A stretch of DNA of 63,866 nucleotides from a virus (IMGVR_UViG_3300037421_000079:1-63866); one strand, 5' to 3'. Shown: positions 1 to 63,866, numbered from the stretch's first letter. The notes: generated by a model not told the origin, from the sequence alone. Translations and numbers: made by a program.

Positions 1-127
1 CACCCGGAGCATGAGGTGGACGACCTCGGGCTCGCACCACGTGGTCCCGTTCGCCTGGAACTCGTTGACCATGGCGTCGTCGGCCCAGAAGCCGGGATCG
101 TACGACATGTCGAACTCGACGGTGCGG
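1..127. repeat. Terminal direct repeat, copy 1 (circular assembly overlap)
   Basis: 1-127 identical to 63740-63866. Confidence 0.97.
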
Positions 128-187
128 CCGAGGGCGGTCATGGAGACGTGGAGGGAGTCGGTCACGATGGTAATTTACTGATTTACA

Positions 188-610
188 TCAGCCAAACAAT
201 TTCCCGAGCGCCCCCACGATCCTGGCGCGCGACTTCTTGGCGAGGGTTTGAAGTCGCGCGGCGATTATCTGGACGACTGCGGCGTCGTCGGGCGTGAGCC
301 CCGCAAGCGCCGTGATCGCGGACCCGATGTCGAGCTTGACTGTCTGGGGGCCTCGCTTCTTGCGTCGGCCGGTCGGCGCTTCAGCGGCAGGCGCTTGCTT
401 GCGCGGGCGACGTGGCCGCGAGGCATTCTGCTGCTCGACGGCGGCGACCTGCTGAGCAGGCACGCTCTGCGGTTCCCGCTTCTTGCGGCCTTTCTTTGGC
501 GCTCCACCGCGCGTGCGCTTCGTTGGATCGTGCGGCGGGTCGCCGGCTTGCCCGCCAGAGGCGGGGGGCGGGCTGGGCTTGAAGTTCTCGAACAGCGGCT
601 CGTCGGACAC
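188..610 (-). CDS. Basic hypothetical protein, possibly DNA-binding
   Basis: GTG at 610 with AGGAG RBS; K/R-rich patches (KKGRKKR, RRKKR). Confidence 0.7.
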   Translation of the reverse strand: MSDEPLFENFKPSPPPASGGQAGDPPHDPTKRTRGGAPKKGRKKREPQSVPAQQVAAVEQQNASRPRRPRKQAPAAEAPTGRRKKRGPQTVKLDIGSAITALAGLTPDDAAVVQIIAARLQTLAKKSRARIVGALGKLFG

Positions 611-664
611 TTGGCTGATCTCCTGTTGGCCCCAGAGGGGGATTGTCCTGATCACTACGACACA

Positions 665-796
665 CTACACAGGTTCGGGCGGTTTGCAAGCGCAAAGCCA
701 GTTCATCAGCACGGCCCACGACGAGTGGTGCCCGAGGTCGGGCGTGGCGATGTTCCAGCCAAGCCGCAGATAGTCAAGCACACGATCGTGGGTCAC
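665..796 (-). CDS. Small hypothetical protein (43 aa)
   Basis: Hand-translated MTHDRVLDYLRLGW...WLCACKPPEPV; GTG overlaps the pre-insertion stop of the upstream gene. Confidence 0.5.
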   Translation of the reverse strand: MTHDRVLDYLRLGWNIATPDLGHHSSWAVLMNWLCACKPPEPV

Positions 797-815
797 GTAT
801 CGGTAGAGTATGTGG

Positions 816-1088
816 CATGCCTATCCGGTTTAGACACACAGTCCTACATCTTGTGTTCAGCCGATTTCGCTCTCTCGATAAGCCAGCGCGACTGTTTGAG
901 CGAACAAAGCCAACGCAAGCATGCGACTTACTTCGGATGGCGCGTTAGCCTTTCCATCTTCGGCGATTTCGTGGAGTTTTTCGGCAACGCGCCCCCAAAC
1001 TCTAGCATGGTGTGAGGCATTCATCGTCCTTACCTCCCTCAACATTTAGTAGGTCTCAGCGTTTGTGTGTGTTAACCGGATAGGCATG
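816..1088. mobile_element. Non-autonomous IS1595-type cassette A (273 bp) with one passenger gene
   Basis: IRs CATGCCTATCCGGTT...AACCGGATAGGCATG; 8-bp TSD GTATGTGG at 808-815 and 1089-1096. Confidence 0.92.
857..1045 (-). CDS. Passenger gene of cassette A (start may be ATG 1024)
   Basis: ORF fills the cassette; GGGAGG RBS before the internal ATG. Confidence 0.65.
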   Translation of the reverse strand: MLREVRTMNASHHARVWGRVAEKLHEIAEDGKANAPSEVSRMLALALFAQTVALAYRESEIG

Positions 1089-1325
1089 GTATGTGGGATA
1101 TCGCTTCTCGGCTTCCTCGCGCGCCTTTGTCTCGATGTCGACTCTCGCCCGGAACCCAACGAGGTGATCCATCAGCCAAGCAACACCTTCTAAAAAATAT
1201 ATCTGCTCGGCTCTTTGCTTGCTGATTGGCGGCAAAATCTCGCGCGGCGACACTGCACGACCCTCACGAGCATCGAACACATAATCGTCGTCGAGCTTAT
1301 TTCGTTTAAGTCCTTGCTCGCTCAC
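1056..1325 (-). CDS. Hypothetical protein; C-terminus altered by cassette A
   Basis: GTG overlaps the polA stop; ends YPTY+HAYPVNTHKR (YPTY+STDT if the cassette is removed). Confidence 0.6.
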   Translation of the reverse strand: MSEQGLKRNKLDDDYVFDAREGRAVSPREILPPISKQRAEQIYFLEGVAWLMDHLVGFRARVDIETKAREEAEKRYPTYHAYPVNTHKR

Positions 1326-3190
1326 TTCTCGTACCTTTCTGACAGTTCGCCTTCGCACGCCAGCGGGATACCGGGCAGCCACACGGGCTCCCTGACCATC
1401 TCGGTCTTGCACCGCTCCAGGTTGACCTCGGCATCCGGGCCTTTGGGGATCAGCACCAGCAGCTCGTCGTGCGGGATATTGAGGATGTGGAACCCCATGC
1501 GTTTGATCCGCACGGCCGCCTGGGTGACGATCAGGCGGCTGACGGCCTCGCACAAGTTCTGGGTGAGCTTGCCGGCGTGGAACGTCTTCCAGCCCGCCCG
1601 CGTGCGCACGCGCCAGTAGCCGTCGCGCTCGAACGGCTTGAGCCGCATGGTCTCCAGCTCCTCGGGGGTCGGCACGTGGTACTCCAGCGTGTCGTAGATC
1701 AGCGGGCAGCCGCCCGGCAAGTATACGCGCTTGTCGCGGATGTGGAAGATGCCCCAGTCTGTCGGTGGGCCGCCCGCGATGCGGGCGATCATGCGACCGG
1801 CGGTGCGCCAGAAGTCGGTTATGCGGGGGGACGAATCCCGGTAGGCGTTGCGCCAGCGCAGTGCGGTATCCAGCTCGATCTTGACGGGCGGGCCGTAGAT
1901 GCCGAGTCGGGCAGTCTTCTGGATCGACTCGGCACCCGCCATGTAACCGCACGAGAGCTTCAACTGCTTGCCGGTCCCACGCTCCAGCTTCATGTCGGGC
2001 GTGACCGGGTAGCCGTACGCGATCGACGCGAGGTTGACGTACGGGTCGTCGCCGCGGCGGAACTCCTCCAGGGCGTCCTCCTGGCCGGCGAGCCACGAGA
2101 GCACGCGGTACTCGATCTGGGCGAGGTCGACAGGCGCGAGCCAGTAGCCCTCGGGCGCCATGACGGCGCGTCGCAGGGGCGACGCTTCCTTGGGACTGTC
2201 CTCGTCCTTGCGCTTGAAATTCTGCCAGTTGGTCTTGTCCCCGCCTGAGAATCGAAGAGTGCCGGCACCCGCGTACAGCAGGTAGACGGGCAGCGGGCCG
2301 CGCCGGGCCGCCCACCCGAGCGTCTCGCACCTGGTCTGCAACATCGTTGATTTGAGGCCCAGGCGAGCCTCCGCGAGCCCTCGCACGCGGTCGTCCTCGT
2401 CGTCGAGCAGCGCCTGCATGAACGGGTCGTTCTTGGCGAACGCCGGGATCGGCCCGTTCTTGCCGTCCTTGTACTCGATCTCGACGCCCTCGGCCTCCAG
2501 CAGCGCCTGGAACTTGGCGGCCGACTGCAGCTCTGTTGGGTCGACCCCGATCTGGTCGACGAGGTCGCGCTTGCGGTCGCGCTCGCGCTCCCAGGTCCGG
2601 GCCAGCAGGTCCACGTCGGCCCGCAAAGCCGGTTCGCAGAACATGTCCATGACGATGTCGATGACGGGCAACTCGTCGCGCGGGAAGCCCTGGTTCAGCA
2701 ACAGGCCGAATATCCTCCAGATCGACTCGACCTCGTCGCACGCGCCGGCCGCCACCTGCTCCTGGACCTGCGGGGTCATCTCGTGCCAATGCTTGCCCCT
2801 GAACAAATTGTAGGGCGTCTGTTTGGGCGCGATGCCGAAGTGCTTGCGCACCGCGTCGAGGCTGACTGACAGGTGGTTGCCAAGCAGCAGCCGGGCCATC
2901 GCGAGCGTGCAGCCGCGCATGGCGGGATGGACGCCATAGTGGTGCGACAGCGCGAGGCCGTCGAACTGGTGGTGATGGGCAACGAGGAACACGTCCGACC
3001 AGTCCTCGTCCCGGGCGATCTGCCGCCACTGCGGCTCGGTGTACCAGCGGGCGTCGTGGTCCTTCGACCACTTGACCGCGATCCCGTGCATACAGAAGCG
3101 CGGGTCGCGGATGTAAGATTCAGTCGTCATCTTGCTGAGCGAGAAATCGTCCGAGTAGAACGACTCAAGGTCGGCGACCACGAACCTCAC
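1322..3190 (-). CDS. polA: Family A DNA polymerase with 3'-5' exonuclease domain
   Basis: Exo DLES and FDG; motif A DLAQIEYR; motif B RGTGKQLKLSCGY; motif C HDEL. Confidence 0.93.
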   Translation of the reverse strand: MRFVVADLESFYSDDFSLSKMTTESYIRDPRFCMHGIAVKWSKDHDARWYTEPQWRQIARDEDWSDVFLVAHHHQFDGLALSHHYGVHPAMRGCTLAMARLLLGNHLSVSLDAVRKHFGIAPKQTPYNLFRGKHWHEMTPQVQEQVAAGACDEVESIWRIFGLLLNQGFPRDELPVIDIVMDMFCEPALRADVDLLARTWERERDRKRDLVDQIGVDPTELQSAAKFQALLEAEGVEIEYKDGKNGPIPAFAKNDPFMQALLDDEDDRVRGLAEARLGLKSTMLQTRCETLGWAARRGPLPVYLLYAGAGTLRFSGGDKTNWQNFKRKDEDSPKEASPLRRAVMAPEGYWLAPVDLAQIEYRVLSWLAGQEDALEEFRRGDDPYVNLASIAYGYPVTPDMKLERGTGKQLKLSCGYMAGAESIQKTARLGIYGPPVKIELDTALRWRNAYRDSSPRITDFWRTAGRMIARIAGGPPTDWGIFHIRDKRVYLPGGCPLIYDTLEYHVPTPEELETMRLKPFERDGYWRVRTRAGWKTFHAGKLTQNLCEAVSRLIVTQAAVRIKRMGFHILNIPHDELLVLIPKGPDAEVNLERCKTEMVREPVWLPGIPLACEGELSERYEK

Positions 3191-3567
3191 AGTCGCGTCT
3201 CCGCGAGCGGCACCAGTCGGTAGCCACACGAGTACGTGGACTTCACGTCGTAGCCTAATTGCCGAAATGCCTTTCTGGCAAAACACGCATAGGAATGCAG
3301 CACCTTGGCGGGTGCGTCGCCCGCGTACGCCTGTCCCAGGACGCCGACAATCAGGACTTCATAACTAATCACGCTGGGCATCGCGCGCACCAGCATGTGG
3401 GCCATCTCGGCCACCCTCGGCATCGTCTTGATCTCGGTGGCGCCGTCCGAGATCAGGTTGTTGTTGAGATCGACCAGCAGGCGGGAAGCCGGCAGGAGTT
3501 GGCGGCAACAGGGGCAGCGGGCGACCTTCGGGGGTCGCGCGGCAGTCACGACGGCGCGCGCGAGCAC
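3187..3567 (-). CDS. Winged-helix (OmpR/PhoB C-terminal-like) DNA-binding protein with CxxC
   Basis: CPCC followed by VISYEVLI...VLHSYACFARK...YSCGYRL pattern. Confidence 0.6.
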   Translation of the reverse strand: MLARAVVTAARPPKVARCPCCRQLLPASRLLVDLNNNLISDGATEIKTMPRVAEMAHMLVRAMPSVISYEVLIVGVLGQAYAGDAPAKVLHSYACFARKAFRQLGYDVKSTYSCGYRLVPLAETRL

Positions 3568-3568
3568 G

Positions 3569-3655
3569 TCACTCCCCCCTGAGCGCCCGCGGAGAGAGGC
3601 GCCAGACCAGCAGGCCAATGATGGCGCCCGTCGCGATGGCAGCCAAGATGCTCAT
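3569..3655 (-). CDS. 28-aa membrane peptide
   Basis: GGAGAGG RBS; MSILAAIATGAIIGLLVWRLSPRALRGE. Confidence 0.5.
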   Translation of the reverse strand: MSILAAIATGAIIGLLVWRLSPRALRGE

Positions 3656-3683
3656 GAGTCCTCTCCGTGTAGTAGACGGTAGT

Positions 3684-3780
3684 ATCATTATTAGCAAAAT
3701 CTAAAGCGCCGCGTCAAGGGGGTCGGCGGGAAACCGCAAAACAAATCGTATTGACGGGCGGGCGGCGCGGGCGCAACATG
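3684..3780. promoter_or_regulatory. Divergent sigma70-like promoters (polA operon / primase)
   Basis: TTGACG hexamers on both strands (3712-3717 minus, 3751-3756 plus); TAATAAT on the minus strand. Confidence 0.5.
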
Positions 3781-3922
3781 GTTTCGCCGTTGCGAAACGG
3801 AAAAGCCCCCGCTCGATGGTGCGAGCGAGGGCGGGTCCGGCACGGAGCCGGAAGGCGGTTTCCGAGGTGGTGCGAACAGCCCCAAGGTAGCCGCTCGGGC
3901 AGCGAGCGTCAAGGGGCAGCAG

Positions 3923-6184
3923 GTGCCTACAGCCGACAATCCACTGCTTGAAGCCGCGCTCCAGTACGCCGCTCGCGGCTGGAAAATTTTTCCTCTAGTT
4001 CCGCGCACCAAGCGGCCCGCCATCCGGGGGTGGCGGCAGAAGGCTACCAGCGACCCGGACCAGATCGAGCGGTGGTGGGGCGCGCGGCCGGACTACAACG
4101 TCGGGCTGGCGACCGGCGAGTCGTGCCTGGTGGTGCTCGACCCGGACGGCCCCGAGGGGCTGGCCGAGTTGCACCGGCTGGTGGGCCTGCACGGGCGCCT
4201 GCCGCGCACGCTGGCGAGCCGGACGCCCGGGGGCCATCACTTGCTGTTCCGCGGGTCCGGCGTGCGCTCCACGGCGCGCGGAGACCTGCACGTGCGGGGC
4301 GAGGGCGGGCTGGTGGCGCTGCCGCCGTCGATCCACCCGAGCGGAGTGGCGTACCGGTGGGTCGACGCCAGCTGTCCGATCGCCGACCTGCCGGCCTGGG
4401 TGGGGGCGTGGCGGGCGAGCCTGGGCGGCAGGGTCGAGACGGGACCGGACCTGGGCGCCTTACCGGCTCACCTCGTAGGGCTGCAACGCCGATCGCCCGC
4501 CCGGATCGGTGGAATGTGGTCGCTCCACGAAGAAAGTCGAATACGATCGGCGCTGCAAAGAGTTCCGGCCGATTCCTATCAATCGTGGCTCGAAGTCGGA
4601 ATGGCGCTGCACAGCCTCGGATGGAGTCGGTCAGACGGCACCGATATAGGCTTGGAAATCTTCGACAATTGGTCCGCGACGTGCAGCGAGAAATACAGCC
4701 AGGCGGCAGCCGAGGAAAAGTGGAGCTCATTCGAGCAATCCGGCAGGAGCGGCATACAGATAGGCACTTTGTTTCATCTCGCCGAGGCGCATGGGTGGCG
4801 AGGTGAAGTATTAGTTGATAATAATGGTCACAAGCCATTGAGCCAACAACAAGAAAGCGAGGTGATCCCACATGACCGAATCGGGTCGCATAATGCCCAG
4901 CCCCACGGAGGAGTGCCGCCCCCCGTGGGGCTCTTCGCTGGGGCGCAGGAGGCCGCTGGCGCGCTCGAGCCGGCAGGGGCACTCAACGGGGCGCACGCGC
5001 TGCCGGCCGAACTGGCGGCCGCGCCAGCGGCGGGAATCGTGTTCCCGGACGTGACCCAGAAGGGGAAGCCGGCTGGGACGCGCCACAACGCCATGCTGGC
5101 GATCGAGGGGCTGGGGATCGAGTGCGAAGAGGACACGTTCCACGAGGCGTTCGTGGTGGGCGGGCACTCGCTCGGGCGCCTAGTGGGGGAGATCAGCGAC
5201 AAGGCCATCCACCAGCTGCGCGACCTGATCCGGCGCGTGTTCGGCTTCGAGCCGGGCGCCCAGAACGTCCGGGACGCGGCCGAGACCCTGTGCGTGCAAA
5301 ACCCGTTCGACCCGGTGCTGGACTACCTCGACTGCCTGCGGTGGGACGGGGTGCGGCGCATCGACGCGTGGATGGCGGACTATCTCGGGGCGCCACGGGA
5401 CGAGTGGAGCGCGGCGGTCGGGCGGTTGATGCTGGTCGCCGCGGTCAGGCGCGCGCGCCAGCCCGGCGCCAAGTGGGACCACGTAGTAGTGTGGGAGGGG
5501 CCGCAGGGCGCCGGCAAGTCCCACGTGCTGGAGACGCTGGCAGGCGAGGAGAATTTCAGCGACATGCGGATACTGGGGCGGTCGGAGGAGCGCCAGCACG
5601 AGGCAGTGCGGGGGGTGTGGATATACGAGATCGCGGAACTCGCGGGGATGAAGCGGGCCGAGGTCGAGCACATCAAGGCCTTCGTGACGCGGAAGAAGGA
5701 GAGCACCAGGACGGCCTACGCGCACTACAAGACCCACGACCGGCGCCGCTGCATATTCGTGGCGACCACGAACGAACTGCACTACCTGAAAGACGACACC
5801 GGCAACCGACGATTCTTGCCGATCCGCACGGGAGTCATAGATTGGGCCGCAGTAGCGCGCGACCGCGACCAGCTGTGGGCGGAAGCGGTCGAGGCCGAGC
5901 AGGGATACGGGCCGCTGGTGCTGCCGCACGACGTGCGTTCGCGGGCGAGCGCCGAGCAGGAATCGCGGCTCGTGCTGGACGATTGGCGGGACGTAATCGA
6001 AAGGTGGATAGGGGATAAAACAGAGACCTCGATCGGCGAAACGGTGGTCGGCGCGCTCCACATGCAGGTGCGGGAAATCGACCAGATTTGTTCCACGAGG
6101 ACCGGAAGGATTTTACGGCAACTCGGATTCACGCAATATCGCAAACGCGACGGGGAAAGCCTGTCGTGGCGGTTTAGGCGCTAA
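3923..6184 (+). CDS. Bifunctional primase-polymerase + PriCT-2 + VirE/VapE helicase
   Basis: N-terminal GWKIFPL...NVGLATG...VLDPD...TPGGHH; PriCT-2 YQSWLEVGMAL; Walker A GPQGAGKS; DDTGNRRF. Confidence 0.92.
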   Translation: MPTADNPLLEAALQYAARGWKIFPLVPRTKRPAIRGWRQKATSDPDQIERWWGARPDYNVGLATGESCLVVLDPDGPEGLAELHRLVGLHGRLPRTLASRTPGGHHLLFRGSGVRSTARGDLHVRGEGGLVALPPSIHPSGVAYRWVDASCPIADLPAWVGAWRASLGGRVETGPDLGALPAHLVGLQRRSPARIGGMWSLHEESRIRSALQRVPADSYQSWLEVGMALHSLGWSRSDGTDIGLEIFDNWSATCSEKYSQAAAEEKWSSFEQSGRSGIQIGTLFHLAEAHGWRGEVLVDNNGHKPLSQQQESEVIPHDRIGSHNAQPHGGVPPPVGLFAGAQEAAGALEPAGALNGAHALPAELAAAPAAGIVFPDVTQKGKPAGTRHNAMLAIEGLGIECEEDTFHEAFVVGGHSLGRLVGEISDKAIHQLRDLIRRVFGFEPGAQNVRDAAETLCVQNPFDPVLDYLDCLRWDGVRRIDAWMADYLGAPRDEWSAAVGRLMLVAAVRRARQPGAKWDHVVVWEGPQGAGKSHVLETLAGEENFSDMRILGRSEERQHEAVRGVWIYEIAELAGMKRAEVEHIKAFVTRKKESTRTAYAHYKTHDRRRCIFVATTNELHYLKDDTGNRRFLPIRTGVIDWAAVARDRDQLWAEAVEAEQGYGPLVLPHDVRSRASAEQESRLVLDDWRDVIERWIGDKTETSIGETVVGALHMQVREIDQICSTRTGRILRQLGFTQYRKRDGESLSWRFRR

Positions 6185-6390
6185 TGTTCCACGGTTTTGC
6201 GTGGAACAAGCTGAGATATGGAACGCCGTAACCCCTTGATGCTCCATGGTTGTTCTATGTGTTCTATGTGTTCTATGCTTTTAGGATATAAAGTAGAGAG
6301 TAGAGAGAAATACGTAGTAGGTAGTGCATATTATTACAGTGGAGGGGCCTCCCTGGAATCGCCCTGGAACACACGGAACACGTGGAACAA
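6185..6390. other. Putative replication origin (iterons flanking an AT-rich core)
   Basis: TGTTCTATG x3 (6251-6277); GGAACA x3 with 9-bp period (6366-6389); IR TGTTCCAC/GTGGAACA (6185-6208). Confidence 0.7.
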
Positions 6391-6393
6391 GGG

Positions 6394-6603
6394 CTAGGAT
6401 CGCCAGCCCCATTGCCCCACGATCTCGGCGCCGCGGTGGCGCACGTTGTGGTCCGCGCAGGCGGCGCACACGCGGATCGCCGGATCGTTGCGGCCCTTCC
6501 AGCGGATTATGCGTACGGCAGGCTCGTTGCACGGTGCATAGAACGGAATCCCGAGCGCGGCTTCCTCGCAACAACCTTCCTTCGCTTTTAGATTCGGGTT
6601 CAT
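6394..6603 (-). CDS. Cys-rich hypothetical protein
   Basis: ATG overlaps upstream stop; CC...C...CAAC. Confidence 0.55.
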   Translation of the reverse strand: MNPNLKAKEGCCEEAALGIPFYAPCNEPAVRIIRWKGRNDPAIRVCAACADHNVRHRGAEIVGQWGWRS

Positions 6604-6854
6604 TTGGTCCAACTCCATTGGTCGACGGACGGGACGTTGTGGCGGCGCAGGACCGTCGCGGCCAGGCAGGCGAGCTTGTAGCGGCGCCAGGCGTAGGGGG
6701 CGTGCGGGCGGTTGAGGGAGTTGCGGCCGCGCTCGAACAGGTGGACGGCCTCGCGGCTGTAGCCAGTGAGGGCGGCCAGCTCGTCGAGGGTGAGTCCGAG
6801 GGAGCGGCGCCAAGCCTTTGCCTTTTCGCTTTCCGTAGTCATGGGTTTAGGCAA
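6600..6854 (-). CDS. XRE-family HTH protein
   Basis: WRRSLGLTLDELAALTGYSREAVHLFERG. Confidence 0.85.
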   Translation of the reverse strand: MPKPMTTESEKAKAWRRSLGLTLDELAALTGYSREAVHLFERGRNSLNRPHAPYAWRRYKLACLAATVLRRHNVPSVDQWSWTK

Positions 6855-6863
6855 GGGTTACTC

Positions 6864-7046
6864 CTACACGCGGACCAGTATGCGGTGGACGTTGCCGTCC
6901 TGGGCCACGATCAGCAGGCGGCGGTTCTGCTCCAGGCAGGTCAGCTCCAGCTCGTCGATCGAGCGGGGGAGCGCGTCGAGGTCGGCGCGGGACGCGGGCT
7001 CGTCGAGGCGCAGGACTGAGTCGATGTAGACGCGGAGGCGGGTCAT
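6864..7046 (-). CDS. Hypothetical protein
   Basis: ATGA coupling; GGAG RBS. Confidence 0.55.
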   Translation of the reverse strand: MTRLRVYIDSVLRLDEPASRADLDALPRSIDELELTCLEQNRRLLIVAQDGNVHRILVRV

Positions 7047-7255
7047 TTCGCGTGCTCCGCCCAATAGCGCAACGTGAGTTCGTCGGGCGGCACGTAGCGC
7101 ACTACCTTGTAGCGCGAACCCTCCCCGTTGCGGTTCATGCGCTTGGCGATGCTGGTTAGCTCCAAGTAGGGATATCCGATCGACGATTCGATGTAGTTGT
7201 GGCCGGGGAGCTGGCCGGCTTGATACCAGGCGATGGCCCATTTGCGTTTGGTCAT
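7043..7255 (-). CDS. Hypothetical protein
   Basis: Coupled ORF in operon. Confidence 0.6.
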   Translation of the reverse strand: MTKRKWAIAWYQAGQLPGHNYIESSIGYPYLELTSIAKRMNRNGEGSRYKVVRYVPPDELTLRYWAEHAK

Positions 7256-7497
7256 ACGCTGCCCTCCACGGCGTAGCGCGTGCCGCCGTCGATCGTGGTC
7301 AGGCGCTCACCCGGCTTGAGCGTCGGCGGGCCTATGTGGATCGAGCCTTCCGACAGCTTGCGCTCCACGGCGGCGCGCGCGTCGACCTCGCACTCTCGAT
7401 AGTAGCGCACGGCCTTCGCCTTGCTGACGAAGTGCGCGGTCCCGACTCGCTTGCGCAGGTTCGCGAAGGCTTCCGCCTTTTCGGTTTTCGTCGTCAT
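7252..7497 (-). CDS. Hypothetical protein
   Basis: AGGAGAG RBS. Confidence 0.7.
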   Translation of the reverse strand: MTTKTEKAEAFANLRKRVGTAHFVSKAKAVRYYRECEVDARAAVERKLSEGSIHIGPPTLKPGERLTTIDGGTRYAVEGSV

Positions 7498-7625
7498 AGC
7501 AGTCTCTCCTTTGTGGGACTTGCTGGTTGCGGCTTAAGATTGCCAAACAGCTCGCCAGCGGCGGGCAAAAATAGCCTGAGGGAAAAAGTCCGCCGCGCAT
7601 TGGCGCACGGCGGCAGGTTGGGGGT

Positions 7626-8264
7626 TCAGGAAAGGTTGCCGTATTCGTCAAATTCGTATTCATTGCAGCGAATGGATTCGTCCACTTGCGCATCCGCGTC
7701 GACCCATTCGTACTCGGCTTCGAGCTGTTTATAAATCCAGTCCGCGAAGTCGCGCATGAGCTGCGTTACCGCGTCCTCAATCTCGCGCCAATCCTTGGCG
7801 TGCGATTCGGCATCATCGACGGAAACCTCCATGCATCCCGAATGGTAGTAGTGGCCGCGGTGCCGCATGGTGGCGGTAAGCCGATAGAAGGATTTGCGCT
7901 GCAAAGCCTGCAATTTGTCGGCAATGCGGTGCAGTTCGGTATCCTTCGGCGCGTAGTCGCGGATTTTCTTGGCCGCGCCCTTGGCATAGCGATAGTTGCC
8001 CTCGAAGCACGCGCCATCTCCCTGTGACCAAAAGCCCGAATAGTAGATGCAGGGATTATGGCGCGTTCCACCACCCATGAGTTTTACCGGGCGCGTGCAC
8101 AGGTCGATACCGAGAATGTCGGCGCACGTTGCCGCATCGTCATAGGTGCAGCTTGTGTCGTGATCCTGCGTCTCGCAGTCGCGCCACCACTGGCGCGCTT
8201 TTTCCTTGGCCTGGTCCGACAATTCGTCGAACGTGTAGACCGTTCTTTCCTGAATGTGCGGCAT
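7626..8264 (-). CDS. Conserved alphaproteobacterial mobile-element protein (often labelled antitoxin of toxin-antitoxin stability system; function unproven)
   Basis: VYTFDELSDQAKEKAR...SGFWSQGDGACFEG...HRGHYYH...NEYEF recognised from memory. Confidence 0.75.
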   Translation of the reverse strand: MPHIQERTVYTFDELSDQAKEKARQWWRDCETQDHDTSCTYDDAATCADILGIDLCTRPVKLMGGGTRHNPCIYYSGFWSQGDGACFEGNYRYAKGAAKKIRDYAPKDTELHRIADKLQALQRKSFYRLTATMRHRGHYYHSGCMEVSVDDAESHAKDWREIEDAVTQLMRDFADWIYKQLEAEYEWVDADAQVDESIRCNEYEFDEYGNLS

Positions 8265-8304
8265 GTGAACCCCCGTCGCTGGCCCGCGCCGTGCGGGCAT
8301 GGGT

Positions 8305-8405
8305 TACGTATGACAGGATACTATGAGGGCGTCAAGGGGGGCGATGAAATTTATTTTTGGGGGAGGGGTTGACTCGTGGGCTGGGGATATAGTATAGGAT
8401 AATAT
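8305..8405. promoter_or_regulatory. Divergent promoters
   Basis: TTGACT...TATAGTATAGGATAAT on plus; TTGACG on minus. Confidence 0.55.
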
Positions 8406-8445
8406 ATGCCTGCGGTGGTCGTGGGCGGAGAGGTAGGGGGAAGTT

Positions 8446-8802
8446 ATGAAAACGGTGGCAGACATACTCCGCGAGGCGCGCGCCTTAATCGCGGACCCGG
8501 AACATTGGACGCAAGGCCACTACGCCGAGTCGTTTGATGGCTGCGAGGTTCCGGCCACTGACCCGATGGCGTTTCGATTTTGCCCGCTCGGTGCTGTGCG
8601 CCACGTGGTCAACGTTTCGTGGGGCGAGGAATGCACCGAATATGCCGACGCGGAGATTGAGCTGCACGTTGCAGCCCACACTGTTGATAGCGATTTCGAG
8701 ACAATCGCGGAGCTGAATGATTTTTTCTATAGCGATGCCGGGCATCGCTACGTTATGCGGGCTTTTGATATCGCGATCGACAACGCAATGGGCGGTCGTT
8801 GA
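8446..8802 (+). CDS. Hypothetical protein (DUF6197-like)
   Basis: ILREARALI...WTQG...FCPLGA...ND...V...FDIAI pattern. Confidence 0.65.
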   Translation: MKTVADILREARALIADPEHWTQGHYAESFDGCEVPATDPMAFRFCPLGAVRHVVNVSWGEECTEYADAEIELHVAAHTVDSDFETIAELNDFFYSDAGHRYVMRAFDIAIDNAMGGR

Positions 8803-8825
8803 TTCGCGACACGCCGCGCTAGACT

Positions 8826-8855
8826 TCGCCTGCCTCGCGGCGGGCTTTTTCTTTT
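8826..8855 (+). terminator. Rho-independent terminator
   Basis: GC hairpin followed by TTTTTCTTTT. Confidence 0.65.
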
Positions 8856-8934
8856 CGCTAGGGACTTGACTCGTTAGTCGCGTTCGTAGTAGACAATACT
8901 ACAGCGCAATGGAGCGCGGTTTATGGGGGTTCAC

Positions 8935-9189
8935 ATGACGCGGCAGGAAATCGAGCAGGAATACAAAGTCGAGGGCGGCAGGATCGTTTCGCCTGGCAAG
9001 TTCGAGGGTGAAGCGGTCTACGTGCCGTATTTCTGGGGAGCGTTCTTAGACGGCATGGCCGATCGGGATGACGGCACAGTGCTGGGTTTCGACGTGAGCG
9101 CCGAGGACAAGGCGCAATTCCCGGAGCTGAAGCGGCGCCGCACTGTCAGGCTTTTGCAACGGGATGACGGTTTCGTTTGCGAGTGCTGA
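8935..9189 (+). CDS. Hypothetical protein
   Basis: Own TTGACT promoter, RBS and terminator; SPGKFEGE. Confidence 0.75.
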   Translation: MTRQEIEQEYKVEGGRIVSPGKFEGEAVYVPYFWGAFLDGMADRDDGTVLGFDVSAEDKAQFPELKRRRTVRLLQRDDGFVCEC

Positions 9190-9209
9190 TTCGTTCTTCG
9201 CGCCCTCGA

Positions 9210-9593
9210 CTATGGCCCGCCTTGTTGGCGGGCTTTTTCTTTTTGCCGTCGGATAGGTGTCAGTTTGCGCGCGCTCTCGGATCGCGTTGGCCCGCGCTCG
9301 ACTCGTTCGCGCGTTATGGCTAGGTCGCGCTCGGCGCGCTCGGCGAGTTGCTGGCGTACGGTGTCGATCGCCCATTGAGGTGGTTCGCGCCGGCCGGTTA
9401 GCCAATTGTAGACGGTTGTGCGGTGGGCTCGATTGCCGAGTAGCGCGGCGATCTTGTTGGCGTGCAGCGTGCCGAGTAGTGATTGGAGTGCGCGCCGGAA
9501 GTGCAGCGTTGCATCCGTAGCGTTGAGGATTTCGATGGCATCGGAGCGCGCAATTGTCTCGCGCCCGCCCGCCTCTCGTGGCGCCTGGTACAT
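9210..9593 (-). CDS. HTH-like DNA-binding protein
   Basis: IAALLG...RTTVYNWLTGRREPP. Confidence 0.55.
   Translation of the reverse strand: MYQAPREAGGRETIARSDAIEILNATDATLHFRRALQSLLGTLHANKIAALLGNRAHRTTVYNWLTGRREPPQWAIDTVRQQLAERAERDLAITRERVERGPTRSESARKLTPIRRQKEKARQQGGP
9214..9244 (+). terminator. Rho-independent terminator
   Basis: GCCCGCC-ttgtt-GGCGGGC followed by a T-run. Confidence 0.8.
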
Positions 9594-10001
9594 GGGCCGA
9601 CAATCTACCGGCCGGCGCCGCTCGGCGCACCCCTGCTCGAGCGCCAGCTCGGCGCCGCGACTTGGTTTCCCTAACCCTTTCAGTGCTCGGTAACGGTCTT
9701 ACAAGGCCGTTACTAAACCTAATAAAATCAATGGTGATTTTGGTGATTGGTAGAAAAATACCACACTCCAATATGGGATTGGCGCTCGGCTCGACCGGGC
9801 ATGCGTCGGTTTGTCACACCCCTCTAACCAGCGTTCATGCCGTGAACGCGACCGGTCGTCGGGTTCTTGCGAGTATAATTAAAAGTCACACCACTCAGTT
9901 GCTCCCCCAAAAAATCCCAAAAACGCCCCCACCTCTGCGTGCATTATATTTTTCTTCCCAAGCCTGGCCTCCGCGCTCCCGATGCACTACAGTCCTCAAT
10001 C

Positions 10002-10619
10002 ATGATCGCCGCCCTGTTCGTCGAGACTGATGGTGTCTACTTCGGCCTGCCGCACGTCGAGCCCTACGACGCGACCAGGGACGCGCGCACCTACGCCGGC
10101 CCCTGGCGTGTAGTCGCGCATCCGCCGTGCGAACGGTGGGGCAGGTTCTGGCACGGCTCGACGCGCAAGCCGCACCAATTCAAGCTCGGCGATGACGGCG
10201 GCGCGTTCGCCGCAGCTCTGCGGGCTGTGCGCGATTTCGGCGGCGTGCTCGAACACCCGGCCGACAGTCACGCGTGGCGCGCGTTCAACCTGCACGCTCC
10301 GCCGCGCACGGGCGGCTGGATCACCGCGGACCTACATGGCGGGCGCACCTGTTGCGTCGAACAAGGTCACTACGGCCACATGAGTCGCAAGGCGACGTGG
10401 CTGTACGCCTGTGGCGTTGCACTTCCCGAACTGATCTGGGGCCGGTGCGAGCAGAGGCTTCATCCGGTCGCGCTCGCCCGCCACGGATACGCGAAAGCCA
10501 GGCGCATCGGCATGATGGCGATGGTGGGTGGGAAGGACAAGAAGCGCATCCGCAACACCACTCCGATCCAGTTTCGCGATCTGCTGATTTCCCTGGTTGA
10601 CTCTCCCCCTCCTGCGTAG
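10002..10619 (+). CDS. Divergent C5-cytosine methyltransferase-like protein
   Basis: AHPPC (motif IV-like), VLEHP (VI-like), QGHYGH..RKAT (VIII-like); no FxGxG motif I. Confidence 0.6.
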   Translation: MIAALFVETDGVYFGLPHVEPYDATRDARTYAGPWRVVAHPPCERWGRFWHGSTRKPHQFKLGDDGGAFAAALRAVRDFGGVLEHPADSHAWRAFNLHAPPRTGGWITADLHGGRTCCVEQGHYGHMSRKATWLYACGVALPELIWGRCEQRLHPVALARHGYAKARRIGMMAMVGGKDKKRIRNTTPIQFRDLLISLVDSPPPA

Positions 10620-10632
10620 TACGCTCGACTAC

Positions 10633-11190
10633 ATGTCGATCGACGTGGAAAACTGCAATCGCGCCTTCCCGAAATACCCGGTGACCGTCTCAGACAAGGG
10701 GTGGGTCTACGGCGTGTGGTACTGCGGCACGAGCTGGGACAAGGTTCGCCTGCACGGGCAGTACCCGCCGACATTTCTCAAGCGCGCCCTGTCGCTGTTC
10801 CCGAACGAGCGCGCGGTGCTTCAGTGCCCTAGTGGGACCGTCACGACTCCCGGCTTGTGCGTCGATGCGGTCAGAGACGAGGTTCGCAAGCCCCACGTCA
10901 TCGCCGACGCTGCGGCGCTCCCGCTCCCCGATAATTGCTGCGATCTCATCCTGAGCGACCCGCCGTATACGCCTGCCGACTCGGCAAAGTACGGCTGCGC
11001 GCCGTTTCCCTTAGTTGGGTTCATGCGCGAGGCGCATCGGCTGCTCAGGCCGGGCAAGTACCTCGGCGTGCTGCACACGTACTACCCGCCTTACCGGCGG
11101 AAGAACTGGCGTCTGAGAGGACTGATCGCCGTAGTGACTGGGTTCCAGCGGGCGACCCGCATGTTCTCGATATTCGAGGTGGTGAAGTGA
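10633..11190 (+). CDS. Amino (N6A/N4C) DNA methyltransferase-like protein
   Basis: DLILSDPPY; HRLLRPG. Confidence 0.75.
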   Translation: MSIDVENCNRAFPKYPVTVSDKGWVYGVWYCGTSWDKVRLHGQYPPTFLKRALSLFPNERAVLQCPSGTVTTPGLCVDAVRDEVRKPHVIADAAALPLPDNCCDLILSDPPYTPADSAKYGCAPFPLVGFMREAHRLLRPGKYLGVLHTYYPPYRRKNWRLRGLIAVVTGFQRATRMFSIFEVVK

Positions 11191-11435
11191 TCCGCCTCCG
11201 CCTTCCCGCCATCCTCGGCTTCAGCCTGATGGCCATGTACCTCTCTGGTTTCTGGCTTTGGACCGGCCACTCGGCCATATGGGCTCGATCGCCGGCACCG
11301 TCCTGGAGTTCGTCCTCTTCCTGCTGCTGGGCTGGCGCGTGTACGGCGCCCCGGTGCACGAGTAATTTAAGCGGTCTGAAATTTTTCTTCGGACCCCCCT
11401 TGCTTTCTGTGGGGCCGTAGTGCTATGTAGTCCCC

Positions 11436-11564
11436 GTCCCGGCGAAGACCCCCCATCCGGCCGGGACAGCCCGGTCGTCCAGCCGCGGGCGGCCAAGCCG
11501 GCGACCCTTTCGCACCTCCCTTTCCCGAGTGGGGTCGCCGGCTTTTCTCCTGCCTCTTGGCAGG
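11436..11564 (+). promoter_or_regulatory. Structured 5' leader / possible attenuator or sRNA
   Basis: Stems 11436-43/11460-67; 13-bp stem 11495-507/11532-44 followed by TTCT; stem 11549-64. Confidence 0.45.
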
Positions 11565-11579
11565 CGCAAAGGAGTCTCC

Positions 11580-11801
11580 ATGCACCCCTCGACGTACGAA
11601 TTTCTCAAGCCGACCGAGGCCCAGATCGAGCAGCTGGCCGCCGTCCGCAAGGCTGCCAAACAGTACAACGACGTGCTCGACCAAGTGCTGCCGGAAGGCC
11701 CCGACAAGACCTTCGTGATTCGCAACCACCGCTCCAACGCCATGTGGGCCAACGTCGCGATCACGCGCCTGCCGGACGGGACGCCGCGGCAAGACGCCTG
11801 A
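11580..11801 (+). CDS. Acb2/Tad1-hairpin-like small protein (candidate anti-defence sponge)
   Basis: KPTEAQIEQL..VR..AK...LPEGPDKT..IR....AMWANVAITR; AAGGAG RBS. Confidence 0.5.
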   Translation: MHPSTYEFLKPTEAQIEQLAAVRKAAKQYNDVLDQVLPEGPDKTFVIRNHRSNAMWANVAITRLPDGTPRQDA

Positions 11802-11998
11802 TGGCCGACGAAATCCAGCCCACCAGCATCCGCCTCCCGGTCGACCTCAAGCAGGAGCTTGAGCGGGCGGCTGTTGCCGAGCAGCGCACCACCAGCTGGC
11901 TCATCGTTGAAATCTGCCGCATGTGGCTCAAGTGGCGCGAGCAGAACCGGGACGCGAAGTTGGGGTCGGAGACGGAGATCAAGAGGGCGAAGAAGTGA
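11801..11998 (+). CDS. Ribbon-helix-helix (Arc/CopG-like) regulator
   Basis: TSIRLPVDLKQELERAAVAEQRTTSWLI. Confidence 0.8.
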   Translation: MADEIQPTSIRLPVDLKQELERAAVAEQRTTSWLIVEICRMWLKWREQNRDAKLGSETEIKRAKK

Positions 11999-12450
11999 GC
12001 AAGCAGAAGTCTGATCAGTGCGACGAGGGCGTCATCGTCAGGCAGTTGCAGGAGCGCGTCACGGCGCTCGTCGAGGAGTGCAGGCACAAGGCGGCGCGCT
12101 GTGACGAGCTGTACGCCGCGACGCAGAAGCTGGGCGCGAGCGAGAAGGAAGCGCGCGCGCAGTTCGCCGACCTCAAGCAGCGCCTGCAAGCGGCCGAGAC
12201 CTCCAACCAGTTCATGCGCGGCTACCTGGCGCGCGTCCAGGAGGACGACGCGGTGCGCGAGGAGTTGGTCGTGATTGGCGAGCCAGGCGGCGAGCAGCTG
12301 GCGCCGAAGCGCGAGCCCGCGCAGTTCTTGCGCCCTGATGATTTCATGGCGCCCGATCAAGATCGAAGCCATGGGCTAATGGGCTACGAGGACCATGGCT
12401 GCCTGCGCGCCAAGCGGCGACCGCGTAAAAAGGCGCGGAGGCGCAAGTGA
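11995..12450 (+). CDS. Coiled-coil hypothetical protein
   Basis: GTGA coupling; heptad-like helix. Confidence 0.6.
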   Translation: MSKQKSDQCDEGVIVRQLQERVTALVEECRHKAARCDELYAATQKLGASEKEARAQFADLKQRLQAAETSNQFMRGYLARVQEDDAVREELVVIGEPGGEQLAPKREPAQFLRPDDFMAPDQDRSHGLMGYEDHGCLRAKRRPRKKARRRK

Positions 12451-13481
12451 AAGTCGCTCTCGTCACCACGACCATCCACGTCCCGGCGGTTCTCGCCCTC
12501 TACCGGCGCCTCGACCCGTCGGTCGAGTTTTTCGTCGCCAAAGACCTCAAGACTCCCACTGGCGCCATCGGGTTTTGCGCGGGCCTGCCCAACTGCCACG
12601 TCATCGAGGGAGACGAGTGGGCGTGTTCCGAGCTGATCGGATGGAATACCTGCGGTCGCCGTAACATCGCCTTCCTCGAAGCCCTGAAGTGGGGCGCTGA
12701 TGTGGTCGTCACGGTGAATGATGACGACCTCCCAATCGACGAAGATTACTTCCGCAATTTTAGAGCGATATGGGACCCGACGTTGATATTTCACCGCTGC
12801 CCGTTTAACGGCATCGAGGTCTCTTCCCAGACCGGTTGGTTCGACCCCGGTTCTCTCCTGATCCCGTCCGCGCGCCACCGTGGCTTTCCCATCACGCACC
12901 AGTCGTCTCTTCACTGCGCCCCCGTCATCGACGCCAAGGTCGGGGTGGCGGTCGGTCTTCTCGTCGGCATGCCGGACGTGGACGCCACCACCCGGATCGA
13001 GAACCCTGGCCTGCGCGTCCACCAGACCAGCAAGCTCCTCGACGCTGGCGTGGTCGTGGCCCCGTCTACCCGCACCGTCTTTAACAGCGAGAACACTGCC
13101 CTGCTGCGCGAGTTCGTTCCCGCCTTCTTTCACATGCCGGGTGTCGGTCGCCACGACGACATCCTCGCCTCCCTAGTGGTCCAGCGGGTGATGCGCGACC
13201 GCGGCTATCGCGTACACCTGGGGCAGCCGTACTGTTGGCAGGAGCGCAATCCCCATTCCTTGCTGGTCGACCTCAAGTCGGAAATCTTCGGCATGGAGCG
13301 CACGGTCGAGTTTGCCGACTGGCTTGACGCCCAGATCGCCTACCAGGGTGGCACAGTGCTCGGGGATGTTCGCATTATTTATCAGGCGATGCGCGACGAA
13401 CTTACGTGGATGCCCGAGATTGCCTGGCGGGCAGGTCTCGCATTTTTGGACGATTGCGAGAGGATCGAGAGGATGCTGTGA
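12447..13481 (+). CDS. RGP/STELLO-like (GT75/DUF288-like) glycosyltransferase or NDP-sugar mutase
   Basis: VTTTI, RRNIAFL, NDDD, RGFP, PDVDA, FNSENT, RHDDI motifs. Confidence 0.75.
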   Translation: MKVALVTTTIHVPAVLALYRRLDPSVEFFVAKDLKTPTGAIGFCAGLPNCHVIEGDEWACSELIGWNTCGRRNIAFLEALKWGADVVVTVNDDDLPIDEDYFRNFRAIWDPTLIFHRCPFNGIEVSSQTGWFDPGSLLIPSARHRGFPITHQSSLHCAPVIDAKVGVAVGLLVGMPDVDATTRIENPGLRVHQTSKLLDAGVVVAPSTRTVFNSENTALLREFVPAFFHMPGVGRHDDILASLVVQRVMRDRGYRVHLGQPYCWQERNPHSLLVDLKSEIFGMERTVEFADWLDAQIAYQGGTVLGDVRIIYQAMRDELTWMPEIAWRAGLAFLDDCERIERML

Positions 13482-13636
13482 AAGTGACTTTGCGGTCGGA
13501 TAACCAGCCGGATGTTTTTATTGAAGCTGACGAACCTGTCAGCTTGAACCGCTTAGAGCAGCATATTCGCACTCTTGTGGTTGCGCGAAATTGGCTGAAG
13601 AAAGAGTTGTCGCGGCGGACAGCGGCACCGAAATGA
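13478..13636 (+). CDS. Small hypothetical protein
   Basis: Coupled at both ends. Confidence 0.5.
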   Translation: MKVTLRSDNQPDVFIEADEPVSLNRLEQHIRTLVVARNWLKKELSRRTAAPK

Positions 13637-13965
13637 CCTGGAAAGTACACCTTCAGGACATGTTGCGCTGGGGTGCTCCTGGTTATCGCATGTACGTCAT
13701 GCGGGAGGAGCATGATCAGAGACTCACGATGCTGACCAACCCGATACTGCACTCGCACGAGCGCAACGAGTTTATCCCCGACACCGAGTTCTTCATGAGT
13801 GACGAGTTGCCGGGCGTCAGCGTGAAGAATTTTCTTCAGGCGATGTCCGACGCGGCTTGGGAGATCGGCATCCGGCCGAAGCAATTGGAGGATCACACCA
13901 ATGAATTGAAGGCGACGCGCTACCACCTTGAGGACATGCGCGTGCTCGCGAAGGTCAAGACGTGA
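13633..13965 (+). CDS. Hypothetical protein
   Basis: Coupled ORF; ELKATRYHLEDMR. Confidence 0.65.
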   Translation: MTWKVHLQDMLRWGAPGYRMYVMREEHDQRLTMLTNPILHSHERNEFIPDTEFFMSDELPGVSVKNFLQAMSDAAWEIGIRPKQLEDHTNELKATRYHLEDMRVLAKVKT

Positions 13966-15230
13966 GCAAGATCGCCATCTCGTTCATGTGCAAGGACCTC
14001 GTGGAGCAGTCCGCCCGTTCCCTGCCTCCCCTGACTGAGACTCGCGGCATCGACGTTTTCATCATTGACGGCTCAAAGACCCAGGAGGGCCACGATTGCT
14101 ACAAGGCCCTGCTGAAGACCGGCAACGTGACAGAGGTGCACCAGCACATCGGCGGTGGTCCCGACGCCGCGGCAGCCTATGCCTTTACGATGATGCTCAA
14201 CCATCCGAATAAGTACGACTTCGTGGGTCTGTACGAGCAGGATGTGCTTCTTGAATCTGACTGGCTCAATCGCACCATGGAGCTGTTCGAGATCGGCCGG
14301 CGTGACGGCCTGGAAGTCGGAATGGTCAGCGCTCGTTGCTACGAGGATCGCATTCTCTGTCAGCGCGACGGTTACGCCTTGGCTCATAATACCGGCTACG
14401 GAATGACGATCTACACGCGAGAAGCTGCGCGAATTTGGCTTCGCAACAAGCGCACCGGTTGGACAACAGAAAATCGCCGGCTATTCGCCCAACTCGTGGA
14501 TCGAGATATTGGGGCTTGGTGGGCTTTCCGTTATGGCGAACACCATCTTGGCAGTGACTGGTCGGCCGATCGTGTCATTGCCGCCCACGGCCTCGCCAGC
14601 CTCGCCCTCACCCCGACCGCCTGCACGGACATGCTCGATAACGACCTCGCCTACCAGCAACTGACCCTCGCTCGCCACCCCGTCGAGGCCCTGCGCGACG
14701 ACATCGGCTTCGCCAAGTTCGTCGAGCGCACCCGCATGATCCGGTCAGGCGAGTGGAGCCCCGGCCACCCTGGCGCCCGCCAGCACGCCCCGGACGGCCA
14801 CGAGGTGATCTTCCCGCACCACTGTGGCGGCCTGGGGGCCGCTTACTCCGGGCGCTGGCGCCTCAAGGCTAGCATCGGGTGGGGGCCGTTCCTGTGGGAG
14901 GCCGCGGAGCCGGGCGCCACTGTGGTGCTGTCGCTGCTCGGTTCCTGCCAGATCATGGTGACGCGCCCTGACGCGAGCGCCGGCATGGTGGAGATCGAGG
15001 CGCCTGGCGATGGCTACGGCCGCGCGGGCGTCTTCTGGCAGAACACGCTGGCGGCCACGCCTACCTGCGACATCCAGGCGATCGAGCTGAAGGGGGACTG
15101 CCAGTTCAGGCCCGTCCGGTTCACCGCCTTGACCGAGGGGGTGCGGTTTTGCGGTGTGCGCTGTCGAGATCGGCAGCCCGTGGTCGAGACCTATTCGTTC
15201 GATCATTCGATCTTGCCTCCAGTGCAATGA
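13962..15230 (+). CDS. GT-A fold (GT2-like) glycosyltransferase with C-terminal beta domain
   Basis: IIDGS, YDFVGLYEQDVLL (DxD-like), GSDW. Confidence 0.65.
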   Translation: MSKIAISFMCKDLVEQSARSLPPLTETRGIDVFIIDGSKTQEGHDCYKALLKTGNVTEVHQHIGGGPDAAAAYAFTMMLNHPNKYDFVGLYEQDVLLESDWLNRTMELFEIGRRDGLEVGMVSARCYEDRILCQRDGYALAHNTGYGMTIYTREAARIWLRNKRTGWTTENRRLFAQLVDRDIGAWWAFRYGEHHLGSDWSADRVIAAHGLASLALTPTACTDMLDNDLAYQQLTLARHPVEALRDDIGFAKFVERTRMIRSGEWSPGHPGARQHAPDGHEVIFPHHCGGLGAAYSGRWRLKASIGWGPFLWEAAEPGATVVLSLLGSCQIMVTRPDASAGMVEIEAPGDGYGRAGVFWQNTLAATPTCDIQAIELKGDCQFRPVRFTALTEGVRFCGVRCRDRQPVVETYSFDHSILPPVQ

Positions 15231-15258
15231 CGGTGATTATCAAACACCGGGACAAGAC

Positions 15259-15435
15259 ATGAGCGAAATAAGCCTGCGTCCGACAGCTACCGACGATTGG
15301 GAATTGTGCTTACAGGAAGGCGATCGTCTTGCTGTTCATCGAATCACATTAGACCAAATGGTGTTTCTCGCAGAGTGCAGCACTAGAATCGTATTGCAAA
15401 AGTTCGCGGGGCTCCGTAGGCCGGGCAAGGAGTGA
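15259..15435 (+). CDS. Small hypothetical protein
   Basis: 58-aa ORF in operon. Confidence 0.45.
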   Translation: MSEISLRPTATDDWELCLQEGDRLAVHRITLDQMVFLAECSTRIVLQKFAGLRRPGKE

Positions 15436-15441
15436 TCGAAA

Positions 15442-15702
15442 ATGGGCCAATATCAATACGAGGATGATGAGTTGCGATCTGGCCCAGGTATTGGCGGGAA
15501 ATACGTGCAGGCAAGGATTCCCAATCCGCGCCCATGGACTATTTATCGGAACAGGCGCGGATAGCCGTGCTGGTATCAGCGGTGGTTTGAAGCTTGGTGG
15601 ATACTGACGGGCAAGTGGTCGCTTCATCGCGTATGGCAAGCGGGCCATGACCACGGAACGCAGATGGAATATCACCGAACTGTCGTAAATCACGGGCGGT
15701 GA
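15442..15702 (+). pseudogene. Small ORF interrupted by an in-frame TAG at 15562-15564
   Basis: AAGGAG RBS; frame stays open for 45 more codons after the TAG. Confidence 0.5.
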
Positions 15703-15746
15703 CGATGACTGACTGTACGGCGACGTGACGATCAGGGAGAGAAATT

Positions 15747-16271
15747 GTGGCAAATGTCGATAGCGCCGATCTGGTGTTCCAAAAGTGGATGTTCCCGCTG
15801 CCAATGCAGCAACAGTCCGTTTTGGTTCTCGCGTGTCGCGGCCCGGATGGCGTCGGCAAGTTCCATCCGACGAAGGAGATCGTTTGTCGCTACCGCGCCA
15901 CTGTTCTTAAGGCCGCCTATCTTGGGCGCCCAATGGGCATAGACGAGGGCGACGACACTACGTTCATGACGTTGCTTCAATTCAGCGACGCCGCACACTG
16001 GCACTCGATCGTTCGGGTTTTCTTTGACCACGTCGATGAGATCGAGCATCACTATTTCATGCACCTTGCGCACGGCGCGGAGATCATCGGCTACAAGCAC
16101 CCTGGCGAGTTGTTCCGCCGTCGCTGGCTTTCGTTCTATCTCGCCTGTTGCCACAATCTGCATATGTTTCCTGAGACTGAGGCGGACCTTGATGCACGCC
16201 TTGCCGACTGGAATCGGGAACACTGGGATTGGCTCAAGATCGGTAAGTCGGCGTCCGCTGACGGTGAGTGA
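15747..16271 (+). CDS. Conserved phage hypothetical protein
   Basis: GGGAGAG RBS; QQSVL..ACRGPDG...HYFMHLAHGAEIIGYKHP. Confidence 0.75.
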   Translation: MANVDSADLVFQKWMFPLPMQQQSVLVLACRGPDGVGKFHPTKEIVCRYRATVLKAAYLGRPMGIDEGDDTTFMTLLQFSDAAHWHSIVRVFFDHVDEIEHHYFMHLAHGAEIIGYKHPGELFRRRWLSFYLACCHNLHMFPETEADLDARLADWNREHWDWLKIGKSASADGE

Positions 16272-16286
16272 GCGTGAGATGGTTTG

Positions 16287-16739
16287 ATGGACGACTACGG
16301 CCACGACATCCCGACCGTCGCGACCCAGACCGGTCGCCGCTACCTGCCGACCTTTGCGGACCTCGTCGACCGCATGAGCATCGTGCAGCTCAAGATGATC
16401 TTCATCCCGAAGAACCGGGAGGCGTACGCGCGGGAATTGGCTGCCATCCAGCACGATATCGACCTGCTTGTTGCCGGCCGGCCGCTGAGCGCCAAGGCGG
16501 TACACGCCATCACGGTCGTCATGCTGGCGAACCGGTACATCTGGGAGAACGAGGCGCGGGCGAGGCTCGGGAGCGACGAGCAGAATCACCTGCTGCGAGC
16601 GACGCACGCGATCAACGGTGTTCGGAACCAAGCCAAGAACGTGCTGTCGCGCGAGCTGGGCGAGCGGGTAGACCTGAAGGTCGACTGCTTGGCGGCGGAT
16701 TTGCCGGCCGATATGGGAAACTGGAGGATTTGGGAATGA
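16287..16739 (+). CDS. Helical protein (DUF4254/DUF6165-like)
   Basis: DLVDRMSIVQLK...NRYIWENE...NGVRN. Confidence 0.55.
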   Translation: MDDYGHDIPTVATQTGRRYLPTFADLVDRMSIVQLKMIFIPKNREAYARELAAIQHDIDLLVAGRPLSAKAVHAITVVMLANRYIWENEARARLGSDEQNHLLRATHAINGVRNQAKNVLSRELGERVDLKVDCLAADLPADMGNWRIWE

Positions 16740-17152
16740 GCAAGCCAATTCTTTGCTTGGACTTCGACGGCGTTCTGAACAGCTACAAGAGCGGTTGGGT
16801 CGAACACGATTTCATTCCTGACCCGCCTGTGCCGGGCGCCATGCAGTTTCTCGCGGGAGCGATCGAGCACTTCGACGTGAAGATTTACTCGTCGCGCTCG
16901 GCCAAGAAATATGACGGCGGCAAGCGTGCGATGCTCACGTGGATACGCTACTGGGCCGAGCGGGAACTGCCCAACGACGAGCCGAACTATGTGCGCAACT
17001 CGGTGCTCAACGCCATATGTTACAATGGCGAGGCGTGGCCGGACGAGAAGCCCACGGCGTTCTTGACGATCGACGATCGCGCGCTGACGTTCGACGGGAC
17101 GTGGCCCGACATCGAGACCCTCAAGGCGTTCCGGCCCTGGAACAAGAAGTAG
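16736..17152 (+). CDS. HAD-superfamily phosphatase
   Basis: LCLDFDGVL, YSSR, KP, IDDRA. Confidence 0.85.
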   Translation: MSKPILCLDFDGVLNSYKSGWVEHDFIPDPPVPGAMQFLAGAIEHFDVKIYSSRSAKKYDGGKRAMLTWIRYWAERELPNDEPNYVRNSVLNAICYNGEAWPDEKPTAFLTIDDRALTFDGTWPDIETLKAFRPWNKK

Positions 17153-17191
17153 TTGCCTTTCGGCCTGTTCAGCGATTAGGAGAGTTGTTTC

Positions 17192-17488
17192 ATGGGAACC
17201 AGCTATTTTTCGTCGGCACGAGAGCGTAAAGATTACATGGCTGAAATGGCTAAACAGGCGGATGCGAGAAATGCTAAAGAAGCAGCGCGCATCAAGGACG
17301 AGCGTGACAAGCTCGCGGCAAAAATCGTCATGGCCGTGGTGGACAAGATCGTGAAGGACATCATCCGCCCTGGCCCAGACCCAGAGGAACGCGAGTGTTA
17401 CGAAATGGCTGGAGAGGTTCGCGCGATCGTCCCGGACCTCGAAAAGCTCGCCAAGCGCATCATCGACGCGAACGACGGCGTCGAATAA
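17192..17488 (+). CDS. Hypothetical protein
   Basis: AGGAGAG RBS. Confidence 0.55.
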   Translation: MGTSYFSSARERKDYMAEMAKQADARNAKEAARIKDERDKLAAKIVMAVVDKIVKDIIRPGPDPEERECYEMAGEVRAIVPDLEKLAKRIIDANDGVE

Positions 17489-17528
17489 GCCGCGTTGATT
17501 TCGCCCGCAATCCGGGTATGCTGCCAGC

Positions 17529-19445
17529 ATGGCAGGCTGGTCGCACCAGAAGCGGGTCGCGTTCGAGAAGTCGTTCTACGCGTTCCTCGGGTCCTGCTGG
17601 ATCAATTCGAAGAACCAGGGGTTCATTTGCCTCGGGGAGCACCTGTACTATGGGCAGCGACTCTTCATCACCGCCATCCTCGATGGCCTCGAAGCCGACA
17701 AGCACAAGTTTTATTGTCTCAAGTCCCGTCAATTGGGCATCACCACTATCATCCGGGTTCTATGCGCTTTTTATCTCGGATTGCACCGCGGACTCAAGGG
17801 TTGCCTCGTGTTCGATACCGGTGAGAATCGCAACGAGGCCCGCAAGGAGCTGACCACCCTCATCAAGGACCTGCCCGTCAAACTCAAGTTTCCTGAGATC
17901 GCCAAGGGGGGTGACAACCGCGAGGGCCTCACCCTTACCAACAACGCCCGCATCCTGTTCAAGTCGGCTGGCGTCCGCAAGTCGAAATCATCGGGCGGCC
18001 TCGGCCGATCGGTGGGCCTCACGCTCGCGCACCTGTCCGAGCTTTGCTCTTACGATGATCCTGCCGGCCTCGAAGCGTTTGAGAACTCACTGTCGGAGGA
18101 GCATCCCGATCGATTGTATATTTATGAAAGTACCGCTAGAGGTTTTAACCTTTGGTTCAAAATTTGGGAGCAGGCCAAGCTCGACGATTTGCACTGCGTG
18201 ACGGTCTTCCTCGGCTGGTGGTCGCATCCCAGCCAGCGCATCCCGCGCGACCATCCCGACTTCGCGCGCTACGGTGTCTACGAGCCGACTCCGAAAGAGC
18301 AGGAGAAGATCGACGCGGTCAAGCGTCAGTACGGCTTCGAGGTCGACCAGGAGCAGCTCGCGTGGGTCAGGCGAAAGCTCGACCCGGCCGCGCAGGCGCA
18401 GGGCGACGCCGACCCCGAGTTCGAGGGCAACTCGGAGAAGGTGCAGGAGCAGCCCTGGACCGAGGAGGAGGCGTTCCAGCAGACCGGCGCCATCTTCTTC
18501 TCGTCCGAGAAGCTGACCGAGCAGGCGCACAAGTGGGGCAGCGACAAGTTCAACGCCTACATGTACTCGGTCGGGGCCGAGTTTCAGGACACGATCATCC
18601 TGCGGGCGCAGAACACCAAGGTGATGGACCTGCGGGTGTGGGAGGAGCCCGACCCGAACAGCGGCGTCTACGCGATCGGGGCAGACCCGGCGTACGGCGA
18701 GAACGAGAAGAACGACCGGTCGTCCATCCAGGTGCTGCGCTGCTACTCGGACGGCGTCGACCAGGTGGCCGAGTACGCGTCCCCGCTGGTGTCCACCCAG
18801 CAGTTCGCCTGGGTGATCGCCAGCCTGCTCGGCTGGTACGGCAGCGGGAAGGCCGAGGTTCGCTACATCCTCGAACTCAACGGCCCTGGTATGGCCGTCT
18901 GGAACGAGTTGAAGCAGTTGCGCGCCCGGATCGACGCGGGCTACCAGCTGCCCGAGATCGAGGACAAGGGCCTGCGCGACGTGTTCCGCAACGTCCGCAC
19001 CTACATCTACAGCCGGCCGGACGCGGTCGGCCCCGGCACCAACGTGCACTTCAAGACGCACACCGCCCAGAAGGTGATGCTGATGGAGCGGCTGCGCGAC
19101 TTCACGAATTACATGATGCGCGTCCACTCGTTCGACACCATCAAGGAGATGGCGACCGTTGCGCGCGACGGCGACTCGATCTCGGCGCCGTCCGGCATGC
19201 ACGACGACAAGACGTTTGCGCTTGCGCTTGCGTCGCATTGCTGGGAGACCAAGATACGGCCCGGCCTGATCGTCGCCCGCCGGTCGCGTGACGCCGAGGC
19301 TGCGCGCACGCGCCTGAGCATCACCGACCAGGTGGCCCTGTTCCAGGGCAACATGTTGGAGCAGTTCTTTGCGTCCAAGAAGGCGCAGCGAGTTCAAGAT
19401 TTGCGGCAGGCGCGGAGGCAGCAGTGGCGATACGGTCGGCGCTGA
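17529..19445 (+). CDS. terL: Terminase large subunit
   Basis: KSRQLGITT Walker A; HLSE Walker B; ESTARG; nuclease GADPAYG...HDD. Confidence 0.93.
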   Translation: MAGWSHQKRVAFEKSFYAFLGSCWINSKNQGFICLGEHLYYGQRLFITAILDGLEADKHKFYCLKSRQLGITTIIRVLCAFYLGLHRGLKGCLVFDTGENRNEARKELTTLIKDLPVKLKFPEIAKGGDNREGLTLTNNARILFKSAGVRKSKSSGGLGRSVGLTLAHLSELCSYDDPAGLEAFENSLSEEHPDRLYIYESTARGFNLWFKIWEQAKLDDLHCVTVFLGWWSHPSQRIPRDHPDFARYGVYEPTPKEQEKIDAVKRQYGFEVDQEQLAWVRRKLDPAAQAQGDADPEFEGNSEKVQEQPWTEEEAFQQTGAIFFSSEKLTEQAHKWGSDKFNAYMYSVGAEFQDTIILRAQNTKVMDLRVWEEPDPNSGVYAIGADPAYGENEKNDRSSIQVLRCYSDGVDQVAEYASPLVSTQQFAWVIASLLGWYGSGKAEVRYILELNGPGMAVWNELKQLRARIDAGYQLPEIEDKGLRDVFRNVRTYIYSRPDAVGPGTNVHFKTHTAQKVMLMERLRDFTNYMMRVHSFDTIKEMATVARDGDSISAPSGMHDDKTFALALASHCWETKIRPGLIVARRSRDAEAARTRLSITDQVALFQGNMLEQFFASKKAQRVQDLRQARRQQWRYGRR

Positions 19446-19618
19446 CCGAGGCGGGCTTGATCGCCCGGGTCAAGCACATGATGCGGTGCCAGGACGGCGG
19501 CGCCTACCCGGAGGTGGACGCCGCCATCGAGGATGCGCTACGCTGCGGCCACGACAACGCCTGGGACATCGCCAACCACGCATGGGCCAAGCTCGGTTAT
19601 AGGGCGCACGAGAGATGA
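19424..19618 (+). CDS. Hypothetical protein
   Basis: Fills the gap between terL and HNH. Confidence 0.5.
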   Translation: MAIRSALTEAGLIARVKHMMRCQDGGAYPEVDAAIEDALRCGHDNAWDIANHAWAKLGYRAHER

Positions 19619-20097
19619 CGCAAGATTATGGCTATAACCGTTTTTCTCGGCGCTGCCCAAAAAGGACGCCGGTCGAAGAAAGAATTCTAGCGTGGGTTTC
19701 CCCGGAACCCAATTCGGGGTGTTGGATTTGGATGGGGAATCTTAGTCCAGAAGGTTACGGACGAATAGGTATAAATCGACGGAAAATGTATGCGCATAGA
19801 ATTTCGTACGAGTGTTTTGTTGGGGTCATTCCATCCGGTTTAGAGCTAGATCATAAGTGTCGAATGCGTTGCTGCGTTAATCCTGAGCATCTTGAGCCTG
19901 TAACCCATCGAGAAAATGGGTTACGTGGCATAAGCCCGCTAGCAGAAAATGCGAGAAAAACGAGTTGTGTAAATGGACACGCGTTTACGCCTGAAAATAC
20001 ACATGTTGGCAAGAGCGGAAGAAAATGCAAAGCTTGTCGGGCTGCTACTATGAAGAGGTTGCGCTATGAGACTCGTATGTCCCGGATGCAAGGGTAA
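19615..20097 (+). CDS. HNH endonuclease
   Basis: GCWIW...AHR...LDHKC....CVNPEHLEPVT..EN; CVNGH..CKAC; low GC. Confidence 0.9.
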   Translation: MTQDYGYNRFSRRCPKRTPVEERILAWVSPEPNSGCWIWMGNLSPEGYGRIGINRRKMYAHRISYECFVGVIPSGLELDHKCRMRCCVNPEHLEPVTHRENGLRGISPLAENARKTSCVNGHAFTPENTHVGKSGRKCKACRAATMKRLRYETRMSRMQG

Positions 20098-20566
20098 ATT
20101 TCCCTGGGATACAAAGCTTCCTTGGCCTGAGCGATGCCCATTGCCTGGCTGTGGGTTTGACACGAGTTTGCCGGACGACAACGTGATCTCAATGCCGGCC
20201 CTGCGCAGTGCGGTGACGAGCGCCAACGACAAGCTCTATCGCGACATGGAGAAGGGCAGTGAGCATCGCATGCACTTGGCCGCCGAGGCCGCGGGCGTGC
20301 CGGCGTCCGAGATGTCGCACCTCAAGATCACCAACATGCGGGACAACACCCGGCCGGGCGAGATCGCCGCGATGGAGGACCCGGCGCCCGCGCAGCGCCT
20401 CGGGCTGCGGTCCAGCATGGACGCGTTCAAGGGCGGTGAGGGGTTCGAGTTGGGAGCCGGCATCGCGTCCGGGGCCGTCAACGTGAACGGTCAGGTCTTC
20501 CAGGGCGTGGAGCCGCGCGCTGGCGCGAACGCGATGAGTCGCATCAAGCGGCAGTTTGGTGCTTGA
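20066..20566 (+). CDS. Zn-ribbon hypothetical protein
   Basis: CPGC...CPLPGC. Confidence 0.7.
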   Translation: MRLVCPGCKGKFPWDTKLPWPERCPLPGCGFDTSLPDDNVISMPALRSAVTSANDKLYRDMEKGSEHRMHLAAEAAGVPASEMSHLKITNMRDNTRPGEIAAMEDPAPAQRLGLRSSMDAFKGGEGFELGAGIASGAVNVNGQVFQGVEPRAGANAMSRIKRQFGA

Positions 20567-22287
20567 TGCTCCCCGTCCCGGACAAAGAACGCGACATTCT
20601 GGCGTTTGCCAACGAGCTGATCGAGCAGTGCCGGGTCAGTGTGGGGATGCGGTCGGCCTATTACCGGCTGATGAACGCCATCGCGGAGACCGGCCGGTAC
20701 GACGGCACCAAGTCGCTCATAAACTTGCTGTTCAGGCACCTCGATCGCACCGCCTCGCACCTGTACAGCCCGGTCGAGCTGAAGTTCACCATGGACTTCG
20801 AGCGGCCGTACCCGAAGTTCGTGTACGACCGGGCCTCCGAGGTCGGCAAGGTGGTCACCCGCCAGTGGGAGCGTTCCAACACCGACATCCTGTTTGGTCG
20901 CGGGGTGTTTGAGGCGCTCAAGTACGGGGCTTGCATCCCCAAGCAGTGGCCCGAGTTGGATCACACCGAGCGGGATGGCACCGAGGTCTTCAAGTACAAG
21001 GCCAAGCTGGTGATGCCGTGGAATTTCGGCGTCTACCGGGAGGACGAGAACGACATCAACGAGCAGGAAGCCCTGTGTGAGACGATGACCCTCACACTCC
21101 CGGAAGTGTGGCGGCGCATCTGGCGGCTGCCGAAGGCCGAGAAGCTGATGGAGCGCATCAGGGCGCACGCCCGGCGGGGCGAGGCCGGGTCCGAGCCCAC
21201 CAGTTTCTTCCACCAGGTGCTGTCGACCTCGCAGATCAACACGGGCGTGCAGGGCATGACCCAGCCGGTGCCGGGCGGCATCGTGCAGCTCAACAACGAC
21301 CCTAACTACGCCATCATGGGGCCGGTGGTGGCTGCCGACGTGGTGCAGATGCACGAGCTGTGGGTCAAGGACGAGCACGACTATACGACCATCCAGCTTA
21401 TTGAACCAGATATATTGATAGCGCCCTTGATGAAGCGGTCCAACCTGCTGATCAAGGATAGCCGCCTGCAGCCGTATCGGCTCATTCAGCCCAACGAGGT
21501 TACCAACTGGTTCTGGGGGCGCAGCGAGCTGGTTGATATGATCGAGCCGCAGGGTCTGCTGTCGGCGTGGTGCGACGACTTCCGGCGCCTTGTCGGCATG
21601 CAGGTCGACAAGCTCATAGGATTCACGGGCGAGACTGGGATCACGGACGAGCTGTACGCGCAATTTCGGTTGGTCGGGTATTTGAACCTCGGGGCGGGGG
21701 CGGACATCAAGGACGTGACGCCCAAGATTCCGTCCGAGCTTTTGCCCGCCATCAAGTGGCTGATCGAGACTGTTAACCAGCTGGGCGGTTTCCCCAACAT
21801 CATGCAGGGGCAGGGCGAGCAGGGCGTGCGAGCGGGCGTGCACGCGTCGACCTTGCTCAAGACCGCCTCGCCGACGCTGCGCGACCGCGCCCTGCTGGTG
21901 GAGCGGCAGTGCGCCATCATGGCGGACCTCACTCTGCAGATACGCGAGGCCAAGGACGCTTCGCACTATTGGATCAAGGCCGACCAGCCGATCAAGGACG
22001 TGGAGGACACCAAGTTCCTGCTGTCCGAGTTGCCGGATGATTGGCGCATCACGGTCGACAGTCACTCGTCGAGCCCGATCTTCTCGGACGAGAACCAGCA
22101 ACTGGTGTTCGGCGCGCATGCGCGCGGGGTGGTGGATGCCGAGTACGTGATCGACAACACCAACCTGCCCAACAAGGAAGTCGCCAAGCTGCGGCTGCGC
22201 GAGAAGGAGAAGAAGCAGGCCGAGCTGCTGGCCGCGCATCCCGAACTGCTGCACGACATCTTCAAGCACAAGGGTGGGAAAAAATAG
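20566..22287 (+). CDS. Portal protein
   Basis: 573 aa between terL and scaffold/capsid; helical; WFWGRSE. Confidence 0.75.
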   Translation: MLPVPDKERDILAFANELIEQCRVSVGMRSAYYRLMNAIAETGRYDGTKSLINLLFRHLDRTASHLYSPVELKFTMDFERPYPKFVYDRASEVGKVVTRQWERSNTDILFGRGVFEALKYGACIPKQWPELDHTERDGTEVFKYKAKLVMPWNFGVYREDENDINEQEALCETMTLTLPEVWRRIWRLPKAEKLMERIRAHARRGEAGSEPTSFFHQVLSTSQINTGVQGMTQPVPGGIVQLNNDPNYAIMGPVVAADVVQMHELWVKDEHDYTTIQLIEPDILIAPLMKRSNLLIKDSRLQPYRLIQPNEVTNWFWGRSELVDMIEPQGLLSAWCDDFRRLVGMQVDKLIGFTGETGITDELYAQFRLVGYLNLGAGADIKDVTPKIPSELLPAIKWLIETVNQLGGFPNIMQGQGEQGVRAGVHASTLLKTASPTLRDRALLVERQCAIMADLTLQIREAKDASHYWIKADQPIKDVEDTKFLLSELPDDWRITVDSHSSSPIFSDENQQLVFGAHARGVVDAEYVIDNTNLPNKEVAKLRLREKEKKQAELLAAHPELLHDIFKHKGGKK

Positions 22288-22405
22288 TTGCCAGGATCGC
22301 CGCCCTTGAACGGTGTACGCTGCAGCCCGATCCAGGCCCGCAGAGCGGCTTTCTTTGACCCGACCTCCTGGCTGGCCGAGCGCGTTGCGCCCGGAGGGGC
22401 AACCA

Positions 22406-22771
22406 TCAATTCCGCGGGAACGGCCCGTTTCCCATTGGGGATATCATCGACGGGCCTTGTGCCATGGCGGCGGTGCGCAGCACCGGGTCGGCGTGCGCGT
22501 CCTGCTGGGCCTTGGCGCGGGTGCGCGCTTCGTGCAGGTAGCGCTCGATGTGGGCCAGACGGGTGAGGCTCAGGTCTTCGAGCACGGCGCCGATGAATTT
22601 TGCTAATGTGAGCAACACGCGCTGACCGAAGTCGTCACTGATTACGACGACATTGCCGGGATCAGCATTCAGCATCGCTATGCTGTTCCACGCCTTTTCG
22701 GCTGCCTCTTTGGTCTTGAACATCAGCGCCCAGATGACCGGGCCGTCGAGCGCGACAGACAGACTGAACAT
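22406..22771 (-). CDS. Hypothetical protein
   Basis: AGGAGAG RBS; coupled to the excisionase-like gene. Confidence 0.7.
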   Translation of the reverse strand: MFSLSVALDGPVIWALMFKTKEAAEKAWNSIAMLNADPGNVVVISDDFGQRVLLTLAKFIGAVLEDLSLTRLAHIERYLHEARTRAKAQQDAHADPVLRTAAMAQGPSMISPMGNGPFPRN

Positions 22772-22983
22772 CAGAGCTCTCCTTGGTCTCGTTCGCGTTT
22801 CCATTCCATGAATTTGTCGGCCGGAAATCGCAGACAGTTACGACTGAATCGGCGGACGGGCGGGCGCTGTTTTTTGTCGGGGTGGCGCAGCCAGCGATAG
22901 AGAGTTTGCACGTGCACTCTGGCGATGTCGGCGGCTTCCTTCGCGACGAGGAATTGCTGACCGTTCGGGCCGTTTGGCGCCAT
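22771..22983 (-). CDS. Excisionase/AlpA-like HTH protein
   Basis: FLVAKEAADIARVHVQTLYRW...LRF...FMEW. Confidence 0.8.
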   Translation of the reverse strand: MAPNGPNGQQFLVAKEAADIARVHVQTLYRWLRHPDKKQRPPVRRFSRNCLRFPADKFMEWKRERDQGEL

Positions 22984-23015
22984 GAGGTTTAAGCCCACAT
23001 AGTGAAGTCTCTGCC

Positions 23016-23071
23016 TGTATACAGACGCTTAATCGGGATTGCAAGTCCGTTGTGGCGCCGTGGATTGCAAG
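23016..23071. promoter_or_regulatory. Divergent control region with GGATTGCAAG direct repeats
   Basis: Minus-strand TTGCAA-N17-TATACA; repeats at 23036-45 and 23062-71. Confidence 0.5.
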
Positions 23072-23137
23072 GGTGAAAGGATGTCCCTGCGAACGTCAAC
23101 TAGGCGACCAAGCTGGTCGCACAACCAGGAGGCTATC

Positions 23138-23179
23138 ATGACTCGCAATCGCAAGTCCCGGCGCGGTCGCCGGCACTGA
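23138..23179 (+). CDS. 13-aa Arg-rich micropeptide MTRNRKSRRGRRH
   Basis: Strong AGGAGG RBS at canonical spacing; first ORF of the head operon. Confidence 0.55.
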   Translation: MTRNRKSRRGRRH

Positions 23180-23197
23180 CGGCCCGGTTCGCTAATC

Positions 23198-23572
23198 GTG
23201 CCCATTCAGTCCCCAGCCGCTGCTGGCCAGCCGCCCTCCCCTGGCGGGCAACCGACTCAGCCCCCGTTCGGTTCGTCTGGCGCCACCCAGGCGACGCCCA
23301 ACAAGGGCTACGAGGCGGCCGGCTTGCAGCGGCTGGGGATGGTCATCAAGCAGATCGAGCAGCTCATCCCGATGCTCGGGTCGGGCAGCGAGGTCGGCAA
23401 GGACGTGCTCAAGGCGCTCAACATGCTGGTCAAGCACGTGCCCCCGGGCGGCGCCTCGCCGGCCGCCGAGAAGAACAACATCGAGCAGATGGCGATGCGC
23501 AGCGCGCAGCAGTCCCAGCAGGCGCAGCAGATGCGACAGCCGGGCGGCCAGCAGCAGGCGGCAGCCGCATGA
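23198..23572 (+). CDS. Head-module hypothetical protein (Pro/Gln-rich)
   Basis: Position and codon bias. Confidence 0.7.
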   Translation: MPIQSPAAAGQPPSPGGQPTQPPFGSSGATQATPNKGYEAAGLQRLGMVIKQIEQLIPMLGSGSEVGKDVLKALNMLVKHVPPGGASPAAEKNNIEQMAMRSAQQSQQAQQMRQPGGQQQAAAA

Positions 23573-23748
23573 GCAAGCGAATTTTCGAGGACCCGACGAA
23601 GGACATGCCCGACTGGTGGGAGAAGCCCGCCCGGACCATGCTGGACTCGTCCGAGACCCTCAACATGGCGAAGCTGCCCGGCCAGCAGAAGCTGCCGGGT
23701 CGCGCCGTCGAGAACGTGGAGCGCCCGCGGCGCGGCCACGGGTACTAA
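23569..23748 (+). CDS. Head-module small protein
   Basis: MSKRIFEDPTK...; ATGA coupling. Confidence 0.65.
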   Translation: MSKRIFEDPTKDMPDWWEKPARTMLDSSETLNMAKLPGQQKLPGRAVENVERPRRGHGY

Positions 23749-23776
23749 GGCGCGTCTCGCGCCCGAGGAGAGCATC

Positions 23777-23962
23777 ATGTCGAACGTCAACATCTTCCAG
23801 AACTCGGCGAAGTCGATTCCGACCTCGGACGAGCAGATCATCCGGGTCAACATGGAAGAGGAGGAGATCGGCGGTCGCAAGAGCCACCTGCCCGCGAAGC
23901 AGATGGCGAGCGGCATGGCGGTCTCGCACGTCCCGAACGCCGGCTCGACGGTGGGCAAGTAA
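23777..23962 (+). CDS. Head-module small protein
   Basis: GAGGAG RBS. Confidence 0.7.
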   Translation: MSNVNIFQNSAKSIPTSDEQIIRVNMEEEEIGGRKSHLPAKQMASGMAVSHVPNAGSTVGK

Positions 23963-23963
23963 G

Positions 23964-24554
23964 ATGCCCAAGATCGAGGTCGACGAGGAAGAGTATCAGC
24001 GCACCCAGCGCGTGATGGCGTCGCTGCGCAAGATCGCCGACAACCCGGCGACGCGCCTCAAGCTGCAGGCGCTCCACAAGGAGGTGGAGCCGACCGCCCC
24101 GACGCCCGAACTCGACCAGGCGAAGATTCTCCAGGAGCCGCTCACCAAGCTCCAGAAGGACTTCGACGACTACAAGGCGAAGCAGGAGACCGAGCAGGCC
24201 GAGCGCGAGAAGAAAGAGAAGCTCGCTGCCCTGACTGGCAACTGGGAAGCCGGCCGCAACGCGCTCAAGCGCGCCGGCTACACCGAAGAGGGCATCAAGA
24301 ATCTCGAAAAGTTTATGGAGGAGCGCGGCCTGATCGACCACGAGCTGGCCGCCGCCGCCCACGAGAAGATGTTCCCGCTCCCGCCGCCCGCGACCCCGTC
24401 AGGCGTTGGCGCCTGGAACTTCCTCGAAGTGCCGGACGACTCGGACGCCGACATCAAGAGGCTGATCGAGACGCGCGGGCAGAGCGAGGCGCTCGCCGAC
24501 CGCATGGCCCACAAGGCGCTCAACGAAGTACGCGCGGGCCAGCCCCGTCGCTGA
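23964..24554 (+). CDS. Scaffolding protein (putative)
   Basis: Charged coiled coil directly upstream of the capsid gene. Confidence 0.65.
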   Translation: MPKIEVDEEEYQRTQRVMASLRKIADNPATRLKLQALHKEVEPTAPTPELDQAKILQEPLTKLQKDFDDYKAKQETEQAEREKKEKLAALTGNWEAGRNALKRAGYTEEGIKNLEKFMEERGLIDHELAAAAHEKMFPLPPPATPSGVGAWNFLEVPDDSDADIKRLIETRGQSEALADRMAHKALNEVRAGQPRR

Positions 24555-24577
24555 TCAGTTAATTATAGGAGGCTGAC

Positions 24578-25639
24578 TTGCCGTTGCCAGGTCTAGGTGT
24601 CGCGCCCGCCGCGGGGAGTTTGTATACCGAGCTAGCGTCCGTCACGAGAAGGGCGTTCGTTCCTCGTTTGTTCGTCCAAATGTACTTTGCCAGCCCGAGT
24701 CTGTTCTACATGACCGGGAATGCGCAGCGCGCAGCGGGTGGTCTCAATCAAGTGACCATCCCGATGCAAGGCTCAAGCATGGTGCAAGGTCAGTTCACCG
24801 GCTACGGTGGTGGATTCAACAGCCCCGTCATCACTCCCGGCATCCAGAACGGCCAGTGGAACCTCGCCTACTGGGTGGTGCCCGTCCCGCTGCCGTTCGG
24901 CGAGACCGTCATCCAGGCGACCGATCGCGAGATCAGCCTGCTCAAGGCGCGCATGAACGACGTGTACGCGGTCACGCGCCAGAACATGGCGCGGCTGCAG
25001 TTCACCAACAACTCGGCAAACCCGCTGCTCCCCAACAGCTTCCTGGACGCCTTCGATTCCGGCACCAACTTCCCGACCTACGGGGGCATCAACCGCAACG
25101 CGGCCGGCAACGCGAACTTCCAGGGCCAGTACCTCAACACGAACGGGTCCGGCACCGGCCCGACCGGCGCCACCACGTTCTCGTTCACGACCGGCCTCAC
25201 GCGCGCCGCCATGGCGGTGCTGCTGCAGTACATCACCGACAACGCGGGCGGCGAGGCGCCGACCTTCGTGGTGATGGCGCCGGGCGACTACGCGACTCTC
25301 AACAAGGACTTCCAGGCGATCGAGACCCAGTACGTCAACCCCGGCCAGACGTACACGATGGACACCGCGGTGCGGTCGAGCTTCCCGAACTGCGTGGTGT
25401 CCGGCATCCCGATCTTCGCCGACCACTTCTGCCCGAAGGGCACTGCCATCGCCTGCAACGTCAAGTACACCACGTGGTATCTGTCGGAGGACGCCGCGTT
25501 CGACTTCAGCGGCTTCTACTCGCTGGTGCCGCTCGGCCAGATCGGCCAGCAGGGCGTGGTGGTCGTCGGCTACAACGTGATCTCGTCCAAGTCGATCTCG
25601 GGCGCGGTCCTGTACAACATCGCCAGTCCGCAGTTCTGA
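24578..25639 (+). CDS. Major capsid protein
   Basis: AGGAGG RBS; 353 aa; TYGGINR and GIPIFADHFCP capsid-like motifs; strong codon bias. Confidence 0.8.
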   Translation: MPLPGLGVAPAAGSLYTELASVTRRAFVPRLFVQMYFASPSLFYMTGNAQRAAGGLNQVTIPMQGSSMVQGQFTGYGGGFNSPVITPGIQNGQWNLAYWVVPVPLPFGETVIQATDREISLLKARMNDVYAVTRQNMARLQFTNNSANPLLPNSFLDAFDSGTNFPTYGGINRNAAGNANFQGQYLNTNGSGTGPTGATTFSFTTGLTRAAMAVLLQYITDNAGGEAPTFVVMAPGDYATLNKDFQAIETQYVNPGQTYTMDTAVRSSFPNCVVSGIPIFADHFCPKGTAIACNVKYTTWYLSEDAAFDFSGFYSLVPLGQIGQQGVVVVGYNVISSKSISGAVLYNIASPQF

Positions 25640-25649
25640 GGAGAACCAG

Positions 25650-26822
25650 ATGCCTCCGTTCCTTTCGGGTCCCGGACTCGGCCTTCCGCTGCCGACGAAC
25701 CTCTATCCCTCCGGGTTGCAGAACGCCCCGATCGACATCTCGTCGAACCAGCTCTGCCTGGCGCCCGCGCAGCAGATTCCGCTGCCGGCCGGCGACTGGT
25801 ACGTGACGCTCGGGCTCTACACGATTTTGCAGTTCCTCGACCCGGTCACCGGCACCTGGTACACGCCCACGGGCGCGGCCTGGAACCGCGGCTGCATCCA
25901 CGTCACCAGCGACGGCTTCAACGTTCGCATCGCCAACATCACGGGTGCGCCGGTTGGCGCGGTCGTGACCAACTATGGGGCGGGCGGCTACGTGCAGGGC
26001 TCGACCGCCATTACGGTGACGGGCGGCACTGCCACCTACCAGCCGATCATCGGCGGTGCGCTCGCCACGCTCTCGATCACCAATGCGGGTGCCGGCTACG
26101 GGGTCGCCCCGATCGTATTCGTGCCGCCTCCGCCGCCGCCGGCCAACAATCCGAACGGGGTTGGGGGCGTGCAGGCGGTTGCGTACGCGGCGATCTCGTC
26201 CGGCACCGTCTCGGGCATCACGTTCATCAACCAGGGGGCCGGCTACCCGACCGCCCCGGTGCCGGTGATCCTGCCGAACCCGACCGATCCGAACATCGCG
26301 TCCGGCATCACCCAGGCGACCGCCACCTTCTCGGTGGTGGCGTCCGGCTCGCTCACGGGCGTGCTTCTGACGAACCCGGGCGTCGCCATCACGCCCGCCA
26401 ACACGACCCTGGCGGTGACGGGCGCCGGAACCCAGGCGTCGTGCTCGGCTGTCGTCGGCCAGACGCTCAAGACCGCCAGCGTGACGGGCGGCGGCGCCGG
26501 CTTCGGCACCGTGGCGGCGATGCTCACGACGGTGGGGGGTACGCCCCCGACCGGCGCCATCGCGGCCAGCCCGTACTCGCTCGGGCTCGCCTGGATACCG
26601 CGGCCCGCCCAGGTCGGCCTCGCGGTTACGGGCGCCCCGACGCTGGGGTCGATCGCCGCCCAGAACGGCACCATCTACGACGGCGGCTTGTTTCTGGGCG
26701 CTCCGACCGCCGTCCTGGGCTTCCCGGGCAACGCCGGCACGGTCGGCAGCATCGTGGGTCCGACTCTCGCGCTCACGATGGGCTCCCAGCAGGACTTCGT
26801 GGTCATCCAGCCGGCCCCATGA
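25650..26822 (+). CDS. Virion structural/decoration protein, Gly/Thr-rich
   Basis: Repeated (I/V)TNxGxGY motifs. Confidence 0.65.
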   Translation: MPPFLSGPGLGLPLPTNLYPSGLQNAPIDISSNQLCLAPAQQIPLPAGDWYVTLGLYTILQFLDPVTGTWYTPTGAAWNRGCIHVTSDGFNVRIANITGAPVGAVVTNYGAGGYVQGSTAITVTGGTATYQPIIGGALATLSITNAGAGYGVAPIVFVPPPPPPANNPNGVGGVQAVAYAAISSGTVSGITFINQGAGYPTAPVPVILPNPTDPNIASGITQATATFSVVASGSLTGVLLTNPGVAITPANTTLAVTGAGTQASCSAVVGQTLKTASVTGGGAGFGTVAAMLTTVGGTPPTGAIAASPYSLGLAWIPRPAQVGLAVTGAPTLGSIAAQNGTIYDGGLFLGAPTAVLGFPGNAGTVGSIVGPTLALTMGSQQDFVVIQPAP

Positions 26823-27079
26823 CGTACACGCTCGCAACAGTCGGCTGGAACGCCAACCATCGGTTTCCGCCGACCGCGATCACGAACGTATCGACGACGG
26901 TCGGCCTGCAGGACGTGACGTTGTCGGACGCGAACGCCAGAGCACCGGGTGCTCAGCAGAACGCCATGATGCTGGGCACCCAGATTCTGTGTCAGACCCC
27001 GTCAGGTGGGCAGGCTTGGTTCACGATCGACGCCGAGCGGTCAATTCCGGGCTACCCGCCGGTCATGAGGCGCGTGTAG
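26819..27079 (+). CDS. Virion hypothetical protein
   Basis: ATGA coupling. Confidence 0.65.
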   Translation: MTYTLATVGWNANHRFPPTAITNVSTTVGLQDVTLSDANARAPGAQQNAMMLGTQILCQTPSGGQAWFTIDAERSIPGYPPVMRRV

Positions 27080-27123
27080 TATAGCCGGCGAAGCGCCGGG
27101 GGGCCGGCGCGAGGAGCTTCGCC

Positions 27124-27894
27124 GTGCTTAACGCATACCTCGCCAATCTGGCCAATCTCCTTCAGTCGCCCGGAGCGCCTGTATCGTTGTACTCGACCGC
27201 AAATTTGACCTTGTGGGTCAATATTGCGCGGGGACAGGTTGCGGGGGAATCAGAAGCCATCAGGGTGATCGGGACTGTCCCGACGATCATCGGCCAGCGC
27301 AACTACAATTTCAGCAGCATCAACATCGGTACCCCGTCCGTGACGGGCGCGCAGGGCGCGATTCACGTGCGGCGCATCAACTACGGGGTGGCGTCCGGGC
27401 AGAAGTGGGTGGTTCCTCGATCTTGGGAGTGGTTCGACCAGTTCGGCCTGAACAACCCGGTGCCGGTGAACGGCCCGCCCAAGATGTGGGCGCAGCTCGG
27501 CCAGGGGTCAGCGGGGCTCGGGTCGATTACCGGGATCGGGACCGGTTCGATGTCGTCAGGATCGTTTTACATCGACCCGCCCCCTGATGCGATTTATACT
27601 TTGTACTGCGATGTTGCTTGCTACCCGCAAGCGCTCGCGGCCGACACCGACGTGGAGGCGCTGCCGTACCTGTGGACCGACGCAGTCCCGTTCTTCGCGG
27701 CCTATTACGCGTTTCTGTCGTCGCAGACCTCGGCCCGTCAGGCGGATGCCGAGCGCATGATGACGCACTACCGCACGTTTGTGGATCGGGCGCGGCAGGC
27801 CGCTAACCCGAGTGTGCTTCGACCGCAGTACGAGCAGGCGGCTGATCCGGTGCAGGCCGCCAAGCTGGGCATGCAGCAGAAGGTGGCTGGCTGA
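27124..27894 (+). CDS. Head-tail adaptor / tail tubular A-like, paralog 1
   Basis: LNAYL...VNIARGQVA...PPPD..Y...LPYLWTDAVPFFA. Confidence 0.65.
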   Translation: MLNAYLANLANLLQSPGAPVSLYSTANLTLWVNIARGQVAGESEAIRVIGTVPTIIGQRNYNFSSINIGTPSVTGAQGAIHVRRINYGVASGQKWVVPRSWEWFDQFGLNNPVPVNGPPKMWAQLGQGSAGLGSITGIGTGSMSSGSFYIDPPPDAIYTLYCDVACYPQALAADTDVEALPYLWTDAVPFFAAYYAFLSSQTSARQADAERMMTHYRTFVDRARQAANPSVLRPQYEQAADPVQAAKLGMQQKVAG

Positions 27895-28820
27895 TGGCTC
27901 TCAACGACTATCTCAAACAGGTCCAGAGGCTGTGTCGGGAGCAACGGCAGCAGTACCTTAATCCGGAGGACTGCATCGATTACATAAACAGAGCGCGGCG
28001 CGAGGTTGCCAACTTGACGCAGTGCGTGCGCGTGACGCCGCCGATCAGCGGCCAGATCATGTCGGCGTCGGTCATCACGGCGGGGGCCGGGTACTCGGCG
28101 ACCCCAACCGTCTCGATCACGCCTCCCGACTTCCCGTCCGGGCAACTGCCCGCCCCCAACGGGTCGCAGGCGACTGCGGGCGCGATCGTGAGTTCCGGGA
28201 CGATCTCGTCAGTCACAATCGGGTTTGGGGGCTACGGGTACTTCCAGCCACAGATCAACATTACGGATGCGACCGGGGTTGGGGCGACTGTGACGCCGAA
28301 CTTGACGCCGATGAATTTGTTGAAACAGGCACAAGAGCGGTACGACTTCTCAAGTATAAACCTTTCAACTTTTCCAGGTGTAACTGCTATTACAAGTGTT
28401 CGTTCAGTATCTATAATTTATGCTAACTATAGATACTCGCTTCCACAGTATAGTTGGACCACTTACCAAAGTATGATAAGGTCTTTTCCATATCAATACC
28501 AATATGTACCTGCGATGTGCTGTCAGTTCGGGCAAGGCGAGAATGGAAGTATGTTTTTTTACCCACTTCCGTCACAGACTTACCAGATGGAGTGGGATTG
28601 TGCGTGTCGACCACAGAATTTGATCGACGATCAGAGCGTTGAAGTCTTGCCTTATCCGTGGGTTGACTGTGTCCCGTTTCTTGCCTGTATGTTCGGCTTT
28701 CAAGAATTACAAAATTACAACGTGGCCAAGTACTACGAAGATCAATTCAAGCGCTATTTAATTAGCGAGAGCAATGCAGCCAGAATATCGAGGGCCGTGA
28801 ATCCGTACGGGCGTTACTGA
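27894..28820 (+). CDS. Head-tail adaptor / tail tubular A-like, paralog 2
   Basis: LNDYL...INRARREVA...PLPS..Y...LPYPWVDCVPFLA. Confidence 0.65.
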   Translation: MALNDYLKQVQRLCREQRQQYLNPEDCIDYINRARREVANLTQCVRVTPPISGQIMSASVITAGAGYSATPTVSITPPDFPSGQLPAPNGSQATAGAIVSSGTISSVTIGFGGYGYFQPQINITDATGVGATVTPNLTPMNLLKQAQERYDFSSINLSTFPGVTAITSVRSVSIIYANYRYSLPQYSWTTYQSMIRSFPYQYQYVPAMCCQFGQGENGSMFFYPLPSQTYQMEWDCACRPQNLIDDQSVEVLPYPWVDCVPFLACMFGFQELQNYNVAKYYEDQFKRYLISESNAARISRAVNPYGRY

Positions 28821-29521
28821 GAAGGTTCAGGCATGTTTTCGATAATAGCCTTGGCAATGAAATACATGTCGAAATCAGTCCCTATTCCTTTGGTGGCGTT
28901 ACACCCCCACAAAATAAAACGTGTATTAGTTTGCGTATATCCAATTTTAGAATCTATTCGATCTACGCTCGGAGAAAAAGGATGTGGGCCATGCCCTTTA
29001 TATCCCGCAGCGAATGGCAATTTTGTTATTTCACAAAATCCAGTCCAGCGGCTGCGCGCCCAATCATCATCTAGCTCATACGTTATATTTTTCTCTTTAG
29101 CCCGGCTTCTTGCCGAAAGAAGTAAATACGCCCAAGGTTTGGAGGATTCTAATTTTGACCGGTGACGACTGCTATAAATCGGCTCTCGTTCGCGATACCA
29201 CTCAGGCTTTAAGTGCCTGCGCGCTCGAACTCGCGCGTTGTGTTCTTCACGATGTTTATGCCTCCAGCTTCGCCCAAAACAAATCCTGGAGCAGTATTTT
29301 TGTGATCTTTTTGTTTTCAAAAAAGGAGTGCTACAAATTTCACAGGTGGCTTCTTTTCTTGTGTATTTTGTATCGTCGGGATGTCGATCGTAGGCGCGAG
29401 AATAACATTCTCGCGAGCAAAATCTCTTGGGGCGCCCTCCTTGTAATTTACGAACGAATGGTTTTTCGCACTCTTCGCAAGCAACGACGATTGCACCGGG
29501 AGGAAGTGTCAGGTCATCCAC
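28814..29521 (-). CDS. Zn-finger homing-endonuclease-like protein
   Basis: Two CxxC...FCSxxC repeats; SPSVDRIDSKIGY..TN...CN; low GC. Confidence 0.75.
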   Translation of the reverse strand: MDDLTLPPGAIVVACEECEKPFVRKLQGGRPKRFCSRECYSRAYDRHPDDTKYTRKEATCEICSTPFLKTKRSQKYCSRICFGRSWRHKHREEHNARVRARRHLKPEWYREREPIYSSRHRSKLESSKPWAYLLLSARSRAKEKNITYELDDDWARSRWTGFCEITKLPFAAGYKGHGPHPFSPSVDRIDSKIGYTQTNTRFILWGCNATKGIGTDFDMYFIAKAIIENMPEPSQ

Positions 29522-29651
29522 GTTCCGTCTCCCGGTATTTATCCACAATTCGCCGGACTAAGTCCGACACGGTAATCCCGAGTCGCTTCGCTTCCTTCTT
29601 GAGGAACTGGAGCTGCGGGTCGGTGAAGACGACAGATTGCTTCGTGCTCAT
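29514..29651 (-). CDS. CopG/RHH regulator (45 aa; absent from the ORF track)
   Basis: MSTKQSVVFTDPQLQFLKKEAKRLGITVSDLVRRIVDKY. Confidence 0.8.
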   Translation of the reverse strand: MSTKQSVVFTDPQLQFLKKEAKRLGITVSDLVRRIVDKYRETERG

Positions 29652-29687
29652 GGGCACCCTATTAGCACCCTTTGCGGAGGCTGTCAA
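29652..29687 (-). promoter_or_regulatory. Sigma70 promoter with AGGGTGC direct repeats (leaderless transcript)
   Basis: TTGACA-N17-TAATAG-N7-ATG; GCACCCT x2 flanks the -10. Confidence 0.75.
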
Positions 29688-31981
29688 TGCCCATTGACGC
29701 CCCCCGCCCTCCCACCGAGCAGGAAAATCCGTTCCTCCCCGCTGGGCCTCCTCCCAACATCCTGGAGGACTTCGCCGGCATCAACACGTCCACGACCCGG
29801 GCCGGCGTCGACGACAAGCAGATGTGGTGGTGCGACGGGTTTTACCCGATCGACCGGCGCAACTTGCGGACCATGTACGGGGTGGGGCCGGCGCTCTACA
29901 CGGCGACCGGCGGGCTCACGATCGTCATGTACGCGTTTGCCAACATCGGGGCGACCCCGTACGCGATCGTGTTCCTGTCGGACGGCTCCGTCGTGGCCGT
30001 CAACACCAATACGGCGGCGGTCACGACCGTGATGACGGCGGGGACCATCGTCAGTTCGAGCATCCAGACGATCGGCGTCTCTCAGTGGGGCCGGCAATTC
30101 GTCATCATCGTCTCGGGCTCGGTCGGAAACCCGAATGGGTATTGGCTGTGGGATGGCTCGCTTCTCTACGGTCCCGGCGCGCTCGGGCCGATTGTCACGC
30201 TCACCAATACGGGCACGTCTTACGTATCTGCACCAGGCGTTCTTGTTTCGGGCGGGCACGGCATGGGGGCCACCTTTGCGGCGGCTATCGCCAATGGCGT
30301 TGTGACGAGCGTGACTATCACCAACCCGGGCTCAGGCTATTTGGCGGGTGACAGCGTCAGCCTTGTGTTTTCTGGCGGCAACTCGACCGGATCGGGTGCG
30401 TCGATAACGGCGGCACTCGGCCACGCGGCAGGAAGTGGCGCTTCGCTTACCGCGCTCACCAGCTTGGTTCCGGCAGGGTTCAATAGTCACTACACGGTTT
30501 ACAGCGTCAGCATCGTCAATGGCGGGTCAGGCTACAGCGCGTTCGCGGCGGCGACGTGTTCGAGTGGCAACTCTGTCGGTGGGCAGCAGGCAGCCTTGGG
30601 GCTGACAATTTCAGGTGGCGTCATTACTGGCGTCAGCATCGCCAATGGCGGCGTGTATTCCACCAGCACGGTGCCGACCGTGGCGGTTAACGATACCGGG
30701 CTCTACTACGTGGCGTCGACCAGCATCGTTGCGCCTGGTTCAGGGTACAGCAATGCCGTGAAGATAACTGCGTCTGGCGGCGGTGGTCCAGTGACGCAAG
30801 CGACGTTTCAGGCGGGACTGACGAACGGTTCGATCACGTCGGTCTTGATAACGAATCCGGGCGTTTATGGGAGCAACAGCGCCCCGACTCTCGCGATCAG
30901 CGACACGTTCGTGACCGCCGCCGGTACTGTCCAACTGATGCCGTTCGGCATCCAGGGCACGGCGGTGCAGACGTACGCGGGGCGGGTGTGGGTCGCGAAT
31001 GGCGCCAGTGTGTTCTTCACCGCGCCGGGCTCGCAGATCGACTTTGCCACCAGCGACGGTGGCGGCAACTTCATCTCGTCCGATTCATTCCTGCGGGTGT
31101 TTTACTCGCAACTCATTCAGACCAACGGGTTCCTGTACCTGATTGGGGATTCCTCGCTCAACTATATCTCAGGCGTTTCGGTCTCAGGCTCGCCTCCGAC
31201 CACGACATTCACCAACCAGAACGCCGACCCGCAGGTAGGGACGCCCTACGCGTCGACCGGCGACCTGTTTGGCCGCAACATCGTGTTCGCCAACAGCTTC
31301 GGGGTGCACGTCAGTTACGGGGCGGCCGTCACCAAGATCAGCGAAGCGCTCGACGGAGTCTGGAATACAGTCGCTAATTTCGGCGGCCTGCAGCTGTCGG
31401 CCGCCAACGCGACGGTGTTCGGCAAGCGCATCTGGATGGTGCTCAGCCAGATCATCGACCCAGTCACGCTCGCGACCGTCAACCGGCTGTTCTGCTGGGA
31501 CGGCAAGAAGTGGTTCGCGACCCACCAGGATCACGCCCTCACGTTCATCCAGCACCAGGAGATCAACTCGGTGTTCATCGCCTACGGGACGGACGGCACC
31601 ACTATCTGGCCGCTGTTCCAGAGTCCGTCGTCGGGCTTTACCAAGGTGGTGCAGTCGCGCCTGTGGGACGCGCCCGGCGGCTATCTGTTCAACAAGACCG
31701 AGACTCGATTCTGGGCACTGGCGCAGTATTACTCTGCGTCTTCGCCCGACCTGACGGTCGACATCGACAACGAGCAGAATGCCTACCCGTACGCGACTCA
31801 GACCGGGAGCGCTCACGTGACGATCACGGGTCCGGCCGGGGCGGGCTACTTCGTGACGCCCCCGCAGGCGGTCGGGCAGGCGGGCGTGCTGTCCGGCATG
31901 ACCATCAGGACGACGGCGGCCGACATGTCGCTGATCAGCGCGATGCTGGGCGGCTACGCGGTCGCGGCTTACAGGGGCTGA
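29687..31981 (+). CDS. Tail tubular B / nozzle-like protein with Gly-rich repeat insert
   Basis: FAGINT N-terminus; YAGRVWVA propeller-like segment; TNPGSGY repeats. Confidence 0.65.
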   Translation: MPIDAPRPPTEQENPFLPAGPPPNILEDFAGINTSTTRAGVDDKQMWWCDGFYPIDRRNLRTMYGVGPALYTATGGLTIVMYAFANIGATPYAIVFLSDGSVVAVNTNTAAVTTVMTAGTIVSSSIQTIGVSQWGRQFVIIVSGSVGNPNGYWLWDGSLLYGPGALGPIVTLTNTGTSYVSAPGVLVSGGHGMGATFAAAIANGVVTSVTITNPGSGYLAGDSVSLVFSGGNSTGSGASITAALGHAAGSGASLTALTSLVPAGFNSHYTVYSVSIVNGGSGYSAFAAATCSSGNSVGGQQAALGLTISGGVITGVSIANGGVYSTSTVPTVAVNDTGLYYVASTSIVAPGSGYSNAVKITASGGGGPVTQATFQAGLTNGSITSVLITNPGVYGSNSAPTLAISDTFVTAAGTVQLMPFGIQGTAVQTYAGRVWVANGASVFFTAPGSQIDFATSDGGGNFISSDSFLRVFYSQLIQTNGFLYLIGDSSLNYISGVSVSGSPPTTTFTNQNADPQVGTPYASTGDLFGRNIVFANSFGVHVSYGAAVTKISEALDGVWNTVANFGGLQLSAANATVFGKRIWMVLSQIIDPVTLATVNRLFCWDGKKWFATHQDHALTFIQHQEINSVFIAYGTDGTTIWPLFQSPSSGFTKVVQSRLWDAPGGYLFNKTETRFWALAQYYSASSPDLTVDIDNEQNAYPYATQTGSAHVTITGPAGAGYFVTPPQAVGQAGVLSGMTIRTTAADMSLISAMLGGYAVAAYRG

Positions 31982-31983
31982 TG

Positions 31984-32358
31984 ATGGCCAGTCTAGCCGC
32001 ACTTTGGAATATCCCTCAGTCGCCGGCCGAGTTCGCCATGTGGACCTTCAACCATGCGGCCACCCACCAGGACATCAACCGGTTCATCAGCCAGCAGTTC
32101 GCCCCGAACGGGCAGCCGGGCAGCGGACTGGTGCTGCCGTCCTATGTGCTCGACCCGACCGACCCCAAGGACCCGAACGCGACGCTGACCTGGGCCTATC
32201 AGCACGCGATTATGCACCAGAATCAGAATGCCGTATTGGGCATTGCCGGGCAGGACCTCACTGAGTTAGACTGGCAGGACGCAGAAGCCATGGCGGGCTG
32301 GTTCCAGGATCACGTTTTCGAGCACGTGCAGGCCGCCCAGAAGCTAGGAATCCCCTGA
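31984..32358 (+). CDS. His-rich virion hypothetical protein
   Basis: HAATH, HAIMH, HVFEH. Confidence 0.7.
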   Translation: MASLAALWNIPQSPAEFAMWTFNHAATHQDINRFISQQFAPNGQPGSGLVLPSYVLDPTDPKDPNATLTWAYQHAIMHQNQNAVLGIAGQDLTELDWQDAEAMAGWFQDHVFEHVQAAQKLGIP

Positions 32359-32522
32359 TGCGCGACGAAGATTTTATTACTCTTCGAGAAACGGTGAAGT
32401 GCACGTTCGTCTACCTCTCGGATGAGCCGCTGCTGCCGATCACGCACTATGTCGGGTTCGTACCCGTAGTGAACTCGGCTGAGCCCGAGCCGAAGCGATA
32501 CCAGTTCCGAAGGAGTGATTGA
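32358..32522 (+). CDS. Small hypothetical protein
   Basis: TGATG coupling at both ends. Confidence 0.45.
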   Translation: MRDEDFITLRETVKCTFVYLSDEPLLPITHYVGFVPVVNSAEPEPKRYQFRRSD

Positions 32523-33004
32523 TGGCCCAGCCCGCCCGCAAGCCAGACGAGCCCGTTGCCGCCGCTGGCGGCCACCAGTCCGTCATCCGCCGGTTCGACC
32601 TCGCGGACCTGCAGGAGCACGGCGGCTGGATCATCCCGCGCCTGCGCGAGGCGTACCCGAGCGTGCGCGAGGGCGCGCTCGCCGGCTGGCTCAAGAGCGC
32701 GATCTACTCCAACGAGCACATGTTCCTCTACTGCCCGGACGGGGTCGCGATGGCGCAGGTGCTGCGCAACATCAGCCTGGAGGCCGCCCCGTTCGTGCAG
32801 GAGCGGTTCGTCTGGGTGCGGGACAAGAGCGACCCCGAGCAGGTGCGGTCGTGCGCGCGTTTCTACGAGGAGTTCCACCGCTGGGCCAAGCAGCTCGGCT
32901 GCGAGGTCATGTTCGTGGAGGAGTCGTCCGACGTGCCGCACGAGATGGTCAAGGAGAAGGTCGGCCGGGTGTTCACTCGCACGCAGCAGTTTGTGAGGAT
33001 GTAG
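32522..33004 (+). CDS. GNAT-like virion assembly protein
   Basis: QERFVWV...EEFHRWAKQLGC; sits before the ejection proteins. Confidence 0.5.
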   Translation: MAQPARKPDEPVAAAGGHQSVIRRFDLADLQEHGGWIIPRLREAYPSVREGALAGWLKSAIYSNEHMFLYCPDGVAMAQVLRNISLEAAPFVQERFVWVRDKSDPEQVRSCARFYEEFHRWAKQLGCEVMFVEESSDVPHEMVKEKVGRVFTRTQQFVRM

Positions 33005-33005
33005 C

Positions 33006-33485
33006 GTGTCGATCATCTACCGGCGAGTGAAGTACGAGGAGGCGCGTGGTGTCATCGACGCGCTGCTGCCCGCGCACCACGCCGAGTTCGGCGATGCTGA
33101 CCTCCCGCTCGCGATGAACTGGGACTTCTACTGCGCTCTGGAGAAGCTGGGCCACATGTTCTGGGTGGTGGCGAGCGAAGACGAAAGGCCAATCGGGTAC
33201 GCGTTCGCGTTCGTGCACCCACACCCGTCCTCGATCGGCAGTCTCGTCGGCACCGTGGCGATATTCTTCGTGGAGGAACGGCCGGGACGAGCGCTTCTCG
33301 TGCGCTCGCTGCTCGGGCATACGATCTGGCTGCTCAAGAGCTATCCGATCCGTCGCGTATACGTTCGCACCGATTACGAGCGCAGCGTCGGCCGCCTGTT
33401 GGAGCCTATCGGCTTCGAGCCTATCGATGTAGGCTACGGCATGGTGGTCGAGACCAGGGAGGCGGCTCATGCCAGAGCTTCTTGA
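33006..33485 (+). CDS. GNAT-fold acetyltransferase-like protein
   Basis: PIGY...FFVEE..GRALL...LLEPIGF. Confidence 0.6.
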   Translation: MSIIYRRVKYEEARGVIDALLPAHHAEFGDADLPLAMNWDFYCALEKLGHMFWVVASEDERPIGYAFAFVHPHPSSIGSLVGTVAIFFVEERPGRALLVRSLLGHTIWLLKSYPIRRVYVRTDYERSVGRLLEPIGFEPIDVGYGMVVETREAAHARAS

Positions 33486-34518
33486 CCTTGCCCCGGCGTT
33501 CGGGGAGGCCCTCACTGGCCTGTTCGGGGCGGGTGAGGCCGCAGCGCCGGACTTGGCGGCGGGCGCGCTCAGCGGCGCGGCGACCGGCACGGCGAGCGCT
33601 GGCTTGGACCTCGCGTCGATGGCGGCTCCCGCAGGCGCTGCGGGTCTCTCGGCGGGCAACTTCGCGGCGGCCGATAGTGCGCTGCCGATGAATGCCTCGC
33701 TGACCTCTGGTACCGGCAACCTGACCGACATGGCGATGACCGGGCCGGGCATCAACCTGCCGGCCCTCGACCCGAATACCGGCATGCCGCTCTCGTCGCC
33801 CGGCACGTTCGACGCGACCTCCGGGGCGTCCGGCGGCTGGGGTGGAACAATGACCAGCGGGACTGCGCCGTCGATCACGCCAGCGGCCGACCCGCTGGCG
33901 TCGCTCGACGTGACGGGCGCGGCAGGTCAGGCGACCGGCGCGGCGACCGGCGCCACATCCGCACTGCCCGCCGACCAGAGCCTGCTCAGCAGTCTCCTGT
34001 CCGGCGCGACCAAACAGGTGACCGGCAACCCGGTCGGCCTCGCGGCGGCTACGGGCGGCCTGGCGCTCAACTTGCTCAAGGGCAACCAGACCGACCCGGC
34101 GCTCGCCCAAGAGGCCCAGCTTGCCAACTCGGCCAACGCGCAGGCCGCCCAGATGACCAAGTACCTGCAGACCGGCACCCTGCCGCCGGGCTTGCAGACG
34201 GCGGTCGACCAAGCGGTGGCGGCCCAGAAGGCCAGGATCATCTCCAATCACGCCGCGCAGGGCCAGAGTACGGACCCGACCCAGAACAGCGCGCTCGCCC
34301 AGGAATTGTCGAGCATCGATCTTCAGGCGACCGCCCAGATCGCCCAGATCGCCACCAGCCTCTACACGCAGGGCATCAACATGATGCAGATCGACGCCAG
34401 CCTGCTCAACAACATCTACCAGGCCGACGTGGCGCAGAACAAACAGGTTGGCGACGCGCTGACGAACTTCGCGAAGGCGCTCGCGCCTTCCACCAACTTG
34501 AACTTGGTCAAGGTGTGA
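33469..34518 (+). CDS. Internal virion / DNA ejection protein (putative)
   Basis: Ala/Gly-rich N-terminus, Gln-rich helical C-terminus. Confidence 0.6.
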   Translation: MPELLDLAPAFGEALTGLFGAGEAAAPDLAAGALSGAATGTASAGLDLASMAAPAGAAGLSAGNFAAADSALPMNASLTSGTGNLTDMAMTGPGINLPALDPNTGMPLSSPGTFDATSGASGGWGGTMTSGTAPSITPAADPLASLDVTGAAGQATGAATGATSALPADQSLLSSLLSGATKQVTGNPVGLAAATGGLALNLLKGNQTDPALAQEAQLANSANAQAAQMTKYLQTGTLPPGLQTAVDQAVAAQKARIISNHAAQGQSTDPTQNSALAQELSSIDLQATAQIAQIATSLYTQGINMMQIDASLLNNIYQADVAQNKQVGDALTNFAKALAPSTNLNLVKV

Positions 34519-34519
34519 C

Positions 34520-36214
34520 GTGGCCGACGGCGACGCCACCACCCTGGAGCGGACGGACGACCAGCCGGTCGACATCGCGGCTGAGGCGGCCCCGCGCTTG
34601 GGCGTTCCCAGCCTGACGGCCGACATCCCGCCGGACGTGTCCGAGGGACTTGCGGGCCTGCAGCGCGATAAGCTCGCCAGGACCGAGGCGGTCGCCGAGC
34701 GCACGTTCGCGGGTCTCGACCAGGATCGCACCCGGGCGCTGCGCGCCTATGAGGCGTCGGGCGTTGGCCCCAACGACGTGCGGCCGTGGAACGCCGAGGC
34801 CGAGTGGAAGGACCGCAACTCCGACCCACTGGAGCGGTTCGGCTCGCTTGCGTCCGTGGTCGGTATCCTGGGGGCGGCCTTCACCCACCAGCCGCTGACC
34901 AACTCGCTCAACGCGTCGGCCGCCGCCATGGAGGCCATCAAGGCGGGAGACGCGGAGAGCTACAAGCGCGCGCACGAGGCCTGGAAGGACAACAGCGAAC
35001 TCGTCATCAAGCGCGCCCAGATGATGCACCAGCACTACCAGGACGCCGTCGAGCTGATGAAGACCGACATGGTGGCGGGCGAGGCTAAGATGAGGGTGGT
35101 GGCCAACCAGTTCGGCGACAAGCAGGCGCTGTTCTTGACCGAGCACGGCATGAACGCCGACCTGATGACGCTGATCGAGAAGCGCAACAAGGCGAATCTC
35201 GACTACGCGGAGCACATGCCGGCCGCCATGCAGGCGGCCGAGAAGACCGCCGACCTGATGGAGAGCACCCGGGACATCCCCAAGGGCAGCCCCGAGTACG
35301 CGCAGGCGGTACACGAGTGGAACGCCCGCTGGGACCCGTACGCGACGCGTCGGGCGGGACAGACTGGTGCCGACCAGGAATTTATTCGGCATTACTATGC
35401 CGAGAAACCGAACTCCACCACGGAAGAATTTACTCAGGCGTTCGGCGAGTTCAAGCGGGGCCAGAAGCCCGAGAAGACGCTCACGCCCGACCAGGAGTTC
35501 GTGCAGCGGTTCTTCGCCGAGCACCCAGACGCCAACACGGTAGACTTCGCCAAGGCGTACGACGACTTCAAGGCGAAGCAGAAGCCGGCCGGGAACGCGC
35601 CCGTGCGCACGCCCGGCCGTGCCCAGCAGGAGGAGATCGACCGGCGCACGAAGGAGTACGAGGCTGCCGGCATGGACCACCAGGCAGCGTTCAACCGGGC
35701 CACCAAGGAGGTGAAGACCGTCAGCGCGCCGCCGATCACCGGCAACAAGCGCGAGCAGCTCGAAGGCCACGTCCAGCAGTACGACAACGCGGTCGACATC
35801 ATCGACAAGTCCACCAAGGTGCTGGAGAAGTACGTGGGCGCCGCCGGCATCGCGGGCCGCATCACCCGCACCAAGGAGCGGATCGGCAACATCTTCGGCT
35901 CGAACGACACCGACCGGGTGCAGTTCATGCGCGACATCGAGCGCCTGCAGGCGATGGCCCCGCAGTTGTTGCTCGACCGGGCCGGCCGCCCGCTGTCTGC
36001 CGAGGCCGCCAAGATCACCGACATCGTGGCGGGCATCAACGCGGGCGACACCACTGCCAACACCATGCGGGCGCTCCGGGACCTCAAGGCGGTGCTGCGC
36101 AAGATGCAGGGTGATGCGAAGGGCCGGCTGGACGGCAAGACCGAGGCGCCCGCGGCTGAGCCCGCGCCGCCCTCGAATGCCGAGGCTCCGTGGCTCAATG
36201 ACCCGGTGAAGTGA
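34520..36214 (+). CDS. Internal virion / ejection protein (putative)
   Basis: Helical; tandem DQEF..(Y/F)AE.P repeat. Confidence 0.6.
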   Translation: MADGDATTLERTDDQPVDIAAEAAPRLGVPSLTADIPPDVSEGLAGLQRDKLARTEAVAERTFAGLDQDRTRALRAYEASGVGPNDVRPWNAEAEWKDRNSDPLERFGSLASVVGILGAAFTHQPLTNSLNASAAAMEAIKAGDAESYKRAHEAWKDNSELVIKRAQMMHQHYQDAVELMKTDMVAGEAKMRVVANQFGDKQALFLTEHGMNADLMTLIEKRNKANLDYAEHMPAAMQAAEKTADLMESTRDIPKGSPEYAQAVHEWNARWDPYATRRAGQTGADQEFIRHYYAEKPNSTTEEFTQAFGEFKRGQKPEKTLTPDQEFVQRFFAEHPDANTVDFAKAYDDFKAKQKPAGNAPVRTPGRAQQEEIDRRTKEYEAAGMDHQAAFNRATKEVKTVSAPPITGNKREQLEGHVQQYDNAVDIIDKSTKVLEKYVGAAGIAGRITRTKERIGNIFGSNDTDRVQFMRDIERLQAMAPQLLLDRAGRPLSAEAAKITDIVAGINAGDTTANTMRALRDLKAVLRKMQGDAKGRLDGKTEAPAAEPAPPSNAEAPWLNDPVK

Positions 36215-39192
36215 TGCCCGAAGCCGCCCTCGACATGGACGCTGCTTCTGCGGGACTGACGGCCGATCCGGCTGTCGCGGCGTTCGTCGGGACCCCCAAG
36301 GAGCTGCCCCGGATCGCGACGCCGCGCGAGTACGAGCTGCTGCCGCAGGGGTCCGACTACCTGGACCCGGAGGGGCAGAAGCGCCTCAAGCCCTGGTCGG
36401 TCACGTCCGCCAAGGACTACGAGGAGGTGCCCGAGGGGTCCGAGTACCGCGACCCGACCGGCACGACCCGGCTCAAGCCTCGCTACCAGGGCGTCGGCAT
36501 GACGGCCCAGACCCTCTACGACATGGCCCTGACCGACCGCGAGCGCGAGAAGGTCCTGGAGCGGTCCTACCCGGGCAAGGTCAGGAAGGCGGAGGGAGGC
36601 GACTACTACGTCGACGACGAAGGCACTTTGCGCAAGCCGGGCAGGGGTGTGGAGCGCGTGTTTGGCGCCGTCGCGGCGATGACAGCCCCTACCGGTTTGG
36701 GCGCCCTGGGCGCCCTGGGGGGCGGTGCGGTGGGCACGCTGGGGGGTCCCGGCGGCACCGTGGTGGGCACGATGGCAGGTGGGGCGTCCGGCTCGCTCCT
36801 GGGGCAGTCGTTCAACGACCTCGTGCTCCAGCTCGCGGGCGTGTACGACCGCACCCCCGGCGAGGAGCTGACCAACCTGGGGCTGTCGGCGGCAGCCGGC
36901 GCGTCGGGCGCGGGCGTCGGGCGCGGGATCGCCACTGTGGTGCGGGGCGCGGGTGGCGCGAGCGCGCTCGGGCAGGCGCTTCCCCAGCTCGGTGCCAAGT
37001 TCGTGGGCGCGGAGGCCGAGGGCCTGCGCACCGCACGTTCACTCGCCGACAAGGGCGTGCTGCCGCCCCCGTCCGGCTGGGCCAAGGAGGCGCCGCACAT
37101 TCAGAACATCGTCGAGGTGTTCGACTCGGCGTTCCACACCCAGGAGCCGCTGCTGCAGTCGGCCACCGAGCACTATGAGAAGGGCGCCCAGGGTATCTTG
37201 CGCGATCTCGGCGTCGAGAAGCCGGGGCCGGTTGTCAAGCCGACCGCCGCCCCGTCGACCGAGGAGGCGGGCGTCAAACTTTTGGCAAAAGCCCGCGAAG
37301 AATCCACCGCCGCGGACGCCCGTTTGCGGGCCGCGCTCGACGCCCGCAAGGTCGAGGCGGCGGCCGGCACGGCCGAGCGGCAGGGCGCGCACGAGGCCCA
37401 GACCGAGACCCTGCGGGCGGCCGAGCACGAGGCCAGGGAGAAGGCTCAGGGGCTGATCGACGCCGGGTTCGCGGACATCCAGCGCGACGCCGACGAGGCC
37501 ATGCGGGCCACGAAGGCGGGTCACAACAGCGGCGACCTGTGGTGGCGGGTGGGCGAGAAGCTCAAGGCAATCAAGCAGGGCATCTCCGAGCGCGCCCGCA
37601 CCATGTACGACCGGGCCGACGAGCTGGCGGGCGAGCACCGGCCCGACATCGGCGGCCTGCCCGAGAGCGCGAGCGCCTTCCTGGAGCAGCTGCCCGAGGG
37701 GTTCGAGAGCAAGTACCCGACGATCGTCCGCCAACTGCGCGACCTTGCGGGCGTCGAGAAGGTCGATCCCAAGACCGGGCTGCCGACCGGCGAGTGGGAG
37801 AAGCCGCCCGTGCAGCCGACGTTCGGGCAACTGCATAACCTGCGCTCGATCCTGCGGGCCAACTACAGCAGTCTCGACCTGACGCCCGACATCAAGCAGG
37901 GCACGTTCAAGTATTTTGCCCACAAGGTCGACAACATTTTAAGTGATCCGGGCGCGACGCCCGAGCTGCAGGAGGCGGCGCGCGCGCTTAGGTCGGCGGA
38001 CGACTTCTACCGCGAGTCGATGGGGCCGCTCACCGACCGGCACATCCAGGCGGTCATGAACGGCCTGGAGTCCGGGATGCCGGCCGACCCCAAGGTGCTG
38101 TTCTCGACCCTGGTGAAGGAAGGTCGTTCGGACCTGACCGCCAAGGTGCGCGAAATGGTCGGCCCGAACCTGTGGGCCGGCGTCAAGGCTGCGGACACGC
38201 AGGAGATGCTCGACGCGTCCAAGACCCTGGTGCCCGGCCAGATCGACGGGCGCGCGTTCGCCCGGCAAGTCCTGGAGCGGCACCGCGGCAACATGCTGGA
38301 GGCCGTGCACGGCCGAGAAGCGTCAGCGAAGCTGCTCAAGCAAGCGCAGGACATCGAGATGCTGGACGGGCGCCTCGACGTGAGCGTGCGGCCGAACGAC
38401 ACCGTGTCGGACGTGATCCGCAAGGCGAGCGAGGCCGCCCAGGCCGTCAAGGAGGCCGCCCGGCTCGATCCGATCGGCGCGTTCAAGAAAGAAATGAAGC
38501 AGATCGAGACCGAGCACCGCGCCCAGGTCGGCAAGATGCGGGCCGAGCGCAAGTCCGATCCGCTCGGCTTCCTGTACGAGCCCTCGACGCTCGCGAGTCA
38601 GGCTGTCGATAAAATTCTTGGCAGCGAGGACCTGATCCTGGCCGCCGCCGCCAAGTTTGGCGAGCAGTCGCCCGAGTTCGGCCTGATGCGGCAGCTGTGG
38701 GCGCAGCGGGTGCTGGAGAACACGTTGCGGCCGGGCGAGCGGCTCGCCAAGGTGTCCGAGGAAGTCCAGCGGGTGATGTTCCCGGGCGTGACTCTCAAGC
38801 AGATGCAGACACTGGCCAAGGAGATGGACTTCCTGCTGGACACCCGGCGGGCCGCCAAGGGGACCGCGCAGGGCATGAGCGCCATGGCCAAGGTCGAGCA
38901 CCCGTGGTCGCACATCCTCGGGGGCGGGGGCCTCGTCGGCAAGGTGCTCTCGGCCCCCACCAAGGTGATCCCGGGCAGCGACGCCATGGGGCGCTTCATC
39001 CTGGGCGGCTACTACGGCCTGATCAGGAAGATGGCGACCTCGCCCGCGACCCTGCGCTGGTTCGAGAAGGGCCTGACGGGCAGCCCCGAGGAGAAGGCGG
39101 CGGTCAGGGCGGTGATCAGCAAGACCCTGCAGAAGGGCGGCGCGGTCGGGGCGGGGGCCGGCGAGGCGGCGGAGCAGCAGGGGCTGCAGTGA
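36214..39192 (+). CDS. Large internal virion / ejection protein (putative)
   Basis: ~990 aa helical with Gly-rich hydrophobic stretches. Confidence 0.6.
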   Translation: MPEAALDMDAASAGLTADPAVAAFVGTPKELPRIATPREYELLPQGSDYLDPEGQKRLKPWSVTSAKDYEEVPEGSEYRDPTGTTRLKPRYQGVGMTAQTLYDMALTDREREKVLERSYPGKVRKAEGGDYYVDDEGTLRKPGRGVERVFGAVAAMTAPTGLGALGALGGGAVGTLGGPGGTVVGTMAGGASGSLLGQSFNDLVLQLAGVYDRTPGEELTNLGLSAAAGASGAGVGRGIATVVRGAGGASALGQALPQLGAKFVGAEAEGLRTARSLADKGVLPPPSGWAKEAPHIQNIVEVFDSAFHTQEPLLQSATEHYEKGAQGILRDLGVEKPGPVVKPTAAPSTEEAGVKLLAKAREESTAADARLRAALDARKVEAAAGTAERQGAHEAQTETLRAAEHEAREKAQGLIDAGFADIQRDADEAMRATKAGHNSGDLWWRVGEKLKAIKQGISERARTMYDRADELAGEHRPDIGGLPESASAFLEQLPEGFESKYPTIVRQLRDLAGVEKVDPKTGLPTGEWEKPPVQPTFGQLHNLRSILRANYSSLDLTPDIKQGTFKYFAHKVDNILSDPGATPELQEAARALRSADDFYRESMGPLTDRHIQAVMNGLESGMPADPKVLFSTLVKEGRSDLTAKVREMVGPNLWAGVKAADTQEMLDASKTLVPGQIDGRAFARQVLERHRGNMLEAVHGREASAKLLKQAQDIEMLDGRLDVSVRPNDTVSDVIRKASEAAQAVKEAARLDPIGAFKKEMKQIETEHRAQVGKMRAERKSDPLGFLYEPSTLASQAVDKILGSEDLILAAAAKFGEQSPEFGLMRQLWAQRVLENTLRPGERLAKVSEEVQRVMFPGVTLKQMQTLAKEMDFLLDTRRAAKGTAQGMSAMAKVEHPWSHILGGGGLVGKVLSAPTKVIPGSDAMGRFILGGYYGLIRKMATSPATLRWFEKGLTGSPEEKAAVRAVISKTLQKGGAVGAGAGEAAEQQGLQ

Positions 39193-39488
39193 GCAAGCAC
39201 AAGACCATCGACGACCTCGTCGCCCGGGTGATCGAGGACGCCCTCGACAAGGGCTGCAAGCTGGCCGACCGGGTCGAGGCCCTCAAGGTCGTGACTACCT
39301 ACCACGCCCTCACCCTCAAGCACCGCCGGCACGACGACGGCGGGGGCGGCTTGACCTGGGAGGACATTCAGCGCGAAGTACACGGCGCTGGCGACTTGCC
39401 AGCCACGGAGGCCCAGAATGGCACCGAAGTTCGAGGTCGTGCAGGACGACGAATTGACCGACCGACCGGCGGCACGCACAGCGCCTGA
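39189..39488 (+). CDS. Hypothetical protein
   Basis: GTGA coupling. Confidence 0.6.
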   Translation: MSKHKTIDDLVARVIEDALDKGCKLADRVEALKVVTTYHALTLKHRRHDDGGGGLTWEDIQREVHGAGDLPATEAQNGTEVRGRAGRRIDRPTGGTHSA

Positions 39489-39699
39489 CGAAGTCGGCAC
39501 CAGCCTGCTGCTGCTCGGCCTCCAGACGGTCGGCAAGCGGTTCGTGGCCGCGCTCGCGGACCTGTTCTGCCTGGTGACGGTCGCGAGCGCGTTCTTCCTG
39601 TGGAACGCCATCCCGAGCCCTAATGTCTACCAGATCGTCAGCCTGACGATCTACGCGGTGTTCGTGCTGGCCGCGAACTGGATCGTGAGGAAGTCATGA
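39418..39699 (+). CDS. Two-TM membrane protein
   Basis: GGAGG RBS; two hydrophobic helices. Confidence 0.65.
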   Translation: MAPKFEVVQDDELTDRPAARTAPDEVGTSLLLLGLQTVGKRFVAALADLFCLVTVASAFFLWNAIPSPNVYQIVSLTIYAVFVLAANWIVRKS

Positions 39700-40085
39700 G
39701 GAAGTTTTTTTGGATCGTTGCGTCGGTTTGTGGGCTTGCATGGGCGCAACCGGCTCGGTCTCAGCCGCTGATGATTCCTTGCTACCCGGCAACGTCACCT
39801 ACATCCGGGTGCGTGGGGGTGAAGATTTACGCAGCGCTCGGGTATCAGCAAATCACGTCGGTGTCGGCCGCTACTGGCCTGACGGTTCCAACCGGAGCCA
39901 TCATCGCCGAGATATGTGTCGAGACCCAGGCGATCCGTTATCGCGATGACGGTACAAACCCGACCGCGACCGTTGGAATGCCGATCCCGGCCGCCACCTG
40001 CTTTCAATACGCGGGGCCGTTGGGGGCCATAAAGATCATCGAGCAAACTCCGAGCGCGACCATCGACGTGAGCTATTATAAATGA
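39696..40085 (+). CDS. Signal-peptide-bearing beta protein
   Basis: MRKFFWIVASVCGLAWAQPARS; IRYRDDGTNPTATVGM. Confidence 0.7.
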   Translation: MRKFFWIVASVCGLAWAQPARSQPLMIPCYPATSPTSGCVGVKIYAALGYQQITSVSAATGLTVPTGAIIAEICVETQAIRYRDDGTNPTATVGMPIPAATCFQYAGPLGAIKIIEQTPSATIDVSYYK

Positions 40086-41662
40086 CCCGCATTATCGCAA
40101 TTTCGCTCGTATGGCTGTTTGCGCTCACAAGCGCATTCGCGCAGATCGGCCCGCCGTACGACAACCCAATTGGTCCGGGTGGACAAAGCGGCGGCGGTGG
40201 CGGAACGCCAGGGGGCACCAGCGGCCAACTCCAATACAACAATGCCAGTACGTTCGGCGGCTTCACGCTCGGCGGTGACTGCACCCTATCGCAGCCGAAT
40301 ATCACTTGTACCAAAACAAATGGAACATCTTTCGGCGCCCTCGCCACTGCTACTCCCGGCACTGGAGTTGCTACCGCGCTGGGCGTCAATGTCGGTACGG
40401 CCGGCGCCTTTATCGTCAACGGTGGCACGTTGGGTACGCCATCGGCGGGCACGCTGACGAATGCGACCGGTCTGCCAATCTCGACTGGTGTTTCCGGCCT
40501 CGGCACTGGCGTTGCGGTGGCGCTAGGCAATACGGCGGGTGGATCAGGCGGGTTCGCGCTGCAATCAAGCCTTGGGTCCTATCTCCTAGCCGCGAACAAT
40601 CTTTCCGATCTTACCAACGCCAGCACTGCACGGACGAATCTCGGACTAGGCACCGCTGCGACGCAGAACACCGGTACGTCCGGCGGAACCCTTTGCCTGC
40701 TCAATGCGGCATGCACGTACAGTGGCAATCTGATGGTATCTTCCGCGAGCTTCGGGCTCAGCGGAAACATTTCGGCTCCTGCCTGGACTACGTCCGGCAT
40801 CCGCTACCAGAATGTCGCCGCGACGCTAACCGACACGACGTCGAGCGGGACCGTCGCGCTTGCCTACACCGATGTATGGGGCGGGAACACAGTCGCGGCC
40901 TCGGCCGCTGCGACCTTCACCAATTATTACGGCAGCTTCTTCAAAAATCCGATTGCCGGAACGAACGTCACCCTCACGAACCGCTACGCGCTGGGCGCGG
41001 ATTCGATCAACACGACGACGCTCGCTATTGGCGGGACGGTGACGGGGCCGGATGGTGGGACGTGGACTAGCGCGGGCATAAATCTATCGGCCGGCTCAGT
41101 CGGCGCGCCGTCGCTGACGTTCGGCGGTGACACGACGACAGGATGGTTCCGGCCTGCGGCTAACCAACTTGAAGTTTCGATCAGTGGCGTAAAGAAATTT
41201 GACTATGGTGTGACCAATTCCGGCGCGTGGACCTTTTCGGCTGCGGTTAACTTCGCGGGGAATGTGGGCAGCAATGTTCTTAATACCGGTAACCCATTTT
41301 CTGTAGGGCTTTCTGGCTCTAATCCGCAGTTGCAATTCAACTTCAACGGCGTAAAGACAATATCCACGTCAAACATCGGAATGTTTGCATTTGGAGGAAC
41401 CACAAGCTCTTTTCCCGGGCTTAAGCAATCGGGTACTAACCTTTTGGTGAGGCTTGCAGACGACAGCGGGGATGCAAATATTTCCGCCAATCTTTTGCAA
41501 CCGCATGGGTTTACTGTATCTACTCTGCCGGCGTCGCCAACAACTGGCTCGATTGCTTATGTGACTGATGCGGTGGCATGCACATTCTTGGCTACGTTGA
41601 CGGGGGGCGGAACAACGTATTGCCCGGTGACTTACAACGGAACTGCATGGGTGGGCGGATGA
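40082..41662 (+). CDS. Tail-fibre-like protein with N-terminal signal peptide
   Basis: Signal ...TSAFA/Q; GQLQYN, GTLTNATGLP and NNLSDL..A.TARTNLGLG fibre motifs. Confidence 0.75.
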   Translation: MTRIIAISLVWLFALTSAFAQIGPPYDNPIGPGGQSGGGGGTPGGTSGQLQYNNASTFGGFTLGGDCTLSQPNITCTKTNGTSFGALATATPGTGVATALGVNVGTAGAFIVNGGTLGTPSAGTLTNATGLPISTGVSGLGTGVAVALGNTAGGSGGFALQSSLGSYLLAANNLSDLTNASTARTNLGLGTAATQNTGTSGGTLCLLNAACTYSGNLMVSSASFGLSGNISAPAWTTSGIRYQNVAATLTDTTSSGTVALAYTDVWGGNTVAASAAATFTNYYGSFFKNPIAGTNVTLTNRYALGADSINTTTLAIGGTVTGPDGGTWTSAGINLSAGSVGAPSLTFGGDTTTGWFRPAANQLEVSISGVKKFDYGVTNSGAWTFSAAVNFAGNVGSNVLNTGNPFSVGLSGSNPQLQFNFNGVKTISTSNIGMFAFGGTTSSFPGLKQSGTNLLVRLADDSGDANISANLLQPHGFTVSTLPASPTTGSIAYVTDAVACTFLATLTGGGTTYCPVTYNGTAWVGG

Positions 41663-41664
41663 TC

Positions 41665-42030
41665 CTACTTCCCGCACTCCCGGTACTCCATCGCGATCAG
41701 GTCGCGCCCGCGCAGGTAGACCATGGCGTCGGTCAGTTCGCCGAGGCGGGCTTGCAGCGGGGCGGAATACCCCGCCCACAGTGCGGCCGTGGCGTCCTCG
41801 GTGGACTTCGCATCGAGCCGGCCCCAGGCATAGCCCTTGGGCTTGTGGAACCCGAGCCACGCCTGCGGGGCGACGCACAATTGATCCTCCGGCAGGCCGA
41901 GCCAAAGCGTGCAGGCACTCTTGCACGATCCGATGATGGCGACGTACTGGCCGTGATCCCGGTAGGAATGGAAATAGCCGCCTTCGTCGGTCATGACGCG
42001 GACGATGGCGGGCGGGGCATCAAGGGGCAT
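41665..42030 (-). CDS. ClpP/crotonase-fold-like hypothetical protein (reverse-oriented)
   Basis: IIGSCKSACTL...CVAPQAWLGFH, resembling a rhizobial family. Confidence 0.6.
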   Translation of the reverse strand: MPLDAPPAIVRVMTDEGGYFHSYRDHGQYVAIIGSCKSACTLWLGLPEDQLCVAPQAWLGFHKPKGYAWGRLDAKSTEDATAALWAGYSAPLQARLGELTDAMVYLRGRDLIAMEYRECGK

Positions 42031-42033
42031 GGC

Positions 42034-42288
42034 ATGAAACTCCTATGGGCGGCGGTCTGTGCCTTGGCATTGTGGCCCATGTCGGCCCTCGCCGACAAGG
42101 CCCCGAAGTGGACAGCGCAAGAGGAGACCGGGCTGTACTACTTGCTCGACACCCTGATCTCGACCAAGGCGTGCGGCAACGGTTGCATCGCCGATGCGCA
42201 GTATTTCCGCAACAAGCTGATCCAGGCGCCGCAGGTCGAGGATAAGCCGCCGGCCGTTAAGCCGAGCGAGGGGGCGCCAGAGCAATGA
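42034..42288 (+). CDS. Small secreted protein
   Basis: MKLLWAAVCALALWPMSALA/DK; CGNGC. Confidence 0.6.
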   Translation: MKLLWAAVCALALWPMSALADKAPKWTAQEETGLYYLLDTLISTKACGNGCIADAQYFRNKLIQAPQVEDKPPAVKPSEGAPEQ

Positions 42289-43883
42289 GGCGACTTCTAC
42301 CCGCCCTCTTCGCCCTTGCGCTGCTGGCCTCCCCGGCTGGCGGTCAGCCTGTGCAGCAATCGGGAAGCGTGACACCTGGCCACGTAAGTACGTGGGTCAC
42401 GAATGGCGTCATCGGAGACGGCGGCGCTGTCACGGCCAACGACTCCCTGTCGGGCGGTTCCACGACCTCAATCGCGTCCGGCAGCACGTACTACTGCGCC
42501 ACCGCCGGCTGCGCCACCTCGGCGGCGATTGCGTCCACGGTGCCGTTTACCGGGACGGCGGTTAACCTGAACGTCGCCGTAAGCACCGCACCGGGCGCTG
42601 GTCAAACCGTCACCGCGACGCTGATGGCCGGCCCGTATGGCGCGCTGATCGCTACCAGCGTGATTTGCCAGATTTCCGGCACGGCCACGTCATGCCAGGA
42701 CACGACGCATCAAGTTAACATCGTCGCGGGACAAGCGTGGTCTGTCCGTCTTGTCACCAGCGGTTCGGCTATGGGCACTGGCGGAGAGACGTTCGGTTTG
42801 CAGTTCATCAGCGCTGTCCCACCGCAGCCCACTTCACCGTATGTGCTGCAATCGGGTAACATAACGTCGGGCCACTTGACGGCGTGGATTACAAATGGCG
42901 TCGTGGGCGATAGTGGCATTGCACTTCCGTCTCTCCCGGGTTCTCTACTCGCAACGCTCACGTCCCCGCCCGCGTTCGTAATCGGTGATGCCGCATGCTT
43001 CGCCAATACGCTAGGAGTGCTTCAGGATTGTGGAGTGCCTAACGGAAACGTGCGCGGTCCAAATAGCTCTGTCAACGGCAACCTTGCATCGTTCAACGGT
43101 ACGGGTGGAGCGACTATCCAAGACAGCGGCATACCCAGCACCCTGGCGGGGTCCTACATTGTAGGTCCAAACTCTGTTACTGGAACTAACAATTCCTCAT
43201 TTAGTTGCGCAACAATTACGAATCGATCCAACACTGGTAGCGCTATGAGTGATACGCTGCCGACATCTCCATCGGCAAATGGATGCGTCTATTTCATCAG
43301 GAACAATGATGCATCAGCATTTTATATCATAGCCGCTAGTGGCGCGCCTCAGTTAGATGGTGTGACTAATGGCTCCTTCGGTCTTAGCCCCGGTCAGCAG
43401 GCCGCAATCCAATCTAATGGAACAAACTATACCACTGTCTTTAAACCAATACAGGTAGCCCCGCCATTTGATCCAACTTGCGTTCCATGGGTCGCACACG
43501 CTTTTACCATGTTTCCTGCGGATAGCGTTAACATTACCAACCCCACTCCGCAAACAAACGGTTTGGTTGGAGAAATTAGCAGTCTGCCGTACACGGTGCC
43601 CAGCAGTAAGAAGTTGGTTCTAAATTATCTCTCAATCCAAGGCAACACGGGCGCGGCTATGTTCCCGTGGGTAGGTTCCGGATCATTTGTGGCCAACGTG
43701 GTCATCCAAACCTTTACCGCTCCGACAGTTACTACATCAGGTACCTTGCCTGGTACTAGGGAATGGAAACCAAATTTTATATTTCCAGCGGGAGTTATTT
43801 TGAACTTAACCATGGAGCAATTTGGACAACCAGCCAATACAGTCTACGGCTGGACCATGGGAGGCATGTTATGCGCGCTCTGA
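42285..43883 (+). CDS. Tail-fibre/adhesin-like protein with signal peptide
   Basis: MRRLLPALFALALLASPAGG/Q; QSG..T.GH...W.TNGV.GD repeat x2; GPNSSVNGNLASF. Confidence 0.7.
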   Translation: MRRLLPALFALALLASPAGGQPVQQSGSVTPGHVSTWVTNGVIGDGGAVTANDSLSGGSTTSIASGSTYYCATAGCATSAAIASTVPFTGTAVNLNVAVSTAPGAGQTVTATLMAGPYGALIATSVICQISGTATSCQDTTHQVNIVAGQAWSVRLVTSGSAMGTGGETFGLQFISAVPPQPTSPYVLQSGNITSGHLTAWITNGVVGDSGIALPSLPGSLLATLTSPPAFVIGDAACFANTLGVLQDCGVPNGNVRGPNSSVNGNLASFNGTGGATIQDSGIPSTLAGSYIVGPNSVTGTNNSSFSCATITNRSNTGSAMSDTLPTSPSANGCVYFIRNNDASAFYIIAASGAPQLDGVTNGSFGLSPGQQAAIQSNGTNYTTVFKPIQVAPPFDPTCVPWVAHAFTMFPADSVNITNPTPQTNGLVGEISSLPYTVPSSKKLVLNYLSIQGNTGAAMFPWVGSGSFVANVVIQTFTAPTVTTSGTLPGTREWKPNFIFPAGVILNLTMEQFGQPANTVYGWTMGGMLCAL

Positions 43884-44332
43884 GTCTAATGACATTATTA
43901 TTTCTATTGTACTCACCAGCGGCACTTGCCTCTTGTGTTCCTTGGATTGCGCATGGCGAAACTTTACTGACCGCCAACACGCTCCTAACTAACCCAGCTC
44001 CGCAATTGAACGGCTTGCAAGGAGAGTTTGCGAGTCTCCCTTACACGGTCCCGTCGAATAAGAAACTAACGGTGAATTACTTAAGCCTCGAAGGCATCAC
44101 CGGAGCGACTATATATGTGTGGGTAGGGTCCGGTTCGTTCGCCGCGAACGTAGTCATTCAGGGATTTACAGCTCCTGCGATTACAGGAGGGGCAGGCACC
44201 GGTCCTGGAACCCCAGAATGGGGGCCAACTTTTGTATTCCCAGTATCTACAATAGTTAACATAGAATTGCTTGGTTCTCAATCTCTTGTTTACGGATGGG
44301 TTATAAGTGGTACCCTGTGTGATGTGCCATAG
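43871..44332 (+). CDS. Secreted standalone paralog of the upstream protein's C-terminal domain
   Basis: Signal peptide, then CVPWIAH...SLPYTVPSNKKL..NYLS. Confidence 0.75.
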   Translation: MRALSLMTLLFLLYSPAALASCVPWIAHGETLLTANTLLTNPAPQLNGLQGEFASLPYTVPSNKKLTVNYLSLEGITGATIYVWVGSGSFAANVVIQGFTAPAITGGAGTGPGTPEWGPTFVFPVSTIVNIELLGSQSLVYGWVISGTLCDVP

Positions 44333-44349
44333 GTGGGCGACCTTAGATT

Positions 44350-44646
44350 ATGACAGACTGGAACGCCGCCCTAGACGCCGCCAAAGAGGCGGTCCCATTC
44401 GCGGCTGAGCAACTCGACGCGCTGAAAAGGCGACCGCCCGCGTGTCTGCACCCGGAACTGACGTTCGACTCGGGCGACTACTACGTCCTATGTCACACCT
44501 GCAACTCCCGATGGGTGCGGGTAAAGATCGGCGGCCTGGAGTCGGGAACTGACCGTGAGGGACGGCAGGTCGGCGGTGACTCGTCCGCGGCAAATATCGG
44601 CCAGGCGTCCGGGCTGTCGGGACACAGGAGAGTGGAGCCGAAATGA
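44350..44646 (+). CDS. Hypothetical Zn-ribbon protein
   Basis: CLH...CHTC. Confidence 0.55.
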   Translation: MTDWNAALDAAKEAVPFAAEQLDALKRRPPACLHPELTFDSGDYYVLCHTCNSRWVRVKIGGLESGTDREGRQVGGDSSAANIGQASGLSGHRRVEPK

Positions 44647-45263
44647 TGGCATGGACCCCAATCGTCGGCCGAAAGTTTTCGGCAGCCGAGTTCGACGCCT
44701 ACCTGCGGACGTTAAAGTTCAATTCGTGGCGCCCAGCATTTGTAACCGTCCACAACACCAGCTCGCCGACGCGCGCACTCTATACCGCGTGGCAGCAGCG
44801 CAACCCACCGGTGACGATGGAGCGCTGGCTGCAGAACCTCGTCGGCTACTACCGCGACCAGCAGCACTGGAGCGCGGGACCGCATTGGTTCGTGGCCAAC
44901 GACGGCATCGGGGTGTTCACGCCGCCGACGCATCCCGGCGTACACACGCCGTCATGGAACGCGATCAGCCTGGGCGTGGAGACCATCGGGGAGTTCGAGA
45001 CCGAGCCGTTTGACGGCGCCGTGCGCGATAACTTGATCTCCTCGCTCGCCTCGATCCACTCCGCGCTCGGCCTCAACCCGGCCGACTACGCGCTCGGCCG
45101 CCACGGCCTGCACTTCCACAAGGAGGATAGGCGCACCACGCACCGGACCTGCCCCGGTCGGCACATGGTCAAGGCGGACCTCGTCGCCGCCGTGGTGGCG
45201 AAGATGGCGGAACTTCACCCCGGCGATCACGACCCGGCAAGACCCGCGGAGCCAGCGGCATGA
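44646..45263 (+). CDS. Endolysin, N-acetylmuramoyl-L-alanine amidase (Amidase_2/PGRP-like)
   Basis: VHNT, GPHWF, GVH..SWN, GVE, HKE....TCPG. Confidence 0.88.
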   Translation: MAWTPIVGRKFSAAEFDAYLRTLKFNSWRPAFVTVHNTSSPTRALYTAWQQRNPPVTMERWLQNLVGYYRDQQHWSAGPHWFVANDGIGVFTPPTHPGVHTPSWNAISLGVETIGEFETEPFDGAVRDNLISSLASIHSALGLNPADYALGRHGLHFHKEDRRTTHRTCPGRHMVKADLVAAVVAKMAELHPGDHDPARPAEPAA

Positions 45264-45358
45264 CTTGGTGGAACATCGTTTGGTTCGCGCTTGGGTTCGG
45301 CGCCGTTCTCGGGTTCCTAGTTGGCTTCGTTATCGGTAGGCTGACCAGGAAACGGTAA
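45260..45358 (+). CDS. 32-aa single-TM peptide (lysis-associated?)
   Basis: MTWWNIVWFALGFGAVLGFLVGFVIGRLTRKR; coupled at both ends. Confidence 0.55.
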   Translation: MTWWNIVWFALGFGAVLGFLVGFVIGRLTRKR

Positions 45359-45705
45359 TGCCAGATTACCAGTTTCGCTCTGACGGATGTTCGTTCCTGC
45401 TTTCGTGGTCGTGGTGGACGCTGTTCGGTCACGGACCACCGTGGGAGGGTTGCTGCGACGCGCACGACAAGATGTACTGGATGGGCGGCACGCGGGATGA
45501 TCGTAGGAATGCCGATAAGCAGCTTCGCCTCTGTGCTGAACGTTACGGGCATCCCTGGTGGGGTGCCGTGATGGAATGGAGCGTTTGGGTCGGAGGCGTG
45601 CCGTGGCTGCCGACCCGCTACCGCTGGGGCTACGGTTGGCGCTTCCGATGGCTCAACGGCTATGGTAAGTTGGCCCGCAGAATTCAACAGGAGAGAACAC
45701 CGTGA
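45358..45705 (+). CDS. Phospholipase A2-like helical protein
   Basis: DGCS...CCDAHDKMY..GG....R..AD..L..C. Confidence 0.5.
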   Translation: MPDYQFRSDGCSFLLSWSWWTLFGHGPPWEGCCDAHDKMYWMGGTRDDRRNADKQLRLCAERYGHPWWGAVMEWSVWVGGVPWLPTRYRWGYGWRFRWLNGYGKLARRIQQERTP

Positions 45706-46076
45706 ACCTCCCAACCGTTGACGAGGCTCTAGCCTCGGGGCGCCATGTCGTTTCAGTCGCGATGGGTGCCGCTACTGCGTTCGGCATCATGAAGGTGCAG
45801 GGCGTAGACCTCTCGGTGGTGAGCACTTCGCTCGACCACATCTTCAACGGCATCAAGGAAATCAGCGTCGGCCTAGGGCCGCTGATCGCGATCGGCATGG
45901 CTTGGTGGGCTTCGCGTAAACAGAGCGCGGTTGCGCAGATTACGGCTGCTGGAAATGTTCCAGGCGTCAGCGTCAATGTTGGCCCAACTGCGCCTGTTGA
46001 GGTTAAGGCGGTGGCCGCTGATCCTTCGCAGCCGAAAGTGGTCAGCGTTGATCGCGCAGGCAACCCTGCGACATAA
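45702..46076 (+). CDS. Holin-like membrane protein
   Basis: AGGAGAG RBS; RH motif and two hydrophobic segments; in the lysis cassette. Confidence 0.5.
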   Translation: MNLPTVDEALASGRHVVSVAMGAATAFGIMKVQGVDLSVVSTSLDHIFNGIKEISVGLGPLIAIGMAWWASRKQSAVAQITAAGNVPGVSVNVGPTAPVEVKAVAADPSQPKVVSVDRAGNPAT

Positions 46077-46173
46077 AAGTCACACTTCAAAAGAATTTGC
46101 GTTTGCGGGTTGCGCCAGCGCTGAATCGCGGCTTCAAATCCCCATGCCGCCAAGGGGGCGGATGGAGGACACC

Positions 46174-46947
46174 ATGAAACGCTATCTACTCACTGGAATG
46201 GCCTTGCTGGCCCTAGTCGCGCCCGCCTATGCGGCCGATTTGCCGCCGCCTATCCTGAAGGCCCCGCCCATCGTGGGCTATCCCTACACCGGCTCTGGCG
46301 TCTACGCGGGCATCGGCGCCGTAGGGGCGGTCGCCAACGTCGGGACGGCCGACGCGCTAGGCAATACGCAGCTTGCCGCGCTTGGGGCCGCGCTCGAACT
46401 GACCGCCGGATATCAGTTCGGCCTTGGGGCCAATTGGGCGGCGGTTGAAGTCGGGCTGCAATACACAAACATTGGGGCGACGACCGTCGTTCCGGGCATT
46501 CTGCCGGGGTCTACGGCGGTGGGCTCCGTCAACTCGAAGTGGGGATTTGAGGAACGGGCGATGTTCGGCTTCCCGATCCAATCCGTCCTGGCAGTCTTGC
46601 CGAATCTCAACGTTGTGTTTCCGGGTTTGCCCGCCTTGCCGGCCGGCGTCACTCCCGCCAACACTACGCAACACCCGTACATCTACGCCTTCCTGCGGGA
46701 GGACGACGTGACAGCGGTCCTCGCCATGGCAAACGGAGCGGCGTCGTTCTCAGGCCAAGCTTGGCAAATTCAGCCCGGCATCGGTGCAGGCATTCGGCAG
46801 CAGTGGACAAATGGCCTCGTGGTCGACACGTCAGCCGGCTGCACCTTCGCAGGAACCGGGTTTACCCTTGGCGGGCCTCCTGGTATGGGTGGGGCCTCAG
46901 CCAATCTCGGGCGCGATTGCCGGGCAAAGGTCGGATTCCTGTACTGA
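46174..46947 (+). CDS. Outer-membrane beta-barrel protein (Omp25/RopB-like)
   Basis: Signal + AADLPP..KAPP..YTGSGVYAGIG; terminal aromatic (KVGFLY). Confidence 0.75.
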   Translation: MKRYLLTGMALLALVAPAYAADLPPPILKAPPIVGYPYTGSGVYAGIGAVGAVANVGTADALGNTQLAALGAALELTAGYQFGLGANWAAVEVGLQYTNIGATTVVPGILPGSTAVGSVNSKWGFEERAMFGFPIQSVLAVLPNLNVVFPGLPALPAGVTPANTTQHPYIYAFLREDDVTAVLAMANGAASFSGQAWQIQPGIGAGIRQQWTNGLVVDTSAGCTFAGTGFTLGGPPGMGGASANLGRDCRAKVGFLY

Positions 46948-47057
46948 TTATCCCCATCACTGTTTCGGCCCCCCGAACAGTGACAAACTACGGGCGCCAA
47001 ATCCCACGTTGGCGCCCGTAGCCATTTTGACAAATCTTTATTCGTTGGCTATATGGG

Positions 47058-47474
47058 TTGAATGCCGACGCGGACGCGATCAGGGTGAAGATGGCCCTCA
47101 ACTGGCGAGCATGGCGTCGCGGGTTCGGCCTATTCCTCGCATGGTCGGCCGTGATACTCCTGATCGCGTGGGGCTTGGCGTCGTGCAGCATGTGGCTGTG
47201 GCCGGCGGATGCGGCAGCGCGGCGCCAGTGCTGGTTTTGCTACGTGCCCCCGCATGCCGCTCGGCATCATCAGCATCGGCTGCGGCGTGACCGTCGCGAA
47301 GAGCCGGTGAATTGCGACCAGATACGCAAGGACTTTGGTATTCTTGCGGCGGACCCCGACCCTAAAAGATTGCCGGGTGTTGTAAGAAGCCTGGGCTCGG
47401 CGCGGTGCGCGGCAGTTGCCCAGTGCATCGATCAGAACGAGGCGATCTTTTGCCGCCCGAAAGACGCTCCATGA
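47058..47474 (+). CDS. Membrane-anchored Cys-containing protein
   Basis: TM helix followed by several Cys. Confidence 0.45.
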   Translation: MNADADAIRVKMALNWRAWRRGFGLFLAWSAVILLIAWGLASCSMWLWPADAAARRQCWFCYVPPHAARHHQHRLRRDRREEPVNCDQIRKDFGILAADPDPKRLPGVVRSLGSARCAAVAQCIDQNEAIFCRPKDAP

Positions 47475-47731
47475 GCGCAGTCAACGGGGTGCCCGGGAAG
47501 TGGAGCACGATCAACATAACGGTTGCGGCGTTGACCGCGCTCAGCGCAAGCCTCGTCATCATTACGGGCGTGGTGGCCTTCATCGGTGGAGCGATGATGT
47601 CGGCTGTGGATCGGCAGCACATCGAGGCGCTCCAAAGCAGCTACTACAGCTTGGCAAATAGTTTCACGGAAATGAAGGGCGACGTTAAACGCATGCAGGG
47701 CGACATCAGCGAAATGAGGCAGAAGAGGTAA
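47471..47731 (+). CDS. TM + coiled-coil protein
   Basis: Hydrophobic N-half, heptad C-half. Confidence 0.6.
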   Translation: MSAVNGVPGKWSTINITVAALTALSASLVIITGVVAFIGGAMMSAVDRQHIEALQSSYYSLANSFTEMKGDVKRMQGDISEMRQKR

Positions 47732-47733
47732 AC

Positions 47734-47934
47734 ATGGATCAGCTCGTCATTGCCGCACTCGCGGTGAACGCTCTGGCGACTGTCGGCGTGCTGCTCCTGG
47801 AGTGGAGAAATTCCCGCAACATCCAAACCATTCATCTCGCTACCAACAGCATGCGCGAGGAATTGGTCAAGGTCACCGCATCGGACTCGTTCCAGAAGGG
47901 CGAGGCGCATGAACGGGCTCAATCACGTCCGTAA
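47734..47934 (+). CDS. Small TM protein
   Basis: GAGG RBS; N-terminal TM; IHLATNS. Confidence 0.65.
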   Translation: MDQLVIAALAVNALATVGVLLLEWRNSRNIQTIHLATNSMREELVKVTASDSFQKGEAHERAQSRP

Positions 47935-47937
47935 TTT

Positions 47938-48072
47938 TCAGCGCCGCAACCCGGCTCCCAACAGCACCAAATAGACGCTCGCGGCGCACAGCAGCCCGAG
48001 GCCGACCGGGACGATCAGCGGCAGCAGCACGGCGACGTGGTGCATGAGGGCGTCGAGGTCGGCCGGTGGCAT
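47938..48072 (-). CDS. Small membrane protein
   Basis: Coupled; hydrophobic 44 aa. Confidence 0.5.
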   Translation of the reverse strand: MPPADLDALMHHVAVLLPLIVPVGLGLLCAASVYLVLLGAGLRR

Positions 48073-48410
48073 CACGACCCGTGCCTCGCCTGCACGGCCC
48101 TGGCGATCTCCCGGATGGACTCGGACTTGGCGAGCGCGTCCGTGACCATGTCGAGCAGCCCGTCCCCCTCCCGCCGGAACGCGTCGGTCACGACCTTCAT
48201 GGACGCCTGGGACGCCAGCGCGTGGTCGACCGCCCGCTGGGCCTCCTCGCGGAACGGGCGCCCCACGTCCTCGATCAGCTTCTCGATGTCCTGCTGGGTC
48301 TGCTGAGCAGTGGCCACCGCCCTGGCCGCCAGGGCGTCCAGCTCGTCGGCGGTGAGATAGTGCGAGTGTTTCGCGGCTGCCGCCACGGTGTCGGCTGTCA
48401 GGTCGTTCAT
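48072..48410 (-). CDS. Hypothetical helical protein
   Basis: Coupled ORF. Confidence 0.7.
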   Translation of the reverse strand: MNDLTADTVAAAAKHSHYLTADELDALAARAVATAQQTQQDIEKLIEDVGRPFREEAQRAVDHALASQASMKVVTDAFRREGDGLLDMVTDALAKSESIREIARAVQARHGS

Positions 48411-48724
48411 GCTTGCATCACCTTCTGACGCACCTCCGCCAGCTTCCTGGCTCGCTCAGCCGCCGACAGGCGGGGCAGCGGGAAAGCGATACGGCGGGCG
48501 ATCATGCGCTCAAGCAGGGCCAGCATCTGGTGCGCGTGCTCCACGTCCATCGGAGCCCCGCTGGGCTCCGTCCCGAGCGTCCAGCACCGCACCGTCGCGT
48601 GCGGGCGATCGAGCCAGCGAGCGAGGTCGGCAACCGTGAGGTTGCCGCCCCGCATCGCTCTCTTCAAGCGGGCCGAAAACGAGGCCCCGCCCGCCGAAGC
48701 CCTCTTGGGGCGAAGGCGGGTCAT
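48407..48724 (-). CDS. HTH DNA-binding protein
   Basis: LTVADLARWLDRPHATVRCW..G..P. Confidence 0.75.
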   Translation of the reverse strand: MTRLRPKRASAGGASFSARLKRAMRGGNLTVADLARWLDRPHATVRCWTLGTEPSGAPMDVEHAHQMLALLERMIARRIAFPLPRLSAAERARKLAEVRQKVMQA

Positions 48725-49833
48725 CTTCCGGCAGCCGGTCCGAACAGGCCGTCCAGCTCCCGGTCCAGATCGGCGCCGGGTGCCGCGCCGTCCTGCATGC
48801 CGAACTGGGGCTGGGCGCCGGTCGGAGGCTCGCTCGGCCGGAAGGGAGCAGCCCCGCCTGCGGCGGGCTGGCCACCGCTGGCAGCCGCCATCTCGGCAGC
48901 CGTCCTGCGGCGACGGCGCTGCCCGCCCTGCGGGCCGGGCGGGTCAGAAGGGGATGCAGCCTGAGCAGGGTGGGCGGCTGTCGTTGAGTGGGAAGGCATC
49001 GCCGCGTTGGTCGACTGGCTGACCGCACTCTGGGCAGATTCCCGCGGAGGCAAAGGGCGCGGCTGCTCCTGGGCCTGCTGCGGGGCCGGCAGGGCGGCTC
49101 CCGCGGGCGCCAGCGCGATCGGCTGGTCGTTGCGGCCCACCAGGTTGTCGGTGGCCTTGTCGGCCCGCAGCTTCTTCTGCACCCCGGCCATCGCCTCGTC
49201 GATGTAGTTGACGGCCGAGAAATTGAGGGTGCCCTGGCTGACGAACCAGATGCGGGTGACGACGTGCTCGGGGCCGACATCGCCCTTGAACTTGGCCAGG
49301 TACGCCTGCAGGTTAGACAGGCTGTTGGGCGGCACCCGCAGCAGGAACGCCATCTCGTCCCCGACCGGCACCACCGCGAGCTTCTGGTACTTGCCGCACG
49401 CCGGCACGCCCTTGCCGGACACCTTGCTGGTGGCCGAGCCCCACACGGCCCACTTGCAGCCAAACTGGCCGGTCGGGTCGGGCGTGCAGGTGCGCGCCTG
49501 CGGCTCGCCGGCCTGCCGGCTGGGCGCTACGCCGTTGTCCGACCAGCACTTGGGCGGCGGCCAGCTCGTCGCGTTGGGGTCGAACGCGGCCCCGAAGTAA
49601 ATCTTGGACTCGTGGTCGCCCACGTCCACGACGCAGCAGTCGAGGTAGACGCCGAGCTTGGGGTCGTGCGTGGTGACCTGCTCGTCGGTCCCGACCGCGT
49701 CCACGAGCGTGAAGCGGTTGCCCATCAGGCTGACGATGGGCGGGGAGCCGGCTCCGATGTTGGCGAGGGCACGCTGGGCGAGCCCGCGCGACGGGAGGTC
49801 GCGCAGGTGGGCGGGGAGCTGGTATTCGGTCAT
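48721..49833 (-). CDS. Putative ssDNA-binding/recombination protein
   Basis: PKCWSDNGVAP, GSATSK..GKG..AC, LRVPPNS; disordered tail ending in an acidic/aromatic patch. Confidence 0.55.
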   Translation of the reverse strand: MTEYQLPAHLRDLPSRGLAQRALANIGAGSPPIVSLMGNRFTLVDAVGTDEQVTTHDPKLGVYLDCCVVDVGDHESKIYFGAAFDPNATSWPPPKCWSDNGVAPSRQAGEPQARTCTPDPTGQFGCKWAVWGSATSKVSGKGVPACGKYQKLAVVPVGDEMAFLLRVPPNSLSNLQAYLAKFKGDVGPEHVVTRIWFVSQGTLNFSAVNYIDEAMAGVQKKLRADKATDNLVGRNDQPIALAPAGAALPAPQQAQEQPRPLPPRESAQSAVSQSTNAAMPSHSTTAAHPAQAASPSDPPGPQGGQRRRRRTAAEMAAASGGQPAAGGAAPFRPSEPPTGAQPQFGMQDGAAPGADLDRELDGLFGPAAGR

Positions 49834-49834
49834 C

Positions 49835-50296
49835 TTAGGCTTCTCCTGCTAGTTCATGGATGAGCTTGGCCGCCGCCTGGCGGTTGCCGGGGACGTTGTA
49901 CCAGCGATTCAGGCCGCTGGGGTGGGGGACGCGGTGCCACTCGGTGCCGAGGCACTCTCGGTGCGCGCCCAGGACCGGCACGTCGGCGGGGAGCCGCAGT
50001 GCCCGCCACACCTGCGCGCCCAGGACGATCGTAACGCGGCCCGTGGCGACTCGGTGGAACTCTGCCGCCGCCTCGCGCGCCGCCGCGGCGCTCCAGGCTC
50101 GTCCCGCCACCAGGTTGCGCCGGTCGTACGCGTTCAGGTAGTCGTGCGCGCAGTCGGCTTCCCAGCGCGCGTCGTGCTCGCACAGCATCGAGTAGATTCG
50201 GTGGCCGGTGCACCCGTCGGGCCACGGCACGAGCGCGTCGTCCGGGTTGCTCGACAGCGGGTTGTTCATGCCTAGGAGGATGGGCCTAGCGCTCAC
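49835..50296 (-). CDS. Uracil-DNA glycosylase superfamily protein
   Basis: LLGMNNP, TGHRI, RRNL, IVLG, VPHPSGLNRWYN. Confidence 0.7.
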   Translation of the reverse strand: MSARPILLGMNNPLSSNPDDALVPWPDGCTGHRIYSMLCEHDARWEADCAHDYLNAYDRRNLVAGRAWSAAAAREAAAEFHRVATGRVTIVLGAQVWRALRLPADVPVLGAHRECLGTEWHRVPHPSGLNRWYNVPGNRQAAAKLIHELAGEA

Positions 50297-50697
50297 GTCC
50301 GCCTCACGTTTACGCGCTGGAACCACCCGATGGTGACGCCGGGGGGCGGTGCGCCGGCATGGTCCTGCATGTACTGTCGCGTTGCCTCTTTCTGTATCGA
50401 TGCCAGCAGCATCTCGTTGCCGTAGGTGTCCCAGTTCTCGTTGACGAAGTCGAGGTACTTCTCGCGGTCCTCGATCTTGAGGTTCATGATGGTCGAGATG
50501 TAGGCGGTCCCCGAGTCGGCCCGCACGCTGTCGATCTTCTGCTGCAGCATGAACGCCTGCAGCTGGTCCTCGATCTCGGACAGCCGGTCCTTGGCGCCCT
50601 TGAGGTGCTCGCCGAACCGCTTGGTCTCGGCCTTGACCCAGTCATCGAGACGGATGTGCTCGGCCACGAGGGAGTCGGCGGTCGGTTCGTTGCTCAT
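50293..50697 (-). CDS. Conserved phage replication-module protein
   Basis: Coiled coil + DSVRADSGTAY...PPGV. Confidence 0.7.
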   Translation of the reverse strand: MSNEPTADSLVAEHIRLDDWVKAETKRFGEHLKGAKDRLSEIEDQLQAFMLQQKIDSVRADSGTAYISTIMNLKIEDREKYLDFVNENWDTYGNEMLLASIQKEATRQYMQDHAGAPPPGVTIGWFQRVNVRRT

Positions 50698-50879
50698 CGT
50701 CGCAGCACCGCTTCGACTAGCTGTTTCGCTTCTGGTTTAGCCGGCCAGCTTCCAGGCCAGATTAGTTTATACTCGTCGATCAGGCGCTCGCATGCCATAT
50801 CGACTGTCCATTTACAAAACTTGCATTGGACATAATCCTGATCTTTGCAGTGCTTTGGGCCAATACAATAAAATATCAC
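50694..50879 (-). CDS. Cys-rich small protein whose GTG start is rebuilt by the end of cassette B
   Basis: (V)IFYCIGPKHC...CKFC; original ATG at 51204. Confidence 0.6.
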   Translation of the reverse strand: MIFYCIGPKHCKDQDYVQCKFCKWTVDMACERLIDEYKLIWPGSWPAKPEAKQLVEAVLRR

Positions 50880-51195
50880 GTGCTTATCCGGTTGACACAT
50901 ACAGCCCTACATCTTGTGTCAGCGAATGCGCCACGCGATGACCATGCATCGCCAGCCCAGCCGCAGCATTTCTCTAGCGTTCATGCGGAATTGGACGTGA
51001 GTTTCGGGATTGAGGCTCGAAACTTTGAACATTCCGCCGCCGTAGCTGATTTTTGGGCCAGTAGGGTGCCAAAAAAGCGTCGCATCCTTCGGCCACGGAA
51101 TGTCATGCTCAGCGAAAGCGGCTCTGAGGTTTGCTTCCCGTTGCGTCAACATCTAGTGGGTCTCCCTGTTTGTGTGTGTCAACCGGATAAGCACG
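50879..51195. mobile_element. Non-autonomous IS1595-type cassette B (317 bp) with one passenger gene
   Basis: 21-bp IRs CGTGCTTATCCGGTTGACACA; 8-bp TSD AAATATCA at 50871-78 and 51196-203. Confidence 0.93.
50919..51152 (-). CDS. Passenger gene of cassette B (77 aa)
   Basis: GGGAG RBS lies in the conserved end; ORF spans the whole interior. Confidence 0.7.
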   Translation of the reverse strand: MLTQREANLRAAFAEHDIPWPKDATLFWHPTGPKISYGGGMFKVSSLNPETHVQFRMNAREMLRLGWRCMVIAWRIR

Positions 51196-51200
51196 AAATA

Positions 51201-52805
51201 TCATATCTCCCCCTTCCTGACCATCTCCAGCAGGACGCCCTGCATCGACGTGTTGGTCTCCAGCCGCCGGTATATCTCGCGCTCCAGGGGATTGCTGACG
51301 ATCTGGTATATCGTCGTCGGGTACTTCTGACCTGGTCGATGTACGCGCTTGTTCCCCTGTATCCACAACTCGCCCTTCTCGGTCGGCCCCGCCCAGATCA
51401 CTGTATCGGCTACCACGAACTCGTTGATGCCGTGCGCGGTGGTCTGAGGGTCACACAGGATAACGCGTATCTTGTCATCGTTGGCGAATCGCTGGATTAC
51501 ATCGGGTCTCTCCTTGGCGGGGATTGCGCCGTTGATCGACTCACAGCCCCATCGTTTCGATAATCGCATCTTCAAGATATTCAAGACGCTTGTCAAGGGG
51601 ATAAAAATGACCACCTTCCGGGTGGTGCTGTCAATGATGGCCTCGATCTCCCGCATGCGAGGCTCGGCGTCTACGGTGTGGTACGTATGATCGTCATCAT
51701 AGATCGCCCCGAGCGATATTTGCAGGAACTTGCCACGTGCCACCCCCTCGTTGACGGGGTCGATCGTCTTGCCCGACTTGAGGACGATTTGCAGGTCGCG
51801 CTTGAGCGTGGCCATCTGCTGCTTTTGCTCGGCTGTCAGCTCCACCGAGCGCATCTGCATCGTCATTTCTGGCCCTTGCCAGACTTGAGCTATGTCGAAT
51901 CGAATAGCCGGGATCAACAACTGACGTGCTGCCTCATACCCACCTTTTTTGGGGAACCAGCGAAACGAGAACTGATTGGGCTTGAACATTGTCTCTTGTT
52001 GGAATGTCTTGAATGACTTACCGTGTGCGTTGTTCATCAATTTGGCAAGTCCGTAGGCGTCGGTCGGGGCCTGTGGAGTGGGACTGCCGGTGATCTCCCA
52101 CAAATAAGGGCGCTTGCCGATGATCTCGCGCGCCAGGCGGTGCCGCTTGGTGCTGGCGTCGCTATAACCTGATGCCTCGTCGACGATTACCAGCTTGATG
52201 TCCTTGCGCTCGGCCAAGTCCTTGGAGAACCCATCGAGGTCGAAGCGCTTGCGGGTGTGTGCGCCCACGCCCACACCGTCAAAGTTGATGATCGAGAAGT
52301 CGGCCTTCTTGGCCAATAGCGTGCGGCGTTTCTCGGCCGAACCAGTGAGAATCTCGAACGATCGCTTTCCCAGAAAATTTTTCCACAGCGCCTGTGCCCA
52401 CACATCCTCCAGGATCGTGAGCGGCCCGATGATGAGCGCTCGAAAGTCCTTGCCGAAGCCGCGCATCAAGAAGTCGGCGGCCCACAAGGCAGAAAGCGTT
52501 TTCATCGTACCTGGATCGCTAAGGTTGAAACACCTTGGGTGTAAAACCTGAAAATTCGCCATCACCCGCTGGTGCGCCAGAGGCTTGCGGCCGGGCTCGA
52601 TCGGCCAGTCGTAGTTGGCGTCCGTCATCACGGGCGCGACCGGCAGGTCGAAGTGCCTGAGTATCTGGGAATTGCGCAGCGTGCGGGGCACAGCGATGTA
52701 CTGGCCGTTGACGGCCTTCGCCTCCGGGATCGCCTGCAGGACGAAGGGAGACTGGCTCTTATAGATGAGCAGATTCCGAGTCTGGTCGTGGTAAAAGTTA
52801 GACAT
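51201..52805 (-). CDS. SNF2-family helicase
   Basis: DPGTMKT, IVDEAS, TGSP, HGIN, QGNKRVHRPGQ. Confidence 0.92.
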   Translation of the reverse strand: MSNFYHDQTRNLLIYKSQSPFVLQAIPEAKAVNGQYIAVPRTLRNSQILRHFDLPVAPVMTDANYDWPIEPGRKPLAHQRVMANFQVLHPRCFNLSDPGTMKTLSALWAADFLMRGFGKDFRALIIGPLTILEDVWAQALWKNFLGKRSFEILTGSAEKRRTLLAKKADFSIINFDGVGVGAHTRKRFDLDGFSKDLAERKDIKLVIVDEASGYSDASTKRHRLAREIIGKRPYLWEITGSPTPQAPTDAYGLAKLMNNAHGKSFKTFQQETMFKPNQFSFRWFPKKGGYEAARQLLIPAIRFDIAQVWQGPEMTMQMRSVELTAEQKQQMATLKRDLQIVLKSGKTIDPVNEGVARGKFLQISLGAIYDDDHTYHTVDAEPRMREIEAIIDSTTRKVVIFIPLTSVLNILKMRLSKRWGCESINGAIPAKERPDVIQRFANDDKIRVILCDPQTTAHGINEFVVADTVIWAGPTEKGELWIQGNKRVHRPGQKYPTTIYQIVSNPLEREIYRRLETNTSMQGVLLEMVRKGEI

Positions 52806-53964
52806 TGAAAGCTGCCACGCGCCGTCGAATATCATCCTGTGACTTAGAATCATTCTCGGCTACGATAGTCCGAAATCCTTCTTCGTACGCCGCTTGTGCA
52901 GTTGTACCAGTGCCGCCAAAAGGATCGAGCACCACGCCGTTTGGTGGCGTCACTAGGCGCACGAGCCAGCGCATCAGCGCGAGCGGCTTAATAGTCGGGT
53001 GCTTGGAACCGCCGCGCTCTGCCTTGCTAGCCTTCGCGCAGTAATAAAAGCGATCGACGCCGACCAACTCGCGCCGCTGTCCCGGCAGCATCGCGAAATT
53101 AGTACCGCCGTGCTCGGTGTAGCGTGTATCGGCGGTAGCCTCGCCATCGCGAAAAGTATTGAAGAACCGTGCAGCGCTGCCCGCATCCCCGCGCTTAGCG
53201 AACGCCACGCGACCGAACTCGCCGTAGCACGCGGTGTTCTCATCACCCGTGCGCGATGGCTCTGTGCCGCGCACATCACCCTGCTGTCCCTTCGATTTAG
53301 GAAACCCACCCAAAACTTCGTCGCTGCCATCGTGCACGAGGTTCGTGGGCCAGCGACCAAGGTCCGTAGTACCAATCGCTTTTGAGGATTGCAACGAACC
53401 GTCGACACGACCCGAGAAAGCGTTACCAGCGTACTCGACACCATCGCGCAGCGGATGAACTTCTCGCTTCGGACGGCCTTGTGCTTCGACGCGACACGCG
53501 TCGATGTTCAGTGCGCCAACTCCGTGCGTCGCAAGATTATTTTCAAACGTACCATCGAGCGGTTTGCGAGCAAGCGCGATCGGCTCAGACGCCGGTTTGA
53601 GCGTCGTGCCCCACCCGTCCCACGTGCCATCGAAATTCTTGCCCTTCGGCATGCCCTGTCCGTGCAACCACTGCACCATGTCGAATATTTCGAAGCCAGC
53701 ATCTTCAATCGCGCAACCAAGACGGTGGTACGTGCGCGTTCCAGAAAAAGCCAAAAGATATGCGCCGGGTTTCATTGTTCTTAAAATTGCCTTCCAATAA
53801 AGAGCGCTTGGAACGCCGTGATCCCAGAGCTTGCCCATGAAATTTAAGCCGTAAGGAGGATCAGTAATGGTGGCGTCAATACATGCTGGACGCATAGATG
53901 AAAGCATCTCAAGGCAATCTCCTGGATATAGGTAGATGCGATTTTTTATGAGAATCTCAATCAT
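52798..53964 (-). CDS. Beta-class N6A/N4C DNA methyltransferase
   Basis: TDPPYG...HPTIKP...VLDPFGGTGTT. Confidence 0.92.
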   Translation of the reverse strand: MIEILIKNRIYLYPGDCLEMLSSMRPACIDATITDPPYGLNFMGKLWDHGVPSALYWKAILRTMKPGAYLLAFSGTRTYHRLGCAIEDAGFEIFDMVQWLHGQGMPKGKNFDGTWDGWGTTLKPASEPIALARKPLDGTFENNLATHGVGALNIDACRVEAQGRPKREVHPLRDGVEYAGNAFSGRVDGSLQSSKAIGTTDLGRWPTNLVHDGSDEVLGGFPKSKGQQGDVRGTEPSRTGDENTACYGEFGRVAFAKRGDAGSAARFFNTFRDGEATADTRYTEHGGTNFAMLPGQRRELVGVDRFYYCAKASKAERGGSKHPTIKPLALMRWLVRLVTPPNGVVLDPFGGTGTTAQAAYEEGFRTIVAENDSKSQDDIRRRVAAFNV

Positions 53965-54274
53965 TGCGGCAGTAGCTCGCGCGCCACTTCTCGATCTCGC
54001 TAATAACCTTCTCGGCCGTCCCCCAGAATGCCTTCCCGCCCGCGGCTGTCACCTCGGCCATCCGCCTGTACTGCAGCTTGGTCGGCTCCTTGCCGTCTCG
54101 CTTGACCTCAATGCCGACGAACACACCTTGCTCGCCGCAGACGGACACGCACGCCACGATGTCAGGAACACCTGACTTACCGTAGCCAGCCATCAGGGGC
54201 TTGAAGTACCAGGCACCTATTCGGTCGAGGTACTTCGAGATGTCAGCTTTTTCGTATCCCTCTGGGGTGCGCAT
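53957..54274 (-). CDS. VRR-NUC nuclease / resolvase
   Basis: TPEG...GVPDI...GIEVK...TKLQ. Confidence 0.85.
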   Translation of the reverse strand: MRTPEGYEKADISKYLDRIGAWYFKPLMAGYGKSGVPDIVACVSVCGEQGVFVGIEVKRDGKEPTKLQYRRMAEVTAAGGKAFWGTAEKVISEIEKWRASYCRND

Positions 54275-54534
54275 TTTTGTTCCTCGAATGCCGCTCGCAG
54301 TTTTTTCTGCATGGGTGTCGGATTGTCGCCCACCAGCTCTAATGCTCGCTTGAGGATCACGTCAGACCAGCGGCGCACCGCCGTCTCGGGCGAGTCGCCG
54401 ACCGCCAAGTTGGACGCCCGCCCGGCCTCGGCCAGCACCTGGGCCATCGCCTCGGCGTACTCGATGATGCCCCGCTGGGTCTGCACCACCTTGAGGTAGT
54501 GGGCGACCATGTCGTCGGTGAAGGGGCCGCTCAC
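54217..54534 (-). CDS. Hypothetical protein
   Basis: GTGA coupling with AGGAG RBS. Confidence 0.55.
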   Translation of the reverse strand: MSGPFTDDMVAHYLKVVQTQRGIIEYAEAMAQVLAEAGRASNLAVGDSPETAVRRWSDVILKRALELVGDNPTPMQKKLRAAFEEQKCAPQRDTKKLTSRSTSTE

Positions 54535-55217
54535 TGCTGGCTCCTGTTGTACTCGCAGTCGAGAACAGGACACCATTTGCACAGCGGCCCTTCGACCTTG
54601 TCGAACCACCCCCGCTCGCGGTCGCTCAGGATCAGGGCTACCAGCCGGTTAATCTCGTCCCAGGTGCGCGCCGTATCGGTCAGATCGTACGGCGGCCCCA
54701 GGCGGTTCTCGGCCAGCCACGCATAGCGGCCGACGATCTTCCGCAACTGCGGGAACTTGGCCTTCAGCAGGACCGCGCCGATCTCCAGCTCGAACGCGTC
54801 CTCGCGCGGCTTACCGGACTTCCAGTCGACCATGTAGGCGGTCTCGCCCTCGACGATCGGAGCGTCGATCTTGCCGCGGCCGTAGACGTTGTTGTCGAAG
54901 AACCCGGTGGCCTTGCCGTCACGCGTGATGCCCAGCTTGATCTCGGGGTGCACTTTGCGATTATCGAACGACGAGGCGAAGTGTTCCCAGGGCATGTCGG
55001 CCGGCAGCGGCTGACACTGGCGTCCCAAGCGCCGCTCGAAAGCCTTGTGCACGTCGTCGCCCCGCTTGGTAGCGGCGGTGCCGGTGAACGGGATATGCTT
55101 GTACACGTAGCGCTCGGCTGCCTGGTGGGCGCAGATGTCCCGGTACGTCTTCAGCATCGTGAACGACCAGATAAGCGGTCGGCGGTCCAGGAATGCCGGG
55201 AGTTCGAGAGTGTTCAC
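54531..55217 (-). CDS. PD-(D/E)XK (Cas4/RecB-like) exonuclease
   Basis: WSFT..C, G..VH, E, GKID, VDWKSGK, LCKWCPV..C. Confidence 0.88.
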   Translation of the reverse strand: MNTLELPAFLDRRPLIWSFTMLKTYRDICAHQAAERYVYKHIPFTGTAATKRGDDVHKAFERRLGRQCQPLPADMPWEHFASSFDNRKVHPEIKLGITRDGKATGFFDNNVYGRGKIDAPIVEGETAYMVDWKSGKPREDAFELEIGAVLLKAKFPQLRKIVGRYAWLAENRLGPPYDLTDTARTWDEINRLVALILSDRERGWFDKVEGPLCKWCPVLDCEYNRSQQ

Positions 55218-56617
55218 TCTGCCGCCTGCCTCTGCTCCGCCCGCACCCGCCTGCGTAGCGCCCGCACGATCTCGTCGAACACGCTCGCCCAGTCCTGCCC
55301 CGGTCCCTGGTTGAACGTCCGGTGCTTCTTGTACCACAGGATTCTCTCCCCGCGCGGACCAAGCCTATAATCTCTGCCGAGGAATGAATACGGTATCCAG
55401 ACTTCCTTGCCGGCTAGCCCGGCGATGTGCCCGAGGGCCGACTCGCAGCATACCACGAGGTCGAGGTCGCGGAGAATGTCGAGCGTCGCCACCACGTCGA
55501 CCAGGTAGCCCGACAGGTCGCGGATCACCGGGGCGGCGCCCGCGTCGTGCAGGTCCTTGGCGCGCTCGCCTGCCTGCAGGCTGTAGAGCTGCACGCCGGG
55601 CGCCCGGTACAGGTCGAGGAACTGCTGCACCGGGATCGACCGGTACTTGTTAATGTCGTTCTGGGTCGAGCCCGCCCACGCGATGCCCACGTGGAGCAGC
55701 CGATCCGGCACCTTCCAGTTGGCGGGCGTCTCGTAGACCGGGTAGTCGATGGCGGGCGCGTTCCTGATCTCCTGGTCGGTCAGCCCGAGCGCGAACGGGA
55801 GGCTGACGAACGTCGTCCAGGCATCCGCCTGCGGGAAGCTGATGCCGGCCTGCGGGACCACGTTGACGTTGGGCAGGTGCGCGAACGCGTGGTTGAACAG
55901 CCGCAGCAGCTCGGACGGGATGCTGACATGGACGTACTTGCAGCGCTCGGCCGCGGTCGCCACGAACCGCGAGTACGACAGCGTGTCGCCCAGCCCCTGG
56001 TCGGCCACCAGGAATACGGTCTTATCGCGCTCGCCCGTCCACTTGGGGTACGGGTAGAGCAGGAAGTTGGTGAGCCGGTAGGGATAGCGAGCCTCGAAGT
56101 GGCGAAGGCCCTTCTGGTACTGACCGTCGAACAGGTAGGCGAACGCCGCCGCCATCCCGACGATCGCGTTGGCGGGCTCCAGTGCATAGGCCCTGTCCGC
56201 GCAGGTGACGCTGGCGCGCTGGTCGCCCAGGATGCCGTGGATCAGGCTCAGGTTCATCCACGCGTACGCCAGCGTCGGGTCGAGGTCGACGGCCTTCTGG
56301 GACCACTCCAGGGCCTCGCGGGTCTCGCCCGCCCGGTGCAGGCACCAGCCGATGTTGCACATCGTCTTGGCGCGCTCGGTCTGGTCGGGGATGTCGCACT
56401 CCAGCGCGCGCCGGTAGCACGCGACGGCGGCCTCCACGAGGCTGAGGTCGGAGTCGTTGTTGCCGGCCTGGTAGAACGGGAGCCAGTAGGTGGGGTCCGC
56501 GTAGCAGGCGGAACTGAATAGTTGGAAGCCGTTGTTGGCCCCCTTCGGGTTGGTCTTGTCGTTGACGCTCGCGACGGCAGCGTTGTAAAGTTGGACGGCA
56601 GTCGGACGGTCACCCAC
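55214..56617 (-). CDS. TPR + GT9-like glycosyltransferase
   Basis: TPR repeats; DQGLGD, VGIAWAGS, YSLQ, DLVV..ES..GHIAG. Confidence 0.88.
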   Translation of the reverse strand: MGDRPTAVQLYNAAVASVNDKTNPKGANNGFQLFSSACYADPTYWLPFYQAGNNDSDLSLVEAAVACYRRALECDIPDQTERAKTMCNIGWCLHRAGETREALEWSQKAVDLDPTLAYAWMNLSLIHGILGDQRASVTCADRAYALEPANAIVGMAAAFAYLFDGQYQKGLRHFEARYPYRLTNFLLYPYPKWTGERDKTVFLVADQGLGDTLSYSRFVATAAERCKYVHVSIPSELLRLFNHAFAHLPNVNVVPQAGISFPQADAWTTFVSLPFALGLTDQEIRNAPAIDYPVYETPANWKVPDRLLHVGIAWAGSTQNDINKYRSIPVQQFLDLYRAPGVQLYSLQAGERAKDLHDAGAAPVIRDLSGYLVDVVATLDILRDLDLVVCCESALGHIAGLAGKEVWIPYSFLGRDYRLGPRGERILWYKKHRTFNQGPGQDWASVFDEIVRALRRRVRAEQRQAAE

Positions 56618-56647
56618 GTCTAAATTCTCCGCTCATTTTGGCGCATG

Positions 56648-56839
56648 TTAGGCAAGAGCGTCGTAACAGTGATCGTTTTTGACCGGTTCCCAACTGCACT
56701 TTTCGCAGATGATTCGATCCTTCCCCTCATTGTCGGTGCACGTCATAATACGCATGCGACCGCAGTTCGGACAATCGTCCCCGGTGTAGTTGCCATAAGC
56801 CCACCAGTGATAATCGAGCATCGGCATGGCACATGTCAT
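56648..56839 (-). CDS. Zn-ribbon small protein
   Basis: CPNCGR...CEKC. Confidence 0.7.
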   Translation of the reverse strand: MTCAMPMLDYHWWAYGNYTGDDCPNCGRMRIMTCTDNEGKDRIICEKCSWEPVKNDHCYDALA

Positions 56840-57096
56840 CTATGTCTGCCGTCAATCGGCTCAAAGTCCAAGCCCATTGACGTTGTGGCTTGGAAGATAA
56901 TTCCAGGCGCCGTCATCGCGCTAGCACATTCTTCGGCGTTGCCTGTTTCCATCCAATAAGTTCGAAACTCGTATAGAGAACAGCCTATTTTGCGAGCGGC
57001 CTCCTTCTGGCTTTTGGCTGCAATGACAGTTCGCACTTGTCCGCCATGCTCGCGGCAGCGCTTCGGATTCATCATTAGTCCACCAAAAACCTTCAT
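56836..57096 (-). CDS. Hypothetical protein
   Basis: VIAAKSQKEAA...YWMETGN. Confidence 0.6.
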   Translation of the reverse strand: MKVFGGLMMNPKRCREHGGQVRTVIAAKSQKEAARKIGCSLYEFRTYWMETGNAEECASAMTAPGIIFQATTSMGLDFEPIDGRHR

Positions 57097-57283
57097 GGCT
57101 TTATCCGCTCTTCGCTTATGTCTGCCTACCAAGTCCATCTTTGAATCGGGAAAGCCAATTTGGCCATCCACCGAAAGGGATATGGCCCACGGTGCATGAA
57201 CCATCCCGGCTTTTCAAGGCGACACCACCAGCCACCGTTGCCTGAGAAAACGCTTATCGTTCGGCCTGCGCGCATGGCGGTCT

Positions 57284-57577
57284 CTATTTACATGCGCCGA
57301 GTTCAGCAACGTTTTCTGTCTGAACTACAGGGCGGAATTTATGTGCGTCAAGCGACCACTCCTGTTCATCGCCGTCGCTCCATGGAATAGATGGGTTTGG
57401 AAGCTCAACCAACCGGATACCATAGCCGGGAATGTTCGGCTCTTGATGGATCGACTCAACGGTATAGACCTCGTTCAACTTCGGGCGAAGCGGCATGTAG
57501 GGAGCCGTTTCTGGATTGATCGAATCATCGATGCAGACGACTTTCTGGCCTATTTTGAACATCGGTTCCTCGATCAT
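57284..57577 (-). CDS. SH3-like hypothetical protein
   Basis: FKIGQKVVCID...VYTV...FRP. Confidence 0.7.
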   Translation of the reverse strand: MIEEPMFKIGQKVVCIDDSINPETAPYMPLRPKLNEVYTVESIHQEPNIPGYGIRLVELPNPSIPWSDGDEQEWSLDAHKFRPVVQTENVAELGACK

Positions 57578-57705
57578 TCATCAGCATCTATGGTTGACCC
57601 ATCGTCGGTTTCCAAGCCATCCACATCGCTAATAAAAATCTCAAGCGCGTCAAGGTGAGGTCTGACGCTGTCCGGCAAAGTGCTCCAATCTGTAAAAATC
57701 GTCAT
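57574..57705 (-). CDS. Small acidic protein (43 aa)
   Basis: GAGGGA RBS; ATGA coupling; 12 D/E. Confidence 0.5.
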   Translation of the reverse strand: MTIFTDWSTLPDSVRPHLDALEIFISDVDGLETDDGSTIDADE

Positions 57706-57861
57706 GGTCCCTCGCGATCGTCAGGTACATGCGCTACAAAGGTGAGCCCGCCGGCCGGCCGTCCTTACGGGTAGGCCCCACCGCCCATATAGGGCGCTGG
57801 AAAAAGGATCGACGGGCTCGCCTTCATCGCGCTTGTTCATCAAGACATGCCTATCCGGTTT

Positions 57862-58908
57862 TCACCCATGACCACTAACCGTAGGGTGCTGCCACGTTCC
57901 CTTGTAGAGCCCGTCATAGGTCGGGCTTTCGCCGTTCGCGCCGATGCCGAGCAAGCTGCGAAAGGCGTTGAACGGGTAGAAACGGCGGTTGAAGCGAAAG
58001 GCGAACTCGTTGAGGTAGGCTTGCAGATGCTTCGGGCTGACCGCGCCGTGGTGCGTGCCTTGCAGCCACGCCTTCAGGTTCGAAAAGACCAAGTGGACAA
58101 TGGGCAGATATTCTTCGGCCACGTCGGGCTTGGAGGCTTCGACCACCGGCAGATGCTCGTACCCGCGATCGGCAAGCGAATTGTACCCGCCCCAAGCGTC
58201 CGTGATGACCATCGCGCCGGGGTAGACGGCGGATTCCACAAACTCGCACAATGCCTTGGCGCCCCGGTTCGCGGCGATATCGAGCCGCAGCCGGCCAGCG
58301 TAGCGCCCGCCGCGCCGTTCCGGCTTGTCGCCCTTCTTGGGCGGGCGCTGGCGAACCTCGACGGCTGCGACCACGAGCGTCTTTTCGTCGGCATGGACGC
58401 CCTTGCCTTCGCCCCGGACCACCCCGCCGATGTACGTCTCGTCAATCTCGACGTGGTCGCGCCGGCCAAGGTTGCCGCCGATCATGTCGCGATCCGGCCG
58501 GACCATGCCGGCCCGCAGCTTGTGGAGGATTTGAAAGGCCGTCTCGTACCGGGACAGGCGAAGCTGCCGCTGGAACTGCACCGCCGACAGGCCGGGCGTC
58601 ATGCTCGATACGAGGTAGGCGCCCCAAAACCATACGGCGAGCGGCGTGTGCGTGCGCTCCATGACGCTTGCGGCGGTCAAGGCCGCGTCCCGGCGGCAAG
58701 CCTTGCATCGCAGCACCCCCGGCCGATTTTCGAACCGGTAGGGCTCTCCTTTGACGTGGCACGCCGGGCACGCGAAGCCCTTGGGCCACTTGGCGCTTTC
58801 CAGCCATCGGGCGCAGGCCGCGTCGTTCGGAAAGAGCCGCTGGAACTGCGGCAGCGAACGCGGGAACGGCAGGTGTTCCCATTGGAGCACGTCGGCGTGC
58901 GGGGGCAT
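57862..58908 (-). CDS. tnpA: IS1595-family transposase
   Basis: Zn ribbon CPAC..CKAC; HTH; EIDETY; ITDAWGGY; PIVH...NLK; YLNEFAFRFNRR. Confidence 0.95.
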   Translation of the reverse strand: MPPHADVLQWEHLPFPRSLPQFQRLFPNDAACARWLESAKWPKGFACPACHVKGEPYRFENRPGVLRCKACRRDAALTAASVMERTHTPLAVWFWGAYLVSSMTPGLSAVQFQRQLRLSRYETAFQILHKLRAGMVRPDRDMIGGNLGRRDHVEIDETYIGGVVRGEGKGVHADEKTLVVAAVEVRQRPPKKGDKPERRGGRYAGRLRLDIAANRGAKALCEFVESAVYPGAMVITDAWGGYNSLADRGYEHLPVVEASKPDVAEEYLPIVHLVFSNLKAWLQGTHHGAVSPKHLQAYLNEFAFRFNRRFYPFNAFRSLLGIGANGESPTYDGLYKGTWQHPTVSGHG

Positions 58909-58912
58909 GTTT

Positions 58913-59245
58913 CTACCGCCCCTTGCGCAAATCGTTCAACTTGGCGGTCGCGGCGGCTAGGTCGTCCCGCAGAACAGCACAATGGCCAACGTCCTCAGCG
59001 ACCGCTAGATCATCCGCAAGCTCGCGGACTAGGCGTTCCTGATTCCCCACAAGCTGCTTCTGATTGCGGATCAAGCTGTGCTCAGCATAGCACTTCGGAT
59101 CGCCGACCGTGCCACAGGTGGGGCATTCCGGGCAAATACAGTCGTCAACCGAAGCGCCGCATATGTCGCATGGCCCCTCGTCCTGATCGGGTGGTCCGCT
59201 GCATCCCGGCGGATATGACCAGCCGAAAACTGATCTTCTTGCCAT
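58913..59245 (-). CDS. Cys-rich passenger gene
   Basis: FGWSYPPGC...CDICG...CICPECPTCG...C. Confidence 0.75.
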   Translation of the reverse strand: MARRSVFGWSYPPGCSGPPDQDEGPCDICGASVDDCICPECPTCGTVGDPKCYAEHSLIRNQKQLVGNQERLVRELADDLAVAEDVGHCAVLRDDLAAATAKLNDLRKGR

Positions 59246-59250
59246 GGCGA

Positions 59251-59481
59251 TCACCACCCGAACTCGTCGCCGCGTTCCAAAATGCGGATGTTCGTGCAGC
59301 CGTTATCGCCAAGCAGCGAGCGGACAGCCTCATCCACCGTGGCAAATTCCTTACCCGAGCCGTAGGGCGAGGCCGTAGCCGAAAACCGGCCTTTCCATTC
59401 GTGAATCCGCACGACCTTCCGGTCGGCTCGATATTGCTCTGCAATATGGTCGGCAGAGACTACACAAAGCTGGTTCGCCAT
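59251..59481 (-). CDS. Passenger gene, hypothetical
   Basis: GGAGAGG RBS. Confidence 0.7.
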   Translation of the reverse strand: MANQLCVVSADHIAEQYRADRKVVRIHEWKGRFSATASPYGSGKEFATVDEAVRSLLGDNGCTNIRILERGDEFGW

Positions 59482-59577
59482 CTTCCTCTCCATCAGTGGG
59501 CAGGATCGCCCAATGACGAGACACTAGCACGGGTGGGTGTGGGTGTCAACCGGATAGGCATGCATCAAGACTGCCGC

Positions 59578-59970
59578 CTAAGCGGCCGTTTTCAGTTCAT
59601 CTTCGATACGTCGGATGAACGTGCGAACGTCCTGCATCAGAAAGCCGAGCGCGTCTTCTGGCGTCTGACCTTCAGCGATGAATTGTTTGGCACCCTGGAA
59701 CCAGGCGGTATACCCGCCGCCGCGATTGGGATTGATCTCTAACAGAGCGTCGCCAACCGCGTGCCCATCCAATGCAGTGCCCTTTTCGATCTGCCAGTGC
59801 CAGCCGAGATTTTCCCATACCTTCGGCTGCCACCCGTCGCCCATGCGAGCGGCGAGCGCAGCCGCATCGGTAACGGCGCGATCGTAGTCCACCCTTTTGC
59901 AGCGACCGCCGCAGCGCGGCGAACAATAGATGCCGCCGGGCTGAATTTTAGGGGTCCAATCACAGGCCAT
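59578..59970 (-). CDS. Hypothetical protein
   Basis: YCSPRCG...WENLGWH; AGGAG RBS. Confidence 0.7.
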   Translation of the reverse strand: MACDWTPKIQPGGIYCSPRCGGRCKRVDYDRAVTDAAALAARMGDGWQPKVWENLGWHWQIEKGTALDGHAVGDALLEINPNRGGGYTAWFQGAKQFIAEGQTPEDALGFLMQDVRTFIRRIEDELKTAA

Positions 59971-60012
59971 TCGTTGATCTCCTATCCGATCACTCACCGT
60001 CAGCGCCAACCA

Positions 60013-60222
60013 TCAGGTAGATGATTTGATATGAGTGATGTCAGCGTACTTACTGTTCCTGAGTCCCGTGGCCCAGCAGATCGTGTGCGTGGTCGTGCCC
60101 AGCAGCTTGGTGTCGTGGACCCACTCTTGATTGTCTGATCGCTGGCGCAACGGCGCTCCACATTTGCATGAGGGGCAAATGATTGTGTAAAGTTCTTCCA
60201 GCGAGGCCGTGACGAACATCAA
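60013..60222 (-). CDS. Small Cys/His protein
   Basis: CPSC...WVH...C. Confidence 0.55.
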   Translation of the reverse strand: MMFVTASLEELYTIICPSCKCGAPLRQRSDNQEWVHDTKLLGTTTHTICWATGLRNSKYADITHIKSST

Positions 60223-60413
60223 ACGAACCCCTTATCCTTCGCGAGCCACTCGGGCATCGTCACGTCGACCAACCCTGCGTTCAAGGCATTCGGCGCCTGC
60301 TCTACTTGCGACTTTGGCAGCCACTTCGCGCTTGGACCCTGACCGTCGTCGGAAAACAAGATGGCGCGCTCGGTTTCGTGGTGCACCACACCGGTGATGT
60401 CGATGAGCTTCAT
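60219..60413 (-). CDS. Small conserved phage protein
   Basis: HETERAIL...WLPKSQVE...MPEWLAKDKG. Confidence 0.75.
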   Translation of the reverse strand: MKLIDITGVVHHETERAILFSDDGQGPSAKWLPKSQVEQAPNALNAGLVDVTMPEWLAKDKGFV

Positions 60414-61114
60414 GCCCCAACCCTCTCGATCAGCCGCTTGACTTGCGGGACGCGGAACGGAGTGCCGGCCCGACTCAGGTGCCCGCGCGCCCGCAACTCC
60501 TTGACGATCGCGTACGGGTGCTTGAACTCGCGCCGCATCTCCCGCACGCAATCGAGGATCGGGGCCTCGTCCGGGTTGGGCTCGACCACGGCCTCACGCC
60601 CGCGGCCCACGACCCTGTACCCAGTGGGGGCCTCGCCGCCCGCGTGCCCGCCGCGCTCTCGCTTGCCCCGCCGGCCGTCTCCGATGCGCTCGGCGATGCG
60701 GGTGCGCTCCAGCTCCGCCATGGCGGCCAGCAGGGTGAAGAAGAACTTGGCGATGCCGTTGCCGGTCACCGGCTCGGCCCCCATGTCGTACAGGATCAGG
60801 TCGATGCCGCGCGCCTTGAGGTCCTCGGCGTTGCCGAGCGCGTCGATCGCGGAGCGAAACATTCTATCTAGTTTCGCCGCCACGATGGTGTCGCCCGGCT
60901 GGGCCTCGTCCAGCATGCGCTTCCCGGCCGGGCGGTTCCTGAGCGGGATCGAGGCCGACACGCCCGGGTCGGTGTAGAGAGCCACGTCGAACTTGGCGAG
61001 GCCGCGCAGCATCGCGAGCCCGCGCACCACCTGCTCCTGCGACTCCAGGGAGGTGCGGCCGTCCTGGGCCTGCTCCTTAGAGCTGACGCGCAGATAGCCG
61101 AGGAGCATGATCAC
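60410..61114 (-). CDS. Serine recombinase (resolvase family)
   Basis: GYLRVSS..Q, DPGVSA, RP, KLDRMFR, AELER..I.ER, PTGY. Confidence 0.92.
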   Translation of the reverse strand: MIMLLGYLRVSSKEQAQDGRTSLESQEQVVRGLAMLRGLAKFDVALYTDPGVSASIPLRNRPAGKRMLDEAQPGDTIVAAKLDRMFRSAIDALGNAEDLKARGIDLILYDMGAEPVTGNGIAKFFFTLLAAMAELERTRIAERIGDGRRGKRERGGHAGGEAPTGYRVVGRGREAVVEPNPDEAPILDCVREMRREFKHPYAIVKELRARGHLSRAGTPFRVPQVKRLIERVGA

Positions 61115-61326
61115 ATTCTCCATTCGCTATAACAACGAACTTCTCTTCCGTCGATAATAGCGTGCCTTTCATATCGCATGACTCCGTTATGGTATTCAAG
61201 AAAGCGAACTTCATACCAACCTAGCCAGCACCAAATTTTATTGCCTGCGCAATCAGTTCCCACTAAAATCGGAACTAGCGCAAATCTTCGTTTCCACTCG
61301 TGTTTTACGCTAGTCTTAAAATACAT
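61111..61326 (-). CDS. Hypothetical protein (low GC)
   Basis: GGGAG RBS; W..FA..P...WLGW. Confidence 0.6.
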   Translation of the reverse strand: MYFKTSVKHEWKRRFALVPILVGTDCAGNKIWCWLGWYEVRFLEYHNGVMRYERHAIIDGREVRCYSEWRM

Positions 61327-61361
61327 GGCTTCGCTCCCATCCTGTAGTCACATGTAGTACG

Positions 61362-62378
61362 CTACTCGGCCGCTCGCGTCAAATGATTTCCACCCGCCTG
61401 TCGGCGGGCACGCAGGAAGTCCGCCACCAGCCCGATCCCCCGGTCCACGTCGATCGACGGCCGCCAGCCCGGCAGCAGGGCCTCCAGACGGTGGGTGTCG
61501 GCCACGCGCGAGAAGACCCCCTGGGGCTTGCTGGCGTCGTTCGCCACCTTGGGCGGGTGCTCCAGGACCATGCAGGCCCACTTGGCTAGCTGCCGGAACG
61601 AGAGCGCTTTGCCGGTCCCGATGTTGAGGGCCTCGCCCGGTTTTAGTTTGTTCATCGTGTCTAAGACGACTGTTACAACGTCCTCGATGTGGATGAAGTC
61701 GCGCTCCTGGTTGCCCGACCCCCACACAGTCACGGGGCTCTCGCCGTCCACCACTCGCTTGACGATGGACGGGAACGGGTAGGTCAGGTCCTGGTCCTCG
61801 CCGTAGCCGCCGAACGGGCGGTAGATCACCACGTCGAGACCGTGCCGCTCCACCGCCACCTTGGCGAGGCGCTCGCCGCTGAGCTTGCTCCACCCGTACG
61901 TCTGGTCGGGCATCCCGATCCGCATGCGGTTGAGGTCGACCAGGCCCTCGGATAATTTGCAGTGAGACTGCTCCTGCTGGAGGTCGACCGGGTAGACGGC
62001 CGATGACGAGAAGTAGACCACCTTCTGGTCTTTTCGACCGGTGCGGGCGAGCCAGCGGAAGAAGTCGCTGTCGATCGCGAGGTTCTGGGCGACAGCAAGC
62101 GGGTCGCCGTCGATGTTCTGCCGGCCGCCCACGACGGCGGCGCAGTGGATGACCAGGTCAAAATGATCGGCACGCTCACACTTAAAATAATCGCGCGTAT
62201 TTTGAAATTCGGATTTGAATGAATATGGGCCTTGAGTGGGACAGAATGCCCAGCCGAGCGGTATTTGCCCGGCGTCCAGGTTGTCCACAGCAGTCACGTT
62301 CCAGCCGTTGTCGACGAGGCGGCGGACGAACCTGCGCCCCACGAACCCGCAGCCGCCGGTCACCAGTGCGCGCTTCAT
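61362..62378 (-). CDS. NAD-dependent nucleotide-sugar epimerase/dehydratase
   Basis: TGGCGFVG, SSSAVY, YGWSK, RDFIHIED. Confidence 0.93.
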   Translation of the reverse strand: MKRALVTGGCGFVGRRFVRRLVDNGWNVTAVDNLDAGQIPLGWAFCPTQGPYSFKSEFQNTRDYFKCERADHFDLVIHCAAVVGGRQNIDGDPLAVAQNLAIDSDFFRWLARTGRKDQKVVYFSSSAVYPVDLQQEQSHCKLSEGLVDLNRMRIGMPDQTYGWSKLSGERLAKVAVERHGLDVVIYRPFGGYGEDQDLTYPFPSIVKRVVDGESPVTVWGSGNQERDFIHIEDVVTVVLDTMNKLKPGEALNIGTGKALSFRQLAKWACMVLEHPPKVANDASKPQGVFSRVADTHRLEALLPGWRPSIDVDRGIGLVADFLRARRQAGGNHLTRAAE

Positions 62379-62644
62379 CGCCTCCCCCCGAACTGCTGCT
62401 TCTGCTGCGCGTCCAGCTCCTCGGCCACCAGCTTGATGCGCGCGGACACCGCGCCGAGGAACTGCCCCACGTCGGCGGTCGAGTCCAGCACCAGTATCTC
62501 GATCGTCTTCCGGTTCTGGTCCGGGAGCACCAGCACGCAGGCGCCCCCGAAGCCCGAGGCGGCGTTGTGGTCGATCCGGTCGGCCATCTGGCGGAACTTC
62601 TGGCTGACGGCCTGTTCGGGGCGCTGGATCAGGGGTTCGTTCAT
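62375..62644 (-). CDS. Hypothetical protein
   Basis: Coupled ORF. Confidence 0.7.
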   Translation of the reverse strand: MNEPLIQRPEQAVSQKFRQMADRIDHNAASGFGGACVLVLPDQNRKTIEILVLDSTADVGQFLGAVSARIKLVAEELDAQQKQQFGGRR

Positions 62645-62835
62645 TTTTCGGGCCAGCCCATCAGTTTGTATTTGAAAAAATCGCCGATGCGTGCAGCCAC
62701 CTCGCAGTTGGCTTTATCTACGCCGTAAGTCGTGACGTGCTCACCCTCACCAACCGCTCGGCCAATAATTATGACCTGCGAGTAGCCGAATCGCTTCGCG
62801 ATCATTTTAGCCGAACTGATTGGGATCGACTTCAT
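62641..62835 (-). CDS. Small hypothetical protein
   Basis: IPISSAK.IA...GYSQVII...HVTTYG. Confidence 0.7.
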   Translation of the reverse strand: MKSIPISSAKMIAKRFGYSQVIIIGRAVGEGEHVTTYGVDKANCEVAARIGDFFKYKLMGWPEK

Positions 62836-63047
62836 CTGATCTTCCTGAAGGCGTACTGCCCCTTGATGTCGCTGTTGAGCATCTGGCCGACGCTCGGGGC
62901 GCGGCTGAGCGCGATGGCGGTGCCCTCGTCGACCCCGTCGTACTCGTACACCGACCCGTTGGTGAACGTGACCGTCATGGTGCCGGGCTCCTCCCAGCCG
63001 ACCTCGGACACGTTGGAGCTGAACACGCTTCGGGACCAGCCCATCAT
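62832..63047 (-). CDS. KTSC-domain protein
   Basis: SSNVSEVGW...VTF.NG.VYEY..V...APSVG...N..IK. Confidence 0.88.
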   Translation of the reverse strand: MMGWSRSVFSSNVSEVGWEEPGTMTVTFTNGSVYEYDGVDEGTAIALSRAPSVGQMLNSDIKGQYAFRKIR

Positions 63048-63866
63048 TACCTCCCGTGCTTGAGCACCCGCTGCTCGGGCCAGGCCGCTCCGACCGCCGC
63101 GACGGTCGAGAACAGCACGTTGACGTTCTTCCACATCGACACCAGCCGAGTATCGTCCGGGACCAGGGTGGGTAGGGCGCCGTCGTCGTGCAGGATGAAC
63201 ATATTATAGTGAAAATTACGCATGCGCTTGCGTAATTTTTCCTTGCTTGATCCCATCGCGACGAGGGCATCCTCGTTCATCTCGCAAGTGATATAAGGAA
63301 CACCTCTGCGAAATCGACAATGATCTTCTAATAGTCCGGCCGCACCAATCATCACGCGTTCTTCTGCGCCTTCTACGTCAAGCTTAATCAACCGCGGTGT
63401 TCGCGGCATGCGTTGACGGCCCGTGTTGCAATAGTTGTCAAGAATCTCGGTCTTCACCACCACGCTGCCGGCCGCCTCGTGGTACTGAGCAAACGAGCAG
63501 GCGCCCGAGTCGTGCCCGTACCAGAACGGCATCTCGGTCTCGGTGCCCCACAGGGCGGTCGGGTGCACCTCGACGTTCTCGATCCCGTTGAGGGCGAGGT
63601 TGCGGTGCAGCTTGGCGAGGTTGACGGCGGCGGGCTCGAACGCCAGCACGCGGCCGGTGGGGCCAACCAGCCTTGACATGAGGCACGAGAAGAACCCCAC
63701 GTTGGCGCCCGCGTCGACCGCCAGGTCGCCCGGCCGCAGCACCCGGAGCATGAGGTGGACGACCTCGGGCTCGCACCACGTGGTCCCGTTCGCCTGGAAC
63801 TCGTTGACCATGGCGTCGTCGGCCCAGAAGCCGGGATCGTACGACATGTCGAACTCGACGGTGCGG
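63047..63866 (-). CDS. FkbM-family methyltransferase (starts at ~165 across the circular junction)
   Basis: VDAGANVG, AFEP, IKLDVEGAE; frame continues to GTG at 165. Confidence 0.9.
   Translation of the reverse strand, partial: RTVEFDMSYDPGFWADDAMVNEFQANGTTWCEPEVVHLMLRVLRPGDLAVDAGANVGFFSCLMSRLVGPTGRVLAFEPAAVNLAKLHRNLALNGIENVEVHPTALWGTETEMPFWYGHDSGACSFAQYHEAAGSVVVKTEILDNYCNTGRQRMPRTPRLIKLDVEGAEERVMIGAAGLLEDHCRFRRGVPYITCEMNEDALVAMGSSKEKLRKRMRNFHYNMFILHDDGALPTLVPDDTRLVSMWKNVNVLFSTVAAVGAAWPEQRVLKHGR
63740..63866. repeat. Terminal direct repeat, copy 2 (circular assembly overlap)
   Basis: Identical to 1-127; 127 bp is a common assembler k-mer overlap. Confidence 0.97.

Follow-up and report, generated by a model that had tools for sequence, protein, structure and literature searches.

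A soil phage genome with three IS1595-lineage elements, probably a transporter insertion sequence and two single-gene mobile insertion cassettes

Insertion sequences of the IS1595 family generate 8-bp target-site duplications (TSDs), and passenger-carrying as well as non-autonomous forms are known. The concept of the transporter IS (tIS) is attributed in PMC3129680 to Siguier, Gagnevin and Chandler (2009). In ISfinder, tIS groups are marked with a '+', e.g., ISPna2+ and ISNwi1+. Within the IS1595 family, elements of the ISSod11 group have ends of the form nnnGcnTATC, make 8-bp duplications and are 1000-1100 bp long. MIC231 of IS231, in the Bacillus cereus group, is a mobile insertion cassette (MIC). 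The MPMEs of mycobacteriophages come as one or two fixed types with an odd 6-bp addition, and integron cassettes are bounded by attC and inserted at attI by the IntI tyrosine recombinase without target duplication. A passage of PMC8101967 that gives the features of the IS1595 family includes ISSod11 as one of seven groups and describes an N-terminal zinc ribbon that is absent only from the IS1016 group. IS copies with passenger genes are treated as transporter ISs that had already been identified in a passage of PMC3129680 in which the IS1595 paper is cited, and MICs are placed among the elements that rely on the transposase of a related IS in passages of PMC6542083 and PMC3129680. The MPME is described in part of PMC3029335 as a 439-bp element with IR-L and IR-R that inserted independently in Cluster G phages.

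The window, that is, the whole 63,866-nucleotide stretch of DNA that was analysed, is the complete 63.9-kb genome of a soil phage (100% complete virus, with terminal repeats). It contains three elements, E1 (816-1088), E2 (50879-51195) and E3 (57846-59562), that have the inverted ends CRTGCYTATCCGGTT in common and are each flanked by a perfect 8-bp target duplication, exactly as an initial annotation of the genome had placed them. When one mismatch was allowed, the core GCYTATCCGGTT had six matches in the window, which were exactly the six element ends, three per strand, compared with a mean of 0.41 in shuffled windows (0 of 100 shuffles reached six); no further copy of the end core was found in the phage record. 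The terminal inverted repeats are identical over 15 nt within each element and similar over ∼25 nt, and the 8-bp target consensus of the lineage is GWWYRWWC. The inverted ends and perfect 8-bp duplications show that DDE transposition inserted each of the three elements. We consider it likely, with a probability of roughly 0.8, that the phage carries three members of one IS1595 lineage, of which E3 is an autonomous transporter IS and E1 and E2 are single-gene mobile insertion cassettes.

E3, a 1,717-bp element on the minus strand, consists of an end, a leader of ∼70 nt, two passenger genes, the transposase gene and the other end, and lies between identical copies of the TSD CATCAAGA at 57838-57845 and 59563-59570. 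The transposase (348 aa; 57862-58908, minus strand) has its stop codon 16 nt from the element end and matches both PF12762 (DDE_Tnp_IS1595, 1.4e-32, profile positions 4-153 of 153) and PF12760 (Zn_ribbon_IS1595, 1.1e-11, residues 27-73). It is 55-81% identical to 28 other transposases, and in the 27 full-length relatives residues C47, C50, C68 and C71 (CxxC...CxxC), D156, D237, E301 and R308 are invariant; the last four are putative catalytic residues. Ends, duplications, DDE domain and zinc ribbon thus all agree with the proposed assignment to the IS1595 family. E3 is the only one of the three elements with a transposase, as had been claimed; no similarity to one was detected in E1 or E2.

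Passenger 2 of E3 (58913-59257, minus strand; 114 aa from a GTG or 110 aa from the ATG at 59245) has 152 homologues, none of which has a Pfam domain. The predicted structure (AlphaFold2 mean pLDDT, 86.8) is a cysteine-rich knuckle with a long helix after it, and no fold or sequence match to the protein was found in PDB or BFVD. This family is absent from the other tIS copies and is therefore not an accessory of transposition. Passenger 1 (59251-59493, minus strand), called from the ORF list, encodes 80 aa; if the start is the ATG at 59479-59481, which is preceded by GGAGAGGAAG, the product has 76 aa. It is the least supported of the four cargo genes in the window: it has a crude coding score of 11.7, a weak PHROG match (0.084) and atlas scores of 0.84, which are leads only, and no supporting homologue was found. 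ORFs of 80 and 114 aa that are unrelated to transposition are thus located inside the ends of E3, as in a tIS. With a conserved end and leader, two unrelated small passengers and a zinc-ribbon DDE transposase, E3 would be autonomous. The neighbouring upstream gene of 143 aa (59578-60009, minus strand; ORF list and coding score), with its stop 7 nt from the E3 target site, had no Pfam match. A serine resolvase (60410-61123) was the only recombinase seen in the part of the window covered.

E1 (273 bp, minus strand) is a transposase-less cassette of the MIC type, with the inverted ends CATGCCTATCCGGTT on both sides and the TSD GTATGTGG at 808-815 repeated identically at 1089-1096. Its ORF-upstream end is at 1088 and its downstream end at 816, and roughly twelve further viral cassettes (273-889 bp) have the same end architecture. 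The cargo ORF (860-1024, minus strand, stop at 857-859) encodes 55 aa and has GGGAGG 8 nt before its ATG at 1022-1024; if translation began instead at an in-frame ATG located within the conserved end motif (1043-1045), the product would have 62 aa. There was no Pfam or PHROG match, and a word-based search returned only the ORF itself. Two homologues, of 54 and 69 aa, were recovered against 1.8 billion representatives (E values, 1.1e-4 and 9.8e-4), and both begin at the same MNA..H..VW. Upstream of E1 is the gene for a family A DNA polymerase (1322-3286, minus strand; PF00476, 5.9e-11), which has the best coding score of the region. Directly downstream is a small conserved gene (665-796, minus strand; 43 aa from a GTG). 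In tblastn searches with the reconstructed empty site, homologues of this gene were detected directly after polA in L129 (44% over 80 columns) and L125 (46% over 46), and conservation in relatives begins a few codons further upstream, across the E1 insertion point.

E2 (317 bp, minus strand; ends CGTGCTTATCCGGTT) also lacks a transposase. Its left TSD, AAATATCA at 50871-50878, is identical to the right TSD at 51196-51203, which holds the TGA stop (51201-51203) of an SNF2-type helicase gene (51201-52853, minus strand; PF00176, 1.5e-7; PF00271, 8.1e-7). In the reconstructed empty site, the ATG of a 61-aa gene overlaps this stop (ATGA). Both the ORF list and the ORFs of the empty site confirm the frame of this gene, now downstream of E2 (50694-50879, minus strand), which had no Pfam match; after the insertion its first codon is GTG, with the G being the last base of E2, and this GTG probably serves as the start. 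The cargo ORF of E2 (50919-51152, minus strand; 77 aa) has 18 homologues with 57-88% identity and 8 invariant columns. Its start and first three codons (M-L-T) fall in the conserved end motif ACTAGATGTTGA, and this end-encoded N terminus is found in the cassette copies only, not in the free-standing phage copies. One such free-standing homologue, without IS ends, is present in L252 (84% amino acid identity; dN/dS, 0.07).

E1 and E2 have ∼50 nt in common at the ORF-upstream end (42/50 identical by manual count) and ∼41 nt at the other end (35/41, likewise), and no blastn or blastp match was found between their interiors. The description of the short elements as having common ends of ∼40-50 bp and unrelated interiors, each filled by one gene, was thus confirmed, as a real gene with homologues was found in each. 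Beyond the first 15-25 nt, their ends are closer to those of a sister tIS group (L048/L071 type) than to those of E3. E1 and E2 have the same kind of ends as E3 but no transposase, and a single small protein gene each. They would probably move in trans when a cognate transposase, from E3 or from a relative in a co-resident genome, acts on their ends; the perfect duplications and the occurrence of other family cassettes at several sites point to this indirectly.

It is very improbable that these are ordinary selfish IS debris, in which E3 picked up neighbouring DNA and E1 and E2 are MITEs with chance GC-rich ORFs. Long random ORFs are expected in GC-rich sequence, just 14 of the 37 short viral elements outperformed their own shuffles at p ≤ 0.05, and the homologues of the E1 ORF are two and weak. 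True MITEs of the lineage, non-coding and 110-270 bp long, do occur in bacterial loci, with at least 15 elements of 110-268 bp in the bacterial sample. However, MITEs are by definition short and non-coding, whereas in both E1 and E2 the space between the ends is taken up by a gene with homologues. The homologues of the E1 ORF agree with it in start and length, and the conservation and dN/dS of the E2 ORF, as well as the many homologues and confident fold prediction of the 114-aa E3 passenger, argue against chance ORFs. So do the positions of the cargo ORF starts across the family, which are fixed at 33-60 nt from one particular end, and the PHROG families that cargos match (12 and 17, 29 in all).

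The three insertion points in the window are all gene junctions. The initial annotation had described the passengers as co-oriented with early operons; all four passenger ORFs are indeed on the minus strand, and E1-E3 are oriented like the replication-gene block that surrounds them (minus-strand genes at 47938-63847 and 1-3286), but the word 'early' derives only from the neighbouring replication genes. The preference for gene boundaries extends to the family, with 35 of 52 sites at boundaries versus 35% expected (p = 2e-6) and 17 called 'inside' a gene, and cassettes have the same orientation as their neighbours in 34 cases and the opposite in 5 (p = 1e-6); both statistics come from a crude self-trained gene caller. 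An earlier, cruder placement attempt was mostly undecided (12 versus 6). No promoter-like site reading into the cargo and no terminator-like site was found within the elements, and for this reason we infer that transcription of the phage operon reads through into the cargo and so expresses it. The cargo-upstream end provides the ribosome-binding site; that of E2 also contributes the start codon. In our reading, only copies that bring a useful or harmless gene and do not break an operon would persist in phages.

In other viral contigs, the same ends enclose at least 59 additional distinct elements. A scan for the end pattern gave at least 118 viral loci, and at least 70 end pairs with perfect 8-bp TSDs, which represent at least 62 distinct elements of 207-2563 bp, the three in the window included. 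Among the matches listed, 21 of the 62 have a transposase, and 20 of these 21 have 1-3 co-oriented ORFs in a stretch of 477-981 nt upstream of it. A second scan seeded with the transposase, which overlaps the first in many contigs, gave 79 loci; 44 had both ends and a TSD, and 41 of the 44 carry 1-3 variable passengers. The other three are plain 1150-bp copies and come from records that are possibly prophage, as some 'viral' contigs may be. Passengers follow the conserved leader in tight packing and occupy the same side of the transposase in every case. In favour of the initial interpretation, the sequences between the ends are not always identical or transposase debris: 160 cargo and passenger ORFs fell into 112 blastp clusters (among the matches listed). 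Family cargo is sometimes free-standing in other phages, and with dN/dS values of 0.07 and 0.23 it is under purifying selection. A function could be recognised for few cargos; these are DNA-modification enzymes, which suggests possible counter-defence roles.

Several copies indicate that cassettes move as units. A 675-bp cassette was found at two different TSDs (80% identity) and 235- to 241-bp copies at three TSDs, and near-identical short copies (95.9%) are at different TSDs within one contig. Empty sites are present for L124 and for the L101/L013 contig; the uninterrupted copy of the L124 flanks is 222/223 and 273/273 identical, which points to a recent insertion. The search for empty sites was thus successful for two other family members but not for the insertions in the window: none was found for E1, E2 or E3 among relatives, the nearest of which have 31-65% polymerase identity, and in contigs of two soil runs that hold the phage all three elements are in place.

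An alternative that we regard as unlikely is that the ends are homology patches, comparable to the boundary or linker sequences of mosaic phages, and that the cassettes are relics of old transposition whose cargo varies through homologous or illegitimate recombination between phages rather than through continuing transposition; both processes could act side by side. A conserved leader and transposase with different genes between them is exactly the pattern expected from flanking homology. The 20% divergence of the same cassette at different sites, the truncated L253 cassette with a single end and the composite right end of L074 are also consistent with such exchange, as is the finding that no cassette could be recognised as having arisen recently from a known tIS by deletion of the transposase (best cargo match, 69% nucleotide identity). 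However, the perfect 8-bp duplications that flank at least 70 of the end pairs found argue that each of these was placed by transposition, and the near-identical copies within one contig, the recent L124 insertion and a tandem array in L123, in which one 8-bp target was used three times, argue in the same direction.

The ends of the lineage are widespread in MAGs of many phyla, with at least 30 bacterial end pairs that have perfect 8-bp TSDs. Nine transposase-bearing elements are among the matches listed in the bacterial sample; seven of them are plain ISs of 1064-1180 bp and two are loaded, and the difference in plain copies (0/21 viral versus 7/9 bacterial) is significant (Fisher p = 1.8e-5, again among the matches listed). 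It is quite unlikely that the phage load is an artefact of sampling or classification, with bacterial ISs landing in prophages, passengers that are swept-up adjacent phage DNA, unreliable viral and bacterial labels, and neither selection nor phage specialisation. The wide distribution in MAGs and the plain copies in records classed as viral are in line with such an artefact, as are a loaded copy in two MAG bins (8.8-kb contigs), with some 'bacterial' MAG contigs possibly being phage, and the fact that the counts of both scans are lower bounds. Nevertheless, the genome in the window is complete and of the virion type, with terminal repeats, and is not a prophage fragment, and the loaded fractions differ (41/44 in viral records versus 2/9 in bacterial ones, among the matches listed). 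On the transposase tree, where the loaded viral transposases form clades of their own, the viral and bacterial labels need 4 changes compared with ∼8 when shuffled (as few in 1/500 shuffles for the viral label and 0/500 for the bacterial label). The ordered packing of passengers on one side of the transposase and the purifying selection on cargo also argue against an artefact.

Overall, the initial interpretation was partly supported: the part that called the system integron-like holds as an analogy only. The likeness is functional, in single-gene units, apparently promoterless, that lie along an external transcript, with highly variable content between conserved boundaries and occasional tandem arrays (L123). 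Membership among integrons was rejected because the cassettes are bounded by transposon inverted repeats, flanked by 8-bp duplications and dispersed through the genome, and not by attC/attI-type sequences at one platform, and the enzyme is a DDE transposase rather than a tyrosine recombinase. The elements begin CATGCYTATCC, which presumably resembles the ISSod11 consensus, and the plain bacterial copies, with their 8-bp duplications, fit the size of that group. Membership in the ISSod11 group may be considered a lead.

MPME1 and MPME2 are likewise small inverted-repeat mobile elements in phages whose presence or absence distinguishes related phages. They differ from the elements described here, which have an 8-bp duplication, an IS1595 transposase and variable cargo, the latter two not being described for MPMEs in the passage of PMC3029335 cited above. 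E1 and E2 resemble MICs in that IS ends surround a non-transposase coding sequence that has homologues, their own transposase is missing, and they are presumably moved in trans. In contrast to MIC231, they belong to a different IS family, reside in phage genomes, and are part of a set in which dozens of single-gene cargos lie between near-identical ends, with translation signals built into an end and co-oriented insertion at gene junctions. E3 resembles tISs in its zinc-ribbon DDE transposase of the IS1595 type, inverted ends, 8-bp duplication and non-transposition genes. It differs in that a conserved leader and then the passengers precede the transposase, in that the passengers are small and phage-type and vary from copy to copy, and in that copies in viral contigs are as a rule loaded (41/44). 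No phage-adapted lineage of this kind was found among the publications compared here. The cargo-loaded transposon and mobile insertion cassettes represent an already known type of element, here adapted to phages, and belong to a large family by which many and varied small genes are spread across phage genomes.

All three elements were recovered at the coordinates assigned to them in the initial annotation (E1, 816-1088; E2, 50879-51195; E3, 57846-59562), with perfect 8-bp direct repeats on either side of each. The window is an entire virus record (63,866 bp) with a completeness rating of 100% and direct terminal repeats, which measured 127 bp. Six copies of the shared core, GCYTATCCGGTT, are present in the window, at the six element ends and nowhere else, compared to a mean of 0.41 occurrences in shuffled sequence (0 of 100 shuffles reached six). 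In an alignment of the six ends, the terminal 15 bases, CRTGCYTATCCGGTT, are nearly invariant, and a looser nACACnCAC stretch comes next. The start of the ends agrees with what we take to be the consensus of the ISSod11 group; the ends of E1 are of a rarer GCC variant common to E3, and most relatives have GCT.

As claimed, E3 alone encodes a transposase, a minus-strand product of 348 aa with both IS1595 Pfam domains (DDE_Tnp_IS1595, 1.4e-32; Zn_ribbon_IS1595, 1.1e-11), the stop codon of which is 16 nt from the element end. From the other end of E3, a ~70-nt leader precedes two tightly packed open reading frames (ORFs; 80 and 114 aa) and then the transposase gene. E1 (273 bp) and E2 (317 bp) each contain one minus-strand ORF and no transposase; these ORFs start ~43 to 65 nt inside one end, and ~40 nt separate their stops from the opposite end. 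Assignment to the IS1595 family, the features of which are given in the available part of PMC8101967, is borne out by the transposase domains, zinc ribbon, inverted ends, and 8-bp target-site duplication (TSD). We class E3 as a transporter IS (tIS), an IS plus passenger genes, and the two short elements as mobile insertion cassettes (MICs).

The three elements are all co-oriented with a minus-strand block (47938-63847 plus 1-3286) in which Pfam matches include a family A DNA polymerase, an SNF2-type helicase, a resolvase, and an epimerase. The 8-bp target of E2 includes the TGA stop of the helicase gene, which was retained after insertion. In the reconstructed empty site the next gene overlaps the helicase stop in an ATGA junction, and the last two bases of its ATG are likewise part of this target. 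The downstream gene now begins with GTG, the G being the last base of E2, and this GTG probably serves as the start. E3 is flanked on one side by the stop of a 143-aa gene and on the other by a small ORF that is weakly coding. E1 lies 225 nt past the polymerase stop, immediately before a small gene (665-796) whose homologues come after polA in two related phages. Conservation among these relatives starts a few codons upstream of the GTG in the window, and therefore E1 may have clipped the start of 665-796. Upstream of E3, the minus strand of 60410-62378 encodes a serine resolvase (PF00239, 8.2e-27) and an NAD-dependent epimerase/dehydratase (PF01370, 2.4e-37). The epimerase gene is an unusual one for a phage and may be another acquired accessory gene.

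Judged by their homologues, the ORFs of E1 and E2 and the 114-aa ORF of E3 are genes. The 77-aa product of E2 has 18 homologues with 57 to 88% identity and eight invariant columns, and the 55-aa product of E1 has two (54 and 69 aa; E values of 1.1e-4 and 9.8e-4 in a search of 1.8 billion representatives) with the common start MNA..H..VW. There were 152 homologues of the 114-aa product of E3, none with a Pfam domain. Its AlphaFold2 model is confident (pLDDT, 86.8) and consists of a cysteine knuckle plus a long helix, for which Foldseek found no match at an E value of ≤0.001 in the PDB or BFVD. The 80-aa ORF of E3, for which no supporting homologue was found, is the weakest of the four window genes; Atlas scores for a 76-aa version of it were 0.84, under the level taken as meaningful. 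The AlphaFold2 model of the E2 cargo is poor (pLDDT, 66.4), and a PDB sequence-profile search of cargo gave nothing below an E value of 0.2. The possibility of a conserved accessory gene upstream of the transposase was rejected, as a hidden Markov model of the 114-aa family matched only the ORF in the window.

Members of the E2 cargo family are also found free-standing, without IS ends, in other viral contigs (L252, 84% amino acid identity; L254 to L256, 49 to 53%), and a further homologue (L253) is inside a truncated, one-ended cassette. The start MLT, residues encoded by the end motif, is confined to cassette copies, 3 of the 19 E2-family sequences. Comparison of the E2 cargo with the free-standing L252 gene gave a dN/dS of 0.07.

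The window's elements belong to a large family with the same ends: when viral contigs were scanned for an end pattern of 17 letters, there were at least 118 loci on about 110 contigs. When paired ends with 8-bp TSDs were collected and their cargo was tabulated, there were at least 70 pairs, representing at least 62 distinct elements. Among the matches listed, 62 distinct elements, including the three in the window, were 207 to 2563 bp long; a transposase 55 to 81% identical to that of E3 was present in 21. In 20 of these 21 listed elements, one to three co-oriented ORFs occupy a stretch of 477 to 981 nt upstream of the transposase, and in the remaining one a cargo of 1429 nt is downstream. Of the listed elements without a transposase, 37 of 41 were under 1100 bp. 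In most of these 37, one ORF fills the element and starts 33 to 60 nt from one particular end; the longest ORF had a median fraction of 0.77, compared to 0.48 in shuffles, with 14 of the 37 individually significant. The ORF-proximal end has a conserved subterminal motif of the form ..CCnACTAGATGTnG.., which supplies a Shine-Dalgarno sequence and, in several cassettes (E2 included), also the ATG and the first codons.

The leaders of the tISs (59494-59562 of the window plus the first 90 nt of 12 others, alignment A6) have an invariant first 20 nt and, in 12 of 13, a TGCTAG box at about nt 34 to 39. In about half of the leaders there is a short GC-rich hairpin directly before the Shine-Dalgarno sequence. 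A conserved RNA structure in the 13 leaders was rejected, with no pairs from RNAalifold. The ends are abundant, with 244 among the matches listed in about 1 Mb of sampled viral loci. In soil run X3, a 40-nt unitig matched the left end of E2 (50881-50919) with three differences at a depth of 331, and the rest of the phage was at a depth of ~0 to 2; the E2-type cassette end is highly repeated in that soil community.

Phage copies are loaded, with genes in addition to the transposase gene, whereas bacterial copies are mostly plain, filled by the transposase gene alone. A scan of bacterial genomes for the ends gave at least 120 loci in many phyla, mostly from metagenome-assembled genomes (MAGs). 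The TSD-bounded bacterial elements among the matches listed were plain ISs of 1064 to 1180 bp, 15 elements of 110 to 268 bp, and a few loaded ones; of the transposase-bearing ones listed, seven of nine were plain and two were loaded. A second viral scan, seeded with the transposase alignment rather than the end pattern, gave 79 loci, 44 with both ends and a perfect duplication. Forty-one of the 44 were loaded (1468 to 2563 bp), and the other three were copies of a single plain IS of 1150 bp at three targets; the names of these records are suggestive of isolate genomes. In the first samples, among the matches listed, plain copies accounted for 0 of 21 viral versus 7 of 9 bacterial elements (Fisher test, P = 1.8e-5), or 0 of 15 versus 5 of 7 when collapsed (P = 8e-4; rough, hand-entered counts).

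A maximum-likelihood tree, which included 20 of the 21 viral transposases (that of L010 was absent after length filtering), placed the loaded viral transposases in clades apart from the plain bacterial ones, and the labels required 4 changes compared to about 8 when shuffled. The virus and cell labels are imperfect and the two viral samples overlap; only one "bacterial" member falls in a viral clade, and it is loaded and lies on a MAG contig of 8.8 kb. Either selection or a property of the lineage could underlie the excess of loaded phage copies. In one Rhodospirillaceae MAG (L133, L136, L153, L162, L170, L173, L179, L190, L199, and others), many contigs stop 30 to 50 nt inside an IS end, and therefore the genome contains many copies, at which the assembly was broken. 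Many copies were also present in a Myxococcales MAG and in Desulfobacteraceae MAGs. A contig assigned to an archaeal bin (Conexivisphaerales MAG) carries a 268-bp TSD-bounded element with these ends (L165:1940-2207), which represents either a binning error or cross-domain occurrence.

The target logo reads G-W-W-Y-R-W-W-C; a T precedes the duplication by two bases, and an A follows it by two. Among the matches listed, the logo was sharp at the 28 bacterial sites (G at position 1 in 92%) and weaker at the 61 viral sites (40%). The claim that insertions fall at or near gene boundaries held among the viral matches listed, with 35 of 52 sites ≤20 nt from a called gene end or intergenic compared to 35% of controls (P = 2e-6), although these placement figures are indicative because the self-trained, codon-usage gene caller, run on empty-site reconstructions, is crude. 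The trained caller was used instead of an earlier orientation test by stop-to-stop ORF length, which was too noisy. Cargo was likewise co-oriented with its surroundings among the matches listed: where the neighbours were on one strand, 34 cargos were on the same strand and 5 on the opposite one; in 13 further cases the neighbours were mixed or unknown. Consensus scans of E1 to E3 (on the assumption that the host uses sigma-70-type signals) found no promoter-like site directed into the cargo and no terminator-like site inside the elements. Together with the co-orientation, this suggests that the cargo may be expressed by read-through.

The evidence for movement of cassettes goes further than the duplications. 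A viral contig and a Ferrovibrio genome share a 675-bp cassette (80% identity), inserted at a different 8-bp target in each, and its 194-aa cargo has a dN/dS of 0.23 between the two sites. Copies of 235 to 241 bp with 95.9% identity occupy three different targets within one viral contig. Empty sites were found in two cases, the L124 locus and the contig of L101 and L013, and none was found for E1, E2, or E3. At L124 (4103-4587, 7646-9329), the flanks of a 1191-bp transposase-less element are uninterrupted 3.5 kb away (222/223 and 273/273 identity). As the occupied copy extends as far as the end of its contig, either a segment was duplicated recently or two population variants were assembled in series. 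The other contig has four ~220-nt repeats (L101:1-219; L013:2523-2746, 5662-5892, and 12084-12303), two of which hold different cassettes (545 and 389 bp) 9 to 13 nt apart and two of which are empty. This repeat resembles the 5' region of a paralogous gene. At L123 (3538-4588), two different cassettes are in tandem, with the 8 bp GAAAGAAC before, between, and after them; the duplicated target was struck a second time to give a two-cassette array.

For the phage in the window, a helicase search found no relatives among viral contigs, and a polymerase search found seven loci with 31 to 65% identity, which are too distant for empty sites to be recognized at the nucleotide level. In Logan contigs, which drop rare variants, from three soil runs (the phage is present in X1 and X2), the elements were in place and no joint skipped exactly one of them. 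Joints from 50881-50919 to other places were discarded as cross-matches of element ends. For the interrupted polA genes of two related phages (L129 and L130), insertion of IS1595 elements was likewise rejected; the inserts are HNH-like ORFs without these ends (L129:4522-5040, ~520 nt; L130:4957-5678, ~720 nt), of homing endonuclease or intein type in appearance.

There are three candidate routes of cargo capture: a tIS could lose its transposase, a surrogate distal end could be used, or recombination could occur in the conserved leader and transposase. The E3 transposase is a candidate for moving E1 and E2 in trans. Beyond about 25 nt, the ends of E1 and E2 are closer to a sister tIS group (L048/L071 type) than to E3. 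At L074 (9690-9802), a composite right end is seen, in which 8 bp separate the cassette's own right end from a 35-bp solo end of another subtype; the target duplication pairs with this outer solo end. This hints that a surrogate distal end is usable, one route to the acquisition of extra DNA. A free-standing homologue (77% nucleotide identity) of the cargo of the 634-bp cassette L080, without cassette ends, is located at L281:1843-2181, ~240 nt upstream of a tIS end.

The cargo is highly variable, as had been proposed. Among the matches listed, 160 cargo ORFs (in transposase-less cassettes) and passenger ORFs (beside a transposase) from the two pooled viral samples formed 112 blastp clusters, including 78 singletons; contigs common to both samples make the set somewhat redundant. 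Two clusters mix cassette cargo with tIS passengers. For domain searches, 40 of 41 cargo ORFs (one duplicate removed) and 36 of 40 passenger ORFs (four near-duplicates removed) were used. Pfam matched 1 of the 40 cargo ORFs and gave two families among the 36 passengers; PHROGs gave 12 and 17 families, respectively. Named PHROG matches were DNA methyltransferases and PAPS-reductase-like proteins, to which PADLOC added matches of SspD-like and methyltransferase type. The recognizable cargos, orphan DNA methyltransferases and PAPS-reductase/SspD-like enzymes, could point to counter-defense based on DNA modification.

A bolder, tentative reading, to which we assign a probability of roughly 0.4, is that a phage-specialized branch of an IS1595 lineage would constitute a dispersed cassette system. 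Its ends would act as a portable expression adaptor (a ribosome-binding site, sometimes a start codon), its AT-rich palindromic target would steer insertion to operon junctions, and each insertion would regenerate the target, permitting arrays. More than a hundred cargo families, largely counter-defense and host-takeover genes, would be ferried between unrelated phages. In that case, phage accessory functions would come ready catalogued in the cassettes, and the transposase would lend itself naturally to the loading of phage genomes with genes. The transposase and end set are candidates for gene insertion in phages of soil and freshwater Proteobacteria. To our knowledge, phage genomes are generally considered to contain few insertion sequences, and the accessory genes of phages ("morons") are usually without a known vehicle. 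This lineage is an abundant vehicle for such genes, with a different small gene almost every time. Paired ends with an 8-bp duplication provide a signature for mobile, dispensable, and probably adaptive genes among "hypothetical proteins." The family offers a testable model in which selection in a compact viral genome turns a selfish IS into a cargo carrier, and it merits real interest both for marking accessory genes in phages and as their vehicle.

The literature searched, with subscription papers, ISfinder/TnPedia, and supplements outside its scope, yielded no account of phage cassettes with IS1595 ends. Among the cultured phages in INPHARED there was no close relative of the transposase (tblastn, three records with 26 to 33% identity), and blastn of 40000-47900 of the window against cultured phages gave no match. 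The initial interpretation was largely right in substance, with its integron analogy and its claim of mobilization in trans unproven. Single-gene, apparently promoterless, co-oriented, and variable cargo in occasional arrays gives a functional likeness to integrons, and the likeness is functional only; in its boundaries, enzyme, and dispersed targets, the system is a transposon. The nearest phage precedent that we know of is the MPME elements of mycobacteriophages. As described in the available part of PMC3029335, MPME elements have a fixed sequence and no 8-bp duplication, whereas the elements described here have variable cargo and an 8-bp duplication. The tIS and MIC categories are already in print, in the available parts of PMC3129680 and PMC6542083. 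The kinds of element are already known, and the family is a new, phage-adapted form of them.
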